Shown: piece after piece, positions 1 through 64,000 of the stretch
Position numbering within the stretch: position 1 is the first letter of the stretch
How the letters are laid out: every line of letters begins with the position of its first letter
DNA from: a plasmid
Reading direction: 5' to 3' (one strand)
DNA: 64,000 nt
Sequence record: NZ_CP041047.1
Program-made: the position numbers and the translations under genes
The notes under the pieces: generated by a model
Database searches by the model: none
What the model was told of the DNA's origin: nothing
The model's input: only the letters and a program-made list of their open reading frames with translations

Positions 1-30
1 ATTAGGCTTAGTAAAAAGCCGGAGGTAGAT

Positions 31-354
31 ATGCCTAAAGACGATGTTGCAACAATCATAATCCAGAATGGGTTGACGCATAAAGTAAATGTGATCTGCA
101 AATTCAGCGCACAAATCGACAATCAAATGTTCTCATTCATCATCCATCGCACATTAAGCGTATGTCGATATGCGCTTGTCTGTAAGGTAACAGGCCAAAG
201 AATTGCAGTTCTTGATACCAGTCGAGTAAAGGCACTTGGTATGGAAGCAGCAGGTAAACTAGCGCTATCAGATCTGGCCTCATCATTAGGCGAGACTAGA
301 CTTGCTGCGATTCTGACAAATTCACTTCAGAGCAGGAGCGCGGCAAGTGAGTGA
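31..354 (+). CDS. hypothetical protein (8-nt overlap with downstream PP-loop gene)
   Basis: 107-aa ORF co-oriented and overlapping next gene; no motif recognised. Confidence 0.3.
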   Translation: MPKDDVATIIIQNGLTHKVNVICKFSAQIDNQMFSFIIHRTLSVCRYALVCKVTGQRIAVLDTSRVKALGMEAAGKLALSDLASSLGETRLAAILTNSLQSRSAASE

Positions 355-1417
355 TTTAATCGACGATAACTTTATTATTCCTGCACTGAGTAGCATAGCA
401 GGCATCACCACGCCACTATCAGGACAAACGTACAGGAACGCTCCAGATATCGACATATCTTGCTATGACGTGATAATCATTTGCCTTAGCGGCGGAAAAG
501 ACTCCATAGCCTGCCTTCTCCACTTAATTGACATCGGGGTCGATCTGTCCAGGGTGGAACTCTGGCATCACGATGTTGATGGCCGCGAGGGAAGTACTTT
601 AATGGACTGGCCATTTATGGCCGACTACAACCGCAAAATAGCTTCAACATTTCAGATACCGTTGATGTTCTCCTGGCTTCAGGGAGGAATGGAAGGTGAG
701 ATGCTGAAAGAGAATGGCTACAGTCGCCCGCAATGTATCGAAACCCCAGATGGATTAATAATCGCGGAACGTGATATCCAGCGAAGCACTCCCGCCACGC
801 GACTTCGGTTCCCTCAGCAATCACCAAGCCTTAAAACACGTTGGTGCTCATCAGCACTAAAAATTGATGTTGGTCGGCGAGCACTCACAAATCAGAGACG
901 CTTTGACGGAAAAAAGGTGCTTTTTATTACGGGGGAAAGGAGAGCGGAAAGCTCTAATAGATTCAATTACTTACAACTGGAGCCACATACCAGCAGTTGC
1001 AAAAAAAGACAAGTTGATGCCTGGAGGCCAGTACTTGAATGGTCTGAAGAACAAGTCTGGGAGATTTTAGCAAAACATCGTGTTACAGCCCCAGTACCGT
1101 ATCGTCTTGGATGGGGTCGCAGTTCATGCTTAACGTGTATATACAACAGTGCTCGCATATGGGCAACCATCAAACATTATTTCCCCGAGCGTATTCACGC
1201 AATGGCCAACTATGAAAACCGCTTTGGGGTCACTATCAGTCGTAAACGAATAAATGTTCTGGATCTAAGCCAGAATATTTCTCCTATTAATATCACGGAT
1301 GAGGAAGCGCTGCTGCAAGCGGTAAATCCGGTCTATACATTGCCCGTCATTAACATGTCAAAAGAATGGGTGCTACCTGGTGGGGCGTACAACCGGGAGA
1401 AATGCGGGTCAGACTAA
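347..1417 (+). CDS. PAPS-reductase-like PP-loop ATPase family protein
   Basis: N-terminal PP-loop motif SGGKDS (ICLSGGKDSIAC); 356 aa. Confidence 0.6.
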   Translation: MSDLIDDNFIIPALSSIAGITTPLSGQTYRNAPDIDISCYDVIIICLSGGKDSIACLLHLIDIGVDLSRVELWHHDVDGREGSTLMDWPFMADYNRKIASTFQIPLMFSWLQGGMEGEMLKENGYSRPQCIETPDGLIIAERDIQRSTPATRLRFPQQSPSLKTRWCSSALKIDVGRRALTNQRRFDGKKVLFITGERRAESSNRFNYLQLEPHTSSCKKRQVDAWRPVLEWSEEQVWEILAKHRVTAPVPYRLGWGRSSCLTCIYNSARIWATIKHYFPERIHAMANYENRFGVTISRKRINVLDLSQNISPINITDEEALLQAVNPVYTLPVINMSKEWVLPGGAYNREKCGSD

Positions 1418-1526
1418 TTAGCCATCAGCGATTTATAGCTGAGATTTCGTCACCTGAATATTACGTGGAAAATAGATATCAAATAGCAACATTGATACAG
1501 GCTTAACCGCCTCTGAAGGAAATATT

Positions 1527-1844
1527 ATGACGATGGTAACGGCCAGAAATTGTACTGAAACACGGTTCAACCAGTTATGGGATGCTCTGCATGAAAAAAG
1601 CAGTGCGGAAAACGAATCCTTGTTTCAGCAAGAATTGCATCGCTGCCGCAGTAAACGTCAGCGAAGTAAACTGGCCGGGCGATTCGCCGGTGCCTGGCAA
1701 ACCTTATTCGATGCCTTCTGTGAAGGTCGGGTCTTCTGCTCACTTCTGGACTCGGTTATCCACCAGGAGAGTATCAGCGAATGGCAGGTTGAAGAGTTAA
1801 TCTCATTCACTTCTGCCCAGATGTCGACTCTATACAAAGGGTAG
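1527..1844 (+). CDS. hypothetical protein
   Basis: 105-aa ORF in unidirectional block. Confidence 0.3.
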   Translation: MTMVTARNCTETRFNQLWDALHEKSSAENESLFQQELHRCRSKRQRSKLAGRFAGAWQTLFDAFCEGRVFCSLLDSVIHQESISEWQVEELISFTSAQMSTLYKG

Positions 1845-1852
1845 AGGTAGAT

Positions 1853-2188
1853 ATGGGACAAAGAAAATGTGCAGCAGCGTTCCTGCTCGCTGAAGAAATG
1901 TACCAGATACCAGCGACCAAATCGGTGATACTTGCCCGGGACCTGGAAGAAAGAGGGTTGTATCTCCGCGCTGCCAGGCAATGGGGAGAGGTCATGTTTG
2001 AACATACCCAGTGTACTGAGTACATTGTTGAACAACGGGAACGTTGCATTCGGTTATCCAATTCTCGCCATGAAGACCGTATCAGACAGCATGAGCAGGC
2101 AAGTGATCTTCAATATATTCACAAGCATATTAATGATGTATACACACGGATGGGACTAAAAGACGATGGTGTCTTTAATACCGCCTGA
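1853..2188 (+). CDS. hypothetical protein
   Basis: 111-aa ORF with RBS-like GAGG upstream; directly follows previous ORF. Confidence 0.3.
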   Translation: MGQRKCAAAFLLAEEMYQIPATKSVILARDLEERGLYLRAARQWGEVMFEHTQCTEYIVEQRERCIRLSNSRHEDRIRQHEQASDLQYIHKHINDVYTRMGLKDDGVFNTA

Positions 2189-2571
2189 TTTGTCGACCTT
2201 TTCCGTTCATTAAAAAATGAAACTGAGGAGAATGAGCGCACTCTTGACTGATTTTGACGGAGGATTACGTAAGTGGTTAAACAAAGTTTATTTGACCTTA
2301 TAGGAGCTACCACGGGCCCAGAGCGAGATCTGTTGATCGTAAGCCTTCAGTCTCTACATCGTGAACGAGTAAGCTCATACAATGCATTGTGTACAGCCTG
2401 CTCAATCTCTGGAGATAAAGTCCCGCCAATGTCTTTATTCGGCATAGACGAGGTTACTGATGCACTACGCCGGTTAGGTGCATTACCGATCAGATAGTTC
2501 TTCAAGTAGTCAGGGTGAACAGGTTTGAATTGATACAAACGGCCTATGCTGAAGAGGAACAGAGATAACTG

Positions 2572-3033
2572 ATGAAAACAAACGAAAACCTGCTGAACAG
2601 CATTGGAAAAAGTATTCGAATGTGGCGAGATAACTGCTTCCCTCCATTTCAGCGAGCGTATGGAACATGGTTATTGGTTCTGGTTTCGGTTAATGCCGGG
2701 ATATGGTTTTACATAACCTCTGACTGGTCTGTACAGTTCGTCGGCAATATAGCAGGGCTCTTGGTTTTCCCAATGCTGGGTCGAAAGGTTTTTACAAAAC
2801 GCGCCAGATCTTGGCAAGAAGAACTGGATATTAAGCTGGCAAAATACAAACCGCATAACATAGCTGCATGGAGGGAGTTGCAGGCTTATGCCTTGGAATC
2901 CAATACGCTATCTTCACAAATTGTTGAACGGTGGTATTTCAAAGAGCGGGAATTTATCAAGACGGCCCAAAAAGGGAAGCCGGGTAGTTCTGAACTCAAA
3001 TTTCTCAAGAATAATACTGGATCAAAGCCTTAA
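2572..3033 (+). CDS. hypothetical membrane protein
   Basis: 153 aa with two hydrophobic segments (WLLVLVSVNAGIWFYI / AGLLVFPML). Confidence 0.35.
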   Translation: MKTNENLLNSIGKSIRMWRDNCFPPFQRAYGTWLLVLVSVNAGIWFYITSDWSVQFVGNIAGLLVFPMLGRKVFTKRARSWQEELDIKLAKYKPHNIAAWRELQAYALESNTLSSQIVERWYFKEREFIKTAQKGKPGSSELKFLKNNTGSKP

Positions 3034-3114
3034 GGAATCTGAGAGCCGGTGCGTAATGCAGAACCCACAGCCGAAGGGTTTTGGGAGTTAAACTGATACA
3101 GCTTTTACCGTGAG

Positions 3115-3525
3115 GTGGGATTTATGTCGAATGTCTTGCAGAAAGAAAACATCATCATGTCTCTGCCTCATCGTGACTGGAGTTGTGAAGTCATCGAGTG
3201 CCGATTAAAAGTGTGCCCCGTACCTGACGAACTCGACAGGGGGAATAACATCTTTTTCATCGTGGAAGACCTTTACCAGCTACGCGAGAACAGTGAATCA
3301 CTTAACGTGCTTGGACAAATTCTGGCGAAACGTTTCCCACACATACCACCAAAAAGAATGCACCTTGTGCTGCACCGACGTGATGTGCAGAAAGCTCATG
3401 GAGTAGCCATCCACCTCTACCGCTTCATGCGTAGCGAGAAAGAAAATAACCGTAGTATTTTCATTGGTCGTAACCCTACTGAAGTTTCCCAGAAGACGGC
3501 ATACGCCTCGATGTGCATTTTCTGA
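3115..3525 (+). CDS. hypothetical protein
   Basis: 136-aa ORF. Confidence 0.3.
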   Translation: MGFMSNVLQKENIIMSLPHRDWSCEVIECRLKVCPVPDELDRGNNIFFIVEDLYQLRENSESLNVLGQILAKRFPHIPPKRMHLVLHRRDVQKAHGVAIHLYRFMRSEKENNRSIFIGRNPTEVSQKTAYASMCIF

Positions 3526-3724
3526 CCACCAGCTGTTGAATCGTCACAATAGCCGACATAGTCGGCTATTTTTTTACGCTAAGAAAAACCATTTATGCCC
3601 ACAAATTGCGGTTGAAAAAGCTATTTATTTTTGGGTGCAAAACGTCCTCATTCTCACTGTAACAATAAATTTCAACATGTGATTATAGTGAGAGTCGAAG
3701 CTGAAACATGAATGGTGGCTACAT

Positions 3725-4609
3725 ATGCATGATCTCCAGAATTCGTTAACTAGCAAAAATACCAACATTATCCGTGCTGAATTTGAAAATATGCTTTCTG
3801 CGCGTGGAACATCTATCGTGCGTTTTGATACCAACGCAGGGGCGAACAGCGGCGAGTATATAGGAAAAGGAATTCAACGTGAGTGGGTTGGGTATTTGCT
3901 AAACCATACGAGTTCTGGCCATACGGTCAAGGCATTTGAACCGGTGTATTCTATTCCTTTAAAAATCAGGCCAGACCTTCAATCCAGAAATATTGCAGAC
4001 CACCAGACTAAAGTAAAAAAGTTATTTGAAAGTTATGATGAAGCGTATCTTACAGCCGCTATAGACTCAGAAGAGTATTGCAAGCCATTCTGGGTTTATC
4101 AGAATGCAGATGACGGTCATTACTCGATCAGTACTCGCGGTTTCAAAAATGCAAATGCACCTGCAAGCATTCCGAGCGATAATCGCATTGATATCGCTCA
4201 GATGAAAATGGGATATCCCATGCTCGATTATTGCCATAACATTATACCGTCCTCAGTCGTGCGATTAGGATTTAATGGGCGAGTGTTTACGCAAGGTAAG
4301 TATTATTACACCAATGAAGAGGTTTTCAGTTGGTTGTCCCGGAACCCGGATAGCGCAGTTTTCATTACGTTCCCAAAAGTTAACCAGACTGATAGATCTG
4401 AATTGATGTCAATTATGAAACGAGAATTCCTGAATTCGTGGGGTTTATTCTCATATTATCGCTGGCTGGGACGCAGCACCGCATTACTGGCATTGAGCCC
4501 GGTCAGTTCTAATGCTTCTGTTAAGTTAAGAAGTAGCAATGCACACTTCTTCAAAAATGCAATGCTGGCTGTTAACACGATCATTCCTAAAGGTAACGGA
4601 ATTTCGTAA
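3725..4609 (+). CDS. hypothetical protein
   Basis: 294-aa ORF, no motif recognised. Confidence 0.4.
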   Translation: MHDLQNSLTSKNTNIIRAEFENMLSARGTSIVRFDTNAGANSGEYIGKGIQREWVGYLLNHTSSGHTVKAFEPVYSIPLKIRPDLQSRNIADHQTKVKKLFESYDEAYLTAAIDSEEYCKPFWVYQNADDGHYSISTRGFKNANAPASIPSDNRIDIAQMKMGYPMLDYCHNIIPSSVVRLGFNGRVFTQGKYYYTNEEVFSWLSRNPDSAVFITFPKVNQTDRSELMSIMKREFLNSWGLFSYYRWLGRSTALLALSPVSSNASVKLRSSNAHFFKNAMLAVNTIIPKGNGIS

Positions 4610-4658
4610 TCGGAATAGTTACCGTTAGAGTGATTTAAAGATCGATTCATTCTGGAAA

Positions 4659-5216
4659 TTGAACGAAGAAAATTTAATGGGAGTAACTATGACTGCACTA
4701 CGCCGTATCTCAACAGAACCAAGCTGGACTCCAGTTGGCATCCGGGGCGAAGGGTTACCGACTAAAGCAGGTGTATACCGTTTTATTGTTCCCCGGGAAG
4801 CCGATAGCTCAGAACATATTGAGTTTCTGGCGTTAGTGCGCTGGCGTAAACACGGTGTTCATCAACTGTTATTTCCCACCTTTGAATACATCGTATGCGA
4901 CGAGAATATCGTGCTCCCAGAAGGCACATGCTGGCGTGAACGCGAACCGTGGGATCCAGATACGCTGGGGGAAACCGAGTTCATCATCGTTCCTGAAATG
5001 AGCGCGGGTGCTCAACGCTGTCCGTTCTGCAAAGAAGTTCCGCGCATCGTTGGTGATAAATACAACTTTGAGTATAAGGAAAACTACATCACGAAAATGC
5101 CTCACCGGTTTAACCGCCTGTGGTTCAGCTGCTGTAAATGGGTTGCTCCTGTGCCCACTTCTGGGATTCAGTCACTGATTACGGCCTGGAACAAAATGCT
5201 CGGGTCATCCCGGTAG
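4659..5216 (+). CDS. hypothetical protein
   Basis: 185-aa ORF with Cys-rich C-terminus (CPFCKE...CCKW). Confidence 0.4.
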   Translation: MNEENLMGVTMTALRRISTEPSWTPVGIRGEGLPTKAGVYRFIVPREADSSEHIEFLALVRWRKHGVHQLLFPTFEYIVCDENIVLPEGTCWREREPWDPDTLGETEFIIVPEMSAGAQRCPFCKEVPRIVGDKYNFEYKENYITKMPHRFNRLWFSCCKWVAPVPTSGIQSLITAWNKMLGSSR

Positions 5217-5221
5217 GAGTA

Positions 5222-5527
5222 ATGATGAAATGTGCGTACCTACGAAAGTTTCTGATCATTGCTTTCATAACCGGCATTAGCGGATGCCAGAGTCTCGGAA
5301 TAGGGTTAAGCCTGGATGAGCGCTACCAGAAGGCTTATCAGAAAGTACTGGCTGACCCTAATGACGATAACATTAAGACTTTCATGAAACTCAGCCAGGA
5401 AAAAGGCGAAAGAGACATGCAAGAGGCAAATTCAAAAGCCGCAGCCGACACTCGTGAAAGCGATAAGGGGTTTACTGAGTATTTTAAATCATATGGCAAC
5501 GATGGATTTAAGCGGGCCAGACAATAA
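5222..5527 (+). CDS. putative lipoprotein
   Basis: start at ATGATG preceded by AGGAG; signal peptide plus lipobox ITGISGC. Confidence 0.4.
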   Translation: MMKCAYLRKFLIIAFITGISGCQSLGIGLSLDERYQKAYQKVLADPNDDNIKTFMKLSQEKGERDMQEANSKAAADTRESDKGFTEYFKSYGNDGFKRARQ

Positions 5528-5539
5528 GAAAGAGGTCAT

Positions 5540-5992
5540 ATGTCATTACAGCAATCGCATGAAAATCTGGAGTTCCTGAAGGGGGCGGTCTGGTGCGCCG
5601 CAAAACTCGTTCAGGAAATTGGCGATTCAAAAGGTGCAGCTATTCTTATCACAAACTTGCCGGTTGGAATTTTCCCTCAATGTAGCGAAAGGGATTTATT
5701 TGTTCTGAGGCAATATGTCAGGAAAGATCTGCCACTTGGTATTGATGCCGAATATAGCGATATCAGGCCGGTCTTAATTGATTATCTGGGAGAGCCAGTA
5801 GACCTTCCTGAGTGTGAACTGGATAATTATGAACCGGCTCCTGGTGAAATGCTCCGCTGGGGAGTAACTGGAGATCTCAGTTCCGGGACACGATGTGTGC
5901 TGGTGGATAATCTTGCTTATCTCGCTGAAGCAATTGGTATCAGCAACGCACTAAGGCAACAGGCCGCAGAGTCAATCCAGCGCACCCTGTGA
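5540..5992 (+). CDS. hypothetical protein
   Basis: 150-aa ORF. Confidence 0.35.
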   Translation: MSLQQSHENLEFLKGAVWCAAKLVQEIGDSKGAAILITNLPVGIFPQCSERDLFVLRQYVRKDLPLGIDAEYSDIRPVLIDYLGEPVDLPECELDNYEPAPGEMLRWGVTGDLSSGTRCVLVDNLAYLAEAIGISNALRQQAAESIQRTL

Positions 5993-6059
5993 TTAGTGAG
6001 TCGCCCCGAATTTCGTAAGCAGCATAAATGCCCTTAATCTTTATCCTACATATTTCAGG

Positions 6060-6605
6060 TTGTTGGGGTTTACCATGTACAAAGACCATTTTCCACAAGC
6101 GTGTCCTTCATCGATAAAAGAGGGCCAGTCATGCTGGCGGGTATTTATTGATATGGACGTAGACAACCCGTCGAAAATAAAAACCAGCGTCGAATTAATA
6201 GAAGTTGGCGTAAAAACAATTCGAATGAAAAAGAATGCGGCAGAAGGCAGTGAAAAAACTGTTTTTCTTGTGGATAAAATCCCTGGAATCACATTTATCA
6301 AAATTCGGCCTAGCGACAAAAAGCCAAGCGTCTGGAATACAAGCATCAGCAGTTTCTATAAACATGACGTGGAAATCGGGAAAACATTCCCCGTTGGTAT
6401 CAGAACGACTAAAAGCGCTGCGTTTCGTACAGCAACAAAAAAAGTTGAACAGAGTATGCAAGAATACACTGATACTATAGCTAAGCTTGAAAACGACTAT
6501 GTTAAGAATGAGACGGAGATTGCTGAGTACAAAAATGAACTCGCTGCTTACCAAACAATACTCCAAACCCTAAAACGTATGGCAAAAAGGCATCTCAAGC
6601 AATAA
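6060..6605 (+). CDS. hypothetical coiled-coil protein
   Basis: 181-aa ORF; C-terminal heptad-like segment. Confidence 0.35.
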   Translation: MLGFTMYKDHFPQACPSSIKEGQSCWRVFIDMDVDNPSKIKTSVELIEVGVKTIRMKKNAAEGSEKTVFLVDKIPGITFIKIRPSDKKPSVWNTSISSFYKHDVEIGKTFPVGIRTTKSAAFRTATKKVEQSMQEYTDTIAKLENDYVKNETEIAEYKNELAAYQTILQTLKRMAKRHLKQ

Positions 6606-6757
6606 TACATTTCGTCTCTTTTCAGGTAAACAAAATGGAAACACAATGTATTTTCATTGCAGGTTTCAAAAATTGTTTCACTCTGGGCCATACATGTTTA
6701 GTATGGGGACATAACAAAGAGAACGCTGGCGAGTACGCTGGCATAAAGATCACCTTT

Positions 6758-6781
6758 CCCGGCCTGGCCGGGATTTTTTTT
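6758..6781 (+). terminator. rho-independent terminator
   Basis: CCCGGCCTGGCCGGG hairpin followed by T9. Confidence 0.6.
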
Positions 6782-6927
6782 GTCTGATGTGCCGTCCTTC
6801 TCACCACAAACTTAATATCCTGACTATTTTTATGGATGTGCAGTGCAATTATTTAACGAATTACCATTCGTCACCAGACCGGACAGGCTGATAATAATGT
6901 CATCCGATACAGAGCTGGGGAGGGTGT

Positions 6928-7485
6928 ATGACTAATCGTGGCTATAGCAAAGTAATTATCGAAGGTACTGTAGGCCGTGAGCCTGAAATCCGACAACACC
7001 CTACCCACGGCATCTACGCAAAGATTTATGTAACAACATCTGAGTCCTCAATGGAGGATAAATCTGGTCTGGAGAAAATTACGGAAGAACACTATCAGAT
7101 CATTTTGCTTGGTCAATTTGCTGATGTGGCCCGCAATCATCTTCATGTCGGGACAGGAGTGTACCTGGAGGCCCAATTGCGTACCCGCCTAATCAAGGAG
7201 GATGGTAAAGAACGCTTCTTTATGGACGTACTTGTCAACCCCGTGAAGGGGCATGTTCTTCGCAAAGTCAATGTAGGCGGTAATAAACTGGTGAGTCGTC
7301 ACCTCCAGCAGAACCGTGGGCAGGATCACCGGCAGAATACCAGTTATAGCCGCAGGCCACAAAACACGAACGCGAGGCCAGCAACACCACGCAACTCGCC
7401 CCCAACAATGGAAAATTATTATTTGGGAAATCAGGATGAAGTTCCAGGAAGCACTGGTGCTTATGGAACTGAGATAGCCTTTTAA
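6928..7485 (+). CDS. ssb: single-stranded DNA-binding protein homolog
   Basis: OB-fold similarity to E. coli SSB (KVIIEGTVGREPE..., EAQLRTR); Gly/Pro/Asn-rich tail. Confidence 0.7.
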   Translation: MTNRGYSKVIIEGTVGREPEIRQHPTHGIYAKIYVTTSESSMEDKSGLEKITEEHYQIILLGQFADVARNHLHVGTGVYLEAQLRTRLIKEDGKERFFMDVLVNPVKGHVLRKVNVGGNKLVSRHLQQNRGQDHRQNTSYSRRPQNTNARPATPRNSPPTMENYYLGNQDEVPGSTGAYGTEIAF

Positions 7486-7540
7486 TGATTAGCAGCATAT
7501 CTGTTTTAATTTGTATCATAACTAATGGGGAATTATTGCC

Positions 7541-7894
7541 GTGAATGAATTCAATAACGCACTCCAGACGATACTGGAAAATGGGTCTATGTCATATGGC
7601 CAGGCTGCTATTTATGCCGGTGGTGCAATTTGCGTTGCGGCCCTTTTTTCGGCGATACTCAGAAGTGGACTACTGGTAATTTTGGGAATTGTCTCAGGCT
7701 TTTATCTGTTCAGTCTCAACACTCCAGACAGTACACTGGCGTATACTGCTGCTGCCTCAGACCGTCTCATCGAGCAGGTTAAAGCTGTCGGTGGATGCGC
7801 CACTAGACACATTGAGGATGCGCAAACTCTGGGTATCATCATAAAAAATGGCGATGTTATCGAGATAGCAAAGCAGTGCGGTATTATAAAATAA
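7541..7894 (+). CDS. small membrane protein
   Basis: 117 aa with two TM helices. Confidence 0.35.
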   Translation: MNEFNNALQTILENGSMSYGQAAIYAGGAICVAALFSAILRSGLLVILGIVSGFYLFSLNTPDSTLAYTAAASDRLIEQVKAVGGCATRHIEDAQTLGIIIKNGDVIEIAKQCGIIK

Positions 7895-7929
7895 TAACCG
7901 TAGCATATTATGATTGATGAATGCCTGAA

Positions 7930-7962
7930 TGGTAATCTGCTCGCGGATTACCATTATTTTTT
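7930..7962 (+). terminator. rho-independent terminator
   Basis: TGGTAATC...GATTACCA hairpin followed by TTATTTTTT. Confidence 0.55.
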
Positions 7963-8171
7963 GAGATGTCTTATAGAACTTATCTAAAATTACATACGAC
8001 TGTCATGACAGTATAAGGTCTTTATGAAAAACGTCGTCAAAACTTTACTACCCTCAGTGAACACTGGTGATCAAGACGAAAGCGTAAAATCGGATACGCT
8101 GACTGGCACTACTAAACCCTGCGACCACGGACTGGTTCATAATCATCTTTTAGGGCAGGAGGCCTGTTACT

Positions 8172-8852
8172 ATGCCAAACACTAACGACTCGCTGACAGG
8201 ACTCAACGTCGAGCTCGTTGGTGCATCGAAACAAGAGTTTACTCTCCTCACTGAAAACCATCTGATGCGCCGCATCATAGTGGCTTTATCTGAGTTAATG
8301 CGTAACGCGGAAGGCGTGATGATTGATTCTCATGTTTACCCGTGGGATCAAGTTCTCCCTGCTGCGATGGACATTCCATCATCCAACGCTTCTGATGAAG
8401 AGATACAGAACTGGATGATCAGTGCCTGTAAGGAGTGGCAGTGCGAATACAATCGCCGGGTTCAGTCGTTTACCGCATCAGAAGTAAAAAGCAAAAGCGA
8501 CACCGAGAACGATAACCTATTCCTGCTGAATATCACCAACCTAGCCCATATGCTGATTGACCGGTTACTGCCGTTTGTCAGTATCGAGGAGATTAATCAT
8601 GAGGATCCAGATTTACTCCCCCAAGTTATTGATATCGTGAATTATATGGTTGGTGTTATAAATGGTACAACCAGCACACAACAAGTCAGACAAGAATTGT
8701 TTACTGCCGGTGCTGATGACGCAGTATTTGCACTCAAACTAAAGCACAAAGAGCTAACCAGCCGGGGTGAAGATGCTGGATGGCTTGAAGAGGCAATGAA
8801 GATAATCGAAGAAAACAAACGCCAATCCATCGACTTTATGCAGCGCAGCTAA
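8172..8852 (+). CDS. hypothetical acidic protein
   Basis: 226-aa ORF preceded by GGAGG. Confidence 0.4.
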   Translation: MPNTNDSLTGLNVELVGASKQEFTLLTENHLMRRIIVALSELMRNAEGVMIDSHVYPWDQVLPAAMDIPSSNASDEEIQNWMISACKEWQCEYNRRVQSFTASEVKSKSDTENDNLFLLNITNLAHMLIDRLLPFVSIEEINHEDPDLLPQVIDIVNYMVGVINGTTSTQQVRQELFTAGADDAVFALKLKHKELTSRGEDAGWLEEAMKIIEENKRQSIDFMQRS

Positions 8853-8879
8853 TCGTTCCCATAATAAAAGGGTAATGCT

Positions 8880-9194
8880 ATGAGTAAACATCTGTACTGT
8901 ATTAAGGGTGTTTTAAAACCCAGGAAATTTTCTGTAAGTCTGATAAGAAATAAACTTAGCTCATTTGGTTTAAGGGGAAGTACTCTTCGTAGCGAAACCG
9001 CTCGCATTCTTGCCGGGCCAATAGATGGTATTAAGGGTACGTATCCCTTCGGCTGGTCAGAAGAACATTTTGACCGCAGGATGAAACGCATATTCATTCG
9101 CGCCGGTAATGCTTCCAGACTTTCTGATAATCGTCCATTTGCATTAAAACGACGCAGCGCTTTAACTATCAGTAAAAAGTATCTTTCTGTGTAA
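8880..9194 (+). CDS. hypothetical protein
   Basis: 104-aa basic ORF. Confidence 0.25.
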   Translation: MSKHLYCIKGVLKPRKFSVSLIRNKLSSFGLRGSTLRSETARILAGPIDGIKGTYPFGWSEEHFDRRMKRIFIRAGNASRLSDNRPFALKRRSALTISKKYLSV

Positions 9195-9211
9195 CCACCA
9201 GCAGACGAGTT

Positions 9212-9559
9212 TTACTCGTCTGCCTGGCCCCATGCCTCTAATCTTCGCACCCGAAATGAAGTTGCCTGGAGTTCTCCTGATGAAGTTAACTCAAATGAAA
9301 CTGTAAGATCGTTTTTGTTCCGGTACTTCCATACATAGCCATTTTGCTGCAATGTTTTGAGTGACTTACGTAGGTTGGGCTCAGCTACATCCTGGCTGTC
9401 TGGAACAGAGTTAATAAACCCCAGCAACCTGGTGAATGGCACTATCGCAGTGCCTTTTTCTTTGCACAAAAGAAGAAGTACCAACGCATCCTTCTGAATA
9501 CGGGAAAAGCGCTCCAGGCGATGTTCAGTACCATCTCCCTGCATATTGGCATTGTTCAT
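9212..9559 (-). CDS. putative winged-helix DNA-binding regulator (only clear minus-strand gene in block)
   Basis: 115 aa from ATG at 9559 with AGGT RBS; 9+3+9 palindrome overlaps its 5' region. Confidence 0.4.
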   Translation of the reverse strand: MNNANMQGDGTEHRLERFSRIQKDALVLLLLCKEKGTAIVPFTRLLGFINSVPDSQDVAEPNLRKSLKTLQQNGYVWKYRNKNDLTVSFELTSSGELQATSFRVRRLEAWGQADE

Positions 9560-9567
9560 AATCAACC

Positions 9568-9588
9568 TAATCATATGGGATATGATTA
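9568..9588. promoter_or_regulatory. palindromic operator-like site TAATCATAT-GGG-ATATGATTA
   Basis: perfect 9-bp inverted arms read directly, immediately upstream of the divergent regulator gene. Confidence 0.4.
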
Positions 9589-9692
9589 AGGTTAAAAAAC
9601 ACCCCCCGTTTTGTCACCCTTTTTTTTTCTTACTCACCACTTAAAGCAGTAAGCTCAGTTCGATAAATCTGAATTAAATAAGGCGAGGTTAT

Positions 9693-10106
9693 ATGAAAAC
9701 GAAATTATTGCTGGCGCTAATTGCGGGATCGACTTTCTGCATCAATATTGCTGAAGCCAATATTCCTCTTAGAGCAGATGGAAGTCCGGCAGCGGGGCAG
9801 ACACCAACTCAGTTCATTCAGCTTAAAAATGAATGTCCTGAATGCGTCATGGTCGCAACTGATGTAGTAAAGATGCGTAGCGATAGCTGTAAACAGCAGG
9901 CATCCATCGATTCTACAATCCTACAGGATCCTGTTTACGCATATCTCAACAGTATCCGTCTGGTAGTTGCCGGGAATGGTGGTTATGCAAGTCCAATCTA
10001 TACATCCGCCCGTCAGGTCGTAGCGTCAAACATCAATTGCAGTGATGCAAACGACTGGGTAGCGAGAAGTAAAACGGTAATGGATAACACCTTCAAAACG
10101 CCGTAA
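9693..10106 (+). CDS. secreted Cys-containing protein
   Basis: N-terminal signal peptide MKTKLLLALIAGSTFCINIAEA. Confidence 0.4.
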   Translation: MKTKLLLALIAGSTFCINIAEANIPLRADGSPAAGQTPTQFIQLKNECPECVMVATDVVKMRSDSCKQQASIDSTILQDPVYAYLNSIRLVVAGNGGYASPIYTSARQVVASNINCSDANDWVARSKTVMDNTFKTP

Positions 10107-10168
10107 ACAATCCCTGAATATTTCGTTGCAGTAATGCTATCCCGTAGTATGACGTTAAAGGCGGAGCT

Positions 10169-10495
10169 TTGAATCGGGAAAAAATAACTACTGCACTTAG
10201 AGGTATTTATATGGGTCGTCACTTTACTGGTCTGATTGATAGTTCGCAGCAAAATTTTACAATGCCAATCCGTCCGTATGGACGGAGCCGCATGGCTGCA
10301 AAATTAAAAGGAATCTCCCGATTGAAAAAATCTGAAAAGCATGACGATGAATATCCTGATGAACTCTGGAAATTTATGAGTCCTTCAGAGAAAGCTAAAT
10401 TTCTGGTCGCGGATGTATTTTCACGCAGTAGTAAAGACTCTTCCGCCATTCAACCGGGAGAACATAAGCAAAAGGAGCATGATAATGAGCACTGA
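10169..10495 (+). CDS. hypothetical protein
   Basis: 108-aa ORF. Confidence 0.3.
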   Translation: MNREKITTALRGIYMGRHFTGLIDSSQQNFTMPIRPYGRSRMAAKLKGISRLKKSEKHDDEYPDELWKFMSPSEKAKFLVADVFSRSSKDSSAIQPGEHKQKEHDNEH

Positions 10496-10829
10496 TAATT
10501 TACTAGCAGAACTCACTTCAAAAACAGGCCTGACAGAAACGGAACTTAATCGGCAGGCATTGATTATCGGTTTGATGGCATTGTGCCACCCGGATGCTAT
10601 TGCCGGTGATTTGGTGAGCGCGGCACTTACGGGGTCATACTCAGATAGTACTGATAAACTACTTACCCGTGGTGATAACGCATCAGACAGTGTGTTGATG
10701 TCCATGCGTATCTTACTTCACCGGTTGAGTAAGTATGAAGGGTCTGATGGCAAAGTAGGTCAGATCAATAAAATGATGCACCGACTCGGCTACTTTAAGG
10801 CATCCGATGTGTTACGCGAGGCTCAATAA
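10485..10829 (+). CDS. hypothetical protein
   Basis: ATG at 10485 preceded by AAGGAG; 114 aa. Confidence 0.35.
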   Translation: MSTDNLLAELTSKTGLTETELNRQALIIGLMALCHPDAIAGDLVSAALTGSYSDSTDKLLTRGDNASDSVLMSMRILLHRLSKYEGSDGKVGQINKMMHRLGYFKASDVLREAQ

Positions 10830-11142
10830 AGAGGCTCAATTTATGTTCACCATGACGAATTTCGCGTCCAATATTCTTGACATGGTTTTTCTATCAGAAA
10901 TGGAAGGGGAACTCATTTATATAAAAGCGCTTAGCGGCGTTACTGGTTACGTTCCTCAGATCCATCTTTTCCGCCTCCAGCTTATCGCATTTGATATAGG
11001 TTGGTACTACGAGTACAGATTGAATTCAGGCAACCTCATTATAAAGGAAATTGTTGAGGCCATCACATCTCTTGGATGTGCTTTAAATGAATACCAATGG
11101 CAGTTCGCGTTTGAATTAGGTTATCGCCGTCACCACAAATAA
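10807..11142 (+). CDS. hypothetical protein
   Basis: 111-aa ORF. Confidence 0.3.
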   Translation: MCYARLNKEAQFMFTMTNFASNILDMVFLSEMEGELIYIKALSGVTGYVPQIHLFRLQLIAFDIGWYYEYRLNSGNLIIKEIVEAITSLGCALNEYQWQFAFELGYRRHHK

Positions 11143-11229
11143 ACTTCATTTTTTCATAATTTGCTATTCGTCACTTGATTGACCGGGGGTACGATTAATT
11201 TAACACGGATAATTATGGGAGACAGTAAA

Positions 11230-12498
11230 ATGACAGACGCATCTACAATAGACGCAGTTCAACCAAAGGCAAGACGCTTATCATTTAAAGAGCTTCCAGG
11301 GTTTGATATTTCTGCTGAAGCACTTCTCAAAATTATCGAAATGCCGTGTATGGTTATTCGCCGGTCTCCTGCAATGAAAGTACTGGAGATGATCACGCTG
11401 CGGTTACGTGGGGATTGTCTTTCTGCCCTTGGCATTGACTTAAACTCTGCCCAAATTACCAGTAAAGGGACGGTATCGGGGGGCAATGGTGATATGGACG
11501 TATCAGTACCTGCAACACAACTCTTTTCTTTAATCCGCAACATGCGCGGCGAAGATGAAATTAACGTCCGCTTCCATGCGGCAAAAAACCATCTTGTCAT
11601 TCGCACCGACAAAAACTCCTATAACATCCCGGTTTGCTTAGACCATATACCCGAAATTCAGGCTGAGACGCTGGAACATAATTACAGCGTTTACTTTCCA
11701 ACGCAGATGCTGAGTCAGATTATCAAGCGTGTCAGCCACGCTGCGGCTCAGAACGATGTCCGCTTTTATATGAATGGGGTCTACCTCGGTATCGATAATG
11801 GCCAATTTATTGCTGTAGCCACTGATGGACATCGTATGGCCGTCAGTTCTCATGATATCGACTTCAGCGATGACGTGGGCGATGAGATTCAATCTCCGAC
11901 AGCTCCTACCTCTATCAGTAACACGAATGCAGGTGTGATTTTACCCAACGGGGTTTTCCCCGTGCTCCATAAAATCCTGAGCGGTAGCCAGGGTCAATTC
12001 AAAATTGACTACAGCAACCGTAACCTGACATTTACGCTCGGAAGCCATACAGTCATTTCAAATCTTGTCGATGGCCGTTACCCGGACTGGAAGCGCGTGG
12101 CCAGCACGGTAGCCAAAAATACTGAACTGTTTAAGGTTGATCCTTCTGAACTCACCACCGCACTAAAACGCGCAACCCCATTGCTTAAAGAGGGCTCGCC
12201 AAACAACACCAGTGTTTGTGTGATGTCATTCAAAGACAACGCCCTACAGCTTAAGTCGCCCGGCTCAAATGCAATCAGTTGCAAAGAGGTGATGGACATT
12301 GCGAAAGAGGCAGGCGAGCCCGAAACAATTGTTGATATCGGTATGAATGCCGATTACCTCCTGGAATCACTGGCAAGCCTGGGGGCGTGTTCGGAAGAAG
12401 GAGAAGCCGCACAGATTGCTTTGCGTGATACAACGACCGGCATATTGATTTCAGTAAACAAAAACAATTACGACATCATCATGCCTGTCCGTGTCTGA
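11230..12498 (+). CDS. dnaN: DNA polymerase III beta sliding-clamp homolog
   Basis: DnaN motifs NDVRFYMNGV, AVATDGHRMAV, SNLVDGRYPDWKRV, C-terminal IIMPVRV; start ATG at 11230 after GGAGA. Confidence 0.75.
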   Translation: MTDASTIDAVQPKARRLSFKELPGFDISAEALLKIIEMPCMVIRRSPAMKVLEMITLRLRGDCLSALGIDLNSAQITSKGTVSGGNGDMDVSVPATQLFSLIRNMRGEDEINVRFHAAKNHLVIRTDKNSYNIPVCLDHIPEIQAETLEHNYSVYFPTQMLSQIIKRVSHAAAQNDVRFYMNGVYLGIDNGQFIAVATDGHRMAVSSHDIDFSDDVGDEIQSPTAPTSISNTNAGVILPNGVFPVLHKILSGSQGQFKIDYSNRNLTFTLGSHTVISNLVDGRYPDWKRVASTVAKNTELFKVDPSELTTALKRATPLLKEGSPNNTSVCVMSFKDNALQLKSPGSNAISCKEVMDIAKEAGEPETIVDIGMNADYLLESLASLGACSEEGEAAQIALRDTTTGILISVNKNNYDIIMPVRV

Positions 12499-12648
12499 CA
12501 AAACGCTCTCGTTTTGTCGGCCTTTTCGAAATAGCCAATTTCATGGGCGTGATAACGTTAAAACAAGCTTCCTGACGGGATGGCTATATGCCATCTCGCT
12601 CCCATTGGTCGCGATCACTGCGTCCTAATATTCTGGAGCCAGAATGAA

Positions 12649-13470
12649 ATGAAAAGCGTTCTGAAGTGGGTAGGAGCCAAACACAACATTATGGCAAGTC
12701 TTAAGCATGTACTACCGAAAGGTGGTCGGCTTATTGAGCCCTTTGGCGGTTCAGGCGCTGTAATGATGAATACGAATTACCCAGAATACATTTTGGCCGA
12801 TATTAATAGCGACCTGATCGATACATACCAGAGTATTTTTAAGTCGCCTGAAAAGGTACTTTCTGAGCTTAAACGCCTTTACTGTCTCGGGCGTTCTGAG
12901 GACGCCTATTATGAGCTGCGAAGCCAGTTCAATAATCATGATAGTGCAAGTGACACTCAAGCTGCTCTGTTTATCTATCTGAATAGGTTTGGCCATCGCG
13001 GACTATGCCGATACAACCGGAAAGGCATCTTTAACGTCCCCTGGGGTTATTACGCCAACCCCTATCTCCCAGAGACAGAGTTATACGCAATGGCTGAGAA
13101 AATGTCCTCAGCAACTTTACTTTGCGCCAGCTTCCAGACCACGCTATCAATGGCCCGCCCGGGTGATGTGGTGTATTGCGACCCACCATATGTTAATCCC
13201 GGCAGATTCACGGCTTACCATGCCAGCGGTTTTACACCCGCTATGCAGATTGAGCTTACCAAACTGCTCCAGTTGCTGCCTGAACGCGGGGTTCATGTCA
13301 TCGCATCATGCCACGATGCGCCTGATATTCGTGAGCTTTATCAAGCCTTCGCTATTCATGGTGTGACTGCCCGGAGAAGCATATTTAAAGGCAGCGGGGA
13401 TGGGAAAAAAGCTTCAGAAATCTTCGCGGTCAAATTAGCGGATAACTCGAAAAAGGGAGCTGCGGCATGA
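12649..13470 (+). CDS. dam: Dam-family N6-adenine (GATC) DNA methyltransferase
   Basis: LKWVGAK, EPFGGSGAV, ILADINSDLI (identical to E. coli Dam), DPPY motif. Confidence 0.85.
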   Translation: MKSVLKWVGAKHNIMASLKHVLPKGGRLIEPFGGSGAVMMNTNYPEYILADINSDLIDTYQSIFKSPEKVLSELKRLYCLGRSEDAYYELRSQFNNHDSASDTQAALFIYLNRFGHRGLCRYNRKGIFNVPWGYYANPYLPETELYAMAEKMSSATLLCASFQTTLSMARPGDVVYCDPPYVNPGRFTAYHASGFTPAMQIELTKLLQLLPERGVHVIASCHDAPDIRELYQAFAIHGVTARRSIFKGSGDGKKASEIFAVKLADNSKKGAAA

Positions 13471-13697
13471 AACGCTTCCATTGTTCTGAAAAGCTGCATA
13501 ACCCAGAGACTGAGAAATTTTGTCAGGATATCGCCGAACAATATCGGACAGCACCTGATATTGCCGTGGCGCAGTTTAAACAAGTGCTGAGCTCTAAGCC
13601 TCTAACTTACTGGGAGTGTGTCGTGATCCGCGAGCGTGTCTCTGACCTTATTAAAATTAATCAAGCAACAGCTGAGGGCCACGATGAGCCAATTTAA
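13467..13697 (+). CDS. small hypothetical protein (ATGA overlap with dam stop)
   Basis: 76-aa ORF translationally coupled. Confidence 0.3.
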   Translation: MKRFHCSEKLHNPETEKFCQDIAEQYRTAPDIAVAQFKQVLSSKPLTYWECVVIRERVSDLIKINQATAEGHDEPI

Positions 13698-14667
13698 ACC
13701 CAAAAGCCTTGTAGTCTACCGCATCCAAAAAGCTCTGGAATTAGACAAGCTGGATGAACAGTTAAGTGAGTTGAAATACACTCCCTGCGGGCCTAATGAT
13801 ATGGCACGGTCAGGATGGATCCCGCCATTGGGTGAAGATGTCGAGCTGTTAAAGCATGAGTCGAATAATCTCATTCTTCTGACTGTTAAGCACGAATCGA
13901 AAATACTTCCTCCCGCGACCATCAAAGAAATTGTGCGAACCCGGGTTCAGAAACTGGAGAAAGAGCAAAACCGCAGGCTAAAGAAAATGGAGATCCAGGC
14001 CGTCAACGATGCCGTGCTCGCTGAGCTCATACCAAAGGCTTTCAGCAAATACAGCACTACAAACATTTGGGTGGATACTAAATCACGTCTACTGCTTGTT
14101 GAGACCACCAGCCATAAAAAAGCAGATGATGTAACAGCTTTGCTACGTAAAACTATTGGCTCACTTCCAATTATCCCATTCACGCTGGAAACGCCGGTAG
14201 AACTGACGTTAACAGAGTGGGTCAAAACAGGAAGTCTGCCGCCTGGCCTAGCTTTATGCGACGAAGCCACGCTCAAAGATGTGCTCGAAAACGGGGGGGT
14301 CGTTACAACAAAACGCCAGGATTTGATATGTGATGAGATCGCTCATCACATCGAGGCCGGAAAGCTTGTGACAAAGGTTGCACTGGGCTGGATGAACCAG
14401 ATGTTTTTCATCCTGAATGACAATTTCATCTTTTCACGACTGACCTTTACGGAAGAACTTATTGAACAGAACGATGACATTTCGCCAGAAGATCACGCCC
14501 AAAGATTTGATGCCGATTTCGTTTTGTTTACCTCTGTTGTTATGGAGGTTCTGGACACAATGATAAAAGCCCTCGGGGGTGAAAGCCCAGGACTCATCAC
14601 AACGCCGTCAGACGAACAACAAGGTGTCGCGGCAGAAGCCAAACAACCAGAAAAAACCTTCCATTAA
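13684..14667 (+). CDS. rdgC: recombination-associated protein RdgC homolog
   Basis: collinear similarity to E. coli RdgC (ILPPATIKE, LRKTIGSLPIIP, LTLTEWVKTGS, HIEAGKLVTK, QRFDADF). Confidence 0.8.
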   Translation: MSQFKPKSLVVYRIQKALELDKLDEQLSELKYTPCGPNDMARSGWIPPLGEDVELLKHESNNLILLTVKHESKILPPATIKEIVRTRVQKLEKEQNRRLKKMEIQAVNDAVLAELIPKAFSKYSTTNIWVDTKSRLLLVETTSHKKADDVTALLRKTIGSLPIIPFTLETPVELTLTEWVKTGSLPPGLALCDEATLKDVLENGGVVTTKRQDLICDEIAHHIEAGKLVTKVALGWMNQMFFILNDNFIFSRLTFTEELIEQNDDISPEDHAQRFDADFVLFTSVVMEVLDTMIKALGGESPGLITTPSDEQQGVAAEAKQPEKTFH

Positions 14668-14678
14668 AGGGCTGAGAG

Positions 14679-15557
14679 ATGATTACAGCTACAGAACTCC
14701 AAGAGTTATCACGCCAGGTTGAAAATGCTAACATTGCCCGAGCCCTGGCAGTTAAAGAGTTGGTTAAAGAGACAAGAGATCGTCAGTTTTCATTGTGGGC
14801 GCTATTTATTGGTCTCTTCAGAGAGACACCGGCGCGAAAAAAGCTGAACGAATGTGAATTGCATCTTAACCTGCTGCTGCCAAAATGCAGGAGCATCTTT
14901 CTTCAATACGTAGTTATGTCCTCGTTGGAAGAAATTTCGAAATCACCAGATTGTGAGATTTATCAGCATCTAGTCAACTGCTGGAAAGAAGCTCAGATAA
15001 AATATAACGAGTCAGGCAGACGACTCAAACTTGCAGAAAATGCCCGTGAACTATTAAAAACAGCAAAGGATGAATGTAATAGTGCTTCCACAACTGAATT
15101 TCTGGATATGGTTACTACCAGTAAAGCAATATCCATACTTTCAGCAATAGACACATCCTCTGCGAGTAGTTCGTTAAAGAGAGCTATGGGTGCGCTTAAG
15201 CGATTAGCAGATGAAATGCCTGCCCGGCAATCACCTATTGATTCAAATTTACCAGATGACACGCTTGATCTGTTTGTCGATCTGACTATAAATCCTGTTA
15301 TCGATATTCTCTCCTGGTTAAATATTGAAAAGCTGGATAATGCCGAAGTGCAGTGCAGCAAAGCCTTAAAGAAACTTCAGACGTTATTAGGACAACTGGG
15401 TGCTGAGCATGATTTGAGAACTAAGGATTATCAATCTCAATTAGATACGCTTAAGAGAATTGAACAACCATACATCAAAAAGGTGATGCGGCATATACCC
15501 GAAAATATGAAGTTCAAGGAGCCTGAGTATCTCCAGACTATAGGAATGAACCCATGA
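14679..15557 (+). CDS. hypothetical protein
   Basis: 292-aa ORF. Confidence 0.4.
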   Translation: MITATELQELSRQVENANIARALAVKELVKETRDRQFSLWALFIGLFRETPARKKLNECELHLNLLLPKCRSIFLQYVVMSSLEEISKSPDCEIYQHLVNCWKEAQIKYNESGRRLKLAENARELLKTAKDECNSASTTEFLDMVTTSKAISILSAIDTSSASSSLKRAMGALKRLADEMPARQSPIDSNLPDDTLDLFVDLTINPVIDILSWLNIEKLDNAEVQCSKALKKLQTLLGQLGAEHDLRTKDYQSQLDTLKRIEQPYIKKVMRHIPENMKFKEPEYLQTIGMNP

Positions 15558-16156
15558 CTCTAAAATATATAATCGCTCTCGCAATATTTCTGACATTTGT
15601 GTGCTTTGCAGCTTTCATACTTATCTACGCGAGTCGAACAAAACGAGAACAACAACAAACTCAGCAACCTTTGGACGAGCATGATCAGCAGGCAGATATT
15701 AATGCCGATGCCGACGAGAACGCCGCACTTGATGGGTTGAGCGAGTACTTCATCAAAAAAAATTCGATATTGCCAAAAGTCCTGATGGATCTTTATGTGC
15801 GCTTGAGTGCGGTGTTCAATGGTCAGTACATTATCGCACCCCAGGTGCTTGCCCGGGACTTAGTAGAGCTGGAGCTCGAAGATGAACCGGTTGCCCCGGT
15901 TGACGTACTTCAGGCGCAACAGTACGCAGATGAATTCGTGTTCGATTTTGTTCTCTCCGATGCGCATACCGGGGAACTAGTGCTAGCAATGATCAATGAA
16001 GATGCTATCAGCGCTCAGCCTGAAGGAGAGTTCATTATTGCCCTTTTTAAAAGAACTCACATTCCTGTCTTTCGCTATGAAACGTTGTCAGGCTTGGACG
16101 ATAACGCCCTGGCAGTCAACATCGCTGAATCAATAGACGATGGCCGATTCTCTTAG
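15554..16156 (+). CDS. membrane-anchored protein with DUF2726-like (restriction-endonuclease-fold) C-terminal domain
   Basis: N-terminal TM helix; FDFVLSD...EGEFIIALFKRTHIPVFRY resembles DUF2726 core. Confidence 0.4.
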   Translation: MTLKYIIALAIFLTFVCFAAFILIYASRTKREQQQTQQPLDEHDQQADINADADENAALDGLSEYFIKKNSILPKVLMDLYVRLSAVFNGQYIIAPQVLARDLVELELEDEPVAPVDVLQAQQYADEFVFDFVLSDAHTGELVLAMINEDAISAQPEGEFIIALFKRTHIPVFRYETLSGLDDNALAVNIAESIDDGRFS

Positions 16157-16174
16157 TTCCACAAGGAATTTATT

Positions 16175-16603
16175 ATGTCTCTGTCAAAAAAACAAAGAAT
16201 AGTACTGAGGGCTAAATTTGGTGGTCGATGTGCATATTGTGGCGAGGTACTGAAAGAAAAAGGTTGGCACGCTGATCACGTAGAACCTGTGCTAAGGAAA
16301 TCCGTACAGGATATGCAAGCTGCGGCCAGAGGGAAATTTAAGCTTAAGGCTACCGGTGAAGTGTTTAATGAAAGTGCCAACTGCTTAGAAAATCTTTTCC
16401 CAGCCTGTGCGCCCTGCAATCTGCTCAAAACAACATATTCACTGGAAATGTTCCGCAAACAAATAAGTTTACAGGTTGAAAGGGCACGGAAGAGTAGTAT
16501 GAATTTCAGAACGGCAGAAAGATTCGGCCAGATAAGCATTGTAGAGAAACCCATTGTTTTCTGGTTTGAACAGTATTCAGAGAAAAATGGTGCTATCAAA
16601 TAA
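16175..16603 (+). CDS. HNH endonuclease
   Basis: CAYCGEVL...HADHVEP...NLFPACAPCN HNH/zinc-finger motifs. Confidence 0.65.
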   Translation: MSLSKKQRIVLRAKFGGRCAYCGEVLKEKGWHADHVEPVLRKSVQDMQAAARGKFKLKATGEVFNESANCLENLFPACAPCNLLKTTYSLEMFRKQISLQVERARKSSMNFRTAERFGQISIVEKPIVFWFEQYSEKNGAIK

Positions 16604-16700
16604 ACGACTAATTTAACATTATCATGGCGCGTATCGCGCACTGCTTCGTCAAATATTCAGCCGTGATAATATTGTTTAGTAGGCCCATTACGGAGCGTAT

Positions 16701-17183
16701 ATGACTAATCATACAAACTGGACTGGAGACCTGACCGAAGGCGCAACTATATTTGTAGCCACACCAGATGGCCAGCTCAGCAAATGTAGAGTCGAGTCCG
16801 TTCGAGACCGACATTTCTCGGTCGAGGGTATTGAACGTGAATTCGATAAGTTGAATGCCTGCTCAGTTGATGGGTTACTACACTCTTACCCCGACGATTT
16901 CGAGTCGAGGGAGTTATTTGGTCTGTGCCAGCAAAAAAACAGGCTCAAGTCTCTGCAAATTGATTCATTATCGTTACAGCAAGTCCAGTACATGCTGGCT
17001 GGCCTGGAACTTGCCAGGAAGAGATATGGATACCAGTACCGAGGCAGCAAAGCCGTAGATACCAATCAGAAGGGTAGACTGGCCATGAGCATTGATGATT
17101 CGCTTCACCCAATTCAGATCGCTTATATACTGGCAGGTTTAAAATTATCTCTCCTTCAAACAGAGGTGAACCATGACTGCTAA
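16701..17183 (+). CDS. hypothetical protein
   Basis: 160-aa ORF. Confidence 0.35.
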   Translation: MTNHTNWTGDLTEGATIFVATPDGQLSKCRVESVRDRHFSVEGIEREFDKLNACSVDGLLHSYPDDFESRELFGLCQQKNRLKSLQIDSLSLQQVQYMLAGLELARKRYGYQYRGSKAVDTNQKGRLAMSIDDSLHPIQIAYILAGLKLSLLQTEVNHDC

Positions 17184-17613
17184 CCAACGTAAACGTCCTT
17201 CGCGTAACAATCGAGCTGTCCAGTTAACGTCCGAGCAGCTGGTAGAAGCGAAGACGCTTGACCTGAAAGCCCACCATTCGTTTAAAAACCTTATGGGTCT
17301 TGCTGCAATCAGTGTCGTGGTGTTTGTCTGTCTTGGCTCCTTGATCCATAAACAACGCTCAGTAATGAACGAATGGGACCTGGGTGAAGTGATCAGAGGC
17401 GTTGATTTGAAAGCCGGAACCCTCGCAAAAAACAACTTTTTCATCACCAACAAAGGGCAGTTTGAAGCAAGTGGCGTTACAGTGTCACTTACGGGTACAA
17501 AACTGAAATTACAGCAGCATCAGGACGGAAAATATTACGTTTGTAATTCTGCAACAGGTGATTGTGTTCTGGTATCCGATGTACAAGCTGAAAAAATTCG
17601 TGACCAGCTGTAG
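17173..17613 (+). CDS. hypothetical membrane protein
   Basis: 146 aa, one TM helix; overlaps previous ORF. Confidence 0.35.
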   Translation: MTANQRKRPSRNNRAVQLTSEQLVEAKTLDLKAHHSFKNLMGLAAISVVVFVCLGSLIHKQRSVMNEWDLGEVIRGVDLKAGTLAKNNFFITNKGQFEASGVTVSLTGTKLKLQQHQDGKYYVCNSATGDCVLVSDVQAEKIRDQL

Positions 17614-17664
17614 CGAGGGGAAAATATCGGTTACTGTCACCGGTAACCGAAGGAACCTTCGTAT

Positions 17665-18249
17665 ATGTCACGACAAGAAGCCGCAACGCAGTTATTTATG
17701 TCTGCACCACCAGCAAGTATTGATGTCGTTATTGAGCAGCTGGAAAGGGACGCTCAAGCAGCCGGTATCGATATCCATACAATCTCTGTAATGGCCAGCC
17801 TGTTACGTGATCGAATAGAAGCATACAGTGACGTGCTTAAAATCGAGCCTGAGCGGGTGATACACGCACTTGAGGTACTGCGAGGTACGGAAGTGCCGTG
17901 GGCTTTTTACACTCCGTCCAGGCTACCTGAGCTTGAAGATGTTCATTGCTGGGAAACTCCTCACGATTTTGACCAAGACCTAGGTGAACACCAGCTGCGG
18001 CGCTATATTTGCCCTAAATGCGAGCATGAATCAACCGACCCAATGCGCTGCACGGCTGGCCATGCTCCTGGAGTTAACCAGTATCCTGAAAGCTGTGATG
18101 CCACTATCTGGAATTCGCCCGATTCTTGGGATAGTATTAACCCTATAATAAAATTAATTATCAAATCTACGTTCCTGGCTGACCTGACTGTTCATACAAT
18201 CTTCTATCCAAAAGGGTTGAAGCTTCCTGAAATTCAGGACGTTGAGTAG
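17665..18249 (+). CDS. hypothetical protein
   Basis: 194-aa ORF with Cys cluster CPKCEHE. Confidence 0.35.
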   Translation: MSRQEAATQLFMSAPPASIDVVIEQLERDAQAAGIDIHTISVMASLLRDRIEAYSDVLKIEPERVIHALEVLRGTEVPWAFYTPSRLPELEDVHCWETPHDFDQDLGEHQLRRYICPKCEHESTDPMRCTAGHAPGVNQYPESCDATIWNSPDSWDSINPIIKLIIKSTFLADLTVHTIFYPKGLKLPEIQDVE

Positions 18250-18294
18250 TCTGCTTCGGGCTCTGTGATCTGATAGTTATATATACCTCATTTA

Positions 18295-18321
18295 AGACCC
18301 CTTACTGGGGTCTCTTTTTTT
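18295..18321 (+). terminator. rho-independent terminator
   Basis: AGACCCCTTACTGGGGTCT hairpin followed by CTTTTTTTT. Confidence 0.65.
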
Positions 18322-18440
18322 GGACTTCCGCCGTGCTATGTACTTCACGGTATCCCCAAATATCCCGGCTTATGTAGTTCGTCGATTTGCTTCGTCACCT
18401 GCCATACCTGTCTCATAATTTCTCTATTTGGAGAAATCTG

Positions 18441-20150
18441 ATGAACCTACCGACAGCTGTATTAGCGAATAACGATGAAAATGAATCAGACGTCCTCAGC
18501 CTTTATGCTAATCCCGTAGACAGTCAAAGTGGCCTCATTGAACATGACGGCTTTCAAAAACTAAATGCCATGCGCGATCTGCTGGTGGAATACAACACAA
18601 CACTGAAGCACATGCAGGCCATGTATGATGCAGTGATGCGGAACCGGCATGATGAAGCATGGCGCATGTTCTGTGATTCTTGTGACAATTCCATCAAATA
18701 TACGCTGGCTGTAGAAAATTTGTTCTGTATAGAACGGGCCCGCTGTGCTCTCGATGAAAAGTACTGGCAAAAGCTGCTCGATCTGACCGGCGTAAAACCA
18801 TTTATGCCCACCGAAAGATACGATGACTGGAACGAAGGATTAAGGGCATGGCGAAAATCATCAGAATCAAATTTTGAGAAGCTTAAGCCTGTACCCTTCA
18901 ACGAAGAAAGTATCTTTTCTACCGCATTCGCATTGAATGAAGAGAAAAAAGACTACTTCGCCCAGATGGTTCATGGTGTGTTTGAAAAGCTCTCCGCTCT
19001 GCATAAGACTAACCGTGCCCAGGGCTTCAGCAACAAACTCATCATAGCCAGCTGCTTACCAAGTAGAGATAACCGCAGATCCTATGACTATCTCAACTAT
19101 TTTAATGACCTTCGTAAGGTTATTGGACTGATGTATGGACGAAGCGGTGCTGAGGATGTGAATTCGGCTGCGGTCAAAGAGTACATGATGAGTAACCCTG
19201 GCGAATGGGTAAGTATTGATAACGATAGTCTTAAAGTGAAGGGGTTTATTAACGGCAATGTGCATATCCTGATTGAGGAGGAAACTTGTGACAATCTCAA
19301 TCTGGTACTATCCCATTTAATGCCAGGCTGCATTCCTCTCGATCGCCGATACACCACCGGCCATAACTCCGCAAGAACTGTAAAAACCAATGAATATCGG
19401 TCGCAGTTGATATCATTCTCTGCTGTTAACTCCTTAATATCATATGCCACTGACCATTTGAACGCGGGCAAACACCTGTCACCGGGGCCGCACACTTTTA
19501 TCCTGCGGGACAACCAGTCTGTTAGTGAGAAAAAAGAACTGGTGAACATATGGGAGTCATTGGGTGCTGTCAGAAGATATAGAGAAGTATATGACTTTGA
19601 CTTTAGCCCCGTTGAAGCATTCAAACTTCTGGCATTACATGGTTCTATACCTGACCGCTATACGCACCAGTTCTATGCAACGGTCGGAGAACTCCAGAAA
19701 CGAGCAATTGATGAATGTATGGTGGCTTCAGGTATGCGTTTGCTGGAACCGAATATCGGTCTTGGTGCGCTACTGAAAGGGTTACCAGAGGGGGTGGATG
19801 TTACTGGTTTTGATATACACCCCGCAGCTGTTGCAATTACTGGCCTGCGCTGGAACGTCACCCTTAATGATTTTCTATTGGTCAAGCCTGAAAATACCGG
19901 CTTGTTTGAAAGAATTCTGATGAATCCTCCATTTAGTGACTCACGCTGGATTGCACATTTTCAACATGCGATGAGATTCCTGAAACCGGGAGGACGCTTG
20001 ATAGCAATACTGCCAGGGAGCGCAAAGGAGCATCTTTTAACCCGAGAAGCTGGGCCCGGTTACGACATCAATATTCTGGGTTGCTATGACAACGCCTTTG
20101 AAGGAACCGCAGAATCCATAAAACTTTTCTCCGTTGATGCCCATGAATAG
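18441..20150 (+). CDS. N6-adenine DNA methyltransferase (unknown N-terminal domain fused to amino-MTase domain)
   Basis: C-terminal LEPNIGLGALL (motif I-like) and NPPF (motif IV); start ATG 18441 after GGAGA. Confidence 0.6.
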   Translation: MNLPTAVLANNDENESDVLSLYANPVDSQSGLIEHDGFQKLNAMRDLLVEYNTTLKHMQAMYDAVMRNRHDEAWRMFCDSCDNSIKYTLAVENLFCIERARCALDEKYWQKLLDLTGVKPFMPTERYDDWNEGLRAWRKSSESNFEKLKPVPFNEESIFSTAFALNEEKKDYFAQMVHGVFEKLSALHKTNRAQGFSNKLIIASCLPSRDNRRSYDYLNYFNDLRKVIGLMYGRSGAEDVNSAAVKEYMMSNPGEWVSIDNDSLKVKGFINGNVHILIEEETCDNLNLVLSHLMPGCIPLDRRYTTGHNSARTVKTNEYRSQLISFSAVNSLISYATDHLNAGKHLSPGPHTFILRDNQSVSEKKELVNIWESLGAVRRYREVYDFDFSPVEAFKLLALHGSIPDRYTHQFYATVGELQKRAIDECMVASGMRLLEPNIGLGALLKGLPEGVDVTGFDIHPAAVAITGLRWNVTLNDFLLVKPENTGLFERILMNPPFSDSRWIAHFQHAMRFLKPGGRLIAILPGSAKEHLLTREAGPGYDINILGCYDNAFEGTAESIKLFSVDAHE

Positions 20151-20303
20151 TGGGGAAAGGAAGAGCTGGTCGAGTTAATTTCGTCACCCGTAACTGAACA
20201 GAAAAAATGAGATAGAGAAAAAGCCGTCAGTTTGTCGATGTTAAATGCTATTCAAATTTTTCAACATGCGACAATTGAGCCAACTACATGAAGAGGAAAC
20301 ACA

Positions 20304-21059
20304 ATGTCAGCATTTCTCATCAATAAATTATCTTTCGAAGATACCAAACAAATAATGTTGTCCTCCATGAAAACAATGGCATCTCTTCATGGTATTTTGG
20401 CAATATTCTTGCCGATAATTGCTGGTGGTGGACTCCTGACACTCATCATGAAAAATGTGACAATGGAGGGGCTTGCATTTTTTATCTTACAGCCAGTTGT
20501 ACTCACCCTCTACCTTACGGCTATCTTATGCCGATATCAAAGCTCAGAGCTAAGATTGAATATCTGGGAAGAACTACGCAACTTTATCGTTGTGTTAGTT
20601 TATGCATTATTCCTGACCGTACTAATGATCGTAATATTGTGGTTAGTCAAATTTATGATTGCTTCAGCGGTTGCGGGTGAAACCAACCATGTTGAATATA
20701 AACAACCAACATTAACAAGCATTAGTCTGGCTTACTCCAACCTAATAGTGTATTTCAATATGTACGCCCTTGCCACTTTGAGCGTATTTATCGCTACGCC
20801 AATGCTCGTTTTATTCATACCAACAGTTACGCGGTGTAAAGGTTCTCTGCTGAAAAGTATACCAGTCATTTGTAAAAGTACTTTTATGAATATTGGGCCG
20901 TTGTTCGCATTTTCAGCTATCTCTGGTGTTGTTTTACTTTCGTGGTCATACTTTTCGCTCAGGTATGAATGGTTAATCCCGGCAGCAACTATACCTCTGG
21001 CCTACTTATCAATATTGAATTACCAGCTGTCTGAAGCAGCATTGCCTCGTAACCAATAA
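20304..21059 (+). CDS. polytopic membrane protein
   Basis: 251 aa, about six hydrophobic helices. Confidence 0.45.
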   Translation: MSAFLINKLSFEDTKQIMLSSMKTMASLHGILAIFLPIIAGGGLLTLIMKNVTMEGLAFFILQPVVLTLYLTAILCRYQSSELRLNIWEELRNFIVVLVYALFLTVLMIVILWLVKFMIASAVAGETNHVEYKQPTLTSISLAYSNLIVYFNMYALATLSVFIATPMLVLFIPTVTRCKGSLLKSIPVICKSTFMNIGPLFAFSAISGVVLLSWSYFSLRYEWLIPAATIPLAYLSILNYQLSEAALPRNQ

Positions 21060-21070
21060 AAAGGAAACCT

Positions 21071-21496
21071 GTGATGAGAAAAATAATATTAAATGCGGTT
21101 GTTTGTTTATTTGCAATTAATGCATCAAGTTTCGCAATATCAGCGGAAAGCTCTCCATCTCGTGACGAACTGAATGACGTGATGAAAGTTCATGCTTCCG
21201 AGATTGCTGCTGTTATCGCATGTAAAGACTACCTCGAAAATGGCGAGGAACGTTTGACTGAAGCGAAATCAAAAGCTGGCCGTGTACTGGGTAAGATGGT
21301 AGGCAATCAAGCCAAGGGTAGCGAGTATGCTAGTCGGATTCTGGTAACTGTTAACGAAGCTAAGCCAGATGAGCAACTGAAGGCTGAATTCGACAAGGTC
21401 AACCTTGACCACTCAGTCCGCGTTGCAAAATGCGCTCAGCTAGTAGCTGGTAATGCCGCACGTGCGGACGATGCTGATATCAATTATCTGAATTAA
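21071..21496 (+). CDS. secreted protein
   Basis: signal peptide MMRKIILNAVVCLFAINASSFA. Confidence 0.4.
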   Translation: MMRKIILNAVVCLFAINASSFAISAESSPSRDELNDVMKVHASEIAAVIACKDYLENGEERLTEAKSKAGRVLGKMVGNQAKGSEYASRILVTVNEAKPDEQLKAEFDKVNLDHSVRVAKCAQLVAGNAARADDADINYLN

Positions 21497-21506
21497 GAGG
21501 CTAGCA

Positions 21507-22112
21507 ATGGCGAAGATCAGGATCACTCATCGTTATGACATCAATAAAGACATGTTCTATGGCGTAGAAACTAACCAGCCATATGAAAAGGTTGTTCAGA
21601 GGTTAGCTTATCTCCAATTGATTCATTCCACGTTGCCTGATTTTCCCTACATGGCTAATTGCCTGGAACAGGCCGATGCAGTAGAACTCTATTGTCGAAT
21701 CTTTGGTGGTATTCCTTTAAACACAAATCAACATTATACCGCAGAGATTGATTTATATAGGAACTGGGAAATAGATACACGCGAACTCGTTAATGACATT
21801 AATTGCCAAAATTCAATTGCCATTTCCGGCTGCGTAGAAAAAATATTTAAATACATTGTTGAAAACTCTGTTCAGATCTATCAGCTCACAAAAGAAGCTT
21901 ATAAATTAGGGCAGGGCATGACTAATAATGAAAAAGAAGAAATGGCTCTTTTACTGATTTATATGGATTGGCAACTTCAAAGGATGGATCGTGTTTTAAT
22001 GGGTGAGAATATTCAAAAAGAGTGGGATTGGCGGGATTTTGAGGGAAGGTTAATTTCAGATATTTCGTATTCACCGACCGAGCAACCTGACCTATACATC
22101 CACAAAGATTAA
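21507..22112 (+). CDS. hypothetical protein
   Basis: 201-aa ORF. Confidence 0.4.
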   Translation: MAKIRITHRYDINKDMFYGVETNQPYEKVVQRLAYLQLIHSTLPDFPYMANCLEQADAVELYCRIFGGIPLNTNQHYTAEIDLYRNWEIDTRELVNDINCQNSIAISGCVEKIFKYIVENSVQIYQLTKEAYKLGQGMTNNEKEEMALLLIYMDWQLQRMDRVLMGENIQKEWDWRDFEGRLISDISYSPTEQPDLYIHKD

Positions 22113-22519
22113 TGTTATTGACGCACAAGTAGAAAATATTAAGACCTGGCACAAATAGGAGGCAAACACATTAGAAAAAATTAACCATGTATTTATGATG
22201 GGTTCTGTTAAGCCTAAAATCGGGGTAGTAATAGATCTGTTATTGAAAATGCCAGACATGCTGATAGAGTTGAACGAATGATAAACGTTTCACCTTCTCT
22301 GCTCTGGCGGATGCCAGTTTATGGATGTGCATACTGGAACTATTTGAAATATTTGGGTAGAGGGATCTACTTAATATGTAATGTGATTAAAAACATTCTG
22401 TTTTCTATGTGGTCAAAAAGTTCAGTATGAGTGATATATGATTGATGATTACAAAAGCTTCCTCAAAAACCCCGGAAATTTACCGGAACTAATTAGTTAC
22501 TCTCCGTCAGGCAGACCTA

Positions 22520-23716
<1,197 letters not shown>

Positions 23717-24353
23717 CTAGCTTAACGAGACGAGTTGAAGATCGCCTTAAATGCGCACTTATCCTCGGCTACCTCAAGCCCGGTGATAAGGTGGTAACAA
23801 AAAACATCGCCGATGCTATGAAAATGAGCGTCACGCCCGTCCGTGAAAGCCTGATACGTTTGTCTGCCAGTAGTGCTCTTGCTTTGACCCCATCACATGC
23901 CTTTTTCGTGCCCGTCATCACCAGTGAGCAGTTCAACGAATACATGAGAATGAGGCGATTGATTGAGCCAGAACTGGCAGAAAAGGCCGTACTGAATATG
24001 GATGACAAGAGCTTTGAAGAATGCCTATCTATGTGCCAAAAGCTGCGTTCAGCATATGATCGAAGGGATGTTTATCTGGCACACCAGCTCAACCTCACTC
24101 TACGGCTGAAGCTTTACATACACGCCGATCTGCCTGAATTTTTCAAAATCGTCACCCAACTTTGGATTAACCTGGGGCCAACTCTGAGTTACACGTTCGA
24201 ATCTGACTCGGAGGAGAAATGGCCAATATTTTTCTCGTCGCTTGAACTCGCACTTTCAAACAGGGATGCAGGGGCAGCAGCAGATGCCATTAGAGAGTCA
24301 CTGGATAAGGGGTTGCGGATCTACCTGAGCCTGTTAACCGAGCAAGGTGAGTA

Positions 24354-24375
24354 AACCGGCTACTAGTAGCCGGTT
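24354..24375. terminator. bidirectional hairpin between convergent gntR-like and parR genes
   Basis: perfect palindrome AACCGGCTACTAGTAGCCGGTT. Confidence 0.5.
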
Positions 24376-24380
24376 CTGAT

Positions 24381-24767
24381 TCAACGTTTGAGGTTTTGCA
24401 TCATCAGGGAGGGTTTAGGAATTTGTTCTTTCTGCTCAGCAGGCTTATCCGAATCAATGGTGGTTGCTGCTCGGATACCTGTGGCCTGGGTTTCCACTGA
24501 TGAAGAATTCCGTTCAACGGCTATGCCCAGCGTTTGCGACAGGATGTTGCTCAGCGTTTCGGCATTAAACGATGTCGTAGTTTGCGCTGCCAGCAAATTA
24601 ATTAACCGAGGGTCGAGCTCATGCAAGGCAGAGGCTATTACCAGTGCCTTACGGTAAAATTCCCCCCGGGAGCGTCGGGGTAAGCGCTCCATAATATCAA
24701 GAGCTTTACCGTCTTCTGGATTATTGCCGGGCCGGAGCCAGACGAGTAAACGTTTATCTTCTTCCAT
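24381..24767 (-). CDS. parR: ParR/StbB-like partition adaptor protein
   Basis: 128 aa from ATG 24767 (GAGGT RBS, 5 nt after parM stop); similarity to R1 ParR N-terminal RHH region. Confidence 0.55.
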   Translation of the reverse strand: MEEDKRLLVWLRPGNNPEDGKALDIMERLPRRSRGEFYRKALVIASALHELDPRLINLLAAQTTTSFNAETLSNILSQTLGIAVERNSSSVETQATGIRAATTIDSDKPAEQKEQIPKPSLMMQNLKR

Positions 24768-24780
24768 CACATGACCTCGT

Positions 24781-25743
24781 TTAGACGCTTGCCATAGCTT
24801 TGACGAGCGCGAGCTGCGCGTCAGGCGCTTTGATGACATCCAGCTTAGGGAATAGCTCGACAATATGAGAATGGATGAGCTCAGCACCGCCACCGGCCAG
24901 GATGATTTTGTGGACGCTATTCTGACGACGGATATCAGCTGCAACAGCTTCGGCCAGATTTTTCGACTCAGAATCGATAACAGCAATGATGGCATCGATT
25001 TTAGAGTGATCATTGACCGCAGAAGCAATCAGATCTCTATCATGACGGTTTTTAATGATGATATCTGCAATGGCATAACTGCTTGGAGACTGGGCATCCT
25101 GGAGCGCTGCCATAACAGCTTTCGTCACTCGTGAAACGCCAACATCGCTGTTGCCAAAGATATCGGATATGCCCTCCATTGCCCCCTGAATGATGGCCAG
25201 GTCTAGGGTTGTCCCCCCCAGATCGACAACCAGGGTTCGTGTAAGCTGCGTGGTTGTTTTAGGGTCAATCAGATATTCAGCCGCAGGTACTGATTCAGGC
25301 ATTACGTTAACTTTTACAACATGAAAAGTTTCGCCGTTATTCAGGCTTATTGGGCCCATGACGTTGGCCTTTTTCTTTTCAATGTTAGCTTCGTTCAACT
25401 GTGCATCGCTCGTGAAGAACATGGCCACCGGTAGAGTCACTGTAAGTTCAACGTCCTGTGGCTCAAGCCCGGACGTCAAAAGAGCATGATGAATTGCTAC
25501 ACGACTAACAGCGTCGAACTGGAAAGAGGTATGGGTTGTTGTAATTGCAGATGTTGAGCCAATGTCGTGGGTAAATTTCCGCCCATCAATAAGATAGTTG
25601 TGGATAGTTTTACCACCAAATGCAAGGGGAGTTGCCCAGCCTTCGCGGAAGGCATTCTGCGAAACATGGGTTTTGATTTCACCATTCTCAACCCAAGCAA
25701 GTTTTACGTTCGTTGAGCCGTCATCACAAGCGATGTTCATCAT
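24781..25743 (-). CDS. parM: ParM/StbA-family actin-like segregation ATPase
   Basis: MMNIACDDGSTNVKLAW actin-fold phosphate-1 motif, DLGGTTLD phosphate-2; start 25743 after GAGGT. Confidence 0.75.
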   Translation of the reverse strand: MMNIACDDGSTNVKLAWVENGEIKTHVSQNAFREGWATPLAFGGKTIHNYLIDGRKFTHDIGSTSAITTTHTSFQFDAVSRVAIHHALLTSGLEPQDVELTVTLPVAMFFTSDAQLNEANIEKKKANVMGPISLNNGETFHVVKVNVMPESVPAAEYLIDPKTTTQLTRTLVVDLGGTTLDLAIIQGAMEGISDIFGNSDVGVSRVTKAVMAALQDAQSPSSYAIADIIIKNRHDRDLIASAVNDHSKIDAIIAVIDSESKNLAEAVAADIRRQNSVHKIILAGGGAELIHSHIVELFPKLDVIKAPDAQLALVKAMASV

Positions 25744-26479
25744 GGTATATACCTCATTAAAATGTTCAAAAGTATCGAAAATCCCAGTCATTTTAGATAG
25801 TAAGCTATCATGAAGCAAGGAATGCGCACCTGTAGCGCACATTTAATGTCCGCGAAATGACTATAAAAAGTGAATTACGAGTGTGTTAAACAGGAACGAT
25901 TCTAGCGGATTGAAATCTGGAGGGTAAACGAGCAAGAGAGATGTAAACGTAATATGCAGAGGTCGGTAGCCCTGGAACATCAACGGTAAAAGTAACAAAC
26001 CACCCGAAAAATGAACCAGAGCCACCAGATTAAATTGTGACGGTGGATGGCCAATACTGCAAGGGCTTACAAGATAAAGGCACATACAATGTAAGTCCAC
26101 ATGATAGCGTGTATTGGAAAGAAGAGTCACCAAACTGATAGATTTGACCCGGGCCAAAACTGTAGTCAGCAAACTTCGTAACTTATTGAACGGATTGTAG
26201 TAGACAAGACAGCTTCTGTGTCGCAATTATCTGAGGCCAATTGGAGCTCATACCAAGCCAAAACCCAGTGCGCACAATGAATGATTAAAACACAAATGCC
26301 TTTAAATTCAAGTACATATAACAAAGATTATGTTAAATAACCTCCATAGGTCTATTACTTCATGGTTCACTCATGCGGTCACAGAAATCAGCATGTTGTG
26401 AATTTTGAGATACCTCCCTTTTCTCACATTAGGTCTGTCGTACATTTACTTCACCGCATGCTGATTGTTGGGTATTTCT

Positions 26480-27853
26480 ATGTACTCACTTACCCAGATT
26501 GTAAGTTCAAACGGCCGAAGGCACTGGATTCTGATGGATGTAAAAATCTGTCTGCCAGCACTTTATCCGCTTAGGTATCTAGTTGACCATCTTGAGTATC
26601 GCTCGCTTTCAACTCAATCAGCTTCTCTCCAGGCGATTAAGTTTTTTTATGAGTTCTGGTACATGAAGCATAGAGCCACATTCTGCTATAGCTTTTACTG
26701 CTCGGGACATGACCCTGCAATCGCTATTCAGGAGATGACAGATTTTTTTCAATACTTAGAAAATGGTCGCATGGTCAGCTTCGCACCACGATTACTGCCA
26801 TTTAAACATTCTAGCGGCATGACAAATGCTTCTAGAGTACGTGCAGTGATTAGATTCATAGGCTACCTGATTGCTACCTATGTATCTCCGTACTATCGAA
26901 ATGAAACGCCCAAAGAATTGTCTCGTCATGCATCCCGTCTCAACACTCGATTGCTGATATGTAAAGACGACTTTAAAACTCTGGAAAGAAGCAATCAGCG
27001 GTATTATTCTCGAGTCACTCAAGGATTTCAGAGCATGACTGGTGATATGGTTGAAAATGTATATCGCATAGTCGTACCGAGTTCAAAACATAAAAATAAC
27101 CTTCTAAACCCCTTCCCTTCAGGATTTATTCAATTTCGCAATTATTTAATTATACGGTTAATGCTCAACTATGGGTTGCGTGTTGGTGAGTTGTTATTGT
27201 TAGAGTGCTCATCGGTTAAAGCTAGTATCAGTGGAGATAAATTTAGCTTAATCATTAGTATGCCTCAAAATATGACCGATCCAAGAACACATGCACCATC
27301 ATTAAAAAATGAGTACTCACATCGAGTTTTGGAACTAGATAAAGCAGATTATGAATTTCTTATTATTTACATGCAGAAAATTAGGAGAAAATCAATAACT
27401 CACAACTTCATATTTGCATCAAGACAAAATCCTGAAAGCCCTTTATCCTATAATGCAGTACATTTGATTTTCTCTGAGATAGATAAGGTTTTTTCACTTA
27501 ACTATCCTGAATGTAAATCAGCAGAGCGCTTTGATGCTCTAATGAAATTTACACCTCATGTTACACGGCATACATGGGCTTACTTAACTATAAAGAAACT
27601 ATATAATTTACAAAATAAAAGATTTAATGGCGCTGGTAATGATTTTGTCAAAAACTCACTTTCAATAGGGGTGATGGATGAGGCAAAAGAGACTCTCCGT
27701 TTGCTGGGCGGTTGGAGTATAAAAAGTCAAATGCCTGAACTTTATGCAAAAAGATTTTTATCTGAGCAAGCCAATGCTGAAAATATCCATCGATTATTAC
27801 AACATGATTCTGAGCTCGATTACTTGATGAAGGAGTTGTTTGATGGATATTAA
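26480..27853 (+). CDS. tyrosine recombinase 1 of tandem trio (RitA/GinA-like)
   Basis: box I GLRVGELLLLE, box II HVTRHTWAYL...LLGGWS...ELYAKRF; overlaps next gene. Confidence 0.8.
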   Translation: MYSLTQIVSSNGRRHWILMDVKICLPALYPLRYLVDHLEYRSLSTQSASLQAIKFFYEFWYMKHRATFCYSFYCSGHDPAIAIQEMTDFFQYLENGRMVSFAPRLLPFKHSSGMTNASRVRAVIRFIGYLIATYVSPYYRNETPKELSRHASRLNTRLLICKDDFKTLERSNQRYYSRVTQGFQSMTGDMVENVYRIVVPSSKHKNNLLNPFPSGFIQFRNYLIIRLMLNYGLRVGELLLLECSSVKASISGDKFSLIISMPQNMTDPRTHAPSLKNEYSHRVLELDKADYEFLIIYMQKIRRKSITHNFIFASRQNPESPLSYNAVHLIFSEIDKVFSLNYPECKSAERFDALMKFTPHVTRHTWAYLTIKKLYNLQNKRFNGAGNDFVKNSLSIGVMDEAKETLRLLGGWSIKSQMPELYAKRFLSEQANAENIHRLLQHDSELDYLMKELFDGY

Positions 27854-29393
27854 ATATAATAAACAGTCTCTATCAGACTCTAGAATGTTTGATCGAAATC
27901 TATCTTCAAAACTAGAATGTTTAGTCATTCCTAAAGATGTTTTTTTGAAATCTAGCAGCGATTTTGATGATAAGCATATTCACAACGGGGAAAATAAATG
28001 GGTTTTTTATTATTCAGGAAGCAAGCGATATGTTTACTTCAAGCTTGATAAGTTAACCAATACTCTATTGAAGTACTTTTGTTTCAAATATGCATCCACG
28101 ATGTTCCCAACTTTCTTACCAGTACTGTCATATCAGTGGACACAAGCATTCAATTACTGTAGTGAAAATGGCGGTTTTAGATTGAACACTTTGCGACAGT
28201 ATATTGAAAACGATGACCTAGATGCCAGGGGCTTCTATTCTATATTATTCGGACTGAAGATCCTTTGCTCTGAAGAGTTTCCTGGATTTACTTTGGAAGA
28301 CTATGAGGATCTTGAGTTTATACCCAGACCAAATGCGTTTAACTGGGATATTTATCAGGATATTGACAATCTCCTCGATCCTTTTGAAAAAAACATGATA
28401 AGTAAAGGATTATTTGAAATGGCAGCGGCGTTGGCTAGGGGAAAATATTATGACATCAGAGAACTCAAACATGCCGCAATACTCGGATTAAGTTATGTTA
28501 CTGGGGCACGTCCTGTGCAGTTGGCAAAATTAGCTGTTAAAGACTTGCGTCTTGATACCTGTGATAATAGCACCGGACTATTTCGATACAGTATTCTGCT
28601 ACCTTACGTCAAACAACGACGCCTTACGACCGACCGTTTACTGCTGGCTATTCCACCGGAAATTGGTGCGATAATTAAGCAATATGTGGAGCGAACCCAG
28701 TTATTACCTGATGATAAAATGTTCGACATGGGAGTGTCCGCCCCTGCTTTTGCCTCTAAGTCTATAAGCCAAGCAATTCTAAACTTCAGCCCACCTGATT
28801 ATCAAACTGCCGTTGCTTGCGGCGAGGCAGCCCTACCAACAATCACATCAACCGATTTACGCCACAACGTTGGTCACTCACTAGCTATGCAAGGAGCCAG
28901 TGCGGAGGAGATTGCTCACATTCTTGGCCATTCATCTCTAGTTGTAGCAAAGCACTACATCCTGGCGACACCAGCCTTGGCATTGATCCGCGCTAAAGCT
29001 CTTGGTTCTAACCCCGTCTGGCAAAACATGGTGGCTATGATGTTGACTGGGAAATTGGTCACTTCAAAAGAATGGCAAGGTCGACGTGTGGTTGGAATTG
29101 TTGGGGACCGGCTGCACTACGAGATCGGCGGTTGTTCTAGAGCCGATGACGAATGCCCTTTCTGTGAAGTCCGTTGCTGTTATGGTTGCTTATATTACCG
29201 CCCTTTCCTCGATGGTCATCACCAGGACGTATTAGAAAGCGTCTCTAAAGAAGTCGATGAGCTAATAGCTGTTTCTGATTGCGTCGGGAATGCTCACAAT
29301 CCACTAATTTCTATCCACGAAACAACGCAGATCGAAGTCAAGTCAGTAATAGCCCGTTGTCATTTGCATCACGTCAAAGGTTGTGAACAATGA
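27840..29393 (+). CDS. tyrosine recombinase 2 of tandem trio (RitB/GinB-like)
   Basis: GARPVQLAKL (box I R), LRHNVGHSLA...ILGHSSLVVAKHY (box II H-x-x-R...Y); Cys-rich tail CPFCEVRCCYGC; overlaps flanking genes. Confidence 0.8.
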   Translation: MMDIKYNKQSLSDSRMFDRNLSSKLECLVIPKDVFLKSSSDFDDKHIHNGENKWVFYYSGSKRYVYFKLDKLTNTLLKYFCFKYASTMFPTFLPVLSYQWTQAFNYCSENGGFRLNTLRQYIENDDLDARGFYSILFGLKILCSEEFPGFTLEDYEDLEFIPRPNAFNWDIYQDIDNLLDPFEKNMISKGLFEMAAALARGKYYDIRELKHAAILGLSYVTGARPVQLAKLAVKDLRLDTCDNSTGLFRYSILLPYVKQRRLTTDRLLLAIPPEIGAIIKQYVERTQLLPDDKMFDMGVSAPAFASKSISQAILNFSPPDYQTAVACGEAALPTITSTDLRHNVGHSLAMQGASAEEIAHILGHSSLVVAKHYILATPALALIRAKALGSNPVWQNMVAMMLTGKLVTSKEWQGRRVVGIVGDRLHYEIGGCSRADDECPFCEVRCCYGCLYYRPFLDGHHQDVLESVSKEVDELIAVSDCVGNAHNPLISIHETTQIEVKSVIARCHLHHVKGCEQ

Positions 29394-31753
29394 AAAAAAA
29401 TATTGAGAACTTTGACACTTTTATTACGGAACAAAAAGCCTGGTTCGGTGAGAATCTGGCAGCAGATTTTGCAGAGTCATGGGATAGCCGTACATGGGTG
29501 TGTGGGCGCAAAGGCTCCGGCTGGTTACGTGGCAATGGTGATAGTGTATTGCGTTTCGATGAAATTAATCGGCTCAAAGGGATCGACGAGCACCATACTT
29601 TATCCGAGCCTTATCAGCTGTTCATGAAAGCCATGTTGGTACTCGTCTACCGAGCTAGAAATCGCAGTATTTCCCCTGCGGTTGCTGTTGCAACGCTGGT
29701 TATTTTGAAACGCTGGTACTGCGCTCTCTTCAAGTTAACCGGGCAAACGCATCCCATCTATCTGACTACAGATGTCGTACGTAGCGCAATGGATACTCTG
29801 AGTGCTGCATCCCGGCCAGGTGATCCCAACGTTGCCAATTACAAGGGGCGTTGCGTTAAGATTCAAAAATTAGTAAACCATCACGCCTTCACATTAGTAA
29901 CACTGCAATATGTATCCGATGATCGTTATACCAATCAGACTAATTTGACCCGAAAAGCCCGGGAAACAATCGCTCTAAAACAAAAAGACAAGCTGGATGA
30001 TACGGCCACTGATGGTGAAGATGCTCTGATTACAATTAGAGGGTTCCTCAATATAGTGTCATTAATCCAGCGAGTCGAAAGCAGCACTGAAAAGATTGCT
30101 CTCAATTGCCTTCTGTTACTGATCGTCACCGGATTTCGTTCTGTCGAAGCATTCAATCTCAGGCAGGATGCGTTAGTCAAACGACAAATAGATAGCCAAA
30201 ATATTAGTAGGCACCTGAAAGATAAGGGGTTACCGGATTATTTTCTTGGCATCCGTTATATTGGTGTTAAGGGAGCAGGTGAACGAACACATTGGGTCGA
30301 GCCCTTAGCGGTCCCTTTGGTTGAGAGCATATTCAGCTCGGTTAAGTCGCTAACAGTTGAGTTACGAAAGCATCTCGCAAATTTACGCTCAAAAGAATTT
30401 GCTGATTATTTACCTGAGGCAATCTGTGAATTTGAGGGTGAACTCGTTGAACTCGATGATATTGTAGAACACATAGCCCAGTCCTCATCAGAGCTTCGTG
30501 GTCGTGCAGGATTACGTGATAAAGTGTCGAAAGCGTTATCAAAACGAGGCTGTATCCCGACTCAAGTCATTCTTGGAACACGTAATCAGAAAGGAAAATA
30601 TTACTCAAAATCAGACCTTAGCCTTTTTCTTAAAAATGAATTTGGTGATAACAGCGAAAATACTCCCTGTACTCACGCATGGATAGAAAATGGCAAAAGA
30701 TATGAGGTTATGTATGAGGATTTATTGTTCCTTTTCCCTAAAGGATCTCTGACTTTAAAAAGAGGGTTGGAGCTGAAAACAACACCACAGCCACTTAGTA
30801 ATGCTGGACTAAACAAATTTCTCGGTAACGTTGACGGTCATTCTTCGGTCTTCAGTAAATATAGGCTGCTCGAAGATGATGGCCGCCCCACCCAGCTCCG
30901 TACTCATATTCCTCGTCACAATATAAACACTTTTCTCGCTATTGCTGAGATTTCAGACCACTTACAAGCGATGCTGATGGGGCGTGTTGATATCACTCAA
31001 AATCAGCATTATCAGCACCTGGCTCTCAAGGAACGGCGAAAAGCAGCTTCTCTAACCCCTTTAGTTCCAACCGTACCGGAGCAGTCAGCATCTAGTGCTG
31101 TTGACGTTGATTCACCTCTCGATGCGGTAAAGAAAAGTGGTTTAATGACGTTTAATCGCGTCCAGAGCCTGGAAATAAATATAAAGGCAAACCTACATAC
31201 CTTCGATGACCGTAACGATGTTGCAGGCTTCATTGAAGCGTCCTTAGGTGATGGATTATTCGAAGACATTGCCGCTGCGTTTGAAGAAATCAGTAAAAAC
31301 GAAGGGCCATCGCAAGCATCTGAAATGGTGCAAAGGCACGCTGTACTGCATCCATTGAAATTGGGTTCTTGCATGAGAGACGTTAACTTGTGGGGATGCC
31401 CTTATCGAATGAAGTGTCAGGCATTGAAGCCCTGTGAGCATTTCACGTTGACCGGGCGTGTTGATGAATACTCCGCTGTTGTATTCAAAGGTAGGGCATT
31501 AAACGAGGCCAAACTTGCTTTTGAACAGTATACCGCAGCCCTTTCTGACAACCAGCTAGTGCAAGGCAATATTGACGATAGTCTTGCACAGCTAGATGCA
31601 CTAAGTGAGCAATTACGCAGACGCTCAAACTCGTTGGAAGCAATTACCTCACAGGCACTTCTGTCAGGAGAAATAAAGGTGGAAGGTGAAATTCGTACAC
31701 TGGCTCAATTATTTGCTATCGAGTACCAAAAAATCAAACAAGGAGAAGACTGA
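29390..31753 (+). CDS. tyrosine recombinase 3 of tandem trio (RitC/GinC-like), long form
   Basis: TGFRSVEAFNL (box I), IPRHNINTFLA...MLMGRVDITQNQHYQH (box II); 787 aa. Confidence 0.8.
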   Translation: MKKNIENFDTFITEQKAWFGENLAADFAESWDSRTWVCGRKGSGWLRGNGDSVLRFDEINRLKGIDEHHTLSEPYQLFMKAMLVLVYRARNRSISPAVAVATLVILKRWYCALFKLTGQTHPIYLTTDVVRSAMDTLSAASRPGDPNVANYKGRCVKIQKLVNHHAFTLVTLQYVSDDRYTNQTNLTRKARETIALKQKDKLDDTATDGEDALITIRGFLNIVSLIQRVESSTEKIALNCLLLLIVTGFRSVEAFNLRQDALVKRQIDSQNISRHLKDKGLPDYFLGIRYIGVKGAGERTHWVEPLAVPLVESIFSSVKSLTVELRKHLANLRSKEFADYLPEAICEFEGELVELDDIVEHIAQSSSELRGRAGLRDKVSKALSKRGCIPTQVILGTRNQKGKYYSKSDLSLFLKNEFGDNSENTPCTHAWIENGKRYEVMYEDLLFLFPKGSLTLKRGLELKTTPQPLSNAGLNKFLGNVDGHSSVFSKYRLLEDDGRPTQLRTHIPRHNINTFLAIAEISDHLQAMLMGRVDITQNQHYQHLALKERRKAASLTPLVPTVPEQSASSAVDVDSPLDAVKKSGLMTFNRVQSLEINIKANLHTFDDRNDVAGFIEASLGDGLFEDIAAAFEEISKNEGPSQASEMVQRHAVLHPLKLGSCMRDVNLWGCPYRMKCQALKPCEHFTLTGRVDEYSAVVFKGRALNEAKLAFEQYTAALSDNQLVQGNIDDSLAQLDALSEQLRRRSNSLEAITSQALLSGEIKVEGEIRTLAQLFAIEYQKIKQGED

Positions 31754-31890
31754 TGCGTGGTAAAGAACTGGATACTCAGATCGAGCATGAGCTCCAACTG
31801 ATGCTGATTGAAGGGTTTGATAAATCGCCTATTTCGGCTAAAAGCTTGCATGCCAGACTTAAATCAAATGCATCATCAATGGCGGCTTAA
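31753..31890 (+). CDS. small ORF translationally coupled (TGATG) to third recombinase; GinD-like position
   Basis: 45-aa ORF read directly; below the size cut-off of the ORF track. Confidence 0.3.
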   Translation: MRGKELDTQIEHELQLMLIEGFDKSPISAKSLHARLKSNASSMAA

Positions 31891-31988
31891 GTACATTAAG
31901 TAACATTGAACGAAAACGTCTTATTGCAGCCTATGTCGATCAACAATTATCCCCTCTAAATCTTCGTCCCAAAGAAAAGCAGCAGTAT

Positions 31989-32234
31989 GTGAATCGTAAG
32001 ACGCGCCAGGCTTTACTTGGTCGTAATCAGCAGTTGCAGGAGGAAAATAAAGAGCTACGTGAACAACTTGCACAAAACACCCTGTCATTGATTGAAATTG
32101 TCAAAGCAGTAAAAATCAATACTGTGATACCAGTCGAAAGCCTGCTGGCGCCTCACGTTCTTAGGGAGTTGATAAAAAAAATTGATTTCACGTGGTCAGT
32201 GCCACGTATGGCTATGGTGTGTCTTATTGCTTAA
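31989..32234 (+). CDS. small coiled-coil protein
   Basis: 81 aa, N-terminal heptad-rich QQLQEENKELREQLAQN. Confidence 0.35.
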   Translation: MNRKTRQALLGRNQQLQEENKELREQLAQNTLSLIEIVKAVKINTVIPVESLLAPHVLRELIKKIDFTWSVPRMAMVCLIA

Positions 32235-32426
32235 AAATTTTCGTATACGAAAACATGAAGCCGAGAATTATAGTGGGCACTAACCCTCGACTCCCCCGAT
32301 CTTTCATGATCTTTCTTCAGCCAAATCAGGAGCAGCTTTGCATCACAGCTAAATCAGAAAATGTGTGTAATAATTCCTTCCAATTCAATGCAGATACAAC
32401 ATTTTTGGTTTATGAGGGAACGATAA

Positions 32427-34154
32427 ATGGCTGTTATCCGCCACATCAGCATCCAAAACTTTCGGGCAGTGCGACAAGCAGAATGGTGCCCTGGCCCAAG
32501 CCTCAATTGTCTGATAGGCCCAGGGGATTCAGGAAAATCGACCATCATTGACGCGATTGACCTGGTGCTTGGCGCAAGAAGATCGTTTACGTTCAGTGAT
32601 GCAGATTTTCATTTGATGAACACAGCCACGCCAATCTGCATCAGCATAACGCTAGGACAGCTCGATGACGGATTGCTGAATCTCGAAGCTTACGGACGCT
32701 ATTTTCGTGGGTTCAACATTGAAACGAAAGAAATCCATGATGAACCGCTGGCGGGTGATGAGACTGTGCTCACGCTAAGAATGGTCGTCGAAGATGATCT
32801 TGAACCAGACTGGCTCTTATTTTCTGAACGAACAACTGCGGAAGGTCTGGAGAAAAGACTGCAATGGAAGCACCGTGAGCAATTAAGCCCGACGCGCCTT
32901 GGGGCTGCATCCCACCACCACCTGGCATGGGGAAATCGCTCAGTATTAAACAAACTTTCAGATGAGGATTTCAATGTCAGCGCAACGCTGGCCGAGCTTT
33001 CCCGTCAAACCCGGCAAAGCTTTGCTGCCCGGGAACTTCCGCAGCTTGATGCCATTCTGACCGAAGTCAGAACTATCGCGAATTCACTTGGGGTACCGGT
33101 CGGTGAACTGAAAGCGCTTCTGGATGTTAATGGCGTTTCACTCTCTAACAGCGCAATCAGTCTGCATAACAATGATAATACGCCGCTGAGGATGCTTGGC
33201 ACGGGATCGACCCGTTTACTGGTAAGCGGGTTACAGAAAGCTGTCGGGCGTCCAGGGACCATACTTATTGATGAAGCGGAATATGGGCTGGAGCCCTACA
33301 GAATAAGCCAGCTGTTGCATCAACTGGGCTCCCGCGATCCTGAGCCCACTTCGCAGGTATTCATCACCACTCATTCCCCATATGTTCTCCGGGAACTCCA
33401 AGCAACCCAACTATGTGTGCTGCGAAAAGTAAATCAACCGGCCCCAGAGCCTTCACACCTTTTCCTGACACTTAGCGGAGAAGATCAGGAACAGGCAACC
33501 TTACGGGCCTGCGCTGAAGCCTTCTTTAGCAAAGCCGTGATTGTGGGTGAAGGTGGGACTGAGGTTGGTTTTATCAGAGGACTGGATTTATACAGGCAAA
33601 GCAGAGGAAGAACGGGTTTTCAGGATCAAGGTGCCTTTGCTACCGATGGCGCCGGTGGGGAAAAATATTTCAAACGCGCCGAGGTTTTTGCACGACTGGG
33701 GTATCGTACTGCATTACTAAAAGACTCAGATATTATCTCGCAAGCACACAGACTAAAGACAGAACATTGCCGGGCCAGGGGCGTGACCATTTTTGAATGG
33801 GGTAATGGTTTTTCAACAGAGGGAGCCCTGCTAGCCTGGTGCCCTGTTGAGACTATCCGTGACATTGTTCTCCTCGCTGCGGCTCTGAACAGCCAACAAC
33901 AGGTGGATCAGCATATTCAGAACTGCTCCCAGGGAGCTTATAACTTTGAAGCATGCACTGAGGAACCAACGATAGAAATGAGAGAGCCCGTGGCGCGTGC
34001 GGCAGGTGAATATGGTTGGTTTAAAACGATCGGCAAGGCTGAAGACCTGGCGGAAAATATTGTGGGCCCGGCTATCAATGATTTTTCACGGCCGTTCAAG
34101 GCGATAATCAGAGATTTGCTGGGGTGGGCTGCAGATGACGGTGATCAACAATGA
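32427..34154 (+). CDS. gajA: Gabija GajA: OLD-family ABC ATPase-TOPRIM endonuclease
   Basis: Walker A GPGDSGKST, ILIDEAEYGLEP, TOPRIM VIVGEGGTEVGF; 575 aa; GAGGG RBS. Confidence 0.8.
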   Translation: MAVIRHISIQNFRAVRQAEWCPGPSLNCLIGPGDSGKSTIIDAIDLVLGARRSFTFSDADFHLMNTATPICISITLGQLDDGLLNLEAYGRYFRGFNIETKEIHDEPLAGDETVLTLRMVVEDDLEPDWLLFSERTTAEGLEKRLQWKHREQLSPTRLGAASHHHLAWGNRSVLNKLSDEDFNVSATLAELSRQTRQSFAARELPQLDAILTEVRTIANSLGVPVGELKALLDVNGVSLSNSAISLHNNDNTPLRMLGTGSTRLLVSGLQKAVGRPGTILIDEAEYGLEPYRISQLLHQLGSRDPEPTSQVFITTHSPYVLRELQATQLCVLRKVNQPAPEPSHLFLTLSGEDQEQATLRACAEAFFSKAVIVGEGGTEVGFIRGLDLYRQSRGRTGFQDQGAFATDGAGGEKYFKRAEVFARLGYRTALLKDSDIISQAHRLKTEHCRARGVTIFEWGNGFSTEGALLAWCPVETIRDIVLLAAALNSQQQVDQHIQNCSQGAYNFEACTEEPTIEMREPVARAAGEYGWFKTIGKAEDLAENIVGPAINDFSRPFKAIIRDLLGWAADDGDQQ

Positions 34155-35566
34155 GTGTGGATGCCGTTTTAAATGCCACTAAAGGCCTGATTGTAGCGCC
34201 TGCCGGATGCGGCAAAACCCACCTGATTACTGACGCTCTGAGTGTTGCACAAAGTAAGCCGTATCTCGTGCTGACGCATACAACTGCAGGTGTAACGGCA
34301 CTCAAAAAGCGATTGAGTCGTTTTGCAATTCCTCCGCGAAACTATATTGTGACAACAATCGATGGATGGGCGCTGAAGATAGCAGGCTGTTTCCCGGGAT
34401 TGTGCCCGCTTGACGTTGGTCCTGAAAATCCAACCCTTTTCTACCCTTCTCTTCGCCGTGCCGTACTGAACTTGATTGTTAACGGTAATATTAGCGAAAT
34501 CATCACAGCTACTTACTCGCGTTTGCTGGTCGATGAATACCAGGACTGCAATAGTGAACAGCATGAACTGACTTGTGCGCTTTCACGTTTGCTACCAACG
34601 GTCGTCTTTGGTGACCCGATGCAATGTATCTTCAGCTTCAGCGGCCCTATGCCTGACTGGACCCGAACCGTTGAGACTTTTTTCCCTACTCTGGCAACCT
34701 TGCAGACGCCCTGGCGCTGGAACAATGCCCAAACCCCAGATTTGGGCCAATGGATCCTTGAGCAAAGACATCGTTTACTTCGCCGGGAGCGCATTGACTT
34801 AAAGTCTTGTCCTGAATATGTCCGTTTTCATCCTCTTTCACGAAATCACAATGACAATATCCAGCGCCAGCAGCGCGAATATTACTCGCTGCTGCGACAT
34901 TTCCCCAACGACTCGATTTTGGTTATGGGTGATTCACGAAGAGCTTCATCCCGGCATCAATTTGCACAACGTATTAATGGTATTGATGTTGTTGAACCCG
35001 TTGATCTGACTGATGTGATGAGAATGGCCACTTCCCTTGACGAGGCTAATACCGCTAACGTGATGCCAAATATATTACAGGCAGCAGCTGAGCTGATGAC
35101 AAATGTGGGCGTTAGCGCAACCCTACGCAGAATTGGTTCTATTCAAGCCGGTCGAAACATAACGCCCCCTTCTTCACTTGAAATTGCATTAGTAGAGCTT
35201 GCACTGGCACCCACCCGACAAAACATGCGAACAACGCTTCTCTTGCTTGAAGAGAAGTATGAAACTCGCGTATTCAGGGCCGGAGCGCTGCAAGTGCTAA
35301 AAGATGCAATAAATCTGTCCATCAGTTCACCCGAAAAAAGCATTCATGAATCAGCATCTGTCATTCGTGAACAACGCAGATACCAGGGAGAAGGACGTGT
35401 ATCGCATCGCTCAATAGGCTCAACACTTCTTCTGAAAGGACTGGAATGCGATCACGCATTAATACTGGATGCAGGAAATATGGGAGCAAGTGATTTGTAT
35501 GTTGCACTCTCCAGGGGGGCTAAATCTGTTACGGTCTTCTCAGTCCGTGATGAATTCACACCCTGA
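34151..35566 (+). CDS. gajB: Gabija GajB: UvrD/Rep-like SF1 helicase
   Basis: APAGCGKT Walker A, VDEYQD motif, LYVALSRGAKSV motif VI; 4-nt overlap with gajA. Confidence 0.8.
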   Translation: MSVDAVLNATKGLIVAPAGCGKTHLITDALSVAQSKPYLVLTHTTAGVTALKKRLSRFAIPPRNYIVTTIDGWALKIAGCFPGLCPLDVGPENPTLFYPSLRRAVLNLIVNGNISEIITATYSRLLVDEYQDCNSEQHELTCALSRLLPTVVFGDPMQCIFSFSGPMPDWTRTVETFFPTLATLQTPWRWNNAQTPDLGQWILEQRHRLLRRERIDLKSCPEYVRFHPLSRNHNDNIQRQQREYYSLLRHFPNDSILVMGDSRRASSRHQFAQRINGIDVVEPVDLTDVMRMATSLDEANTANVMPNILQAAAELMTNVGVSATLRRIGSIQAGRNITPPSSLEIALVELALAPTRQNMRTTLLLLEEKYETRVFRAGALQVLKDAINLSISSPEKSIHESASVIREQRRYQGEGRVSHRSIGSTLLLKGLECDHALILDAGNMGASDLYVALSRGAKSVTVFSVRDEFTP

Positions 35567-35696
35567 TAGTCCACCAATGGGGCTGGATTTTTTACCTGAG
35601 CGGAATCAGTCCGCAATGGCTCAGAAGCATCCAAAGCATCCGTGGCGATTCAAAGTGTTATTTCACTCATAGACCATTCCTTCAATTTCTTTCAAT

Positions 35697-36326
35697 CTAT
35701 AACTGTGAGGGAGTCGAAATAACTACATTTGATTGCCATTCGGATTCACCACGACGGCGAAAATCTCTGATAACAGCCTCTATGACATCCACGTTCAAAG
35801 CTGGCGCATCAACAATCATTTTAAGGCCGATTCCGTAGGAATAGCCAGGTAAGTAACGGTACTCACTGTAAATTTGTATGGGAGTATTAAGCGCTATTTC
35901 TTGTTCTCGCTTCGAAAGATACTCAGAAAAAGTTAATCCATTGAATATTGCATAGCGAGTAAGATGCCTTGGACTATCGCGTTGCATGGTATCTAGCCTA
36001 AATTCTTCTTCACGCTGATGTGTATTCAACAAACTGTAGGCTTCTTCAAAGGCTAATGAACCAACTACATCATTAAAAGCGGTCTGCGTGGTAATGATTT
36101 CAGCATTCCATAATACGTCAGGCTGGAGACCTAAAAAATAGATATCGCTCCAGTTCCAGATATAATCTTTGCTGTTATAATATTGATCTATATCGCATTC
36201 ATCGTAGAAGATGCCACCATAGATATGACGAGTATTCCGGAGACGATTTTTCAGCTGAATCACTTTTTGCCGACGTTTTCGACGCGAAAGAGAGATAAAA
36301 GAGCGATGCTTTCTTATGCTCGGCAT
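35697..36326 (-). CDS. hypothetical protein, AT-rich, possible defence-associated
   Basis: 209 aa from ATG 36326 with AGAGG RBS; basic N-terminus RRKRRQK; no motif recognised. Confidence 0.45.
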   Translation of the reverse strand: MPSIRKHRSFISLSRRKRRQKVIQLKNRLRNTRHIYGGIFYDECDIDQYYNSKDYIWNWSDIYFLGLQPDVLWNAEIITTQTAFNDVVGSLAFEEAYSLLNTHQREEEFRLDTMQRDSPRHLTRYAIFNGLTFSEYLSKREQEIALNTPIQIYSEYRYLPGYSYGIGLKMIVDAPALNVDVIEAVIRDFRRRGESEWQSNVVISTPSQL

Positions 36327-36989
36327 TGAGACCTCTATACTATCAGAGTTATGCTTACCTGAAAAATGGCAGCCGATCAGGGTAATGGAAAAAAAGTATA
36401 CTTTCAAGCGTTGGCTTAAAGTCTGTTCAGCGATAACATCGTTCTTCGTCGCTGACAACTTCCTTGCGCTCCACTATCAGTTCCGAGGCCCGGATTTGCT
36501 TTTCCAGTGACCCTGACCTGAAATCCTGCCCCATTCAGAAACATAATTCCGGCATGATCTACGCTGCCTGAACGGAGGTGGTGCCGATGCCCCCTTCTCT
36601 TCGTCATGCAACACTATCGCTATGCTTACCGGCTTCGTTATACTGATACAAATTTTATACATCTTTTATTCAGTCAACATTAACAGTATCTCAGTGTGTT
36701 TCCCTGTTATTTCTGCGCGGGTTAAACTGAAGCATCGTTTTTTGCTCTGTAGAATCGGAAGCATCTGTCCCGGAAGGACAAATGAAAAAATCAGAAAAGC
36801 ACAAAGATGCATTGCTGTGCAAATAGGTGACACCTATCCAGAAATACTTGAACCATTGCGGGAAAAATTCGAAATGATTATAAATATCGACAACACCGCC
36901 CCACATACCGGGGCAACTAAGATAGTGAATGCTGTTCATTCATGCGACTTGTGAGATGATGGAAGGAAGGTTCTGTCGTGGTCAACTAT

Positions 36990-37883
36990 CTACAAGCCGC
37001 TATAATAGTCAATTAATTGCTTGCAAAATTTCTTGCTTCGGATGTTACCAACATAGCTGCTGTTTAACAAAGTACCAAATTGTCGAGCTTTTTCATTATT
37101 GAACCCTCGAAATTTGTCTTGGTTGCTGTGATAGATATATATTGATTCAAATTCTCCAATGTTATTTCTTAAGAGCTGTTTATCTATATCTACTGCTATA
37201 TCGCTAATTAGTGACATGTATTTCTTCAATGATTCCAACTCAACCTTGTCATGGAATTTATCTTCCACTCGATCAACAAAGACGCCATTATCCATTCTGC
37301 TGAATGAATGCGCCGCTCGATTTCTTATTTTTCTGATTTTCTCCAATGTTTCAATGTTATCACGAATTGAGGATGGTAATTCCAAAAATACCAATTCGAA
37401 ATTCCTAGCCCTATCATACCAAGTACCCTTCACAAGGGAGGTTATTATTTTTTCAGTGTTCACTGCTTTGGTGTTTTTAATTAACTTCGTCCCATCAACT
37501 GCCCTAGATTCTCCAATCATGACACCTGGGTCTGATAACAAGGAAATTGTGCCAATCCTTTTTATATAAAATTCCAAATATGAAAGGATTGAGGTTAAAG
37601 CATTTATATAGCATAAATTCTGGAAGCTCTTGAAGTTTTTCATCCAAAGTGCTTTACTTTTCTCTACTCTTCTAGAGTCTATCCCGGACACATGAAATAT
37701 ATCATGAATAGTTTTATCAGCTTTATCATGCCTTACTAAATACTCCCCAAAGCTTTGTAATGGTACAAAGCTCCAAATATAATTATTTATTTCACAATGG
37801 TGTTTGTTAAAAACTCGATAAGAATTTGTATTTGGATCAAGACAACTCCATCTATTGAAACTTTCGTTCTCATCTTCGTTCAT
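36990..37883 (-). CDS. HEPN-motif (Rx4H) protein, abortive-infection (Abi_2/AbiD-like) candidate
   Basis: 297 aa from ATG 37883 with AGGAG RBS; KIRNRAAHSF Rx4H motif; very AT-rich. Confidence 0.5.
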   Translation of the reverse strand: MNEDENESFNRWSCLDPNTNSYRVFNKHHCEINNYIWSFVPLQSFGEYLVRHDKADKTIHDIFHVSGIDSRRVEKSKALWMKNFKSFQNLCYINALTSILSYLEFYIKRIGTISLLSDPGVMIGESRAVDGTKLIKNTKAVNTEKIITSLVKGTWYDRARNFELVFLELPSSIRDNIETLEKIRKIRNRAAHSFSRMDNGVFVDRVEDKFHDKVELESLKKYMSLISDIAVDIDKQLLRNNIGEFESIYIYHSNQDKFRGFNNEKARQFGTLLNSSYVGNIRSKKFCKQLIDYYSGL

Positions 37884-38209
37884 GATAACCACGTACTCCT
37901 TATTATAAATTTTATGGGCTGTAATTATTCGACTTGCAGAGAATAGCATGAACAAGCATAGTGGTGAATTTCTTTGTAATCCCACTTTAATATACTATAT
38001 TAACCTTCTTATCCTGCCGATACTCCTGATGTAGACCTCGGTAAACTTAACAATGCTACCGCCATCAGAGTCATAAGTTCCGATAAGGTATTGATGTATC
38101 AAATGCTACCAAATTTCATGGATTGTTCAAGAAGGCAATCAGACAACCCCTAAAACTTGATGGGCCTAGCTATGTGATTGCGATGAGACATGGTGACCTG
38201 CCGGATGCA

Positions 38210-38467
38210 TCAAGGCAACAACGCTTCGGTCAGCGCTCCGGAAATATACTCATCACCGCCCGGTTCATAGTGCGCAGCATAACGCGTATCGGCGAGATAA
38301 AACCGGTTCGCCGCCTGCTGAATTGCGTCCTCAAGTACGGTGTCCTCAAGCGCACGGGCATAAATTCGAGTATCGGTCAAGGCCACCCGTTTCCGAGTAG
38401 CCTTGTACTTTATTACCAACATATATGAACTGGTATTTCTATGTGATAAGTTGATGCACTTATGCAC
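38210..38467 (-). other. possible gene fragment
   Basis: 85-aa ORF with no upstream context; GC differs from neighbours. Confidence 0.15.
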
Positions 38468-38550
38468 CAGTCTTACGCCTGCTCTAGAGACCTTGATTTA
38501 ACCCTAAACGCCGTGTTAACGAGTGGGTGAGCGTCTTAGGAATGCGGGCG

Positions 38551-38808
38551 TTAGTCCTTCTCCTCGTCCCAGTCCTCTTCATCATCATCTTCCTCTTCAT
38601 ATTCGTCTTCTTCTTCATCGTCAACTTCGCCCACACCACCGCAGTGGGGGCAGATTGACGTTTCAGTTGTACCATCACCATAACAGGTGTGGCATTGTGC
38701 AAAGGGTTTGTCTTCTTCAGGACTGTAACCCGATCCATCGCACTCCGGGCAGGTAACCTCGAATAGGCCGTCTCGGCCATGGCATACTGGGCAAGTTTGA
38801 ATTGTCAT
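38551..38808 (-). CDS. DnaJ-type zinc-finger (4x CxxCxGxG) protein with acidic tail
   Basis: CPVCHGRDG, CPECDGSG, CHTCYGDG, CPHCGGVG repeats; start 38808 after GAGGAAG RBS; poly-Asp/Glu C-terminus. Confidence 0.55.
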   Translation of the reverse strand: MTIQTCPVCHGRDGLFEVTCPECDGSGYSPEEDKPFAQCHTCYGDGTTETSICPHCGGVGEVDDEEEDEYEEEDDDEEDWDEEKD

Positions 38809-38880
38809 TCTCTCTTCCTCTAATTTTGGGATGCATAAATAAGCCCGGTCAGTAACTGACCGGAGGGAAATCAACACGGC

Positions 38881-40077
38881 TTACTTAAACCGCGCCTTAA
38901 GGGATTTAATTTGGGGGGTCGTTGCCAGCTCACAGCACCAGGCTTCAGTATCTGGGAAGGCAGAAATTTTATGGCGTAGCTCGTGTAGGCGCTCGTTTTC
39001 GGGATCAACACCGTGCAGCGGCAAAAAATCCGGGGTCAGGATGCACAGTGCGCAGGCTGCAAAGCCTTCCATGCGCTTTTCAGCGCCCTCAAGCTGTATG
39101 GTCACCAAATTACGCGTTAGTCGATCCACTTCCACCGGATCATCACTGTTACGAATAGCCTCTACCACGATTGTGTTGTAATTGCGATAGAGATCGGTTT
39201 CGGAATCACCATGCGCAAATACTGGCACCTGGGCCCGACGCTGTCGATATTGTTCAAAGGTCATCTCAATCACCTCTAACGCCAGCTGCTTATCAATCCG
39301 GGTCGTATCAGCCTTATAGAAAAGTGATTGTGCTAGCTGATGGCCAGCGTATATCTCTCCAAGCCGAAACATTCCCGAGAGTGCCATGATGCCCCGCCAG
39401 GTTTTAATGGGCTCTCCGGTGTTAATCCAGCGTGTAGCAATGGTGCCAACCTCAAGAATGAGCAACTCCCAGGCAGGTGAAGAACGAACTTTGGTCATAA
39501 GGCTGTCTTCCTGGGCCAGGAAGTGTAAAGCGATAGCTCGGTACACATGTTTTTGCTCAGGATTCTCAGACCCAACTAAATGATCAAACACATGGTGGAA
39601 TTCCTCAATCAGGCGGCCTTCATCTTTGGCCTGAACCATCTCCTGATAATTTGATTCATACTTGTCTTCTACAATCGCCAGGGGCTGCACTAACTCGATT
39701 AGGTTCACACACTGAACATAAAGATTATCCGGCACCCGGAAATGTGCTTTCGCTGCATGGTGATTGATAAATGCAGACAGGCGGTCAGCCATAGCCTTAC
39801 GGCGATCAATAACCTGGTTCCAGGACAAACCTTCATCGACGACAAGGGCAAGTGCCGGTATATCATTGAGCTTTTCGACGCCCAGCATGGCAGTCAACAA
39901 ATCCGTTTCACCCGACTGTTGCCCTTGGACATGGTACGCATCATGGTAACCTTGCCGAAATGTGTTGATATCGGCTACAGAGTCAAATTTTTTGAGACTT
40001 GATTTAATGCGGCCGATGGCCGTGCGAGCAAGTTTACGGTCGAATTTCTGCGACGCGAATGACGATGGTGAGTTCAT
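38881..40077 (-). CDS. hypothetical all-alpha protein, upstream partner of the zinc-finger gene
   Basis: 398-aa ORF, 70 bp upstream of and co-oriented with the Zn-finger gene. Confidence 0.5.
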   Translation of the reverse strand: MNSPSSFASQKFDRKLARTAIGRIKSSLKKFDSVADINTFRQGYHDAYHVQGQQSGETDLLTAMLGVEKLNDIPALALVVDEGLSWNQVIDRRKAMADRLSAFINHHAAKAHFRVPDNLYVQCVNLIELVQPLAIVEDKYESNYQEMVQAKDEGRLIEEFHHVFDHLVGSENPEQKHVYRAIALHFLAQEDSLMTKVRSSPAWELLILEVGTIATRWINTGEPIKTWRGIMALSGMFRLGEIYAGHQLAQSLFYKADTTRIDKQLALEVIEMTFEQYRQRRAQVPVFAHGDSETDLYRNYNTIVVEAIRNSDDPVEVDRLTRNLVTIQLEGAEKRMEGFAACALCILTPDFLPLHGVDPENERLHELRHKISAFPDTEAWCCELATTPQIKSLKARFK

Positions 40078-40460
40078 GGTTTTTCCTCAAGTAGACAAAG
40101 TCCTGACACATAAAAAGTGCCATGTATTGGACCCGGAGTCGTCTGACCCCCTTGAGGTTGGGTAGTAGCCTAACCCTTTTACCGTATCGCGCTTGCCCTG
40201 TGATGTCAATACACCTTACCCCAATGACGCTATAACGCTTTTTACAACCTTTTATTAGTTTGGAAAAGGTCCATGAACTGAAGCAGAGTAAGCTGTCAGA
40301 ATATATTTAAAAGAGGCGCATTTCCTGTTAGTTCATGAAGTTCTCTTAAAGTGATTTCAACTTTCTGTTAAAAAAATCTTTTATAGCAGAGAAGCACACG
40401 CATTAAAAACCCGGCCACTGTCACTGTGACTGGATAAGCCGACGGGACCTGCGTTTCTCA

Positions 40461-41246
40461 TTATCTGGCGGCAATTACCGCATCTGCAATTTCCACAAAA
40501 CCAGCACCTCCCGGGCCACGGGTGATCCACTGTGGAGGTTTCGGGATTTGATCAAGGAAATCTGATACCGTGCTCACTCCCACCGTATGTTCAAAGAATG
40601 AAAACATCGGCGCATCATTCGTCGAGTCGCCGCTATACAATACGGCAGAACGTTCGGCATCAATGTCGAGATCGTAATAATCCCTGAGCACTCGTCGGGC
40701 CATAGATAACTTGTCATACTCTCCAGACCAACCAAGAATCCAGAGATTGTTTACGGTGGTTGTCGCACCTGCTTGCGTCAATGCGTTAAGTATTAATGAA
40801 CACTGATGGGCTTCTGGCGGTTTAGCAAAGGCAATGGACGTCATCCTGAAAGGTTGATCGTCGGCAAAATGAGCGGCAGGAATTTCCCTTTTTATCTGTT
40901 CCCCAATTTGCGTCAGGCGCTCAGCGACGTCAGGATATTTTTCTGTGCCGTGCCAGAAGAAACGCTCAATGCCATGACCGTCATTTTGCCTCCTGAAAAA
41001 CACACCGCCATTTTCACCAATGACACCATCAACTGGCCACATCCGTGCCATCTGGTCGCACCAGCCGGCTGGCGCGGCTGTGACCGGTATCACTTTGACT
41101 CCCGCGTTCTGCAACCGTTCCAACGCCATATAGGTTTCAGCCGCAAGGCGCCCCTTGTAAGTCAGCGTTTCATCCATGTCTGTGAGAACAAAACGCACAT
41201 GTTTAAATGTTGACGAATCTGCGGAACAGATCTCTTTCATAAGCAC
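40461..41246 (-). CDS. HAD-superfamily hydrolase (Cof/subfamily IIB-like)
   Basis: motif I LTDMDETLT, C-terminal GDSTNDAPMF. Confidence 0.7.
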   Translation of the reverse strand: MLMKEICSADSSTFKHVRFVLTDMDETLTYKGRLAAETYMALERLQNAGVKVIPVTAAPAGWCDQMARMWPVDGVIGENGGVFFRRQNDGHGIERFFWHGTEKYPDVAERLTQIGEQIKREIPAAHFADDQPFRMTSIAFAKPPEAHQCSLILNALTQAGATTTVNNLWILGWSGEYDKLSMARRVLRDYYDLDIDAERSAVLYSGDSTNDAPMFSFFEHTVGVSTVSDFLDQIPKPPQWITRGPGGAGFVEIADAVIAAR

Positions 41247-41530
41247 GCTCGAAGACTTGTAGAGATAATAATGGTTTATAATTAAACGACTTATGGAATT
41301 ATTAAAGTCAAAATCGTACTAAGTTATAATTTTTATTGCGTTATTTACACCTCAGAGTCGCGTTTGGGCGGTGAAGGTGTGCTGGGTGCGGTTCAGATGC
41401 AGCATGTTCATACTCACACAACTTAACATCTCCCAACGGCTCTCGTCGAGTCATGGCGTTCTGAATGAAATCGGAGAAATCTTGCGATGACTAGTCGAAA
41501 AATTAAACTGTTATTTTATTACAACATGAT

Positions 41531-41556
41531 ATCCGGGGTTCTCTCCCCGGATATTT
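41531..41556 (-). terminator. perfect 10-bp hairpin downstream of eriC-F operon
   Basis: ATATCCGGGG-AGAGAA-CCCCGGATAT; weak U tract. Confidence 0.35.
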
Positions 41557-41578
41557 TATCATGACTACTTTCCTGTAT

Positions 41579-41968
41579 TCAGGCAAACTCAGGTGCATGA
41601 AGGGAAATATGGTGAGCATGAGGCTCTTCACATTTTAATAGTACGGCATATACCTTTTTTAACTCTTCCATATTTTCATGAAGAAAAGCTCTCAGATTTT
41701 CTTCCGAGTCCAGTAGCTCGAGACACTGGGGATGTGTCATATTGGTTAACTCAGGATGATGGTGAGATAATCGTTTTCCGGGAAGATAACCGGAGGTGAC
41801 ATGATGTAATGTCGCTGCTTTAATGTCTGATTTCTTCGCCACGGAAAGAAGATGCTGCGCCAGTTGGGGAGCTAGTAATCTGTGCCAAAAACGTCTGGCA
41901 CTGGCTTTAGATGCGACTGGAAAATATAATCTTAAAGCGGCTAAAGTCTGGACTGCATCTGCACTCAT
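41579..41968 (-). CDS. hypothetical protein translationally coupled to eriC-F
   Basis: 129 aa, start overlaps eriC-F stop. Confidence 0.45.
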   Translation of the reverse strand: MSADAVQTLAALRLYFPVASKASARRFWHRLLAPQLAQHLLSVAKKSDIKAATLHHVTSGYLPGKRLSHHHPELTNMTHPQCLELLDSEENLRAFLHENMEELKKVYAVLLKCEEPHAHHISLHAPEFA

Positions 41969-43338
41969 TTAGAACTCTCCATTGTGACTTCTTTGTCTTT
42001 TTTCGGTTGGATTTTTATTTCATTTTCTTCACTTGATAACGCGAAAGATTTCTTCCTGCGAACAGCAGAAATTTCAGAAATGCGTAGCTCAGACGGAACA
42101 AGTGTACGGTATCGGCGGCTTTTGGCATGACCGACTCGCTGGGCATGATAAATCCCGGTATGTCCTGAAAAAAGATATGCCGTAAAGCAGCCGACGGCAG
42201 AAAATACCGCCATTTCGGTACCGAACAGTTCCATCGCCATAAAGGTTGTCGCAAGCGGGGTATTTGCCGCACCGGCAAACACAGCTACAAAACCTATCCC
42301 GGCCATAAAAGCAAATGGCATGTGCAGAAGAGGAGCGAGAGCATTCCCCAGAGTGGCACCAATGTAAAACAGAGGTGTGACCTCACCACCTTTAAATCCT
42401 GTCGCCAGAGAAACGATGGTAAAGCTCATTTTTCCCATAAAATCCATCGGATATAGCGGTTCTTTAAAGGCTCGGACAATTTCCGGAATACCGAGACCAA
42501 TATAACGGTCAGTACCGATAAACCAGACGGCGGCAGCAATCAGTATCCCTCCGAAAAAAGGACGCAAAGGAGCATATTTAATGTAACGTTTAACGATCCC
42601 ACTAGCCTTTCCGGTCGCGACAGAGAATACCATTCCTGCCAGCCCGAATACGGCACCCGCTATCACAACGGACAGGAAACTCCATATAGTAAATGCCGGG
42701 ATGAAATCGATGCGGTAATGTGTGTGATGTACCCCCCATGCCAGACAGACCTGATCGGCAAGCACTGCGGCAACCAGACAGGGGAACAGCGCGTCATAAC
42801 GAATTCGCCCTATTGCCAGTACTTCCATCCCAAAGATAGCACCGGCCATCGGGGTACCGAATACTGACGAAAAGCCCGCGCTCATCCCAGCCATCAGCAG
42901 TATCCGACGAGCGTCTTTCTTCACTTTAAACATATGCGTCAACTGATCGGCCAGGGCTCCCCCCATCTGAACCGCCGTCCCTTCGCGCCCTACCGAAGCG
43001 CCAAACAGATGCGACATGAGGGTACCGCCCAGAACCAGTGGCACCATCCTTATCGGAACCACCTTTCTCGGATCGTGTATCTCATCGATAATCAGGTTAT
43101 TGCCAGCGTTGACGGGCTCGCCATACCAGCTGTAAACCAGTCCGACCAGGAGACCTGCCAGTGGAAGCAACCATATCATCCAGGAATGGGATTCCCGCCA
43201 TGCTGTGGCATTATCGAGTGAGAGCAGAAATACCGCGGATGCAGTACCTGCCAGTAATGCGATAAGACTCGCAGTAACTAACCATGCCCCTATATAGGAA
43301 AATAATTCAATTTGATCGTGGTGTTTTAGTCGTTTCAT
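41965..43338 (-). CDS. eriC-F: CLC-F fluoride/proton antiporter
   Basis: CLC-F signatures GNNLI and GREGT (instead of GSGIP/GKEGP), GTPMAG; true start ATG 43338 (AGGA RBS); fluoride riboswitch upstream. Confidence 0.85.
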   Translation of the reverse strand: MKRLKHHDQIELFSYIGAWLVTASLIALLAGTASAVFLLSLDNATAWRESHSWMIWLLPLAGLLVGLVYSWYGEPVNAGNNLIIDEIHDPRKVVPIRMVPLVLGGTLMSHLFGASVGREGTAVQMGGALADQLTHMFKVKKDARRILLMAGMSAGFSSVFGTPMAGAIFGMEVLAIGRIRYDALFPCLVAAVLADQVCLAWGVHHTHYRIDFIPAFTIWSFLSVVIAGAVFGLAGMVFSVATGKASGIVKRYIKYAPLRPFFGGILIAAAVWFIGTDRYIGLGIPEIVRAFKEPLYPMDFMGKMSFTIVSLATGFKGGEVTPLFYIGATLGNALAPLLHMPFAFMAGIGFVAVFAGAANTPLATTFMAMELFGTEMAVFSAVGCFTAYLFSGHTGIYHAQRVGHAKSRRYRTLVPSELRISEISAVRRKKSFALSSEENEIKIQPKKDKEVTMESSK

Positions 43339-43380
43339 TGGTCCTGGCTCGTGAGTTTCAGGGCTGACCAATGGGGAGTG

Positions 43381-43424
43381 CAGAAAATAGCCTACAGTAC
43401 CGACAAAGGTCAGTGTTCTGTAGG
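43381..43424 (-). terminator. riboswitch expression-platform terminator
   Basis: CCUACAG...CUGUAGG stem sharing the aptamer 3' CCUAC, followed by CUAUUUUCUG. Confidence 0.65.
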
Positions 43425-43473
43425 CGTCATTAACTGTCAGAAAACAGTGGTTATAAGGAGGAACGCCATCTCC
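43420..43473 (-). promoter_or_regulatory. fluoride riboswitch (crcB motif) aptamer
   Basis: RNA GGAGAUGGCGUUCCUCC-UUAUAAC-CACUGU...ACAGU-UAAUGACGCCUAC matches consensus GGnGAUGGnGUUCnCC...UAAUGAnnCCUAC; pseudoknot GGCGU/ACGCC; TATAGT -10 about 7 nt upstream. Confidence 0.85.
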
Positions 43474-43694
43474 GCCGGGCACTATACCTGTTCTGCCCAA
43501 CGTTGACCATGATTTTTCCTGCTTCGCCTGCGGAATTAGCCTCCCCTCATTCGCAAAACCGTAACGGATCGCCGGAAAATGGAGTGTTCCGCAGATTGTC
43601 TGCCAGTGAAATATTATTCAGGATAGACAGACCAAGATACAGGAAATGAAGATGACAGTTTTTAAATATTGCCACTGCCATCTCCCACCCATCA

Positions 43695-44273
43695 TTAAAT
43701 TTTGAATAATTTTAAGCTGATTGTTTTAAAAAAAGAGAATACATATTCACCTTTATATTTCCATAACCGGCAGAAAAGAGCATTAGACACCATCCCCGTG
43801 ATGACACCTCCTATCATATCGAGAGGAAAATGTACGCCAAGATAAATACGTGACCAGGCGACCAGAATACTAATGCCCAACACCACCAGGCCGGTACGTA
43901 CTGCCTTTGCGCTGATCAGCGCAAGCGCAAAACACACAAAAATGGTCATATGATCACTCGGGAATGAGTAATCTGCCGTATGCGAAAACCAGACATAGCC
44001 CAGCGGAACCATAAATGGTCTTGGATGCGGCCAGAAGGTTCCAATAATCAGGCTCAACACTACACCAATGACCATTGTTAACGTTGAGCGAAGCGCCAGT
44101 ATCTTTCCTTTTTCTTTACCGGCAAACCATAAAAAAATAATAATAAATGGTATGGCATAAATAAGGGTATTCGCAAAAAAATTCGCAATAACCAGAGCTG
44201 AATCAGGCGTTCCAGGCTTAGCGTTCATAGCAAGGAAAATTTTTCTGTTCAGAGTTTCAATTTCATTCAGCAT
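43695..44273 (-). CDS. PAP2-family lipid phosphatase (PgpB/YbjG-like)
   Basis: PAP2 motifs PHPRPF, FPSDHM, SRIYLGVHFPLD; six TM helices. Confidence 0.7.
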   Translation of the reverse strand: MLNEIETLNRKIFLAMNAKPGTPDSALVIANFFANTLIYAIPFIIIFLWFAGKEKGKILALRSTLTMVIGVVLSLIIGTFWPHPRPFMVPLGYVWFSHTADYSFPSDHMTIFVCFALALISAKAVRTGLVVLGISILVAWSRIYLGVHFPLDMIGGVITGMVSNALFCRLWKYKGEYVFSFFKTISLKLFKI

Positions 44274-44497
44274 AAATGTTAATTACCCAGAAAAAAGAAG
44301 CATAATACTGCCTGATTCTTAATATTCACTTAAGAAAAATCCATGATGGCTGGCAGATCCCCCCAGATTCTCACCGTTCATTCTCGCTGAAGCCCTGGAG
44401 GGATAGGATGACACCGCGCGTAAGGAATAACCTACACAACAGAGAACAATAATTGATATTGATTTATTGCAACGGTCCATATAAGATTGATCAACAA

Positions 44498-44565
44498 GGT
44501 GATGGTGCTCCACCTTACCCAACCGCCGGTTTCTTTAAAAACCGGATGATGACGCCTGATATACA
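44498..44565 (+). promoter_or_regulatory. fluoride riboswitch (crcB motif) aptamer
   Basis: GGUGAUGGUGCUCCACC-UUACCCAAC-CGCCGG(loop)CCGG-AUGAUGACGCCUGAU; P1 GGUG/CACC; 3' CCUGAUAUACA can pair with UGUAUGUCAGG spanning the start codon. Confidence 0.7.
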
Positions 44566-44592
44566 GTTGAATTAGTCCTTTTATAGGCATGT

Positions 44593-45570
44593 ATGTCAGG
44601 TATCGCTATGAAAAATCAAACCACATTACCGCTTACCTCAGAATCTCTCTCTTTTCAAAGAGATAATCCAATCCATGTCTTCGGTCATCGAAATCCTGAC
44701 AGCGATGCTATCTGCAGCGCGCTGGTTGTGGCTGACTGGCTTAATTACACTGGTCGTCCCGCAACGCCCTGGCGCCTGGGGGATATCACCCCGGAAACCC
44801 GTTACATCCTCAATGTCGCGGGTGTTTCACAACCTGATTTACTCACCGCCGACTTGACTGATAAAACCGTATGGCTGGTTGATTTTACGGATGCGGAGCA
44901 GGGACCATCCTCGTTGATGGACAGCAACGTCATCGGCATCATTGACCATCATCGTATTGGCACCCTCATTACCCGCAATCCACCGGATGTCTGGGTGCGG
45001 GCGGTAGGATGCTGCGGAACCGTAATTCTCTCAATTCTGATGCATGACATTCCGATGCCGATTACGGCATCTCAGGCAGTGTTGCTGATGGGGGCGATCC
45101 TCAGTGATACCGTTGCGCTGACTGGCCCCACCACCACCACTCAGGATCAGGAAGCCGTGGCAGTTTTGCGTGAAATCGCCGGTATCGATTATGACCAGTT
45201 TGTGACAGGGCTACTGCGTGCCAAAACAGATATAACCGGGCAATCCACATCGGTATTACTCAATCGTGACGCCAAAAATTACCGGATCCATGATGTGCCG
45301 CTGTTGTTGTCACAAATTGAGGTACGCGACATGGCTGATATTACTCCCCTGTTGCCCGCGCTGCTGCAGGAAATGGATAAAACCTGTAAAGACAGTTCGC
45401 TGGACATGGTTATTTTGATGGTGACAGACATCACCAACCGGAACTCCGTTTTACTTTTTTCAGATAGCAGCCTGACAGGCTCTCTCCAGATGTCGCTGCC
45501 CGGTATGACAAGCCGGAAGAAAGAAATCCTGCCCTGGCTGACCGACCACTTCGCTTCTTATAAGAGGTGA
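44593..45570 (+). CDS. ppaC: DHH-family II (Mn-dependent) inorganic pyrophosphatase-like phosphoesterase
   Basis: DHH motifs HRNPDSDAICSA, GIIDHHRIG; 325 aa. Confidence 0.7.
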   Translation: MSGIAMKNQTTLPLTSESLSFQRDNPIHVFGHRNPDSDAICSALVVADWLNYTGRPATPWRLGDITPETRYILNVAGVSQPDLLTADLTDKTVWLVDFTDAEQGPSSLMDSNVIGIIDHHRIGTLITRNPPDVWVRAVGCCGTVILSILMHDIPMPITASQAVLLMGAILSDTVALTGPTTTTQDQEAVAVLREIAGIDYDQFVTGLLRAKTDITGQSTSVLLNRDAKNYRIHDVPLLLSQIEVRDMADITPLLPALLQEMDKTCKDSSLDMVILMVTDITNRNSVLLFSDSSLTGSLQMSLPGMTSRKKEILPWLTDHFASYKR

Positions 45571-45573
45571 TTT

Positions 45574-46002
45574 ATGCAAATTTACCGGCATGCCTTATTA
45601 CTTGTACAGAATGAAACCGATGGTCTGCTGTTGCTTGAGCAGGCAGAACGTCTGGCAAAAGAGATGGGCACCCGTATTACTGTCGGCCATCTCAGCGCTG
45701 ACTACCGGGAACTGGATTATACCAGTGATTCATTAACTAAAGATCGCCAGTCACACGAAGTTATTGATGCAAAGGCAATGCTGAGCCGTCTGGTGGAGTC
45801 CAGCAGTATTGATATCAAAGTCAGGTCCATCGTCAGTATCCATCGTTTCCGGGACGTCGAAGCCGTTGTTCAGCACGAAGATATTGATCTGGTCATGCTG
45901 GGGCATAAAAACCGCCTGTTCGGGGTTTTTTCTTCCTACTCTTTCGAATTTATCAATCACCTTTCTGTTGATGTTTTGATTAAACACATTCCAACCCCAT
46001 AA
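45574..46002 (+). CDS. usp: universal stress protein family
   Basis: 142 aa UspA fold, VMLGHKNR. Confidence 0.7.
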   Translation: MQIYRHALLLVQNETDGLLLLEQAERLAKEMGTRITVGHLSADYRELDYTSDSLTKDRQSHEVIDAKAMLSRLVESSSIDIKVRSIVSIHRFRDVEAVVQHEDIDLVMLGHKNRLFGVFSSYSFEFINHLSVDVLIKHIPTP

Positions 46003-47304
<1,302 letters not shown>

Positions 47305-47313
47305 TTCCGTCAC

Positions 47314-47343
47314 CCTTCCCGTATGCTTAGCTACGGGAAGGGG
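47314..47343 (+). other. strong RNA hairpin after eno without U tract
   Basis: CCCTTCCCGTA-loop-TACGGGAAGGG. Confidence 0.4.
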
Positions 47344-47355
47344 TAAGGTGATCCT

Positions 47356-47550
47356 ATGAACGGAAAAATACTCATACTGTCAACAGCAACGGGGATCCTG
47401 GCAACCTGTCTGGTTTTCCTGATCGCCGATGTCTTTTTTAACGTACTGCCAGATGATACCAGCGCTGTTGTAATCGCGCTGTTCATCGGGAGCTGCACCC
47501 ATCTTCTGATGCGCCACCTCCTTGACCGGAGCCCAGGTAAATTCAGGTAA
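47356..47550 (+). CDS. small two-TM membrane protein inside fluoride operon
   Basis: 64 aa, AAGGTGA RBS. Confidence 0.35.
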   Translation: MNGKILILSTATGILATCLVFLIADVFFNVLPDDTSAVVIALFIGSCTHLLMRHLLDRSPGKFR

Positions 47551-47622
47551 TCAGTACAAACAACTGAACGGGTTCAGGTCCTTCAGGTTCAGTCGCTGTT
47601 GGTGACCGACAGGTAGTTGCTT

Positions 47623-48309
47623 ATGGGAAAAATTATTTTACTCCGCCATGGAGAGAGTCAGTGGAATCAGCAAAATCGTTTTACCGGATGGGAAGATGTT
47701 CCGCTGACGCAGAAAGGAGTGGAGGAAGCCCGGCGCGCAGCAAACCTGATAAAACGGTCGGGGATCATCATTGATGGTGCCTGCACATCCGTTCTGAATC
47801 GGGCAATTCATTCACTCTGGCTGATAATGGAAACGCTGAATCAATTGTGGTTACCGGTGGACAAATCATGGCGGTTAAATGAACGCCATTACGGTGCGCT
47901 TCAGGGAATGAATAAGGATGAAGCCGCTCAACAAATTGGCCAGAATATCGTTTATCACTGGCGGAGGAGCTATCGTGGCATCCCTCCTCCGTTGCTGGAT
48001 GCGCCTGCTTTACTTCATCGTGAGGCACGTTATCGCCATGTGTCCCTGACGGACCTACCGGCGGGTGAAAGTCTGGAAATGACGCAGCGAAGGCTGCTGC
48101 CTTACTGGCACCACGTCATTGTCCCGCGTGTTGCCAGTGGTGAAACCATGCTGCTGGTCAGTCATGCTAATGCATTGCGTGCGCTAACCATGTTTATTGA
48201 GCAGATTGATGAGAACAAGGTTCCCGATCTGCATGTCCTGACGGGTATCCCCGTACTGTATGAAATGAATGAAAATCGGGCCATCACCGCACGTTATTCC
48301 CTTGAATGA
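47623..48309 (+). CDS. gpmA: 2,3-bisphosphoglycerate-dependent phosphoglycerate mutase (GpmA-like)
   Basis: LLRHGESQWN catalytic motif, WLPVDKSWRLNERHYGALQG. Confidence 0.8.
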   Translation: MGKIILLRHGESQWNQQNRFTGWEDVPLTQKGVEEARRAANLIKRSGIIIDGACTSVLNRAIHSLWLIMETLNQLWLPVDKSWRLNERHYGALQGMNKDEAAQQIGQNIVYHWRRSYRGIPPPLLDAPALLHREARYRHVSLTDLPAGESLEMTQRRLLPYWHHVIVPRVASGETMLLVSHANALRALTMFIEQIDENKVPDLHVLTGIPVLYEMNENRAITARYSLE

Positions 48310-48343
48310 CGGTCTGATGGTGCCCTGATTTCTGCGAGGTGGT

Positions 48344-48718
48344 ATGTACAAATCATTATTCGCGGTAGTGATAGGCGGCTCGATCGGCTGTGTGATCCGC
48401 TGGATACTGTCCATGCGTCTCAATGCACTTTTCCCCAATCTTCCACCTGGCACCCTGGTGGTTAATCTGGTTGGCGGATTTATCATCGGTATGGCACTGG
48501 CCTTCTTTGTCCGGCAGCCTCACCTCGATCCCGCCTGGAAGTTTTTTATTACCACCGGCTTATGCGGCGGTATGACCACCTTTTCCACTTTTTCAGCTGA
48601 GGTGGTAGTTCTACTTCAGAATGGCAATTATGCATGGGCTGTCATTTCCGTACTGACGCACGTAACTGGCTCGCTTTTGATGACTGCAGCCGGTTTTTTT
48701 GTAATGACACTGTTGTAA
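48344..48718 (+). CDS. crcB: fluoride channel CrcB/Fluc
   Basis: 124 aa, GGFIIG...CGGMTTFSTF motifs. Confidence 0.9.
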   Translation: MYKSLFAVVIGGSIGCVIRWILSMRLNALFPNLPPGTLVVNLVGGFIIGMALAFFVRQPHLDPAWKFFITTGLCGGMTTFSTFSAEVVVLLQNGNYAWAVISVLTHVTGSLLMTAAGFFVMTLL

Positions 48719-48791
48719 AGGCATATGCGCCATACACTTAACCGGTGCCATGTCTCCGTCAGACTTTTATTATATCGGCATAACAACACGC

Positions 48792-48814
48792 CTGACCTGC
48801 CGGGTCAGTTTTTT
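48792..48814 (+). terminator. intrinsic terminator / attenuator immediately upstream of P-type ATPase RBS
   Basis: CTGACC-tgccg-GGTCAG followed by TTTTTT, 15 nt before ATPase ATG. Confidence 0.6.
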
Positions 48815-48828
48815 CCGGAGAAGGATGT

Positions 48829-51165
48829 ATGGAGATGACCCCTGAGAATAACGTGAAGGGACTTTCCGAAGCCGAGGTGCAGGCCAGGCTGGTGCAATAT
48901 GGCTATAACGAAGTACGTGAACAGCCTCCGGGCCAGCTGCGTACGATCCTCAAACGTCTGTGGGGCCCCATCCCCTGGATGCTCGAAATTGCGCTGGTAC
49001 TCGAAGTGGCTCTGGGAAAGACGGTTGAACCCGCCATCATTGCAGGATGGCTCGCTTTCAGTGCGGTCCTTGGCGGCATTCAGGAACGGCGGGCACAGTC
49101 AGCACTTGACCTGCTGCGTAGTCGGCTGAAAGTTAATACCAGTGTATGCCGTGATGGCACCTGGCGCCAGATACCGGCCCGAGGGCTTGTCCCCGGTGAC
49201 TTTATCGTCTTAACGGCGGGGAACCTGGTCCCTGCCGACTGTATGATTGATGAGGGAGTCGTGGATGTTGACCAGGCAGCCCTGACCGGGGAGTCGACCC
49301 AGGAGTCACACAACAAGGGTGATACTCTCTATTCAGGATCGACGATTACACGCGGTAAGGCGACAGGAACCGTCACCGCCACCGGTACCCGAAGCTACTT
49401 TGGGCGTACGGCAGAGCTGGTACGAACGGCCAGCTCTGCCAGCCATCTTGAACAGCTTCTGTTCGCTGTTGTGCGCTATCTTGTGACCATTGACGCCGTG
49501 CTTGCGGTCATTCTGGCCGTTGTTGCACTCTGGCGCGGTGAAGATTTGTTGCCCCTCGTCCCCTTTTTTCTTGTTCTCATTATTGCGACCGTCCCGGTGA
49601 CAATGCCGGCAGCCTTTACGGTCGCCAATGCAGTGGAAGCCCGGCGACTGGCGAATCAGGGGGTACTTGTCACCGGCCTGTCAGCGGTACAGGAAGCGGC
49701 AACCATGGATGTGCTGTGTATCGACAAAACCGGTACACTGACCAGAAACCAGCAGTCAGTTGCCGGCATAACGGCGCTTCCGGGAGAGAATGAGGACGAG
49801 GTACTGGCCTGGGCTGCCGCAGCCTGCGACGAAACGATGCAGGGGCAACTTGAGATGGCGATTCTGGATGCGTTACGACGCCGGGGGGGAATGCCGCACA
49901 TCCGTGAGCAATTCATCCCGTTCGATCCTGCCACGAAACGTTCCGAAGCCCGTGTGTGTTCAGACAATGACGGATCGTCCGTTCACGTCATTCTGGGTTC
50001 ACCGATGGTCGTTGCATCACTCGCCGAATCTCCTCCTGAGTTCACCACGATCCAGCAGGCCATGGCGGCGTCCGGCGCCAGGATCCTGGCAGTCGCAACC
50101 GGCACCGACGGCCATCTCCGTATCCGAGGGTTGCTGGCACTAGCCGATACACTACGCGATGATGCCGCAGCCCTCGTCAGGGATATCCGGGCACTGGGTA
50201 TCAGGATAATCATGGTCACCGGTGATACGGTTGATACCGCCAGAGTTATCAGCCGCCAGGCAGGACTCGGTGACCGCTTCGGCGATGCAGCCAGGGACCT
50301 GCAGGCACCTCTCCACTTTGATGGTTTTGCTAACTTCTATCCGGAGGAAAAATTCCGTCTGGTGCAGTCCCTGCAACAAACGGGCTGTATAGTCGGCATG
50401 ACGGGTGACGGTGTGAATGATGCGCCGGCACTGAAACAAGCCGGAGTGGGCATTGCCGTACAAACAGCGTCTGACGTGGCAAAAGCAGCTGCTCAGGTGG
50501 TATTGACCCACCCCGGGTTAGACGGTGTTGCCGCCGTCGTATCAGGGGGCCGCTGTGTGTTTCGCCGTATGCTGACCTGGACAATAACGAAAATAGCCCG
50601 GACCGTTGAGCTGGCGGCCCTGCTGACCATCGGCTATATCGCGACAGGATTCTTCGTCACACCGCTGGTTCTGATTGCCGTGATTGTGGTTCTCAATGAT
50701 GTGGTGACCATCACGCTGGCGACAGACCGGTCATGGATTTCTTCATCACCGGAAAGATGGAACGTTGGTGAAATTGCCAGGCTGGGAGGTGTCCTGGCCG
50801 CAGGCTGGCTGGTTCTGGCATTCATTATCCTGTGGTTCGTCCTTACCAGGTTGCAGCTTCCCGTCCCACAAATCCAGGCCCTGATGTTCGCCTATCTGAT
50901 GTATACGGCCCAGATGACGATTTATCTTTCACGAACGCCGGGCCGCTGCTGGTCACTCCGGCCGGGCCGGTTTGTTGTGTTGGCCACGGTGGGCAATATC
51001 ATCATTGCCACCGTACTGGCTGCCGGTGGTTTTCTTATGACGCCGGTTTCACTGACACTGCTGGTCATCATGTTTGCTCTGGTTTTGCTGGCCACCCTTC
51101 TGCTCGATCAGATCAAGATATGGCTCTTCGCCAGAAGACCTGTTGAGGACTCACCGAAAAGCTGA
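48829..51165 (+). CDS. P-type cation-transporting ATPase (type III H+/Mg2+-like)
   Basis: DKTGTLT phosphorylation site, MVTGD, GDGVNDAPAL; 778 aa. Confidence 0.8.
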   Translation: MEMTPENNVKGLSEAEVQARLVQYGYNEVREQPPGQLRTILKRLWGPIPWMLEIALVLEVALGKTVEPAIIAGWLAFSAVLGGIQERRAQSALDLLRSRLKVNTSVCRDGTWRQIPARGLVPGDFIVLTAGNLVPADCMIDEGVVDVDQAALTGESTQESHNKGDTLYSGSTITRGKATGTVTATGTRSYFGRTAELVRTASSASHLEQLLFAVVRYLVTIDAVLAVILAVVALWRGEDLLPLVPFFLVLIIATVPVTMPAAFTVANAVEARRLANQGVLVTGLSAVQEAATMDVLCIDKTGTLTRNQQSVAGITALPGENEDEVLAWAAAACDETMQGQLEMAILDALRRRGGMPHIREQFIPFDPATKRSEARVCSDNDGSSVHVILGSPMVVASLAESPPEFTTIQQAMAASGARILAVATGTDGHLRIRGLLALADTLRDDAAALVRDIRALGIRIIMVTGDTVDTARVISRQAGLGDRFGDAARDLQAPLHFDGFANFYPEEKFRLVQSLQQTGCIVGMTGDGVNDAPALKQAGVGIAVQTASDVAKAAAQVVLTHPGLDGVAAVVSGGRCVFRRMLTWTITKIARTVELAALLTIGYIATGFFVTPLVLIAVIVVLNDVVTITLATDRSWISSSPERWNVGEIARLGGVLAAGWLVLAFIILWFVLTRLQLPVPQIQALMFAYLMYTAQMTIYLSRTPGRCWSLRPGRFVVLATVGNIIIATVLAAGGFLMTPVSLTLLVIMFALVLLATLLLDQIKIWLFARRPVEDSPKS

Positions 51166-51229
51166 ACACAGATTATAACCGTTCGCCATAGCCTGAACGG
51201 TTATCGCCTGTCGGGCTATGTGGGGGCAT

Positions 51230-52750
51230 TCAGCTGCGTTCAGCGGGTTGTGCCGGAGGCGTGAAGACCTCCCGGTAGAGGTCTTCACCATAGCTGGTAT
51301 CCAGTGGTGTCCCTTCCGTCATGCGGAACGTTCTTTCACCATCATCACGCCTCTCCGCGCACAGATAAACCGTATCCTGGTGATACTCCTGATAAAATGC
51401 GCAGGCAAATTCCGACGTGTGTGTGACGAAAAACAGCTTCACATGACACTCTGCCAGCGCGGTCACTATCCCCCTGATAATACCGGCTCCTTCCCGGCTG
51501 TTGGTGGCGGCAAACGATTCATTAAACAACACCAGATCATCCGGCTTCAGTTCGCTAACGATATCCCGCATGCGTCTGAGCTCTTCATCAAGCTTTCCGC
51601 TGACCATATGGCTGTCTTCTTCACATTTATAATGAGTAAAAATCTGCCGGCAGATATCGGAACTGAAACATTCAGCAGACACAAACATTCCCGTCTGCAT
51701 CATTATCTGAGCCAGGCCAATGCTGCGCAGGAACGTTGATTTTCCACCCTGGTTAGCCCCGGTAATAATAAAGGTATTTTTATTATCCGTTTTCAGGGTA
51801 TTACTGATGACAGTATCCGGAGAGGTCAGCGCCAGACAGGTATCAAATAATGAATCAAAGACCAGATGGCGCTCCCTTTTGTAGATCGGAACCGGAAAAC
51901 ACTGTGGCACATTCCGGTGATTCAGCACCTCAGCAAGATTCAGGCAGGCGATATAGAAACCCAGCTCAGCACGCAACGCGCGAAAGAAATTGAGCAGATG
52001 TGCTGTAGACTGAGCCATTGCGCTGGCAACCAACACCAGTCCTTCATCCTGCAGGTCACTGAGTGCCCTGAACCCATTTTCATCCCGGGGAGCAATCTGT
52101 ACCGTATAATGTTCCGGTTTGCGGGAAAACAGACGCCGGAACCAGTTTCTGCTCTCCGCGGCAGGCTGGCGAAGAACATAGGCCTCCCCCCGGTTTCCCG
52201 CCCCCAGTCTGGCGCTCAGCAATACCCCTTTTTTAAATGTCATCTGCCTGAGGTGTTCCTCGATCACCTCAAGGTATTCATCATTCAGCTCCTGCATAAT
52301 CATGACAAACAGGCGTTCCATACCGGGTGAGGCGACATGAAGAAGGTTTTTCTCCGCTATTCCCCTGACCTTACGTAAATTGTCCAGCAGAAAACGGGTG
52401 AACGAAATGGACTGATGAAGAATGGCGGAAGGGTATCGCCCGAAAATACCGTAATGGAGTTTTTCCTTTTCCATTAACAGGCAGTCCACCACAATTTTAT
52501 AAAATTCCCTGAAAATTTCAGGATTGTAGAGACAATCGCGCAGGATAGCCTGCCGGTATTCAATATCCTGTACCTCGGTCAATGGTTGTGAACACGCTTT
52601 TCTCACCACCGAATACAGAAAATCATCCCCACCGGAAAGCGCCTGAAAGAGGACATCCAGCTCAAGGTCTTTAGTCAGAAGGGTAAAGTGGGCAGGAAAT
52701 GATTCATCCACGATAAAATCATCATGTTTATACATCAGGTATGCTTTCAT
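51230..52750 (-). CDS. MutS-domain (III/V) ABC-ATPase family protein lacking mismatch-binding domain
   Basis: Walker A ITGANQGGKSTFL, LVLFNESFAATNS...FFVTHTSEF (MutS domain V); start ATG 52750 overlaps upstream stop. Confidence 0.65.
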   Translation of the reverse strand: MKAYLMYKHDDFIVDESFPAHFTLLTKDLELDVLFQALSGGDDFLYSVVRKACSQPLTEVQDIEYRQAILRDCLYNPEIFREFYKIVVDCLLMEKEKLHYGIFGRYPSAILHQSISFTRFLLDNLRKVRGIAEKNLLHVASPGMERLFVMIMQELNDEYLEVIEEHLRQMTFKKGVLLSARLGAGNRGEAYVLRQPAAESRNWFRRLFSRKPEHYTVQIAPRDENGFRALSDLQDEGLVLVASAMAQSTAHLLNFFRALRAELGFYIACLNLAEVLNHRNVPQCFPVPIYKRERHLVFDSLFDTCLALTSPDTVISNTLKTDNKNTFIITGANQGGKSTFLRSIGLAQIMMQTGMFVSAECFSSDICRQIFTHYKCEEDSHMVSGKLDEELRRMRDIVSELKPDDLVLFNESFAATNSREGAGIIRGIVTALAECHVKLFFVTHTSEFACAFYQEYHQDTVYLCAERRDDGERTFRMTEGTPLDTSYGEDLYREVFTPPAQPAERS

Positions 52751-53071
52751 CCGTTTAACCCCGCTTTTATTTTTTCGTAGGTCAGCCCATATTTCTGCAC
52801 CAGGGTGACCGACCATGCCACGCCATCAGCAGGTTTCCTGATAATTTTATAGGTCCGGGAGGCCTCATTATCCTCTTCCACCGTACTCATCATGCTGACG
52901 ACTGACGTATCCAGTGCCGTCAGTTCATCGATAAACGTCACGCAGATACAAATGGCATCCAGCGCGATGACCTTTTCAATGATCCGGGTACCCAGAAAAA
53001 TCGCATCGTGTGAGGTTGTGGAGGTGAATATCTCATTCATAATGATGAGACTGCGGGTAGTGGATTTATCC
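52747..53071 (-). pseudogene. MutS-domain ATPase paralog, 5' part removed by IS26
   Basis: C-terminal LIIMNEIFTSTTSHDA...FIDELT resembles MutS domain V; reading frame runs into the IS26 IR at 53072. Confidence 0.5.
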
Positions 53072-53891
53072 GGCACTGTTGCAAATAGTCGGTGGTGATA
53101 AACTTATCATCCCCTTTTGCTGATGGAGCTGCACATGAACCCATTCAAAGGCCGGCATTTTCAGCGTGACATCATTCTGTGGGCCGTACGCTGGTACTGC
53201 AAATACGGCATCAGTTACCGTGAGCTGCAGGAGATGCTGGCTGAACGCGGAGTGAATGTCGATCACTCCACGATTTACCGCTGGGTTCAGCGTTATGCGC
53301 CTGAAATGGAAAAACGGCTGCGCTGGTACTGGCGTAACCCTTCCGATCTTTGCCCGTGGCACATGGATGAAACCTACGTGAAGGTCAATGGCCGCTGGGC
53401 GTATCTGTACCGGGCCGTCGACAGCCGGGGCCGCACTGTCGATTTTTATCTCTCCTCCCGTCGTAACAGCAAAGCTGCATACCGGTTTCTGGGTAAAATC
53501 CTCAACAACGTGAAGAAGTGGCAGATCCCGCGATTCATCAACACGGATAAAGCGCCCGCCTATGGTCGCGCGCTTGCTCTGCTCAAACGCGAAGGCCGGT
53601 GCCCGTCTGACGTTGAACACCGACAGATTAAGTACCGGAACAACGTGATTGAATGCGATCATGGCAAACTGAAACGGATAATCGGCGCCACGCTGGGATT
53701 TAAATCCATGAAGACGGCTTACGGCACCATCAAAGGTATTGAGGTGATGCGTGCACTACGCAAAGGCCAGGCCTCAGCATTTTATTATGGTGATCCCCTG
53801 GGCGAAATGCGCCTGGTAAGCAGAGTTTTTGAAATGTAAGGCCTTTGAATAAGACAAAAGGCTGCCTCATCGCTAACTTTGCAACAGTGCC
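53072..53891 (+). mobile_element. IS26 (copy 1), 820 bp
   Basis: 14-bp IRs GGCACTGTTGCAAA / TTTGCAACAGTGCC; no flanking 8-bp duplication. Confidence 0.95.
53135..53839 (+). CDS. tnpA: IS26 transposase Tnp26 (variant with Gly at position 196)
   Basis: MNPFKGRHFQRDIILWAVRW...; differs from copy 2 at KTAYGTIKG vs KTAYATIKG. Confidence 0.95.
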   Translation: MNPFKGRHFQRDIILWAVRWYCKYGISYRELQEMLAERGVNVDHSTIYRWVQRYAPEMEKRLRWYWRNPSDLCPWHMDETYVKVNGRWAYLYRAVDSRGRTVDFYLSSRRNSKAAYRFLGKILNNVKKWQIPRFINTDKAPAYGRALALLKREGRCPSDVEHRQIKYRNNVIECDHGKLKRIIGATLGFKSMKTAYGTIKGIEVMRALRKGQASAFYYGDPLGEMRLVSRVFEM

Positions 53892-54153
53892 ACTTTTTGT
53901 GGTGTTTAAATAAAACATTGGGCACCAAAACATATCCAAAAGATGCAAATTTCGTTACCATGAAAACACAAAGGTGTCAGAGAAAGAATCTCGGTCCACC
54001 TATAGTTCAAGTCCGACAGGCTGCTAACCGCAGCGATTTGCCGACCTTGCGCGCCTGCATATGCCTGCGCGGGCGACGGTGCAAAAATCGCGCGCATGCT
54101 GCGAATCGAACGAACCAAAACCGCAATAGAACACACCGTCCAGGGAGCAAGCA

Positions 54154-55845
54154 ATGCGAACCAACATGCCAGTAACAAATTCCGAGTACATCTTGAAGGA
54201 CACGGAAACGATCGTTTCCAAGACTGATTTGAGCGGGAATATCACCTACGTTAACCAGGATTTCTGCATTATCAGCGGCTTCTCGGAAGAAGAACTAATT
54301 GGATCGCCGCAAAATATCGTGCGTCACCCGGATATGCCGGCTGAGGCGTTCAAAGATTTCTGGAGCACTATCAAGGCCGGCAAAGCGTGGACTGGCCTGG
54401 TGAAAAATCGCTGCAAGAACGGCGATTATTATTGGGTCGAGGCCAATGTCGCGCCCATGCTGGAAAACGGCAAAATGGTCGGGTACACATCGATTCGCGT
54501 CAAGCCCAGCCGGGAGCAGGTAGCTGCCGCTGACAAAGCCTATCGCACGATCAAAAGTGGCAGCAACGAACTTCAGGTGCACGAAGGCTCGGTCGTCGCG
54601 CGCTCATTCTTCCGGCGCTTCGACTGGCTGGCGATCCTGTCGATCAGATCGAAAATCATGCTGTCGTCCGGGCTGCTGACGCTTCTGTTCATTGCAAACC
54701 TGGTCTTCTCGGCTTCTGGAAACAAGCAATTCGACGCATGGTCGAGCGCCGCTTCCATCCTCGGCATCGTCCTGGGCCTGGTGTCTGGATTCCTGCTGTA
54801 CCGCGCCGTCGTCGTGCCGCTGCAAAACGTCAAGCATGACATCGAACGGATGAGCGCGGGCGACCTGAGCGCCAAGATCGACGCCAATGGCGACGATGAG
54901 CTGGCGCAGATGATCCAATCGCTGCGCGTGCTGCAAACTAATGTGAAGCTATTGGTCGGCCAGATCAAGGAAGCGACCGATGTCGTCAATAGCGACGCCG
55001 CGGAAATCGCAACCGGCAATGCAGACCTGTCGGCCCGCACCGAATCGCAGGCTAGCTCACTGGAGGAAACCGCTTCCTCGATGGAAGAACTGACCAGCAC
55101 CGTGAAACAGAACGCCGACAATGCACGCGAGGCAAACCGACTGGTTGCGTCTGCATCCGAAACTGCGATAAAAGGCGGCCAGGCGGTCGGCCAGGTGGTC
55201 GGCACGATGGGGTCAATCAAGGAAAGCTCCCGCAAGATCGTCGATATCATCGGCGTCATCGACGGCATCGCGTTCCAGACCAACATCCTGGCCTTGAACG
55301 CAGCAGTCGAGGCCGCGCGCGCCGGCGAACAGGGCCGCGGCTTCGCGGTGGTAGCCGCCGAAGTGCGCAATCTTGCACAACGCTCGGCAGGCGCCGCCAA
55401 AGAAATCAAGTCCCTGATCAGCGACTCGGTCGAGAGAGTCGAGGCTGGCAGCAAGCTGGTCGACGATGCCGGCAAGACGATGGATGAGATCGTCACACAA
55501 GTCAAACAGGTTGCCGGCTACATGAGCGACATCACCTTGGCCAGCCAGGAACAAAGCGAAGGAATCGAACAAGTCAATCAAGCGATCACGCAGATGGACG
55601 AGGTGACGCAGCAAAATGCGGCGCTGGTCGAACAAGCGGCAGCCGCTGCCGAGGAAATGCAAAGCCAGGCAGGAAAACTGGCCCAGCTGGTCGACAGTTT
55701 CAAACTGGTCTCCGGTGCACAGGCAACGCGAAGTGGCAACACGCAGCCTGTTGCCATACGCGCGCCCACCCCGGTTGCACGCAAGCCTGTTGCCGCGATC
55801 CGGACGGCAACCCCGAAAAAACTTGCTCTAACCGGCAGGCGGTAG
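54154..55845 (+). CDS. PAS-domain methyl-accepting chemotaxis protein (Aer-like), foreign high-GC origin
   Basis: N-terminal PAS (NITYVNQDFCIISGF), two TM helices, HAMP, MCP signalling domain (NILALNAAVEAARAGEQGRGFAVVA). Confidence 0.8.
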   Translation: MRTNMPVTNSEYILKDTETIVSKTDLSGNITYVNQDFCIISGFSEEELIGSPQNIVRHPDMPAEAFKDFWSTIKAGKAWTGLVKNRCKNGDYYWVEANVAPMLENGKMVGYTSIRVKPSREQVAAADKAYRTIKSGSNELQVHEGSVVARSFFRRFDWLAILSIRSKIMLSSGLLTLLFIANLVFSASGNKQFDAWSSAASILGIVLGLVSGFLLYRAVVVPLQNVKHDIERMSAGDLSAKIDANGDDELAQMIQSLRVLQTNVKLLVGQIKEATDVVNSDAAEIATGNADLSARTESQASSLEETASSMEELTSTVKQNADNAREANRLVASASETAIKGGQAVGQVVGTMGSIKESSRKIVDIIGVIDGIAFQTNILALNAAVEAARAGEQGRGFAVVAAEVRNLAQRSAGAAKEIKSLISDSVERVEAGSKLVDDAGKTMDEIVTQVKQVAGYMSDITLASQEQSEGIEQVNQAITQMDEVTQQNAALVEQAAAAAEEMQSQAGKLAQLVDSFKLVSGAQATRSGNTQPVAIRAPTPVARKPVAAIRTATPKKLALTGRR

Positions 55846-55957
55846 TGCGGTAACTAGAACCAACATTTGAAACATTGCTGAATGGCGCGTCATCACCGCT
55901 TATTCTGGGAGAAATGAAATGCTAAACTCATTTACGTAGGAATCCTTGCGGTCCCCC

Positions 55958-56077
55958 ATGACCGAACAGTTCGACGCCAAGTCGGCCGAGATTCGCGCGA
56001 TGCTCAACAACCAACTCGAACCAAAGCACACGGCCGAGATCCGCGAGCGCATGCTGGCGGCGGGCTTGCCGATATAA
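55958..56077 (+). CDS. small ORF (39 aa) downstream of MCP
   Basis: ATG..TAA read directly, same GC-rich codon usage as MCP; below ORF-track cut-off. Confidence 0.2.
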   Translation: MTEQFDAKSAEIRAMLNNQLEPKHTAEIRERMLAAGLPI

Positions 56078-56079
56078 GC

Positions 56080-56260
56080 CATCATTTGCAGTTAGCGTGA
56101 GCCGACGGCGGTGAAATGCGAGCTGGCGCCATCGACTGCAAGCTCGTTTGCAGATATTGAGAGCATGTGCGCTCCGTCATTTGCAGTTAATTCGAGCCGA
56201 AACCGGTGTCAAATGCGAGCACGGCCGATTTCAAACGCGAGCCGCTACAGCTAAGCCCCT
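56080..56260. repeat. imperfect direct repeats (TCATTTGCAGTTA and AAATGCGAGC, twice each)
   Basis: read directly: catttgcagttagcgtgagccgacggcggtgaaatgcgagc ... catttgcagttaattcgagccgaaaccggtgtcaaatgcgagc. Confidence 0.5.
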
Positions 56261-56360
56261 CCTTTTTTTTAACAGTGGCAGGGACTGCTAAAAATGAATG
56301 ATGGTAGGCGGGATTTCTCAATAAGGAACTAACATGGCTGACTGGTTTATTGCGACTGAG

Positions 56361-57180
56361 GGCACTGTTGCAAAGTTAGCGATGAGGCAGCCTTTTGTCT
56401 TATTCAAAGGCCTTACATTTCAAAAACTCTGCTTACCAGGCGCATTTCGCCCAGGGGATCACCATAATAAAATGCTGAGGCCTGGCCTTTGCGTAGTGCA
56501 CGCATCACCTCAATACCTTTGATGGTGGCGTAAGCCGTCTTCATGGATTTAAATCCCAGCGTGGCGCCGATTATCCGTTTCAGTTTGCCATGATCGCATT
56601 CAATCACGTTGTTCCGGTACTTAATCTGTCGGTGTTCAACGTCAGACGGGCACCGGCCTTCGCGTTTGAGCAGAGCAAGCGCGCGACCATAGGCGGGCGC
56701 TTTATCCGTGTTGATGAATCGCGGGATCTGCCACTTCTTCACGTTGTTGAGGATTTTACCCAGAAACCGGTATGCAGCTTTGCTGTTACGACGGGAGGAG
56801 AGATAAAAATCGACAGTGCGGCCCCGGCTGTCGACGGCCCGGTACAGATACGCCCAGCGGCCATTGACCTTCACGTAGGTTTCATCCATGTGCCACGGGC
56901 AAAGATCGGAAGGGTTACGCCAGTACCAGCGCAGCCGTTTTTCCATTTCAGGCGCATAACGCTGAACCCAGCGGTAAATCGTGGAGTGATCGACATTCAC
57001 TCCGCGTTCAGCCAGCATCTCCTGCAGCTCACGGTAACTGATGCCGTATTTGCAGTACCAGCGTACGGCCCACAGAATGATGTCACGCTGAAAATGCCGG
57101 CCTTTGAATGGGTTCATGTGCAGCTCCATCAGCAAAAGGGGATGATAAGTTTATCACCACCGACTATTTGCAACAGTGCC
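56361..57180 (-). mobile_element. IS26 (copy 2), inverted relative to copy 1
   Basis: IRs GGCACTGTTGCAAA / TTTGCAACAGTGCC; truncates an ORF start (MADWFIATE) at 56334-56360. Confidence 0.95.
56413..57117 (-). CDS. tnpA: IS26 transposase Tnp26
   Basis: 234 aa canonical Tnp26. Confidence 0.95.
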   Translation of the reverse strand: MNPFKGRHFQRDIILWAVRWYCKYGISYRELQEMLAERGVNVDHSTIYRWVQRYAPEMEKRLRWYWRNPSDLCPWHMDETYVKVNGRWAYLYRAVDSRGRTVDFYLSSRRNSKAAYRFLGKILNNVKKWQIPRFINTDKAPAYGRALALLKREGRCPSDVEHRQIKYRNNVIECDHGKLKRIIGATLGFKSMKTAYATIKGIEVMRALRKGQASAFYYGDPLGEMRLVSRVFEM

Positions 57181-57216
57181 AAAAATACCCTCAGCAATTA
57201 GTGTACTGAGGGTATT
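57181..57216 (-). terminator. nhaA rho-independent terminator
   Basis: AATACCCTCAG...CTGAGGGTATT hairpin followed by U-run on minus strand. Confidence 0.65.
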
Positions 57217-57309
57217 GTTAACCATCCGTAGGATCGTTCAACTGATCAATGCCTTAACTGATCGGTGTTATCCCGATTGGGAGGCTTTACAAAATAGCTC
57301 ATTTTTATC

Positions 57310-58461
57310 TTACGCTTGCGCTTTCTTAGGCAAAGAAAAGTGCAGTAAGGCATAGCCAAGTAATGCTGCTGTCGTAGAACCCATTAAGATACCGAGTCGA
57401 GCATAGGTATCAAATTCAGGACTTACATTTCCGAACGCTAAAGAGGAAATGAAGATAGACATTGTAAAGCCAATACCACACAACACAGATACCGCAAAGA
57501 TATGCTTGAAGTTAACGCCTTCAGGTAACTTAGCAACGCCCATTTTTACCGCTGCCCAGCTAAAGGTAAAGATACCTAGAGGCTTACCAACCAGTAGACC
57601 CAAAGCAATACCGAGTGGCAGCATTGAAGTTAGACCTGACATCGATACGCCTTCTAACGAAATCCCCGCATTGGCAAATGCGAATAGAGGCAGAATACCA
57701 AATGCCACGTATGGGTGAAGCGCGTGCTCCATATGTTTAAGTGGAGAATGTTCGCCCTGCTTTCCCTTTAGTGGGATAGCAAAACCAATCACTACACCTG
57801 CCAATGTTGCGTGAACACCAGATTTAAGCACCGCGAACCATAAGATCGCACCGACGATCATGTATGGCGTAAGTTTTGTTACTTCCTTCGCATTCAACAT
57901 GAATAGGACACCAGTCATGATGAAGCCAACAAGCAACGCCATGGTCGACAGGTCACCGGTGTAAAATAGCGCGATAATAACAACTACACCTAAATCATCG
58001 ATGATAGCAACCGCCAGCAAGAACACTTTTAGGCTTACTGGTACACGCTTACCTAATAACGCCATGATACCTAAAGCAAAAGCGATATCTGTCGCCGCTG
58101 GAATTGCCCAACCAGAAATCGCCTCAGGATCGTTGGCATTAAAGGCTACGTAAATAAGAGCAGGAGTTAATATACCGCCAACCGCTGCAATCGCAGGGAA
58201 AATTGCGGTTTCTTTTGATTTTAACGCACCTTCAAGCAGCTCTCGCTTAACTTCAAGGCCAATGAGTAAGAAGAAAACAGCCATTAGGCCGTCATTAATC
58301 CAGTGAGAAACTGACATACCAAATACATAAGTATGCAGTACAGATTGATAAGTTTCGCCCAGCGGTGAGTTAGCAATGGTCATCGCAATTGCCGCGGCAA
58401 TCACGAGAAGAATACCACCAGCTGATTCCATTTTGAAAAAGTCACGAATGACATCGTTCAT
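57310..58461 (-). CDS. nhaA: Na+/H+ antiporter NhaA (Vibrio-like)
   Basis: [34 protein letters not shown]... full-length NhaA, 383 aa. Confidence 0.9.
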
Positions 58462-58586
58462 GGTTTCGTCCTTATATTTATTATCTTAATAAACGATTAA
58501 CAAAGAATGATAAGAGTGTATAGCGGTCGAAAACTTTAGAATAATTGAATCGCCACGGATAATCTAGACACTTCCGAGCCGTTGAT

Positions 58587-58865
58587 TGGACTGACCCCAC
58601 GCCCGTAGACAAATTCTGTCCTCACGACGAGGCCTGTTCGAAGGCCTCCGGACTGACGCCGCCGAGGTGACTGTGGCGCCGGGCCCGGTTGTAGAACACT
58701 TCAATGTAATCGAAGATATCCGCCCGGGCTAGATCCCGGGTTTTGTATATTCTCTTCCTGATGCGCTCTTTTTTCAGTGAACTGAAGAACGATTCGGCCA
58801 CCGCATTATCCCAGCAGTTGCCACGCCGGCTCATGCTCGGGACCAGGTTATTAGCCCGGCAGAAG
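58587..58865 (-). mobile_element. IS3-family element remnant (right end and OrfB C-terminus), truncated by IS1
   Basis: OrfB C-terminal rve segment [19 protein letters not shown]...[19 protein letters not shown]; terminal TGGACTGACCCC-like end near 58587. Confidence 0.6.
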
Positions 58866-58920
58866 GGTGATGCTGCCAACTTACTGATTTAGTGTATGAT
58901 GGTGTTTTTGAGGTGCTCCA

Positions 58921-59196
58921 GTGGCTTCTGTTTCTATCAGCTGTCCCTCCTGTTCAGCTACTGACGGGGTGGTGCGTAACGGCAAAAGCACTGCCGGACA
59001 TCAGCGCTATCTCTGCTCTCACTGCCGTAAAACATGGCAACTGCAGTTCACTTACACCGCTTCTCAACCCGGTACGCACCAGAAAATCATTGATATGGCC
59101 ATGAATGGCGTTGGATGCCGGGCAACCGCCCGCATTATGGGCGTTGGCCTCAACACGATTTTCCGCCATTTAAAAAACTCAGGCCGCAGTCGGTAA
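58921..59196 (+). CDS. insA: IS1 InsA
   Basis: [23 protein letters not shown]... Confidence 0.9.
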
Positions 59197-59618
59197 CCTC
59201 GCGCATACAGCCGGGCAGTGACGTCATCGTCTGCGCGGAAATGGACGAACAGTGGGGATACGTCGGGGCTAAATCGCGCCAGCGCTGGCTGTTTTACGCG
59301 TATGACAGGCTCCGGAAGACGGTTGTGGCGCACGTATTCGGTGAACGCACTATGGCGACGCTGGGGCGTCTTATGAGCCTGCTGTCACCCTTTGACGTGG
59401 TGATATGGATGACGGATGGCTGGCCGCTGTATGAATCCCGCCTGAAGGGAAAGCTGCACGTAATCAGCAAGCGATATACGCAGCGAATTGAGCGGCATAA
59501 CCTGAATCTGAGGCAGCACCTGGCACGGCTGGGACGGAAGTCGCTGTCGTTCTCAAAATCGGTGGAGCTGCATGACAAAGTCATCGGGCATTATCTGAAC
59601 ATAAAACACTATCAATAA
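59115..59618 (+). CDS. insB: IS1 InsB (expressed as InsAB' by frameshift)
   Basis: canonical InsB sequence. Confidence 0.85.
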
Positions 59619-59633
59619 GTTGGAGTTATTACC

Positions 59634-59800
59634 GAGCTCTCCATGATTTATATGCAGAACTTCAGCGAATTTGGCCACAGGTGGAAGAGTATTATACTCA
59701 GATGCCAACATACCAAATGGAACGTGAGTTTTACGCTGAACTCGTGCAAATAAAGATAAAGGCTGAAGAGTACCTACGTAGAACTAAGCAGGAACAATAA
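59634..59800 (+). pseudogene. 3' remnant of a gene truncated by IS1
   Basis: open frame ...ELQRIWPQVEEYYTQMPTYQMEREFYAELVQIKIKAEEYLRRTKQEQ* starting at the IS1 edge. Confidence 0.3.
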
Positions 59801-59805
59801 AACAA

Positions 59806-59831
59806 TTCGTTTTTGGGGAGCCCGGTGGGCT
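59806..59831 (+). terminator. rho-independent terminator
   Basis: GGGGAGCCCGGTGGGCTCC hairpin followed by TTTTTT. Confidence 0.65.
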
Positions 59832-59915
59832 CCTTTTTTGTGATGGTTCAATCCGGTGACGTGGGGTTACCGAGCTGGCGCATTCCCACGATTCGCACCT
59901 GATGGATTACCGGTT

Positions 59916-61529
59916 TTACTTGGTCAGTTCTAACCGGCGCTGATAACGCTCCCAGCGCATGACGAGATTCGCCGGGTCTATCGGACGGCAAAGCCCGGTA
60001 ATCACATGGCCATCGTATTGCTGCAAATCGGGATCTTCGGCCTGCGCGACAGGGTCAACGTGGACGGTCAACGTCTCCGGGCAAATGGCAAGGACGTTGT
60101 CGTCAAACAGCCGGTGCAGATCGATACGAAGCAGCAAGCCATTACTCCAGTGATCCAGACCACCAGCACTATGCTCTACCAGGTGTGCGGCCTCTGTCCT
60201 GCGGCGTAAGCTTGCTCCTGTAATCACGCAGCGGTCGTTACAGTTTCGACGGACGGTAGCAGCGAAATCAGCCTGATCCGGCCTGGTCACCACGCAGGTT
60301 GTAGAGCCTTCACGTTTAGGGTGCGCCAGGGGCGCAACAGACGGTTCCTGCATGGAGACGCGGGATTGTTCAACTTCGACGGAGATCAGGGCTGGCTGGG
60401 GTGCTGGCTGCGATTCTCGCACTACATCGTGCGTAATGCCGTTGGTTTCCGCTTCTTTAAGCTTTCCGACCTGGCTTGCTGCGGCCAGCGCACGGTCACG
60501 CGCTTCCTGCTTTTCTTCCTTCGTCCATTTACGTTTGGCAGGTTCGTGTGTGGGAGCCGGGAGATTATCTGGTTCATTGACCGGCACAGGGTCAACCATC
60601 TTTTTGCCTTGCATTGACTCAGCCATAAACCGGCGAGCCAGCACATCAGCGCGTAGTCCCGTATCGCGATGCTCATAAAGATAGGTGCGAAATTCCGTCA
60701 CACGTCCGCCCACCAGCTTAATGGCCTCACTCATTCCGGCCTTGTTGATGGAAGCGCTACTGGTTTTCAGGTTGGGCAAACCGTACTGACGTGGGTTTTC
60801 TTTCTGGGTGCTTTCAGCGCCGGTCAGACGGCTCTCTCTGATTTTTCCATTATGCCGGGTCGGTGAATCGCCATTCGGATGTTCAGGAGATCGCCAGGTG
60901 TCTGCGGGAGGCGTATACGTTGTACCGTTCTTCTGGGCCATGTAGGCGAGCACTTCCCGCATATCAACACGGGTCTTTTTGCGCTCGGCAATACCTTCAT
61001 CAATCTGACGTTCAAGATCCGCTCGCTTCTCTTTGTGCAGGCGGCGCGATTCCAGTACGGTTTCGTTATCATTCAGGCGTTCTACTATCTCACCGGTATT
61101 TAAATTCTGGTTTGCCAGTTCGCGCACCATGCTCAGCACTAAATCGCCCATTGGATGCCGGGTTGTGATACCCAGGCGCTCAAACGCCCGGTTGGTGATC
61201 TCGTTTCTGCGGGTTTGATTGGCCAGTTCCGTGATCTTCTTCAGGCGCTCGATTTCGGCAAGCTGTGCCCGCTTCATCAATTCGCTGCCGGTTAGCATGG
61301 CAACAATCTGAACCTGACTCTCACCCTTCAGTAAGTGCTCGGTGATGAATGTAGAAAGAGCTGCCCGCCCACCGTGATTTTTAGGGATACCCAGCGTGGC
61401 CAGAATGTCTCTCTTTAGAATATTACGCAGGTTAGCGGCCTTTTTTTCCGCTTCATGTTTGGCCTGCATGTCCCGGCTATGCTGCTTACGTTCGGCCCGG
61501 GTTTTCTTCACCTTCACTTTCGTCGTCAC
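59916..61529 (-). CDS. prophage-like protein with C-terminal HNH nuclease domain
   Basis: 537 aa; C-terminal AAHLVEHSAGGLDHWSNGLLLRIDLHRLFD HNH motif; lysine-rich N-terminus. Confidence 0.5.
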   Translation of the reverse strand: MTTKVKVKKTRAERKQHSRDMQAKHEAEKKAANLRNILKRDILATLGIPKNHGGRAALSTFITEHLLKGESQVQIVAMLTGSELMKRAQLAEIERLKKITELANQTRRNEITNRAFERLGITTRHPMGDLVLSMVRELANQNLNTGEIVERLNDNETVLESRRLHKEKRADLERQIDEGIAERKKTRVDMREVLAYMAQKNGTTYTPPADTWRSPEHPNGDSPTRHNGKIRESRLTGAESTQKENPRQYGLPNLKTSSASINKAGMSEAIKLVGGRVTEFRTYLYEHRDTGLRADVLARRFMAESMQGKKMVDPVPVNEPDNLPAPTHEPAKRKWTKEEKQEARDRALAAASQVGKLKEAETNGITHDVVRESQPAPQPALISVEVEQSRVSMQEPSVAPLAHPKREGSTTCVVTRPDQADFAATVRRNCNDRCVITGASLRRRTEAAHLVEHSAGGLDHWSNGLLLRIDLHRLFDDNVLAICPETLTVHVDPVAQAEDPDLQQYDGHVITGLCRPIDPANLVMRWERYQRRLELTK

Positions 61530-61681
61530 TACTCTTTACCTGGCAGGGCATCATCATCATTGATACCGGTCGCGGAGGCCTGCGGTCGTTACCTATCCCC
61601 CGCCGCTGGCCGCACATTTGATGGCGAGAGTATACCTGCTCTGTCGGCAGCGCGTCTTTTCTTGTCTTCATATATGCAAAA

Positions 61682-62413
61682 TTAGTCCAACATACAAAAG
61701 CGATCAGGGTCAACACCCCCGCGTCCACCCTGCAAAGCGCCCTTGACCTTAATACCCACTGAAACCCTCGCGCCCCCGGCCCCTCTTTTTTTTCTCTTTT
61801 TTTCTCTCTTTTTCTCATATTTTCTCGCATGGCTCATCCAGCGACCGGAGTCCCTATGTGGGGTTTGCAGGAACCGGACGGAAAGACCGGCACGGCCCGG
61901 TTGCCGCAGGCGGGGGAAATGGCCAGACCGGGCACGGCGGTTTCTTTTTAAAATGGTGGGCCCGGGCAGAATGGTTACCCCGGGCACGGGCCCGATCCTG
62001 AAAACGACACGGAGGTTTCAGGTACGGCTCCCCTTTCTGCCCCAAGCGAAGCGCAGGGGCAGAAAGGGGAAGTTTATTTGTATGTTGGACTAATAGAGGG
62101 TGATGTACGTGAATTCTGCCCGGGTTTTCCCGGCGATTATCCCGGAATCCATCACCGATATTCTTCCCTTTATCCTAATACCGGTGATGGCCACCGGCAC
62201 AAAATGCAGGGTGTTCCGGCCCGGCGAAGATGCGGCCGCAAACCAGCACGAAAGTGTCGGTCGGAAAAAGGTGAAGCCAATGCTGGTGGCCGCACGGAAT
62301 TCAGGCGGGCACTCGACGTTACTCACCCACGACTCCGGGTTAACGGTTCGACTCCGGGTAGCCTGGCCCGGGTGAAGCCCGGGGCAGGCTACCCTGTTTT
62401 TGTATGTTGGACT
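61682..62413. repeat. GC-rich ORF-poor segment with three copies of 16-bp repeat TAGTCCAACATACAAA (one inverted, two direct)
   Basis: copies at 61682-61699, 62076-62093 (inverted) and 62396-62413; internal CT-rich tract 61786-61835 and multiple GC hairpins. Confidence 0.6.
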
Positions 62414-62586
62414 ATTTTGACGGGTACTGGAGCAAACCACTCTGCCACACGATATGGCATTTAGTTACCGCTCTTGCGGTTCATGGATGAAATAGTCGGT
62501 TCTGTCAGGAGGGAGTCAGGGAAATGTGAAGAACCGAAATGGCCACGCTGAAAGATCATGTAGCCAGTTCAGATAAGCAAATTGAG

Positions 62587-62805
62587 TTAACGCCCTCGCT
62601 CATACCGCACCAGCTCTTCAGGTTTAGACAACCACTCTGTAATCTGGTGATCATGCATTGACGTATCGTATTCAAAGTCTGGCGGATAATACATATCGCC
62701 AACAAACCACTCTTCCTGCTTTAATTCATCCTCATCTATATCACAACCGCTATCAAGCCAGTCCCATCGGCCTCTTTTGTTAAAAATCACTCTCCCATTC
62801 GGCAT
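62587..62805 (-). CDS. hypothetical small protein (prophage-like)
   Basis: 72-aa ORF. Confidence 0.35.
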   Translation of the reverse strand: MPNGRVIFNKRGRWDWLDSGCDIDEDELKQEEWFVGDMYYPPDFEYDTSMHDHQITEWLSKPEELVRYERGR

Positions 62806-63087
62806 AAAAGCTCCTTATTCAGTCAGATGGTTACGGTCTCGATATCTCGATGCCAGGTTAACATCGTTCACCAGTTTTACCACGGCTGGACGTTCGGCTT
62901 CAGTCCAGGAATCAGGCTGATAGTACACCCGCAGCGATTATCATCAAACTACTTCGCCTCTCAATCCCGCGCTCTCAAATTTCTGTTATGCATCATGCCA
63001 GAGTACAATATGAGGACACTATCGCCGGAATATTACCGACCGCCCCGACGATTAACGTTACCGGCCTAAGCTGAGGAAAATGGTTCT

Positions 63088-63411
63088 ATGAAGTCATTTC
63101 TGATCAAAATGTCAAACGCGCATAACGAACACATCCGGGAAGTCGCTTCCGTGGATGAAGCTATTCGTATCGCATCCGAAAGAGCAAATGAAGGTTTCTG
63201 GCTTCCACCCAGCCGGGTCTGCGAAATGAGCAAGGAACATGAAGGCCGGTATACAGTCGGTGATGATGGCTGGTTCCGCCCCATCGAGCTGGCGGTTCCA
63301 GTCGAAATAGAAGAAGTGAAGTCGTCCTACGGGAACGGTGGTTACGACATGATTTCCGTAGGCAAATGGATCCAGACTCAATCAGGCTGGCAACCGTCAC
63401 CGGCTGTCTGA
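63088..63411 (+). CDS. hypothetical protein
   Basis: 107-aa ORF with GAGGAAAATGG-type RBS. Confidence 0.35.
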   Translation: MKSFLIKMSNAHNEHIREVASVDEAIRIASERANEGFWLPPSRVCEMSKEHEGRYTVGDDGWFRPIELAVPVEIEEVKSSYGNGGYDMISVGKWIQTQSGWQPSPAV

Positions 63412-63446
63412 CTCTCCTTTTGTTTCGGTGGGGCTAGAGTGCCCCA

Positions 63447-63989
63447 CTATTCTTCCGCTTTACGCTCGCGTTTTTCTTTGTCGCACTTCACTTTTTCATA
63501 AGCCTTGCCAAACCACTTAGGCTCTTTTCCCATCCCCGAATAAGATAGTCCTTCCGGCAGACTCTTCCAGAACACCGTTATCGCCTCGGCAAATTCTCTA
63601 AACTGTTCCTCGGAAACTTCAAGTTCTTCGTGGCGAGCTGGTCTCTCTTGCGGATAACCTTCGCATTGCCATACTGAGTAGTACTCCGGGTGAGCATTAA
63701 CCAGTTTCTGGTGGGCATCACCATCTCCATGTTTATAAACGTTGACAACCTGATGACATGCACTGATTAACGGGAAACATGGCATGTTTCGTACTTCAAT
63801 ACCCAGCCATTCCATCAAATCCATAAGCCTCGGAAAACTGAGGTTCCAGATCAAATCTGATATCACAACCATGTCGAGCCACCGCCAGCTTCTGGCCTCC
63901 CGGATAAGCAGATCTCGTAATGCCTTGTCAAACTGGTGGTACATCCCAGCGGTCAGGGAAAGCGTGACCGTGACCTTCATTTCCCGCAA
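63447..63989 (-). CDS. hypothetical protein (prophage-like); may extend beyond window
   Basis: 180-aa ORF near window edge. Confidence 0.4.
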   Translation of the reverse strand: MREMKVTVTLSLTAGMYHQFDKALRDLLIREARSWRWLDMVVISDLIWNLSFPRLMDLMEWLGIEVRNMPCFPLISACHQVVNVYKHGDGDAHQKLVNAHPEYYSVWQCEGYPQERPARHEELEVSEEQFREFAEAITVFWKSLPEGLSYSGMGKEPKWFGKAYEKVKCDKEKRERKAEE

Positions 63990-64000
63990 CGCAACCCAGT

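Follow-up and report, generated by a model that had tools for sequence, protein, structure and literature searches.

The left end of a GInt-type mobile island beside a dif-like Xer site of a plasmid

Why do three consecutive recombinase genes lie at the edge of a block of defence and resistance genes on a plasmid? The question is raised by a stretch of plasmid DNA of 64,000 nucleotides (NZ_CP041047.1) that was analysed as a whole and is called the window hereafter. The element found there is the left end of a GInt-type mobile island of about 30 kb. The recombinase trio itself is most likely the recombination module of this integrative island, within a four-gene operon located to the left of the cargo.

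The ORF listing of the window bears out the original prediction of three consecutive ORFs with overlapping ends, all on the same strand:

26480..27853 (alternative start 26465), + strand: ginA-like tyrosine recombinase gene (ORF1), 457 aa with the ATG at 26480 as start
27840..29393, + strand: ginB-like tyrosine recombinase gene (ORF2), 517 aa
29390..31753, + strand: ginC-like gene for a large recombinase-fold protein (ORF3), 787 aa

The junctions are, in order, a 14-nt overlap (ORF1/ORF2), ATGA and TGATG. The start of ORF1 was placed at the ATG at 26480, from which the N-terminus is conserved in divergent alleles. ORF1 presents the box I arginine in YGLRVGE, the H-V-T-R-H motif, GW at the His-II position and the tyrosine in ELYAKRF, and its score against Pfam Phage_integrase (PF00589), 37 bits, is over the cut-off. 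This is also the case for ORF2 (29.9 bits), of which residues 334-507 match NCBIfam NF041502 with 86 bits; its aligned residues are R224, K258, R341, H364 and Y373, with a threonine at the His-I position. Box II H-x-x-R had been announced for every ORF of the trio, which is not correct for ORF2, where T-D-L-R is read. In contrast to ORF1 and ORF2, ORF3 reaches only 13.4 bits against the Pfam model. Its residues R250, K294, H506-x-x-R509-H510, R532 (His-II position) and Y541 are invariant, and its predicted structure has the tyrosine-recombinase fold. A PDB sequence search with the three proteins gave no match. The Cys clusters noticed earlier in recombinases 2 and 3 are both present. That of ORF2 is located within a C-terminal Cys-rich insertion (CPFCEVRCCYGC) that is missing from GinB of E. 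coli Sakai, and one of its cysteines is replaced by serine in plasmid p99COLEC. The cluster of ORF3 consists of C661, C670, C676 and C682, which are invariant in the 32 homologues compared.

A 45-aa ORF (31753-31890) had been reported as coupled to the third recombinase gene. The ORF exists and is indeed coupled by TGATG, but it is not a gene of its own. When aligned with p99COLEC, in which the 147-aa gene is intact, it proves to be the N-terminal third of a frameshifted fourth gene:

31753..32234, + strand: ginD-like fourth gene, a pseudogene in the window

The lesion is the loss of 1 nt between 31865 and 31866 (AAAA to AAA), beyond which the remainder of the gene is found in the frame 31989-32234. 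Intact genes encode proteins of about 144-160 aa, with copies in loci L004, L005 and L013. The fourth protein of the window is a member of a compact family of 104 clusters at 50% identity and is modelled as all-helical with a long coiled coil; Foldseek comparison of this model with the PDB returned nothing below E = 1. Its homology with GinD would be only indirect, by a transitive link through an intermediate protein group. Direct profile-profile comparison with Sakai-type GinD was negative (probability 0.25%). The intermediate group relates to the fourth-protein family of the window with a probability of 99.2%, and to Sakai-type GinD with 71% (E 3.7e-5, C-terminal 58 aa only), and a protein of this group adjoins a trio in the GInt order.

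As reference GInt proteins we used ECs_3512/3511/3510 of E. coli Sakai, whose ginC-ginD pair is listed as GInt in Additional file 10 of Idola 2023 (PMC10214605). The trio pairs with them one to one, i.e. ORF1 with GinA (26% identity, E 3e-13; GinB and GinC not significant), ORF2 with GinB (25% identity, E 6e-10) and ORF3 with GinC (E 4e-11), every cross-pair having E > 0.1. The window trio falls under the operational GInt rule of Hochhauser 2023 (PMC10121019), namely one integrase with E < 1e-5 and the same organisation. The genes of the operon encode, in order, a recombinase, a second recombinase, a large degenerate recombinase-fold protein and a small protein, and the operon sits at one end, the left one, of the island. 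Variable DNA begins where the fourth gene ends; the similarity with p99COLEC stops about 40 nt before its fourth-gene stop codon. GInts, described in 2017 (PMC5385486) and also known as the Tn6571 family, likewise have a left-end operon of four genes in this order and insert site-specifically; their cargo follows directly after the fourth gene, and their right end is AT-rich. In our family a short AT-rich right end, as judged by eye, is seen in L007, L006 and L013. The imperfect direct repeats flanking GInts measure 10-17 nt, and here 11 nt. For Pseudomonas GInts, circular excision and the requirement for all four genes have been demonstrated by experiment, and defence cargo including Gabija has already been reported for GInts of E. 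coli (PMC10121019). Gene order, one-to-one homology with GinA, GinB and GinC, variable DNA after the fourth gene and cargo moving along support the early suggestion of a ginABCD operon, and the element is GInt-type, not a RIT, SE, GMT or classical IMEX. It differs from the Sakai GInt in that the trio proteins share only 25-28% identity, the GinC-like protein is longer (787 aa) and has the invariant R..K..HxxR..Y set and the four-Cys cluster, and the fourth protein does not match Sakai-type GinD directly. Another difference is the target: an ABC-transporter gene, ssb or a ribonucleotide reductase gene for reported GInts, a Xer site here.

The DNA behind the operon was interpreted with the annotation of an identical plasmid, PADLOC and Rfam:

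32235..53071, no strand assigned: island cargo
32427-34154: gajA (PADLOC GajA, 716 bits)
34151-35566: gajB (PADLOC GajB, 567 bits)
43414-43482, - strand: fluoride riboswitch 1 (Rfam)
44489-44565, + strand: fluoride riboswitch 2 (Rfam)
53072..53891, + strand: IS26 copy, truncating the island with its left inverted repeat GGCACTGTTGCAAA

The two riboswitches form a fluoride-resistance cluster with a CLC-type channel gene, eno, gpmA and crcB (48344-48718). A gene for a P-type ATPase and a MutS-like pair with a truncated second member are also part of the cargo. The downstream genes had been suspected to be cargo of the trio, and an unrelated Klebsiella plasmid backbone that holds the same operon and the same cargo confirms this, Gabija, the fluoride cluster and the MutS-like pair having moved along into a different backbone. 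Cargo varies by element: the window has Gabija and fluoride genes, L013 carries an ABC-three-component system and L014 CBASS-like genes. Similarity to intact relatives, such as the element in the Klebsiella STLEFF_42 plasmid NZ_CP058867.1, ends at 53071, and IS26 is annotated in matching sequences; its end at 53891 is approximate and was placed from the transposase ORF (53117-53839). No right-end motif was found anywhere in the window. The right end (attR) is absent because IS26 cuts the island at 53072. Since the fourth gene is frameshifted and the right end has been removed, the window copy is a fossil that is no longer mobile.

The left end is preserved, and the following features were recognized there:

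26311..26338, + strand: plasmid dif-like Xer site forming attL, composed of AGTACATATAA (XerC-arm-like), CAAAGA (central) and TTATGTTAAAT (XerD arm)
26328..26338, + strand: left copy of an 11-nt imperfect direct repeat, from the attB/attL/attR comparison of Klebsiella plasmids
26339..26479, + strand: non-coding left end of the element, with a subterminal motif and an inverted repeat

The element starts directly 3' of the dif-like site, and the 11-nt repeat has no other exact copy in the window. The subterminal motif is CTTCATGG at 26358-26365, relatives carrying GTTCATGAA-type motifs, and the 17-nt inverted repeat (26386-26402 / 26450-26466) is located just 5' of the first recombinase gene. 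Both are putative accessory binding sites or operator elements. Imperfect direct repeats at 26377-26417 and 32341-32381 had been noticed on either side of the trio. They are present as a gapped similarity, but were rejected as element ends: 21% of random window pairs show a similarity of this score, which is chance level, and the real left boundary is at 26328-26338.

Comparison with an empty site in related replicons mapped both junctions in Klebsiella plasmids, for which one complete set was found. With the junction marked by a slash, the empty site attB reads ...GTACGTTATGTTAAAT/ACGC, attL reads ...TTATGTTAAAT/TTAGTCC and attR reads ...AACATAAGTTAAAT/ACGC. The repeats TTATGTTAAAT and ATAAGTTAAAT agree at 9 of 11 positions, and the window retains the left copy only. 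The crossover must fall in the identity segment GTTAAAT (26332-26338), the last 7 nt of the repeat. This comparison places it among the final 7 nt of the XerD arm, outside the central region, which points to the element's own recombinases and not to XerCD. For the backbone of the window itself PLSDB contained no empty site, and a related backbone (L003) is too diverged at the insertion spot for comparison.

Xer sites serve bacteria in resolving dimers of chromosomes or plasmids. Such a site is the target of the element family, i.e. the canonical dif (reference sequence in PMC3025954) in chromosomes and dif-like sites in plasmids, the latter seen in three plasmid backbones. We could evaluate 46 loci of Gammaproteobacteria (Enterobacterales, Acinetobacter, Psychrobacter, Moraxella, Aeromonas, Vibrio and Kangiella). 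The species-typical 28-mer ends where the element starts in 27 of them, and about 16, mostly more distant relatives, are without dif. The same 28-mer pattern adjoins the first recombinase gene in L001, L002, L004, L005, L008 and L013. The canonical dif beside hipA is the target in two E. coli chromosomes (sequence from L013), and in E. coli H7 a tandem second element begins directly after ...AACATAAGTTAAAT. No report linking GInts to dif, or describing a Xer site as target for such elements, was found in the literature.

A dif or dif-like target could also mean that the island is a classical IMEX, integrated and excised at dif by the host XerC/XerD, the trio being irrelevant or merely regulatory. 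IMEXs such as CTX-phi, TLC-phi, VGJ-phi, the gonococcal genetic island and EludIMEX/EcloIMEX of Enterobacter are likewise found at dif, leave a functional dif and a degenerate second site, and accumulate in tandem. The degenerate XerD arm at the right junction (ATAAGTTAAAT) and the tandem arrays at dif of our family are in line with this, and Xer dependence has been attributed to Enterobacter islands at a dif site. However, IMEXs have no recombinase of their own and use XerCD at the central region of dif, whereas the window family has its own four-gene module and a junction in the outer 7 nt of the XerD arm. Xer exchange at the borders of the 6-bp central region would keep the chromosomal XerD arm intact at attR. 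Instead, the first 4 nt of the attR arm come from the element and the 28-mer stays whole at attL, which places the crossover inside GTTAAAT. Moreover, the conserved operon is homologous to one proven essential by experiment in GInts, and the left-end DNA varies with the ginA allele carried. We therefore consider integration by the host Xer system unlikely.

The trio adjoins both the dif-like site and the ParM partition locus, and each of the 10 plasmids with the backbone variant shows the dif-like left flank, the island or some remnant of it. This could suggest a resolvase-like set that acts on the dif-like site near parM in plasmid maintenance, and not a mobile island. Such a role is very unlikely, as most members of the family are located on chromosomes (307 of 323 places in E. 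coli), different backbones carry the same cargo, an empty site exists, and the trio is absent from other plasmids of the same backbone type.

That the element is a RIT, or an SE, GMT or Tn554-type element, is the least probable reading, although three recombinase-like genes lie side by side. The RIT architecture had been proposed at the outset, and RIT elements (RitA/B/C) likewise have three adjacent, overlapping tyrosine-recombinase genes. RITs are compact, with long terminal inverted repeats at both ends, no fourth gene and no large cargo. The trio has no flanking terminal inverted repeats, the longest flanking inverted pair being an unremarkable 14-16 nt, and a fourth gene and more than 20 kb of cargo are present, so that this proposal does not hold. 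The weak NCBIfam GmtY match of ORF1 (20.7 bits) is far from the 340-bit cut-off, GmtZ and GmtX gave no match in NCBIfam, and GMT elements have two recombinases and a small protein. SEs (strand-biased circularizing integrative elements) likewise have four core genes, of which two encode RHRY recombinases, one a recombinase-fold protein and one a small helical protein; their hosts are gammaproteobacterial too, and they also lack transfer genes. Their order is intA-tfp-intB-srap, tfp encoding the fold protein without RHRY, and SE and GInt proteins form separate clusters (PMC10214605). Here the largest, degenerate protein comes third instead of second, and SE ends, with 13-19-bp imperfect inverted repeats and a 6-bp footprint, are unlike those of the window element.

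For the GInt-type island that we favour, the following mechanism can be proposed. In active relatives the element would circularise, presumably giving a circular intermediate. Its own recombinases would then exchange strands between the element site (...CTYAACATAA/GTTAAAT/...) and the last 7 nt of a XerD arm, the partner being dif if the target is a chromosome and a dif-like site if it is a large plasmid. We infer that Gin-like proteins catalyse this exchange, and a helper role of XerC/XerD bound at the adjacent site is conceivable. Insertion would leave the 28-bp Xer site intact at the left junction and the 11-nt imperfect direct repeat flanking the island. The element being without transfer genes, its spread would probably occur by hitch-hiking on conjugative plasmids that bear dif-like sites.

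For the plasmid studied here, the Gabija and fluoride region came as one island that is now fixed. Beyond this copy, we tentatively suggest that a widespread GInt lineage may use its own three recombinase-fold proteins, without XerCD, to insert at the outer XerD-arm edge of dif and dif-like sites while dif is kept. The dif site could then be a safe harbour and a chromosome-plasmid shuttle point for defence and resistance cargo, and 'Xer-dependent' dif islands of Enterobacterales might belong to this lineage or depend on it. Almost all bacteria have one dif per chromosome, and similar sites are found on many large plasmids. If true, targeting of the dif edge by the element's own enzymes would give it a landing site in almost every host and on the plasmids that travel between hosts. 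It would explain the spread of Gabija, CBASS-like, fluoride-resistance and further cargo on islands without transfer genes as well as the defence hotspot next to hipA in E. coli, and islands assumed to be Xer-dependent would merit re-examination.

Three recombinase-like genes with overlapping ends lie on the same strand and are followed by a short coupled reading frame:
26465/26480-27853, same strand as ORF2 and ORF3, ORF1
27840-29393, same strand as ORF1 and ORF3, ORF2
29390-31753, same strand as ORF1 and ORF2, ORF3
31753-31890, 45-aa ORF beginning on the ORF3 stop codon
ORF1 likely starts at 26480 and not at the annotated 26534, since the first 20 residues from that ATG (MYSLTQIVSSNGRRHWILMD) are kept at the protein level in alleles only 50–55% identical. 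Gene order and sizes agree with the ginABCD operon of GInts. With E. coli Sakai ECs_3512 to ECs_3509 as reference GInt (Idola et al. 2023, PMC10214605, list its ginC-ginD pair in Additional file 10), BLASTP paired ORF1 with GinA (E 3e-13), ORF2 with GinB (E 6e-10) and ORF3 with GinC (E 4e-11 and 8e-8, two collinear segments), all cross-pairs with the non-partner Sakai Gin proteins having E > 0.1. The original prediction named both a real recombination module and the right family, and the element agrees with GInts in structure and homology, a direct GinD match excepted. Classical IMEX (Xer-mobilised element) identity was rejected because the element has its own recombinases and its junction position differs, SE (strand-biased circularizing) identity on gene order, and RIT (recombinase-in-trio) and GMT (Gamma-Mobile-Trio) identities likewise failed. 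In C. freundii p705SK3_1 (L003), of the same plasmid family, a gene annotated as gamma-mobile-trio recombinase GmtY (28136-29593) carries an IS1 interruption, so another kind of trio-type element also enters these plasmids.

The Pfam Phage_integrase model was above threshold for ORF1 and ORF2 and weak for ORF3 (13.4 bits), and a PDB sequence search gave no match for any of the three. ORF3 homologues are numerous, full-length and every one annotated hypothetical. R250 (TGFRSxE), K294, H506-x-x-R509-H510, R532, which occupies the expected His-II position, and Y541 of ORF3 are invariant across 32 homologues and Sakai GinC. Published accounts disagree on the retention of catalytic residues in GinC; because all motif positions are conserved in this lineage, motif assignment makes a catalytic role for ORF3 conceivable here. 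The box I Arg and H-x-x-R...Y motifs ascribed to each ORF were confirmed in ORF3; ORF2 has Thr at the expected His-I position and retains R224, K258, R341, H364 and Y373. The predicted Cys clusters of the second and third recombinases are present, the former within an insertion absent from Sakai GinB, the latter as C661, C670, C676 and C682, invariant in the 32 homologues and without aligned counterpart in Sakai GinC.

The 45-aa ORF, first read as a coupled small ORF, was misread. The ORF3-coupled gene of related elements specifies a protein of 144–160 aa. Alignment with p99COLEC places one missing A between 31865 and 31866 of the window, and the rest of the gene runs on in the frame of an 81-aa ORF (31989-32234); the 45-aa ORF is thus a pseudogene fragment of a frameshifted fourth gene. 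This lesion is common to all plasmids 100% identical over the region. The fourth-protein family is well conserved and compact, a search of 1.84 billion representatives yielding 104 clusters at 50% identity. The fourth protein may be homologous to GinD: direct profile comparison with Sakai-type GinD was negative, an intermediate group from a profile search links both families (99.2% probability with the window family; 71% probability, E 3.7e-5, with Sakai-type GinD over the C-terminal coiled-coil part), and the predicted model, helical with a 40-residue helix, had no match in the PDB. One member of the intermediate group adjoins a trio of 367, 482 and 688 aa. In a distant relative on a metagenome contig (L010, 2332-7365), a small fourth gene in opposite orientation is convergent with, and overlaps, a 688-aa gene.

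The imperfect repeats at 26377-26417 and 32341-32381, first proposed as ends, were misread: 21% of random sequence pairs score as well. The suggested comparison with empty sites did give the real ends. Window 28342-53071 is about 95% identical to Klebsiella pneumoniae plasmid NZ_CP058867.1, which has a different backbone, and island-free plasmids of that backbone exist. The Klebsiella plasmids read:
attB (empty target site), ...GTACGTTATGTTAAAT followed by ACGCTAAGG
attL (left junction), ...GTACGTTATGTTAAAT followed by TTAGTCC
attR (right junction), ...CTTAACATAAGTTAAAT followed by ACGCTAAGG
By this comparison, an 11-nt imperfect repeat (TTATGTTAAAT and ATAAGTTAAAT) brackets the island, and the crossover lies within the shared GTTAAAT. 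The left copy is at 26328-26338 of the window. Similarity of the Klebsiella plasmid and of NZ_CP056574.1, a full relative of the window's plasmid, ends at the same right-hand point. At 53071 the window ceases to match any of the intact relatives and runs into an IS26 end, and the right-end motif was not found anywhere in the window. This copy is a fossil. Element ends bear an inverted 9-mer (TTATGTTAA and TTAACATAA), and conserved GTTCATGAA-type motifs lie some 31 nt in from the left end and some 100 nt in from the right end; by inference, these are possible accessory binding sites.

The operon is mosaic, since its leftmost 2 kb, covering ginA and half of ginB, differ from the allele of the Klebsiella and C. 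amalonaticus Y19 elements and resemble p99COLEC. The recombination breakpoint is at 28342, inside ORF2: on the left side the window is similar to p99COLEC (88%) and blastn cannot align it with the Klebsiella/Y19 allele, and on the right side its identity to the Klebsiella allele is 94.6%. Differences of 40–50% separate the GinA alleles, yet the core site is the same. The Y19 (L004) and p99COLEC (L002) copies are inactivated in other ways, their ginC-like genes being interrupted by ISKpn25 together with a type I restriction-modification system (25119-34106) and by an IS3-family element (15238-16466), respectively. Past the truncation, from 53072 onward and also at about 56360-57180 and 58864-59633, the window holds IS26/IS1 copies and high-GC segments, a typical IS26-bounded mosaic common to thousands of plasmids. 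At the other side, an ISKpn26 copy (22668-23648) lies upstream of a GntR-family regulator gene, and between this copy and the dif-like site are the partition genes, one ParM-like and the other its partner.

In NZ_CP058867.1 all four genes are intact and the same cargo follows, which bears out the assignment of the downstream Gabija and fluoride genes to the trio as cargo. The Gabija pair (32427-35566) is complete (PADLOC: GajA 716 bits, GajB 567 bits); PADLOC gave no match for three hypothetical genes downstream of it. Two riboswitches face outwards, scoring 48 and 43 bits:
43414-43482, minus strand, fluoride riboswitch, Rfam RF01734
44489-44565, plus strand, fluoride riboswitch, Rfam RF01734
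One precedes CLC-type channel/DUF190 genes and the other DHHA2-usp-eno-gpmA-crcB genes, so the cluster looks like a regulated fluoride-resistance unit. In Pantoea vagans, a plasmid carries crcB, eno, gpmA, ppaC and uspA beside two 'phage integrase' genes, inserted in umuC (PMC5971314); this may be another recombinase-borne fluoride island. Defence-system cargo has already been described for E. coli GInts (PMC10121019). The first element of E. coli H7 (L013) carries an ABC-three-component system with an AAA ATPase, and locus L014 a CBASS-like set (nucleotidyltransferase, E1-like protein, JAB-like protein, HNH).

On the chromosome of E. coli H7, the element begins directly after GGTGCGCATAATGTATATTATGTTAAAT, downstream of hipA, and its position in strain MLI110 is likewise just downstream of hipA. 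GGTGCGCATAATGTATATTATGTTAAAT divides into a XerC arm, a 6-bp centre and a XerD arm. It is the experimentally confirmed E. coli dif site (PMC3025954), and the plasmid targets share its layout:
Window, XerC-arm-like AGTACATATAA, centre CAAAGA, XerD arm TTATGTTAAAT
Klebsiella plasmids, XerC-arm-like AGTACGCATAA, centre TGTACG, XerD arm TTATGTTAAAT
p99COLEC, XerC-arm-like AGTGCGTATAA, centre CTAGGA, XerD arm TTATGTTAAAT
A scan of one genome per species yielded 60 loci encoding ORF3 relatives, 46 of them with enough upstream DNA. In 27 of these 46, a 28-mer matches ATAA-N6-TTATGTTAAAT with no more than one mismatch; it mostly starts about 3.0–3.3 kb ahead of the ginC-like start (a few as far as 4.4 kb) and is in most cases followed by DNA resembling known left ends. 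Three further loci hold partial or contig-edge versions. XerC arms have the form typical for each host group, e.g. ATTTCGTATAA in Acinetobacter and AGTGCGCATTA in Vibrio. Of 5426 complete E. coli genomes, 273 have the family, mostly on the chromosome, and the listed positions gather near half the genome length. Hochhauser et al. 2023 (PMC10121019) number the hipA-ydeT interval as hotspot 20. E. coli H7 (L013) has a second, decayed trio element (23961-27464) in tandem at dif, directly after ...AACATAAGTTAAAT. For EludIMEX and EcloIMEX, islands of Enterobacter, Xer dependence and insertion at a dif site have been described. No paper joining a dif site with GInt, Tn6571 or three integrases was found in the literature searchable without subscription.

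XerCD cleave at the borders of the central region, and a Xer-made insertion would keep the resident XerD arm unchanged at attR. Here the 28-mer is kept whole at attL and the first four arm bases at attR are element-derived, which places strand exchange within the outermost 7 nt of the XerD arm. Such a position points to the element's own recombinases. Recombination by ginABCD has been shown by experiment in Pseudomonas (PMC5385486). The element lacks transfer genes. The occurrence of the same island in two plasmid backbones, and of close relatives in chromosomes, would fit a spread in which the element inserts into dif-like sites carried by conjugative plasmids. The use of dif and dif-like sites by the wider family is the part worth pursuing.

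Follow-up and report, generated by a model that had tools for sequence, protein, structure and literature searches.

The closest described system is the fluoride-resistance operon of Enterobacter cloacae FRM, which has the order riboswitch-ppaC-uspA-eno-gpmA-crcB-P-type ATPase (PMC5533749, Table 1). Expression of the operon is very low unless fluoride is present, which induces it 8- to 177-fold (Liu 2017, Sci Rep 7:6786; PMC5533749). Deletion of the operon lowers the MIC from 4,000 to 1,500 mg/L fluoride, and a shorter ppaC-uspA-eno transcript is approximately 10-fold more abundant in this strain (Liu 2017, PMC5533749). Pantoea vagans plasmid pPV989-94 and related elements carry the same five genes as crcB-gpmA-eno-uspA-ppaC, a likeness in gene set alone, and other Enterobacterales are reported to have the five-gene cassette as a mobile fragment (PMC5971314). 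The account of pPV989-94 in PMC5971314 describes no CLC-F or MutS/antiporter modules.

The window analyzed here is a 64,000-nucleotide stretch of a plasmid (NZ_CP041047.1). The segment from 41.5 to 53.07 kb, together with an accessory HAD gene at 40.46-41.24 kb, is very probably an IS26-truncated copy of a horizontally mobile fluoride-resistance island of ~15 kb. This ~15-kb island is found on large Enterobacteriaceae plasmids and is controlled by fluoride riboswitches. An earlier note on this DNA had described such a riboswitch-controlled determinant, similar to one known from fluoride-resistant Enterobacter; this core reading is upheld, with the E. cloacae FRM determinant as the relative, and all of the elements that the note listed are recovered with Rfam, Pfam, and NCBIfam models. 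The island is mostly known biology, as the central operon has an experimental counterpart in E. cloacae, and its characterization in 2017 leaves only modest novelty here.

The window shares the gene order of the FRM operon, and the gene lengths (963, 429, and 1287 bp) and intergenic gaps (3 and 15 nt) agree exactly. A chromosomal GI3-type locus of E. coli EH09-18-41 (L009) serves as a proxy for FRM and is 92.4% identical to the window in DNA and 94-98% in protein. Like FRM, L009 has a 261-bp ATPase stub, accompanied by a 3060-bp RND gene. Orthology to the FRM genes is thus proposed through this proxy, in place of the FRM sequence itself, and through matching gene sizes and neighbors. The window differs from FRM in being plasmid-borne rather than chromosomal and in encoding a full-length ATPase of 778 aa, whereas FRM has the 261-bp stub beside RND efflux genes. 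It also carries a divergent PAP2 gene, a riboswitch-CLC-F-DUF190(-HAD) unit, and what is left of a third riboswitch module.

Intact copies of the island occur in three plasmid lineages (L001, L007, and L008), each about 15 kb long with three riboswitches, the third of which controls genes for a cation:proton antiporter, a Usp, and two MutS-domain-V ATPases. Among 72,556 plasmids, 51 have the island or a portion of it, and 26 of these carry at least 80% of the query. Intact islands on Citrobacter, Klebsiella, E. coli, and Salmonella plasmids have the same gene order as the window over 41.5-53.07 kb. Identity over this interval is 100% for NZ_CP067312, 95% for NZ_CP018708, and 87-88% for NZ_CP042483.

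The right end of the island lies at 53071, where identity to the intact copies breaks off, including the alignment to L001; the inverted repeat of IS26 begins at 53072. The earlier note had drawn one contiguous block to 58461, but the final 5.4 kb (IS26-chemoreceptor-IS26 and nhaA) is foreign to the island. Compared with intact islands, an end of ~3.3 kb is missing and replaced by IS26. The loss comprises riboswitch 3, the cation:proton antiporter, the second Usp, and ~80% of the second MutS-like gene. Of the MutS-domain ATPases in that note, one is intact (51230-52750, minus strand), with PF00488 at 72.8 bits as the sole domain found. The other, at 52747-53071 on the minus strand, is only a 3' remnant of 109 of 512 codons that was truncated by IS26. 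The intact gene is severed from its native promoter and riboswitch, as it is the final gene of the riboswitch-3 operon in intact islands.

This damage, and a 53071/53072 junction that is found on no other PLSDB plasmid, could mark a decaying remnant that no longer confers meaningful resistance. This reading is improbable, since modules 1 and 2 have all of their ORFs intact and the stretch 36053-53071 matches the intact plasmid L001 at 99.99% identity. Moreover, modules 1 and 3 are absent from FRM/GI3-type versions, in which the ATPase is truncated as well, and FRM nonetheless tolerates 4,000 mg/L fluoride. As IS26 has destroyed the third module, the truncated island in the window is expected to keep the first two modules only.

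Beyond the junction, at 53072-57180, two IS26 copies enclose a PAS-HAMP chemoreceptor gene, and no target-site duplication is found at this segment. An NhaA gene (PF06965) follows at 57310-58461. The Na+/H+ antiporter of the earlier note is therefore present, but the IS26-chemoreceptor-IS26 segment stands between it and the island, it has no RF01734 match upstream, and the antiporter of intact islands is of another family, PF00999. With nhaA 4.2 kb from the truncation point, the wider block could be a selected, re-assembled unit in which the IS26-linked gene replaces the deleted antiporter. The missing riboswitch, the different protein families, and the absent target-site duplications all speak against such a replacement. 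In addition, IS26-nhaA-IS1-HNH also occurs in pKPC-933d, in an examined stretch that has no island genes. A replacement of this kind is highly unlikely, and the island is best read as ending at IS26.

On the other side, recombinase ORFs (26465-31753) and a Gabija defense pair (32427-35566) neighbor the island. Both are real, as had been claimed, but the island as "cargo" of the recombinase trio is unsupported, because the 15-kb core occurs in unrelated contexts on IncFIB and IncFIB/IncHI1B Klebsiella plasmids. The left boundary of this Klebsiella-shared core is at about 41515-41529. The accessory HAD-IIB phosphatase gene (40461-41240, minus strand; TIGR01484, 65 bits against a cutoff of 41.8) lies outside of it. 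Among versions of the island, only that of MOBH plasmids has this gene, which is kept in copies that are 96% identical.

Riboswitch-controlled CLC-F antiporters are a described family (Stockbridge 2012; Brammer 2014; 6D0J) with an upstream fluoride riboswitch, a retained external glutamate, and a replaced helix-D serine, and the CLC gene of the island (41965-43338, minus strand) is alike in all three, with the glutamate in GREGT and Asn in place of the serine. Members are recognized by GREG[T/V] and by loss of the helix-D Ser, where Asn or Met co-segregates with Thr or Val (PMC4113899). The island protein matches the Pfam and NCBIfam CLC models and contains the motifs GNNLI, GREGT, and GGEVTP. 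Its top PDB match is the Enterococcus casseliflavus CLC-F 6D0J (E 5.5e-62), while canonical Cl-/H+ CLCs score 1.7e-12 or weaker. GREGT aligns to GREGV of 6D0J, so that the external gating glutamate is retained and followed by Thr, and GNNLI aligns to GMNLV, with Asn replacing the Cl--coordinating Ser of helix D. The CLC-F signatures that the earlier note called for are thus present, and the protein is assigned as a CLC-F (eriC-F) F-/H+ antiporter, with a predicted selectivity for F- over Cl-. With Asn and Thr combined, it falls into the N-T subclade; the crystallized CLC-eca (6D0J), its best structural-sequence match, is a member of the M-V subclade.

Unlike the described CLC-F systems, the island CLC-F is translationally coupled to a DUF190 gene. 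The latter (PII-like, COG1993; 41579-41968, minus strand) scores 25.1 bits with PF02641 against a cutoff of 23.4 and overlaps the CLC-F stop codon by 4 nt. Its product has no sequence relative in the PDB and is 90.7% identical at the amino acid level in L007. Also in this part of the island is a gene for a PAP2 phosphatase, a YbjG-like undecaprenyl-diphosphatase (43695-44273, minus strand). It matches PF01569 with 54.8 bits and NF008813 with 161.5 bits, the second being below the cutoff of 229. The PAP2 gene is kept in every full-island copy examined, but as it lies upstream of riboswitch 1, it is not itself behind a riboswitch.

Two crcB-motif riboswitches had been claimed, and both are matched by RF01734 above its gathering score of 34 bits, over model positions 1-64 of 64. 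The riboswitch 1 aptamer (43414-43482, minus strand; 48.1 bits, E 3.1e-10) is 76 nt upstream of the CLC-F gene. A predicted intrinsic terminator follows at 43382-43425 on the minus strand (GCCUACAG...CUGUAGGC then UAUUUUCU), with a folding energy of -20.4 kcal/mol and z = -5.45. The 5' arm of this terminator overlaps the 3' tail of the aptamer, and the terminator is kept in L007 and L008. Directly upstream of the riboswitch, a consensus scan finds a sigma-70-like promoter, TGGTCA-17-TATAGT (43481-43509, minus strand). The location of this candidate fits transcription starting at the aptamer; promoter-like sites show no excess across the whole region in the same scan.

The riboswitch 2 aptamer (44489-44565, plus strand; 43.4 bits, E 1e-8) precedes ppaC by 43 nt, and the annotated riboswitch of L009 has almost the same sequence. 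Its predicted expression platform is a hairpin at 44546-44609 on the plus strand (-19.8 kcal/mol, z = -2.5), which is kept in L007, L008, and L009. In the fold, the 3' tail of the aptamer pairs with the AGG Shine-Dalgarno sequence and the start-codon region of ppaC, and the hairpin has no U tract. Folding suggests that both riboswitches, each in the 5' leader of fluoride-related genes, have a platform that would compete with the aptamer for its 3' tail. Activation by fluoride is indicated indirectly, by analogy to the L009-like riboswitch 2 and the induction in FRM. Without a U-tract terminator, a translational model of riboswitch 2 would need secondary effects, e.g., Rho termination or mRNA stabilization, to account for the ~100-fold mRNA induction of Liu et al.

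The first gene of the central operon is ppaC (44608-45570, plus strand, with an alternative ATG at 44593), encoding a family II Mn-dependent inorganic pyrophosphatase. Family II members have DHH and DHHA2 domains with the motifs HxxPDxD, DHH, DT, and SRKK. Both domains are found by Pfam, and the alignment to 6LL7 shows GHRNPDSD, IIDHHR, LSDTV, and TSRKKE. Family II pyrophosphatases in the PDB are matched at E 2e-49, and NF003877 gives a borderline 282.9 bits for a cutoff of 283. PpaC has no detectable similarity to the family I Ppa of E. coli. Family I enzymes are inhibited at 0.5 mM fluoride, family II enzymes require far more, and one family II enzyme gave fluoride tolerance in yeast (PMC11857102). 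This reported difference between the families suggests that PpaC would act as a bypass of the host Ppa rather than through dosage.

A universal stress protein gene follows (45574-46002, plus strand; PF00582), with a product 96.5% identical to the FRM-type copy. The enolase at 46018-47304 on the plus strand has Enolase_N and Enolase_C domains with conserved active-site motifs. It is a distant paralog, 54% identical to Eno of E. coli K-12. Directly after eno is a GC-rich stem-loop (47305-47365, plus strand) that folds without a U tract and is a candidate partial terminator or 3'-end stabilizer. Such a structure would fit the abundant short ppaC-uspA-eno transcript of Liu 2017. The next gene is gpmA (47623-48309, plus strand; TIGR01258, 278 bits), a 2,3-BPG-dependent phosphoglycerate mutase (dPGM) paralog that is 49% identical to K-12 GpmA.

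The earlier note saw these as duplicated fluoride-sensitive enzymes. This applies to eno and gpmA as paralogs of E. coli genes but not to ppaC, which is no duplicate. Phosphoglycerate mutase as a classic fluoride target does not stand either, as there is, according to Liu et al., no report of fluoride inhibiting this enzyme. The same enzymes could instead form a carbon-metabolism or fitness module, in which eno, gpmA, and ppaC mainly boost glycolytic flux and fluoride is incidental. A Pantoea plasmid paper files gpmA, eno, and ppaC under glycometabolism and cites better growth on sucrose with the Erwinia plasmid pEI70, which has eno/gpmA (PMC5971314). However, the operon opens with a fluoride riboswitch, contains a fluoride channel, and has a second riboswitch with CLC-F next to it. 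Its FRM counterpart also responds to fluoride and has a fluoride phenotype on deletion. A primarily glycolytic function is therefore very improbable, and fluoride resistance is the preferred reading.

An E. coli virulence plasmid is the source of the crystallized Fluc-Ec2 channel (PDB 5A43; eLife 2013), the described relative of the island crcB product (48344-48718, plus strand; PF02537, 99.4 bits). The TM3 motif of Fluc channels is GxxGGxTTFSTFxxE (PMC3755343). Island CrcB carries this motif as GLCGGMTTFSTFSAE and has 124 aa, within the Fluc range of about 120-130 aa. It is 54% identical to K-12 CrcB and 71.8% to the Fluc-Ec2 PDB chain. The two share the motif and a single domain but are different alleles.

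The last gene of the operon (48829-51165, plus strand) encodes a full-length type IIIA P-type ATPase. It scores 606.8 bits with TIGR01647, narrowly missing the equivalog cutoff of 615.5 by 9 bits, so it is labeled only as H+-ATPase-like. The best PDB matches are fungal and plant plasma-membrane H+-ATPases (E 1e-103), and the phosphorylation motif CIDKTGTLT (DKTGT) is present. Neurospora PMA1 (chain 1MHS) has a TM6 Asp at position 730, presumably the proton-binding residue, and an Asp of the island protein aligns with it. FRM is highly resistant even though its copy of this gene is cut to 261 bp, which counts against the mechanism proposed below.

The gene families suggest how the determinant may act. 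Entry of HF would lead to fluoride accumulation in the cytoplasm, where the two crcB-motif riboswitches would bind it. Riboswitch 1 would be a transcriptional ON switch: ligand binding would hold the 3' tail of the aptamer so that the overlapping terminator cannot form, and CLC-F and its DUF190 partner would be transcribed. Riboswitch 2 would govern ppaC-usp-eno-gpmA-crcB-ATPase through the hairpin that masks the ppaC ribosome-binding site. At a first level, fluoride would be exported through the Fluc channel and CLC-F. At a second, blocked metabolism would be kept going, with the second enolase and dPGM adding lower-glycolysis capacity and the family II pyrophosphatase being mechanistically distinct from the fluoride-sensitive family I enzyme of the host. 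At a third, the H+-ATPase-like pump may maintain pH and ion homeostasis.

A wider and more tentative reading takes the full island as a three-riboswitch, 13-gene regulon of ~15 kb, in which the conserved MutS-domain-V ATPase pair and DUF190 protein are genuine but undescribed parts of fluoride defense. If so, the ATPases might perform ATP-driven rescue or repair of fluoride-poisoned, nucleotide-dependent machinery. DUF190 might be a PII-like regulator of the CLC-F exporter. In that case, the enzymes would act chiefly as fluoride-insensitive isozymes that replace the sensitive host enzymes, and not through dosage.

Identity between the two MutS-domain-V ATPases of the full island is only 22.5%. 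In Hafnia too, the two lie downstream of a fluoride riboswitch.

The earlier note was right to propose a fluoride-resistance island here, and its main interpretation holds. All of the gene families named there were found by ORF listing and Pfam/NCBIfam scans. The claim of two crcB-motif riboswitches is also borne out, as an Rfam scan of the whole window returned only two matches above the gathering score, both of them fluoride riboswitches (RF01734). RS1 is located at 43414-43482 (-; 48.1 bits, E 3e-10), and RS2 is located at 44489-44565 (+; 43.4 bits, E 1e-8). The main lesson of the analysis is a corrected boundary and a truncation by IS26.

The right end of the island had been placed at 58461, which is wrong. 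When aligned to L001, the intact copy on the E. coli plasmid p027_SK3a, the window shows identity through 53071 and unrelated sequence from 53072 on, where IS26 begins. The IS26 terminal repeat GGCACTGTTGCAAA is present four times in the window and delimits two inverted IS26 copies (53072-53891 and 56361-57180) that differ by a single base. A PAS-HAMP methyl-accepting chemotaxis (MCP) gene (54154-55845) is found between them. The second "MutS" ORF (52747-53071) is made up of the final 109 codons of a 512-codon gene and is a mere 3' remnant, because identity to L001 ends at 53071. No target-site duplication, the signature sought for a composite transposon, was found around the IS26-MCP-IS26 pair (53072-57180): the flanking 8-mers differ. 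Simple insertion of the unit is therefore rejected, and the pair arose through an IS26-mediated rearrangement or deletion. The junction between island and IS26 at 53071/53072 was absent from all PLSDB plasmids searched. NZ_CP109745 was considered as a copy with one MutS gene and was rejected, since the island is intact there.

The Na+/H+ antiporter assigned to the island is a true NhaA (57310-58461, -; TIGR00773, 636 bits) with 58% identity to E. coli NhaA. Its gene is situated past the second IS26, between that element and an IS1 (58866-59633), and the Rfam scan of the window gave no riboswitch for it. The order IS26-nhaA-IS1-HNH is also observed in the Citrobacter plasmid pKPC-933d, where the fetched stretch shows no island genes. 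From its position, the lack of a riboswitch, and this shared layout, NhaA is concluded to be outside the island and unrelated to it, and the interval should be shortened to 40461-53071. Adjoining IS1 is a 537-aa protein (59916-61529, -) with a C-terminal HNH_2 endonuclease domain, widely conserved in this plasmid family.

Three riboswitches were detected by Rfam scan in each of three intact loci: L001 and the Klebsiella plasmid copies L007 and L008. There, RS1 is upstream of CLC-F-DUF190, and RS2 is upstream of ppaC-usp-eno-gpmA-crcB-ATPase. The third, RS3, is upstream of a PF00999 cation:proton antiporter, a second Usp, and two MutS_V ATPases. RS3 is located at 24920-24980 in L001, 21022-21084 in L007, and 22808-22868 in L008, and its scores (56.6-59.4 bits) exceed those of both window riboswitches. 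The window lacks RS3, the antiporter, the second Usp, and ~80% of MutS-like 2, and the third island module is thus destroyed in it.

Three diverged island lineages were compared. One, which is 96-100% identical to the window, is carried by MOBH/Col(VCM04)-typed plasmids of 250-360 kb from Citrobacter, E. coli, Klebsiella, and Salmonella. The others are found on IncFIB/IncHI1B plasmids (95%) and IncFIB plasmids (87-88%) of K. pneumoniae. A core of ~15 kb, beginning ~60 bp beyond the DUF190 gene and reaching a point just upstream of RS3, is common to all three, and the HAD-IIB gene (40461-41240, -) is limited to the MOBH-plasmid version. With a query that omitted the IS26 end, 51 of 72,556 PLSDB plasmids matched the island, 26 of them with at least 80% of the query covered. 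The island or part of it is therefore carried by ~0.07% of PLSDB plasmids, clinical Klebsiella and Citrobacter isolates included. An earlier count of 225 records (87 Escherichia) was too high because that query ended in 29 nt of IS26. Matches were present in 2 of 5,426 complete E. coli genomes. The island thus shows that large plasmids, mostly conjugative or mobilizable, are vehicles of high-level fluoride tolerance among Enterobacteriaceae.

The central module is related to the fluoride-resistance operon of Enterobacter cloacae FRM, as the earlier note had suggested. The FRM operon is preceded by a fluoride riboswitch, is induced 8- to 177-fold by fluoride, and yields two transcripts, one long and the other a short one of ppaC-uspA-eno; when it is deleted, the fluoride MIC falls from 4,000 to 1,500 mg/L (Liu et al. 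2017, PMC5533749). The window equals this operon in gene order, in gene lengths (963, 429, and 1287 bp), and in the 3-nt and 15-nt gaps between ppaC (44608-45570, +), usp (45574-46002), and eno (46018-47304). The chromosomal locus of E. coli EH09-18-41 is arranged as in FRM, with an ATPase gene shortened to 261 bp and adjoining a 3060-bp RND gene, and serves as a proxy for the FRM sequence. Its DNA has 92.4% identity to window 44445-49031; among the encoded proteins, PpaC is 94.4% identical, Usp 96.5%, Eno 95.6%, and CrcB 98.4%. Because order, lengths, and gaps match FRM and identity to the proxy is high, the central module is very probably the known determinant. The larger island seems to have given rise to the FRM version by reduction. 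The five-gene cassette has also been described elsewhere, on a Pantoea plasmid and on further elements (PMC5971314).

The central operon is known and already characterised experimentally. The tolerance package is multi-module and riboswitch-controlled, and one module alone has been studied by experiment. No description of the full three-riboswitch architecture, or of a role for DUF190 in fluoride defence or for the MutS-like pair, was found in the searchable literature. The MutS-like pair and DUF190 are uncharacterised riboswitch-regulated genes for follow-up. Practical value is limited; the island supplies a well-defined set of parts from which fluoride-tolerant strains could be engineered, e.g., for organofluorine degradation.

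The metabolic enzymes had been described as extra copies of host enzymes, which holds in part. Window Eno and GpmA (47623-48309; dPGM family) have 54% and 49% identity to their E. coli K-12 counterparts and keep the active-site motifs. Judged from these comparisons, they are horizontally acquired distant paralogs, not recent duplications. The description fails for PpaC, a family II (DHH/DHHA2) pyrophosphatase with no detectable similarity to E. coli family I Ppa in sequence comparison. Family I pyrophosphatases are strongly inhibited by 0.5 mM fluoride, family II enzymes require much more, and yeast becomes fluoride-tolerant when a family II enzyme takes the place of IPP1 (2025, PMC11857102). 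For the window PpaC itself, we infer that bypass is more likely than dosage. The label of classic fluoride-inhibited enzyme is overstated for GpmA, as inhibition of phosphoglycerate mutase by fluoride had not previously been reported (Liu et al., PMC5533749).

Both exporters were recovered. The CLC protein (41965-43338, -) best matches the CLC-F of Enterococcus casseliflavus among PDB sequences (6D0J, E 5.5e-62), whereas canonical Cl-/H+ CLCs match at E 1.7e-12 or weaker. CLC-Fs keep the external Glu, lack the helix-D Ser, and carry either Asn and Thr or Met and Val (Brammer et al. 2014). In the alignment to 6D0J, GREGT of the window is opposite GREGV, and GNNLI is opposite GMNLV. These signatures place the protein, by alignment, in the N-T subclade of CLC-F, in agreement with the eriC-F assignment of the note. 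CrcB (48344-48718) contains the Fluc TM3 motif (GLCGGMTTFSTFSAE), as defined in PMC3755343. It has 71.8% identity to Fluc-Ec2, a crystallised channel encoded on an E. coli virulence plasmid, and 54% identity to chromosomal E. coli CrcB.

A sigma-70-like promoter (43509-43481) lies immediately upstream of RS1. On the downstream side is a hairpin, GCCUACAG...CUGUAGGC plus UAUUUUCU (43425-43382; -20.4 kcal/mol, z -5.45), whose 5' arm overlaps the 3' tail of the aptamer. Transcriptional ON riboswitches are usually arranged in this way, and RS1 probably acts as one. The hairpin downstream of RS2 has no U tract (44546-44609, -19.8 kcal/mol), and in the predicted fold the aptamer tail is paired with AGG and the start-codon region of ppaC. 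RS2 would then act on translation, with possible secondary consequences for mRNA abundance. The ~100-fold mRNA induction measured by Liu et al. makes this reading uncertain. Both expression platforms are kept in diverged copies; the leader alignments are too similar to give informative covariation support for either. Within the operon, a strong GC-rich stem-loop without a U tract lies directly 3' of eno (47305-47365, +), and crcB is separated from the ATPase gene by a hairpin that resembles a terminator and has a T run (48792-48816, +; hairpin at 48792-48808). Either could be the source of the abundant short transcript. The two could also be internal attenuation points, and both might underlie the graded induction of the FRM operon (~100-fold versus ~10-fold).

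The P-type ATPase (48829-51165) is nearest to type IIIA H+-ATPases (TIGR01647, 606.8 bits, just below the 615.5 cutoff), versus ~220 bits for Mg and Ca models. Its best PDB matches are Neurospora and yeast PMA1 and plant AHA2 (E ~1e-103), and an Asp aligns to the TM6 Asp at position 730 of the PMA1 chain. We infer that a proton pump would suit the acid load from HF entry and F-/H+ antiport. The PAP2 protein (43695-44273, -) is similar to YbjG-type undecaprenyl-diphosphatase, with a score under the model cutoff, and is not itself riboswitch-gated because its gene is upstream of RS1. The DUF190 ORF (41579-41968, -) shares 4 nt with the stop-codon end of CLC-F and is kept in all full-island copies examined; it has no significant match among PDB sequences.

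MutS-like genes are listed among fluoride-riboswitch-associated genes. A literature search for "fluoride riboswitch" and "MutS" found nothing relevant. The sole match of the MutS-like proteins is the MutS ATPase domain V. A defence role for MutS-like 1 (51230-52750, -) was rejected, as PADLOC gave only a negligible NsnB match (E 1e-4). In GTDB, with one genome per species and a search that detects close relatives only, MutS-like 1 matched a single locus, in Hafnia psychrotolerans (NZ_BMFZ01000004, 5002-13148). Hafnia is thus a second genus in which the MutS-like pair and a fluoride riboswitch occur together (70.5% amino-acid identity). This rearranged relative has a fluoride riboswitch, an AraC-type gene, and then the MutS_V pair; a second riboswitch is upstream of ppaC-usp-eno, and gpmA lies on the opposite strand between the pair and this second riboswitch. 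The locus context is ICE-like (TraG, UmuC, IS110), and a STAXI RNA (113 bits) is present at 15777-15937.

The neighbouring recombinase and defence genes are present. The stretch 26465-31753 (+) contains two tyrosine-recombinase ORFs of 462 and 517 aa, which overlap and match Phage_integrase weakly, followed by a 787-aa ORF. The 787-aa ORF has no Pfam or PADLOC match and shares 85.7% DNA identity with its L001 counterpart. A complete Gabija anti-phage pair follows at 32427-35566 (+), with GajA (575 aa, 716 bits) and GajB (471 aa, 567 bits) identified by PADLOC. The C. amalonaticus Y19 plasmid carries this pair too, ~3 kb to the left of the island, and ISKpn26 takes its place in L001. There is no evidence that the island is cargo of the recombinase trio, because the 15-kb core lies in quite different surroundings on Klebsiella plasmids.

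Between Gabija and the island, 35697-40077 (-) encodes several conserved ORFs of no assigned function, among them a 331-aa protein (36990-37985) with a sub-threshold HEPN match and a 398-aa protein (38881-40077) with no matches. Because this stretch is 99.99% identical to L001, as is window 36053-53071, these ORFs travel with the island in this plasmid family. Further left are an IS5-family element (22515-23722), ISKpn26-like with ~99% identity to the L001 copies, and a ParM-type plasmid segregation ATPase (24781-25842); the two confirm that the window is plasmid DNA.

Follow-up and report, generated by a model that had tools for sequence, protein, structure and literature searches.

A plasmid-borne fluoride riboswitch upstream of a CLC-F antiporter gene, with a conserved start-site hairpin and a candidate terminator

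Results

The CLC-F locus lies in a mobile fluoride-resistance island

The window, a 64,000-nt stretch of plasmid DNA (NZ_CP041047.1), carries on its minus strand a gene for a 457-aa CLC-F (EriC-F) fluoride/proton antiporter (41965-43338), which was assigned by structure match and by the Voltage_CLC family, with the start set at the codon common to its homologues. The first-pass annotation had placed eriC-F downstream of a riboswitch element at 43381-43473 (minus strand), whose bounds are the start of P1 and the end of a U-rich tail, and the best solved relative of the encoded protein is indeed a CLC-F antiporter. The closest solved structures, 6D0J, 6D0K and 6D0N, are CLC-type fluoride/proton antiporters (E = 5.5e-62), whereas the best canonical CLC, 3ND0, matched at E = 1.7e-12. 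The protein carries the motifs GNNLI, GREGTAVQ and GGEVTPLF, the last two of which align with motifs of the solved protein, and its scores against the NCBIfam ClcA/ClcB models were all below the cut-offs. The CLC-F stop overlaps by 4 nt (41965-41968) the start of a DUF190 gene (41579-41968, minus strand), which is probably co-transcribed and translationally coupled with the CLC-F gene. DUF190 follows CLC-F in Burkholderia and Paraburkholderia loci too (two loci).

A search with the covariance model revealed a second fluoride riboswitch (RF01734, 43.4 bits) on the plus strand at 44489-44565, about 1 kb from the copy on the eriC-F side, and no further RF01734 match in the window beyond these two. 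The second riboswitch precedes six plus-strand genes, namely a ppaC-like gene, usp, eno, gpmA, crcB and a gene for a P-type ATPase. Within its platform (44489-44625), GCCUGAUAUACA (within 44548-44566), made up of pseudoknot strand and tail, pairs with UGUAUGUCAGGU (44590-44601), which contains the Shine-Dalgarno (SD) sequence for the annotated AUG at 44608, and the long hairpin is not followed by a U tract. On the modelled pairing, this riboswitch looks like a case of direct SD sequestration. The six genes correspond to the ppaC-uspA-eno-gpmA-crcB-orf5249 operon of Enterobacter cloacae FRM, for which experiments showed fluoride-induced mRNA and resistance (PMC5533749); where that paper deals with the riboswitch and eriC-F, it makes no mention of a riboswitch on the CLC-F side. 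The eriC-F-side element is one of two switches governing a mobile fluoride-resistance island.

Between the two divergent riboswitches lies a gene for a PAP2-family phosphatase (43695-44273, minus strand), which has the same orientation as the CLC-F gene and lacks an aptamer; transcription running on from it would cross the CLC-F riboswitch. The PAP2 protein resembles undecaprenyl-diphosphate phosphatase, with a score of 161 bits that is below the 229-bit equivalog cut-off. Besides both riboswitches, the larger island, at about 39000-56000 (139296-158796 in NZ_CP067312.1), carries genes for a HAD-IIB hydrolase, two MutS-related proteins, a cation:proton antiporter and another universal stress protein. 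Near it lies an IS5-like ISKpn26 transposase.

Positions 41500-49000 of the window are 100% identical to plasmid p027_SK3a of Escherichia coli 027_SK3 (NZ_CP067312.1, 293 kb), on which the NCBI pipeline (PGAP) annotates a fluoride riboswitch at the same site and a second one nearby. The copy on the eriC-F side is genuine and previously annotated in RefSeq, and it is nothing categorically new; we found no experiments on this copy of the leader in the accessible literature. The region was detected, at ~80-100% identity, on 51 plasmids from Klebsiella, Citrobacter, Enterobacter, Salmonella, Escherichia and Raoultella, most of which were typed as conjugative. Large plasmids (245-359 kb) of E. coli, Klebsiella and Citrobacter carry the fluoride island with 100% identity, and the two of these plasmids that we checked were typed as conjugative and are of IncHI type. 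Variants of the island with 92-96% identity are found in Salmonella and Enterobacter. Furthermore, the chromosome of E. coli EH09-18-41 (NZ_CP063503.1, 4091540-4096097) carries the ppaC-to-crcB side only, at 92.5% identity. Because this chromosomal copy lacks both the CLC-F gene and its riboswitch, the island's two halves can move separately.

The leader contains a complete and conserved fluoride aptamer

The element upstream of the CLC-F gene had been assigned to the crcB motif on first pass, with the bit score of the RF01734 covariance model proposed as a check. The model matched the sequence at full length (model positions 1-64 of 64) with 48.1 bits (gathering score, 34) and an E-value of 3.1e-10. 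The aptamer (43414-43482, minus strand), which is also annotated by PGAP, comprises, in minus-strand reading, P1 (GGAG 43473-43470 / CUCC 43460-43457), P2 (ACUG(U)/(A)CAGU within 43449-43432) and a pseudoknot (GGCGUU 43467-43462 / GACGCC 43428-43423). The latter had been described as a 5-bp helix, GGCGU/ACGCC, which is present and extends to 6 bp with the flanking U/G pair. The conserved core (GAUGG.GUU, AACC, UGAUGA..CCUAC) appears in the cmscan alignment as GAUGGCGUU, AACC and AAUGACGCCUAC, and the sole departure from it is U-A-A in place of U-G-A before UGAC, which is the same in the Burkholderia homologues. The aptamer ends 75 nt ahead of the CLC-F start and so sits within a fluoride-toxicity gene's 5' leader. 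The fold of the 108-nt leader has a z-score of -3.7. By every computational test of RF01734 membership, the element belongs to the class, and it stands in the canonical context for that class.

The relatives of the leader were collected in several ways. Distant blastn matches of the leader reached plasmids of Burkholderia and Paraburkholderia, and a scan with the CLC-F protein, restricted to one genome per species, yielded 80 loci with 58-69% identity, mostly from Betaproteobacteria, plus Pseudomonas, Xanthomonas and Zobellella. A strict regular expression for the aptamer matched 9 of the 80 loci, and a covariance model of the whole leader, from the aptamer to the start codon, recovered about 48-49 of them together with the two riboswitches of the window. 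Conservation of the aptamer helices was assessed in 50 leaders, and the hairpins described below were compared in 47 leaders under an enclosing-pair constraint. In the set of 50 related leaders, P1, P2 and the pseudoknot are 95-100% paired (97% for the pseudoknot alone), and P2 and two pairs of the pseudoknot have undergone compensatory changes. The fourth pseudoknot pair is G-C in the window copy, as opposed to the A-U that is commoner in the family.

An alternative in which the match is a chance resemblance, or a decayed and non-functional aptamer, is exceedingly improbable. It is contradicted by the full-length match and its E-value, by the integrity of all the helices, by the occurrence of the identical sequence in many plasmids of several genera and by the setting in a dedicated fluoride-resistance island. 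We rejected it on the RF01734 score and the intact, covarying helices.

Upstream of the aptamer, a candidate sigma-70 promoter (43481-43509, minus strand; 9 of 12 matches) consists of TGGTCA (43509-43504), a 17-nt spacer and TATAGT (43486-43481). The latter hexamer had been noticed earlier as a -10 element about 7 nt ahead of the aptamer, and it is located 7 nt before P1. Both hexamers are retained in four of the six enterobacterial variants; of the others, one has TATACT at -10 and one has TAGCCA at -35. Judging from these positions, transcription would start at about 43475-43473, at the foot of P1. Sites with 9 of 12 matches are no more frequent in the region than in shuffled sequence, and the promoter is regarded as a candidate, with weaker evidence than there is for the aptamer.

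A conserved hairpin overlaps the pseudoknot strand and is followed by a U-rich tract

Hairpin T (43390-43425, minus strand), which would compete with the aptamer, has an outer stem formed by GCCUACAG (43425-43418) and CUGUAGGC (43397-43390). The stem CCUACAG/CUGUAGG of the first-pass annotation is present, is longer by one pair and is supplemented by an inner 6-bp stem, ACUGAC/GUCGGU. The suggestion that the 3' end of the aptamer is common to the hairpin was borne out as well, with GCC(UAC) belonging to both the pseudoknot region and T: T opens with the last three bases of the pseudoknot strand (GCC, 43425-43423) and also takes in the conserved UAC. Folded alone, T has a free energy of -20.4 kcal/mol (z = -4.8), and none of 200 shuffled sequences folded as well as the whole leader or T. 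In all 47 leaders analysed, T begins at the GCC of the pseudoknot strand. Its free energy is between -15 and -26 kcal/mol in 45 of the leaders, and in the other two the search picked a truncated stem. Both stems are 98-100% paired and contain compensatory changes, and T was independently predicted by RNAalifold.

Directly 3' of hairpin T lies UAUUUUCUG (43381-43389, minus strand), the U-rich tail noted previously, in which 6 of the 9 bases are U. The tract is interrupted in the window (UAUUUUCU) and differs among the enterobacterial copies (UGUUUCCUG, UAUUAUCUG). A tail with at least 6 U in the 9 nt after T was found in only 2 of the 47 leaders, namely, the window (UAUUUUCUG) and an Undibacterium leader (UAUUCUUUU), and in the remaining 45 the tail is GC-rich, typically G[UC]UCGCG. 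Composition predicts 0.28 such tails in the 47 leaders (P = 0.03); interrupted, variable and absent from 45 leaders, the U tract could be due to compositional chance. A simple terminator scan, which models a loop of 3-8 nt and an uninterrupted stem, did not flag the site of hairpin T, in our view because the internal loop and the bulge of T fall outside the scan model. From its sequence, T together with the U tract is a candidate intrinsic terminator, and termination relieved by fluoride is plausible. The earlier description of the element as transcription-terminating holds with respect to a strong hairpin that overlaps the pseudoknot and carries a U-rich tail. Termination itself is plausible and would be part of the picture only: the tail is confined to two leaders, and the helix over the start site had been missed.

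A conserved helix is predicted to cover the Shine-Dalgarno sequence and the start codon

Folding and covariation point to another hairpin, S (43336-43373, minus strand), a putative sequestor of the start site, in which CAUUGGUC (43373-43366) pairs with GACCAAUG (43343-43336). The GACCAAUG arm contains the AUG at 43338-43336. The helix can also form in another register, with CAUUGGU opposite ACCAAUG and CCUG (43362-43359) opposite CAGG (43346-43343) of the SD region. The free energy of hairpin S is -13.6 kcal/mol (z = -2.7). This conserved helix, which is absent from the first-pass annotation, is predicted to bury both the SD sequence and the AUG.

When 13 leaders are aligned with MAFFT alone, the pairing of S reaches 96%; one pair is compensatory (U-A to G-C/C-G), and in three others the variation is confined to one side, largely through wobble. 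All 8 pairs of S show double changes in a model-fitted alignment, which leans towards the modelled structure. RNAalifold recovered the hairpin independently. Moreover, the two enterobacterial substitutions of CAGG, UAGG and CGGG, both still pair with CCUG by wobble. In the window, the duplex between the linker and the start window (C:D) has a free energy of -14.0 kcal/mol (p = 0.005). Across the 47 leaders, the best linker duplex with the start window from -12 to +6 has a median of -13.9 kcal/mol, beats shuffled sequences at p <= 0.05 in 51% of cases and fully covers the AUG in 79%.

Two features of this part of the leader were recorded alongside. The linker between T and S is C-rich and G-poor, and a Rho-dependent component was considered. 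In addition, the G[UC]UCGCG tails of betaproteobacterial leaders (more than five of them) are complementary to the conserved UCGAGC in the loop of S (GCUCG/CGAGC); such a pairing would cross the S helix, either as a pseudoknot or as an alternative pairing. The window retains CGAGC (43351-43347) and has the U tract in place of the G[UC]UCGCG tail.

The 5' arms of S and T are complementary to each other, and the complementarity of the S arm often extends to the T loop. In the window, this pairing (B:C), between CAG..CUGACC of T and GGUCAG..CUG of S, has a free energy of -11.3 kcal/mol (p = 0.005). On an alignment not fitted to B:C, the helix is 79% paired, compared with 20-57% for slid controls, and this value was reached by 0 of 500 shuffles. 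A leader's own T arm beats the arms of other leaders and falls into the best quartile in 55% of cases. These comparisons suggest that B:C is a candidate anti-sequestor. When the aptamer strand was blocked in equilibrium folding, S stayed closed in the window (unpaired probability of the start region, 0.27 vs 0.28); across the 47 leaders, the shift was modest (median unpaired probability, 0.27 before and 0.41 after blocking) and was strong in 7. By itself, the anti-sequestor contributes no more than -8.4 kcal/mol. Because equilibrium folding does not reproduce a translational switch in the window, the opening of the start site is a step that we infer, and the anti-sequestor, if it works, would have to act kinetically during transcription or with the help of the ribosome.

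Discussion

Taken together with its position, the aptamer is almost certainly that of a fluoride-activated riboswitch controlling the CLC-F gene. Its action is proposed to proceed through fluoride binding, termination and translational opening. In the absence of fluoride, the 3' strand of the pseudoknot would be free, GCCUACAG would pair with CUGUAGGC and hairpin T (43425-43390) would close. With T followed by UAUUUUCUG, an E. coli-type RNA polymerase would terminate near 43385-43381; on this termination tier, swapping UAUUUUCUG for GCUCGCGUC would abolish termination. Closed T would also lock its own 5' arm, and the transcripts that escape would fold S over the SD sequence and the AUG, leaving expression OFF. 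With fluoride, the pseudoknot, stabilised by Mg and F, would hold GACGCC(UAC), the base of T could not close, and transcription would read through. With its base open, T would release its 5' arm (CAG..CUGACC) for pairing with the complementary 5' arm of S (GGUCAG..CUG), which would expose the SD sequence and the AUG and turn expression ON. A point against this mechanism is that just three bases of the pseudoknot overlap hairpin T.

We favour an ON switch with a dual platform, in which intrinsic termination and start-site sequestration both contribute in this copy, because the three-way competition among pseudoknot, T and S is conserved and a U tract follows T in the window. This reading is held tentatively, at somewhat under an even chance, and the complete statement of the dual platform for the window copy comes close to an even chance without reaching it. 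Considered separately, intrinsic termination probably contributes in the window copy, and we likewise lean towards a contribution from start-site sequestration. A switch that works by termination only, with fluoride blocking the terminator formed by T and the U tract and with S as a constitutive hairpin or an ancestral relic that does not respond to fluoride, would agree with the strong hairpin followed by 6 U in 9 nt, with the architecture of published transcriptional fluoride riboswitches and with the equilibrium models, in which S of the window copy is unaffected by the state of the aptamer. Such a switch does not account for the retention of S and of its complementarity to the T arm, with covariation, across distant lineages, nor for the wobble-compatible substitutions that preserve S in the enterobacterial variants; moreover, a hairpin permanently closed over the SD sequence and the AUG would defeat an ON switch. 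We consider it unlikely.

The converse alternative, that the output is translational only, as proposed for the P. syringae and betaproteobacterial homologues, would make the U-rich tail a poor terminator that arose as a by-product of AT-drift after transfer to enterobacteria. A tract rich in U right at the base of a -20 kcal/mol hairpin nevertheless has the appearance of an intrinsic terminator; such tails are commoner here than composition predicts (2 vs 0.28, P = 0.03), and both U-tailed leaders are among those with the lowest GC content, where terminators of this kind are used. On the other side, 45 of the 47 homologous leaders have no U tract and yet retain T and S, and the tract is variable among the enterobacterial copies. 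The second riboswitch of the island, too, has a pure SD-sequestering design without a U tract, and the mRNA of the homologous operon is still induced by fluoride in E. cloacae FRM (PMC5533749). As a corollary, any effect of fluoride on the mRNA level would be secondary, through Rho or through decay of the untranslated leader, which we rate as improbable to the same degree as the translational alternative itself. Because the U tract is imperfect and lineage-specific, neither alternative is negligible, and each is given the same minor share of our confidence.

Under the favoured dual platform, the origin of the two tiers can be placed in an evolutionary frame. The ancestral output of the eriC-F leader looks translational, and a translational design is, as judged from the leaders, the only visible output in most lineages, including Pseudomonas syringae. 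It is possible, though rather less likely than the dual platform, that the enterobacterial plasmid copy is an evolutionary intermediate, in which an ancestral translational platform, consisting of aptamer-competing hairpin, anti-sequestor and start-codon sequestor as in Pseudomonas and Betaproteobacteria, gained a U tract behind the pre-existing T after horizontal transfer to lower-GC hosts and so became dual, with the Undibacterium leader as an independent parallel. If true, a purely translational fluoride riboswitch would have turned into one that is both transcriptional and translational. The mildly new point is the conserved translational platform of eriC-F leaders, with a terminator-like tail grafted onto the same hairpin in two low-GC lineages; the presence of the U tract behind this hairpin in only these two lineages offers a natural example of a change in the type of expression platform.

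Comparison with known systems

The closest relative of the window copy is the eriC-F leader of P. syringae (sequence from Supplementary Data 1 of PMC7541441), with homology over the whole leader and not over the aptamer alone. The two leaders share P1, the pseudoknot, the GCCUACAG..CUGUAGGC hairpin, the UUGGUCAG element, the GNCCAAAUG start region and the CLC-F gene that follows. They differ in the tail, which is GUUCGCGCUUAG without a U tract in P. syringae and UAUUUUCUG in the window, in the fourth pseudoknot pair, which is A-U in P. syringae and G-C in the window, and in that the window copy is plasmid-borne in Enterobacteriaceae. The P. syringae eriC-F riboswitch is presented as characterised in PMC7541441, which cites Baker et al. 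(2012, Science 335:233), and it has served experimentally as a fluoride switch. In the work of Baker et al., the construct used for in-line probing was reportedly named '78 Psy'. The best P. syringae reporter retained the native start and first codons (PMC7541441), which is consistent with the conservation of a translational design. For engineers of fluoride sensors based on eriC-F leaders, the use of these observations is modest and lies in that the conserved output looks translational.

In published transcriptional fluoride riboswitches, the terminator has the pseudoknot strand as its base (PMC11077080). The window copy resembles those of Bacillus cereus crcB and Thermotoga petrophila in the aptamer class and in that the 3' strand of the pseudoknot is the base of a U-tailed hairpin; for these two, the proposal is that the bound ligand keeps the terminator from displacing the strand (PMC11077080). 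However, their platforms are simple terminators abutting the aptamer, whereas in the window the overlap amounts to three bases and the hairpin is long, with an internal loop. The window copy also has a further hairpin over the SD sequence and the AUG, and there is no sequence homology to either outside the aptamer core.

With the operon riboswitch of E. cloacae FRM, the CLC-F leader shares the aptamer class and the resistance island; the counterpart of that riboswitch in the window is the element at 44489-44565 (plus strand), divergent from the CLC-F leader. That element is a separate copy with a platform of another kind, a single long hairpin in which the pseudoknot strand pairs directly with the SD region. 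Riboswitches that act both transcriptionally and translationally are known, for example, E. coli lysC and ribB, which use RNase E or Rho. As in lysC and ribB, a single decision of the aptamer is proposed to feed two outputs in the window copy; unlike in these systems, the second tier would be a putative intrinsic terminator added to a translational platform.

Follow-up and report, generated by a model that had tools for sequence, protein, structure and literature searches.

On the plasmid of sequence record NZ_CP041047.1 we analysed a stretch of 64,000 nucleotides (the window, to which all coordinates refer), in which a fluoride riboswitch probably turns on the operon ppaC-usp-eno-(small ORF)-gpmA-crcB by means of a hairpin that sequesters a Shine-Dalgarno (SD) sequence. 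A downstream gene for a P-type ATPase may possibly be turned on as well.

A cmscan search against all Rfam families placed the fluoride riboswitch aptamer (RF01734) at 44489–44565 on the plus strand, with a match to the full model (1–64) of 43.4 bits (E = 1e-8), compared to a gathering score of 34 bits. The PGAP riboswitch annotation of a 100%-identical plasmid has the same coordinates. A second fluoride riboswitch had been proposed here in the original prediction, and the covariance model bears it out; the strings quoted in that prediction are all present in the sequence, namely GGUGAUGGUGCUCCACC at 44498–44514, AUGAUGACGCCUGAU at 44546–44560, CCUGAUAUACA at 44555–44565 and UGUAUGUCAGG at 44590–44600. 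In this aptamer, P1 is formed by nucleotides 44498–44501 with 44511–44514, P2 by 44526–44532 with 44539–44545, and the pseudoknot by GGUG (44504–44507) with CGCC (44553–44556). Across 36 relatives these three elements are 97% paired, compared to 38–50% in slid controls. P1 is invariant and 100% paired, P2 is 93% paired and six of its seven pairs change on both sides (i.e. covary), and the four pseudoknot pairs are present in all 36 sequences. The aptamer heads the fluoride-toxicity genes ppaC-usp-eno-gpmA-crcB and, judged from its sequence, is a genuine fluoride riboswitch (crcB motif) before a plasmid-borne fluoride-resistance operon.

At the fifth pseudoknot pair (44508/44552) the window has a C·A mismatch, where most relatives have U:A and a chromosomal island of E. 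coli (L133) has C:G. The score is also below that of the first RF01734 copy in the window (43.4 versus 48.1 bits). Both observations would suit a decaying copy of the aptamer, with an operon that in this plasmid is constitutive or driven by internal promoters. This seems highly improbable, given that 43.4 bits is well over the gathering cut-off, that the same C·A combination occurs in five other independent natural sequences (L043, L055, L061, L070 and L116), and that promoter, hairpin, SD and every other conserved position are intact. Moreover, plasmids of at least four genera carry the locus with 100% conservation, and a consensus scan of the plus strand from 44600 to 48700, inside the operon, returned no promoter-like sites, which is weak evidence.

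The first RF01734 copy lies on the minus strand at 43482–43414 (cmscan, 48.1 bits) and has a terminator-like platform. It is part of a divergent riboswitch-eriC(F) unit, and a PAP2 gene also adjoins the operon. Read from the sequence, a putative σ70 promoter occupies 44459–44487 on the plus strand, with a –35 element TTGATT (44459–44464), a 17-nt spacer and a –10 element TAAGAT (44482–44487). The consensus scan did not flag it, because its score is only 8/12. The 35 related leaders have TTGnnn and TAnnnT hexamers at the same distance from P1, though the sequences differ (e.g. TTGCGT-17-TACAGT and TTGCAC-17-TATGAT). Transcription is predicted to start at ∼44494, 4 nt before P1.

On the plus strand, the 5' strand of the sequestering hairpin, GCCUGAUAUACA (44554–44565), is predicted by folding to pair with the 3' strand, UGUAUGUCAGGU (44590–44601), which holds a non-conserved ATG (44593–44595) and the SD sequence AGG(U) (44598–44601). 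The near-complementarity noticed in the original prediction amounts to 11 consecutive pairs (44555–44565 with 44590–44600), ten of them Watson-Crick and one U·G. The full hairpin comprises 12 bp with a folding energy of –16.5 kcal/mol, or –8.6 kcal/mol without the GCC/GGU pairs. By the Rfam alignment, bases G44554, C44555 and C44556 of its 5' strand are common to the 3' strand of the pseudoknot; in this structural model, formation of the pseudoknot through CGCC (44553–44556) withdraws bases that would otherwise pair with the SD sequence AGG. The 137-nt leader folds with –38.2 kcal/mol, compared to –26.5 ± 3.5 kcal/mol for shuffled sequences (z = –3.4), and none of 200 shuffles was as stable. 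Its minimum-energy structure holds exactly the hairpin proposed, and the hairpin is found in both the minimum-energy and the centroid structures (z = –3.4 and –3.2).

In the comparative data, pairing of the hairpin is widespread but covariation is thin. Across 36 relatives the hairpin is 92% paired, compared to 18–52% in slid controls, in a set where CCUGAU of the 5' strand was fixed by the search pattern and the 3' motif partly fixed by a filter. One compensatory change, C:G to U:A at 44564:44591, is seen in four related sequences and probably reflects one event, and several of the other changes in relatives keep a wobble pair. In all 66 unique metagenomic relatives of the aptamer, the tail plus 6 nt is complementary at 9/12 positions or more to a segment further downstream; the hairpin extension is variable in these sequences, with A-U, G-C and G-U alternatives. 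The ppaC homologues in Rahnella (L005, L006) and Providencia (L011) have no RF01734 match within 6 kb on either side, and these loci were left out of the leader comparison.

The original prediction had the hairpin sequester the ppaC start codon. The hairpin itself holds up, but the ATG buried in it (44593) is neither the conserved nor the annotated start, and comparison of the sequences corrects the regulated ppaC start to ATG 44608. The PGAP coding sequence of a 100%-identical plasmid begins at 44608, and the annotation (963 bp) of the homologous gene in Enterobacter cloacae FRM has the same start. Furthermore, the AGG-N7-ATG block that belongs to this start is invariant in 35 related leaders. 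With ATG 44608 as the regulated start, it follows that the hairpin would hide the SD sequence of this codon, AGG 44598–44600.

The open frame has ATG 44593 as its first ATG; this codon lies in frame with 44608, has an AGG (44585–44587) 5 nt upstream, is fully paired in the ligand-free fold and is present in most relatives. These features would be consistent with its being the ppaC start, in which case the hairpin would act by burying the start codon itself. We judge this quite unlikely. The codon has been lost in three lineages (L003, L004 and L010), whereas the downstream AGG-N7-ATG is invariant, and both annotations begin at 44608. It also stays buried with the pseudoknot formed, with a probability of being unpaired, P(unpaired), of 0.001–0.2, and hence would be hardly switchable. 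Its conservation can be attributed to the need of its bases to pair with the tail, and its constant 15-nt in-frame distance to the fixed SD spacing. On the comparative evidence, ATG 44593 was discarded as the main start; minor use may occur.

To estimate access to the regulated start, the platform was folded alone, with and without the shared GCC, which is a thermodynamic proxy. In 35 related leaders, ATG 44608 itself has a P(unpaired) of 0.7–0.8 with the tail free or withheld, while the SD sequence has a value of 0.00 with the tail free. When the tail is withheld, SD values rise to a median of 0.43 in the relatives and to 0.28 in the window, and are as low as 0.08 in L116; these come from nearest-neighbour folding, and the pseudoknot and co-transcriptional kinetics are beyond that model. 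This approach replaced a hard-constraint emulation of the fluoride-bound state in the full leader, in which the freed GG paired spuriously with the aptamer linker or with 44632–44636. Formation of the pseudoknot leaves 9 bp of the hairpin possible (–8.6 kcal/mol), which still cover the A of AGG and ATG 44593, and for this reason the predicted opening of the SD is only partial.

In the mechanism that we propose, the promoter directly abutting the aptamer would launch the RNA. When fluoride is lacking, GCCUGAUAUACA would pair with UGUAUGUCAGGU, which would bury AGG 44598–44600 and block ribosome loading. Locking of the pseudoknot (44504–44507 with 44553–44556) by fluoride would undo the three pairs that close the hairpin; this would free the GG in the SD, cost the hairpin ∼8 kcal/mol and let translation proceed from 44608. 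If the leader is not translated, Rho may gain access to the C-rich, G-poor stretch at 44600–44700, or the RNA may decay, and a hairpin after eno (47313–47342) would attenuate the distal genes ∼10-fold.

An operon of the same type, ppaC-uspA-eno-gpmA-crcB-orf5249 in GI3 of E. cloacae FRM, is induced by fluoride and co-transcribed (Liu et al. 2017, Sci Rep 7:6786; PMC5533749). In FRM, fluoride raises ppaC, usp and eno mRNA ∼100-fold and gpmA, crcB and orf5249 ∼10-fold, RT-PCR shows co-transcription with two transcripts, and orf5249, a truncated homologue of the P-type ATPase gene, is co-transcribed and induced 15-fold; the sections of the paper that were searched hold no analysis of the expression platform. 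By analogy, induction of this homologous mRNA lends indirect support to fluoride binding and activation by the aptamer in the window. As a proxy for the FRM island we used the E. coli chromosomal island L133, which has the FRM gene lengths and neighbours. Its locus is ∼93% identical to that of the window, and the hairpin strands, SD and ATG are identical.

The FRM mRNA levels, taken alone, fit transcriptional and translational control equally. One could suppose that the switch is mainly transcriptional, with the tail hairpin serving as an intrinsic terminator or with direct, translation-independent Rho termination in the leader. The ∼100-fold change in FRM mRNA (PMC5533749) would fit such control, as would the terminator-like platform of the first riboswitch in the window and the C-rich, G-poor stretch 3' of the start. 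Moreover, metagenomic loci L028, L030, L046 and L049 have aptamers of this subfamily connected to clear terminators, each a hairpin plus U-run. Against this, the hairpin is followed by AUCGCUAUGAAAAAUC, without a U-run, and a terminator scan found no intrinsic terminator site in the leader (44489–44610); an intrinsic terminator in the leader was rejected on these two grounds. The lack of a U-run is informative, because some sister sequences have the same hairpin followed by one. In addition, the SD, its spacing and the ATG are invariant on the 3' side of the hairpin and would be needless for a pure terminator. Enterobacterial translational riboswitches, for their part, commonly alter mRNA levels via Rho or decay. 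Mainly transcriptional control hence appears unlikely. Given a hairpin without a U-run, the sequence and the predicted fold argue for a platform of the translational type, in agreement with the original prediction.

If control is translational, the ∼100-fold mRNA induction in FRM probably involves a secondary step, since the hairpin has no U-run. Rho acting on the C-rich stretch at 44600–44700 is one possibility. The C/G ratio is 2.6–3.1 in 78-nt segments at 44600–44620 (3.1 directly after the ATG); the operon has a median of 0.95 and a 95th percentile of 1.5. The stretch is much weaker in lineages with a leader ORF (C/G 1.0–1.6), suggesting that a Rho step is not obviously conserved.

These leader ORFs bear on what the riboswitch regulates. 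In sister lineages, the equivalent of ATG 44608 opens an ORF of 21–22 codons and non-conserved sequence, the TGA of which overlaps the ppaC ATG (ATGA). In L013, which represents an E. coli IncF plasmid type, the leader ORF crosses a hairpin (CACCUU/AAGGUG) that hides the SD of ppaC itself. In the plasmid lineage of the window and in Celerinatantimonas, leader and PpaC are joined in one reading frame, and the leader forms an N-terminal extension of 17–25 residues. Tentatively, then, it may be the leader start at 44608, and not ppaC directly, that is under riboswitch control, with translation of the leader unlocking ppaC and shielding the C-rich Rho-loading site. If true, this would be a fluoride-riboswitch variant acting via a leader ORF and Rho, and a translational fluoride switch could thereby give a 100-fold mRNA response.

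The gene at 44608–45570 (plus strand, as are all the features that follow; PGAP start) encodes PpaC, a family II (DHH/DHHA2) Mn-dependent inorganic pyrophosphatase (NCBIfam NF003877, 283 bits). Residues 1–21 form a non-conserved extension, and the matches to NF003877 and to Pfam DHH and DHHA2 all begin at residue 22. The universal stress protein gene usp (45574–46002) begins 3 nt 3' of ppaC, and the enolase gene eno (46018–47304) begins 15 nt 3' of usp. Directly 3' of the eno stop is a GC-rich 11-bp hairpin (47313–47342) without a U-run; the segment 47300–47365 folds with –29.5 kcal/mol (z = –4.5). This hairpin is kept in the FRM-like island, and its position coincides with the ∼10-fold drop in FRM mRNA. 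It is a candidate for a partial terminator or 3'-end stabiliser that could account for the step-down after eno.

An ORF of 64 codons at 47356–47550, preceded by the SD TAAGGTGAT, was not called by PGAP. Its product has two hydrophobic segments by eye. In tblastn searches the ORF was found in seven related loci with 58–95% amino-acid identity; most of the substitutions affect third codon positions, and SD motifs are conserved upstream. A database search gave eight protein clusters, where the names given are all ‘hypothetical protein’, and the product has no match in Pfam or NCBIfam. The ORF is disrupted in L002 and in the FRM-like island L133, whereas it is intact in the window. From its pattern of conservation, 47356–47550 appears to be a gene missed by annotation.

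The feature at 47623–48309 takes the gpmA place in the operon order, between the small ORF and the fluoride channel gene crcB (48344–48718). A hairpin-plus-U-run scan found a terminator-like element at 48792–48814, in which the hairpin CUGACCUGCCGGGUCAG (48792–48808) is followed by UUUUUU; a terminator after crcB had been foreseen in the original prediction. The element ends 14 nt before 48829, where the gene for a P-type ATPase resembling proton pumps (type IIIA) begins (48829–51165; TIGR01647, 607 bits, just below the 615.5 cut-off). In the FRM-like island the U-run is broken (GUAUUU, compared to UUUUUU in the window). By analogy to FRM, the ATPase gene may be a distal member of the operon via read-through. 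The predicted gene order ppaC-usp-eno-gpmA-crcB behind the riboswitch stands, but a single unit ending at 48792 is too simple: FRM has two transcripts with a ∼10-fold step-down after eno, and its transcription goes on into the P-type ATPase fragment.

The window operon otherwise resembles that of FRM GI3 closely. Gene order, the lengths of 963, 429 and 1287 bp and the 3-nt and 15-nt spacers are identical (FRM Table 1), and RF01734 lies upstream of ppaC in both. Unlike GI3, the window copy resides on large plasmids, most of them predicted to be conjugative, and adjoins the second, divergent riboswitch-eriC(F) unit and the PAP2 gene; it encodes the complete P-type ATPase (778 aa), whereas FRM orf5249 is a 261-bp fragment.

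Fluoride riboswitches that control translation through a sequestering hairpin form a recognised class, and those of Pseudomonas syringae eriC and B. pseudomallei have been used as translational controls (PMC12667848). The window switch is like these two in having a non-terminator hairpin after the aptamer, bases common to the 3' strand of the pseudoknot, and a predicted ON behaviour. It appears to differ in sequence, and it has other host genes. Furthermore, its hairpin is 12 bp long with only three bases overlapping the pseudoknot, and its start belongs to a leader or N-terminal extension and not to the conserved protein body. In fluoride riboswitches that act on transcription, the platform hairpin has the 3' strand of the pseudoknot at its base (PMC11077080). 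With the B. cereus crcB and T. petrophila examples the window shares the aptamer and the mutual exclusion of pseudoknot and platform hairpin (PMC11077080), but their hairpins end in a U-run and terminate, whereas that of the window precedes an SD spacer and an ATG.

A further parallel is with enterobacterial riboswitches in which Rho-dependent termination is coupled to control of translation, as Bastet and colleagues reportedly described in NAR in 2017. These combine SD sequestration, a C-rich, G-poor early coding region and a large mRNA change without an intrinsic terminator, and the window would share these features. However, they go OFF with ligand, whereas the window switch would go ON, where Rho may have a role.

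Large plasmids of Klebsiella, Citrobacter, Enterobacter, Salmonella and E. coli carry the module; the majority of these plasmids are predicted to be conjugative, and a related copy occurs on E. coli IncF plasmids. Both riboswitches are already in the RefSeq/PGAP annotation of 100%-identical plasmids, and the operon type was characterised in 2017. Because the riboswitch was annotated by NCBI and the operon characterised beforehand, their identification here has little discovery value. What our analysis adds is the regulated start codon, a hairpin that shares three bases with the pseudoknot, the coupled leader ORF in sister lineages, the missed 64-aa gene and the hairpin at the step-down after eno. 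These small additions could guide dissection of the switch, or its engineering as a fluoride sensor in enterobacteria. The riboswitch itself has some practical relevance, as this fluoride-resistance module moves on large enterobacterial plasmids.

In a scan of the whole window against Rfam, the only matches to pass the gathering score were two to RF01734. The first riboswitch copy lies at 43482–43414 (−; 48.1 bits). The second was matched over the full-length model at 44489–44565 (+; 43.4 bits, cut-off 34, E 1e-8), where the original prediction had placed a second fluoride riboswitch with a translational platform, and the strings quoted in that prediction were located at the positions it gave. 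In the relatives' alignment, the aptamer is 97% paired and 6 P2 pairs covary. On all sequence-level criteria that could be tested, the element scores as a member of RF01734. At the fifth pseudoknot pair (44508/44552), U:A prevails among relatives, whereas the window and five metagenomic loci (L043, L055, L061, L070, L116) have C.A and an E. coli chromosomal island (L133, tail GGCGCC) has C:G; it looks like a covarying position in an intermediate state.

The genes around the two elements were delineated by ORFs and profile searches. On the minus strand are a PAP2 phosphatase gene (43695–44273) and, after the first riboswitch, a ClC-type (eriC-F-like) channel gene (41965–43338), beyond which lie a DUF190 gene and then a HAD hydrolase gene. 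On the plus strand, the second riboswitch is followed by ppaC, encoding a family II pyrophosphatase (44608–45570), usp (45574–46002), eno (46018–47304), a gpmA-like mutase gene (47623–48309) and crcB (48344–48718). Liu et al. 2017 (PMC5533749) studied island GI3 of E. cloacae FRM, and describe ppaC (963 bp), uspA (429 bp), eno (1287 bp), gpmA, crcB and orf5249, a 261-bp ATPase fragment, with RF01734 found by Rfam upstream of ppaC. As they report, fluoride raised mRNA levels 166-fold for ppaC, 121-fold for uspA and 177-fold for eno, and 10-, 8- and 15-fold for gpmA, crcB and orf5249; RT-PCR showed co-transcription, with two transcripts, and knockouts showed that the genes confer resistance jointly (PMC5533749). 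FRM and the window agree in gene lengths and in having spacers of 3 nt and 15 nt. L133, our proxy for the FRM island, is ∼93% identical to the window and matches FRM in its gene lengths and neighbours (261-bp ATPase fragment, 3060-bp RND pump gene, 213-bp upstream gene). PGAP annotation of an identical E. coli plasmid, p027_SK3a, already includes both riboswitches at exactly the same coordinates and starts the DHHA2 CDS at window position 44608. Given this annotation and the published FRM operon of matching layout, the riboswitch and operon are already known, which leaves the expression platform as the sole part still open.

When the leader (44489–44625) was folded, the helix of the original prediction appeared in both the minimum-energy and centroid structures, extended to 12 pairs (44554–44565 with 44590–44601). 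The fold has an energy of −38.2 kcal/mol, compared to −26.5 ± 3.5 for dinucleotide shuffles (z −3.4; 0/200 as good). The helix is confirmed, far above chance. Its 5′ strand, GCCUGAUAUACA, starts with G44554, C44555 and C44556, which also form the 3′ strand of the pseudoknot (GGUG 44504–07 with CGCC 44553–56), and its 3′ strand, UGUAUGUCAGGU, includes ATG 44593–95 and AGG 44598–600. The hairpin alone is worth −16.5 kcal/mol, and −8.6 kcal/mol without the three shared pairs. The same logic of pseudoknot/hairpin overlap is seen in transcriptional fluoride riboswitches (PMC11077080). No U-run follows the hairpin, the next sequence being AUCGCUAUGAAAAAUC, and a scan found no terminator-like sites in the leader. 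With a sequestering hairpin and neither of these features, the claim of a translational platform is supported. A translational sub-class with sequestering hairpins is recognised among fluoride riboswitches (PMC12667848), and the second riboswitch of the window is predicted to belong to it.

As a two-state proxy, the platform was folded with and without the shared GCC. With the aptamer's 3′ tail free, the probability that the Shine-Dalgarno is unpaired was 0.00 in 35/35 leaders; with the tail withheld, the median over these leaders was 0.43 (0.28 in the window). The corresponding value for the ATG was 0.7–0.8 in either state.

Leaders were compared first among ppaC-homologue loci of Citrobacter, Celerinatantimonas, Hafnia, Rosenbergiella, Rouxiella and Serratia, with one E. 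coli IncF plasmid and one E. hormaechei plasmid; 118 metagenomic loci with the same aptamer subtype were added later. The block (A/G)GG-N7-ATG, whose ATG is 44608 in the window, is present in all 35 related leaders, and the ATG equivalent to 44593 is missing from three of the related loci (L003, L004, L010). Counted in the 44608 frame, matches to the PpaC profile begin at residue 22, and no other in-frame ATG, GTG or TTG occurs between 44608 and the conserved PpaC domain. These observations argue for ATG 44608 as the regulated start, with the hairpin predicted to conceal its Shine-Dalgarno and leave the start codon itself outside. Start-codon sequestration, as originally proposed, is thus right with respect to a sequestering hairpin, but the buried element is the Shine-Dalgarno of ATG 44608, and the ATG taken to be sequestered (44593) is lost in three relatives.

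In a 36-sequence leader alignment, the 12 hairpin pairs are 92% paired, versus 18–52% with the partner slid. Pair 44564:44591 changes from C:G to U:A in 4 sequences, three further pairs show one-sided changes that retain pairing, and a U.C mismatch occurs in a single sequence. The covariation evidence is thin, because the 5′ strand was set by the search pattern used to collect relatives and the four covarying sequences probably represent a single lineage. Complementarity in 66/66 unique relatives, where the tail plus six bases has a segment at least 9/12 complementary within 60 nt, gives broader support; A-U, G-C and G-U alternatives occur in the variable extension.

Platform designs vary among relatives. 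The one aptamer subtype (P1 GGUG/CACC, tail GCCUGAU; metagenomic loci L015–L132) carries at least three: a directly sequestered Shine-Dalgarno and then ATG, as in the window; a hairpin plus U-run, forming clear terminators (L028, L030, L046, L049); and, where the ppaC start is distant, a longer multi-helix relay preceding it (L019 and others), in which GUAUGUCAGG can pair with the tail or, alternatively, with a downstream CCUGUGUAC segment. The platform of the first riboswitch (43320–43482, −), upstream of the ClC/eriC-F-like gene, also differs from that of the second copy. Its tail, GCCUACAG, pairs with CUGUAGGC, followed by UAUUUUCU, an arrangement that resembles a terminator; a second hairpin comes next, covering the Shine-Dalgarno and the ATG at 43338. 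A −10-like TATAGT ends at 43481, a few bases ahead of P1, as in the second copy.

Large plasmids from Klebsiella, Citrobacter and E. coli carry the 5.6-kb stretch at 100% identity, and plasmids from Salmonella, Citrobacter, Klebsiella and Enterobacter carry it at 93–96%; matching plasmids number 51, the majority predicted conjugative. E. coli IncF plasmid pEC244_2 (L013, adjoining sitCD) and ∼18 other E. coli plasmids carry a shorter module beside sit iron/manganese transporter genes, consisting of riboswitch, leader ORF, ppaC, usp, eno and crcB, without gpmA; the L013-type leader is 78% identical to that of the window. For ppaC homologues of Rahnella (L005, L006) and Providencia (L011), with 57–58% identity, a search of the 6 kb to each side gave no RF01734 match; some members of the ppaC clade are therefore without riboswitch control.

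In 13 unique related leaders, among them L013 (4117–4180), L007–L010, L014, L022, L023, L027, L035, L039 and L129, the start equivalent to 44608 opens an upstream ORF of 21–22 codons. Its peptide sequence is not conserved, and its TGA overlaps the ppaC ATG (ATGA). The ORF of the L013 type extends across a CACCUU/AAGGUG hairpin, which covers the Shine-Dalgarno of ppaC itself. The window (44608–44673), the related locus L002, Celerinatantimonas and others have this start in frame with PpaC, giving a 17–25 residue extension, and a remnant inverted repeat, AUCUCU/AGAGAU, persists at window positions 44643–44664.

Regarding operon extent, no promoter-like site was found in a scan of the plus strand from 44600 to 48700, and the predicted terminator after crcB is present as CUGACCUGCCGGGUCAG followed by UUUUUU (48792–48814). 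A single operon up to 48792 is consistent with the former result, but two features qualify it. Immediately 3′ of the eno stop, in the 312-nt gap before the gpmA-like gene, is an 11-bp GC-rich hairpin (47313–47342, +), which lacks a U-run and is kept in L133; the segment containing it (47300–47365) folds at −29.5 kcal/mol (z −4.5). Its position is that of the ∼10-fold drop in FRM mRNA, where the shorter transcript must end, making it a candidate for the 3′ end of the ppaC-usp-eno transcript of E. cloacae FRM. At the distal end, the run after the crcB hairpin is GUAUUU in L133 (8845–8890) versus UUUUUU in the window, and this broken U-run may account for FRM read-through into orf5249. In the window, the ATG of a full-length, proton-pump-like P-type ATPase gene (48829–51165, +) lies 14 nt past the U-run, and a weak promoter-like site (GTGCCA-17-TATTAT, 48745–73, +) is upstream of the hairpin. 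Given these features, the crcB-distal hairpin, instead of ending the operon, could serve as an attenuator within the leader of the ATPase gene, and the operon may extend past it. The original prediction was essentially right, the corrections being Shine-Dalgarno burial, probable attenuation after eno and this possible extension.

A 64-aa ORF (47356–47550, +), located between eno and gpmA, has a strong Shine-Dalgarno, TAAGGTGAT, and two segments that look hydrophobic by eye. In the PGAP annotation of the identical plasmid this ORF is missing, and a 45-aa ORF of the other strand is called in its place. Across 7 related loci, amino-acid identity is 58–95%, substitutions are biased to third positions, and Shine-Dalgarno motifs are kept; a stop codon breaks the ORF in L002, as does a 1-nt deletion in L133. 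A database search for it yielded 8 clusters, with 'hypothetical' as the name wherever one was given, and profile searches gave no Pfam or NCBIfam family.

Ahead of the second riboswitch, putative −35 TTGATT (44459–64) and −10 TAAGAT (44482–87) hexamers (+) are separated by a 17-nt spacer and end 10 nt before P1. Hexamers are found at equal positions in 35 relatives though their sequences differ, which supports a predicted transcription start at ∼44494. In the 78 nt after ATG 44608, the C/G ratio is 3.1 (operon median 0.95, 95th percentile 1.5), a composition of the kind expected of a putative Rho-loading site; in leader-ORF lineages the bias is weaker (1.0–1.6). A translational platform alone leaves the 100-fold induction of FRM mRNA unexplained. 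For this reason, and given the C-rich composition, we propose a further step, in which the untranslated leader would be terminated by Rho or degraded.
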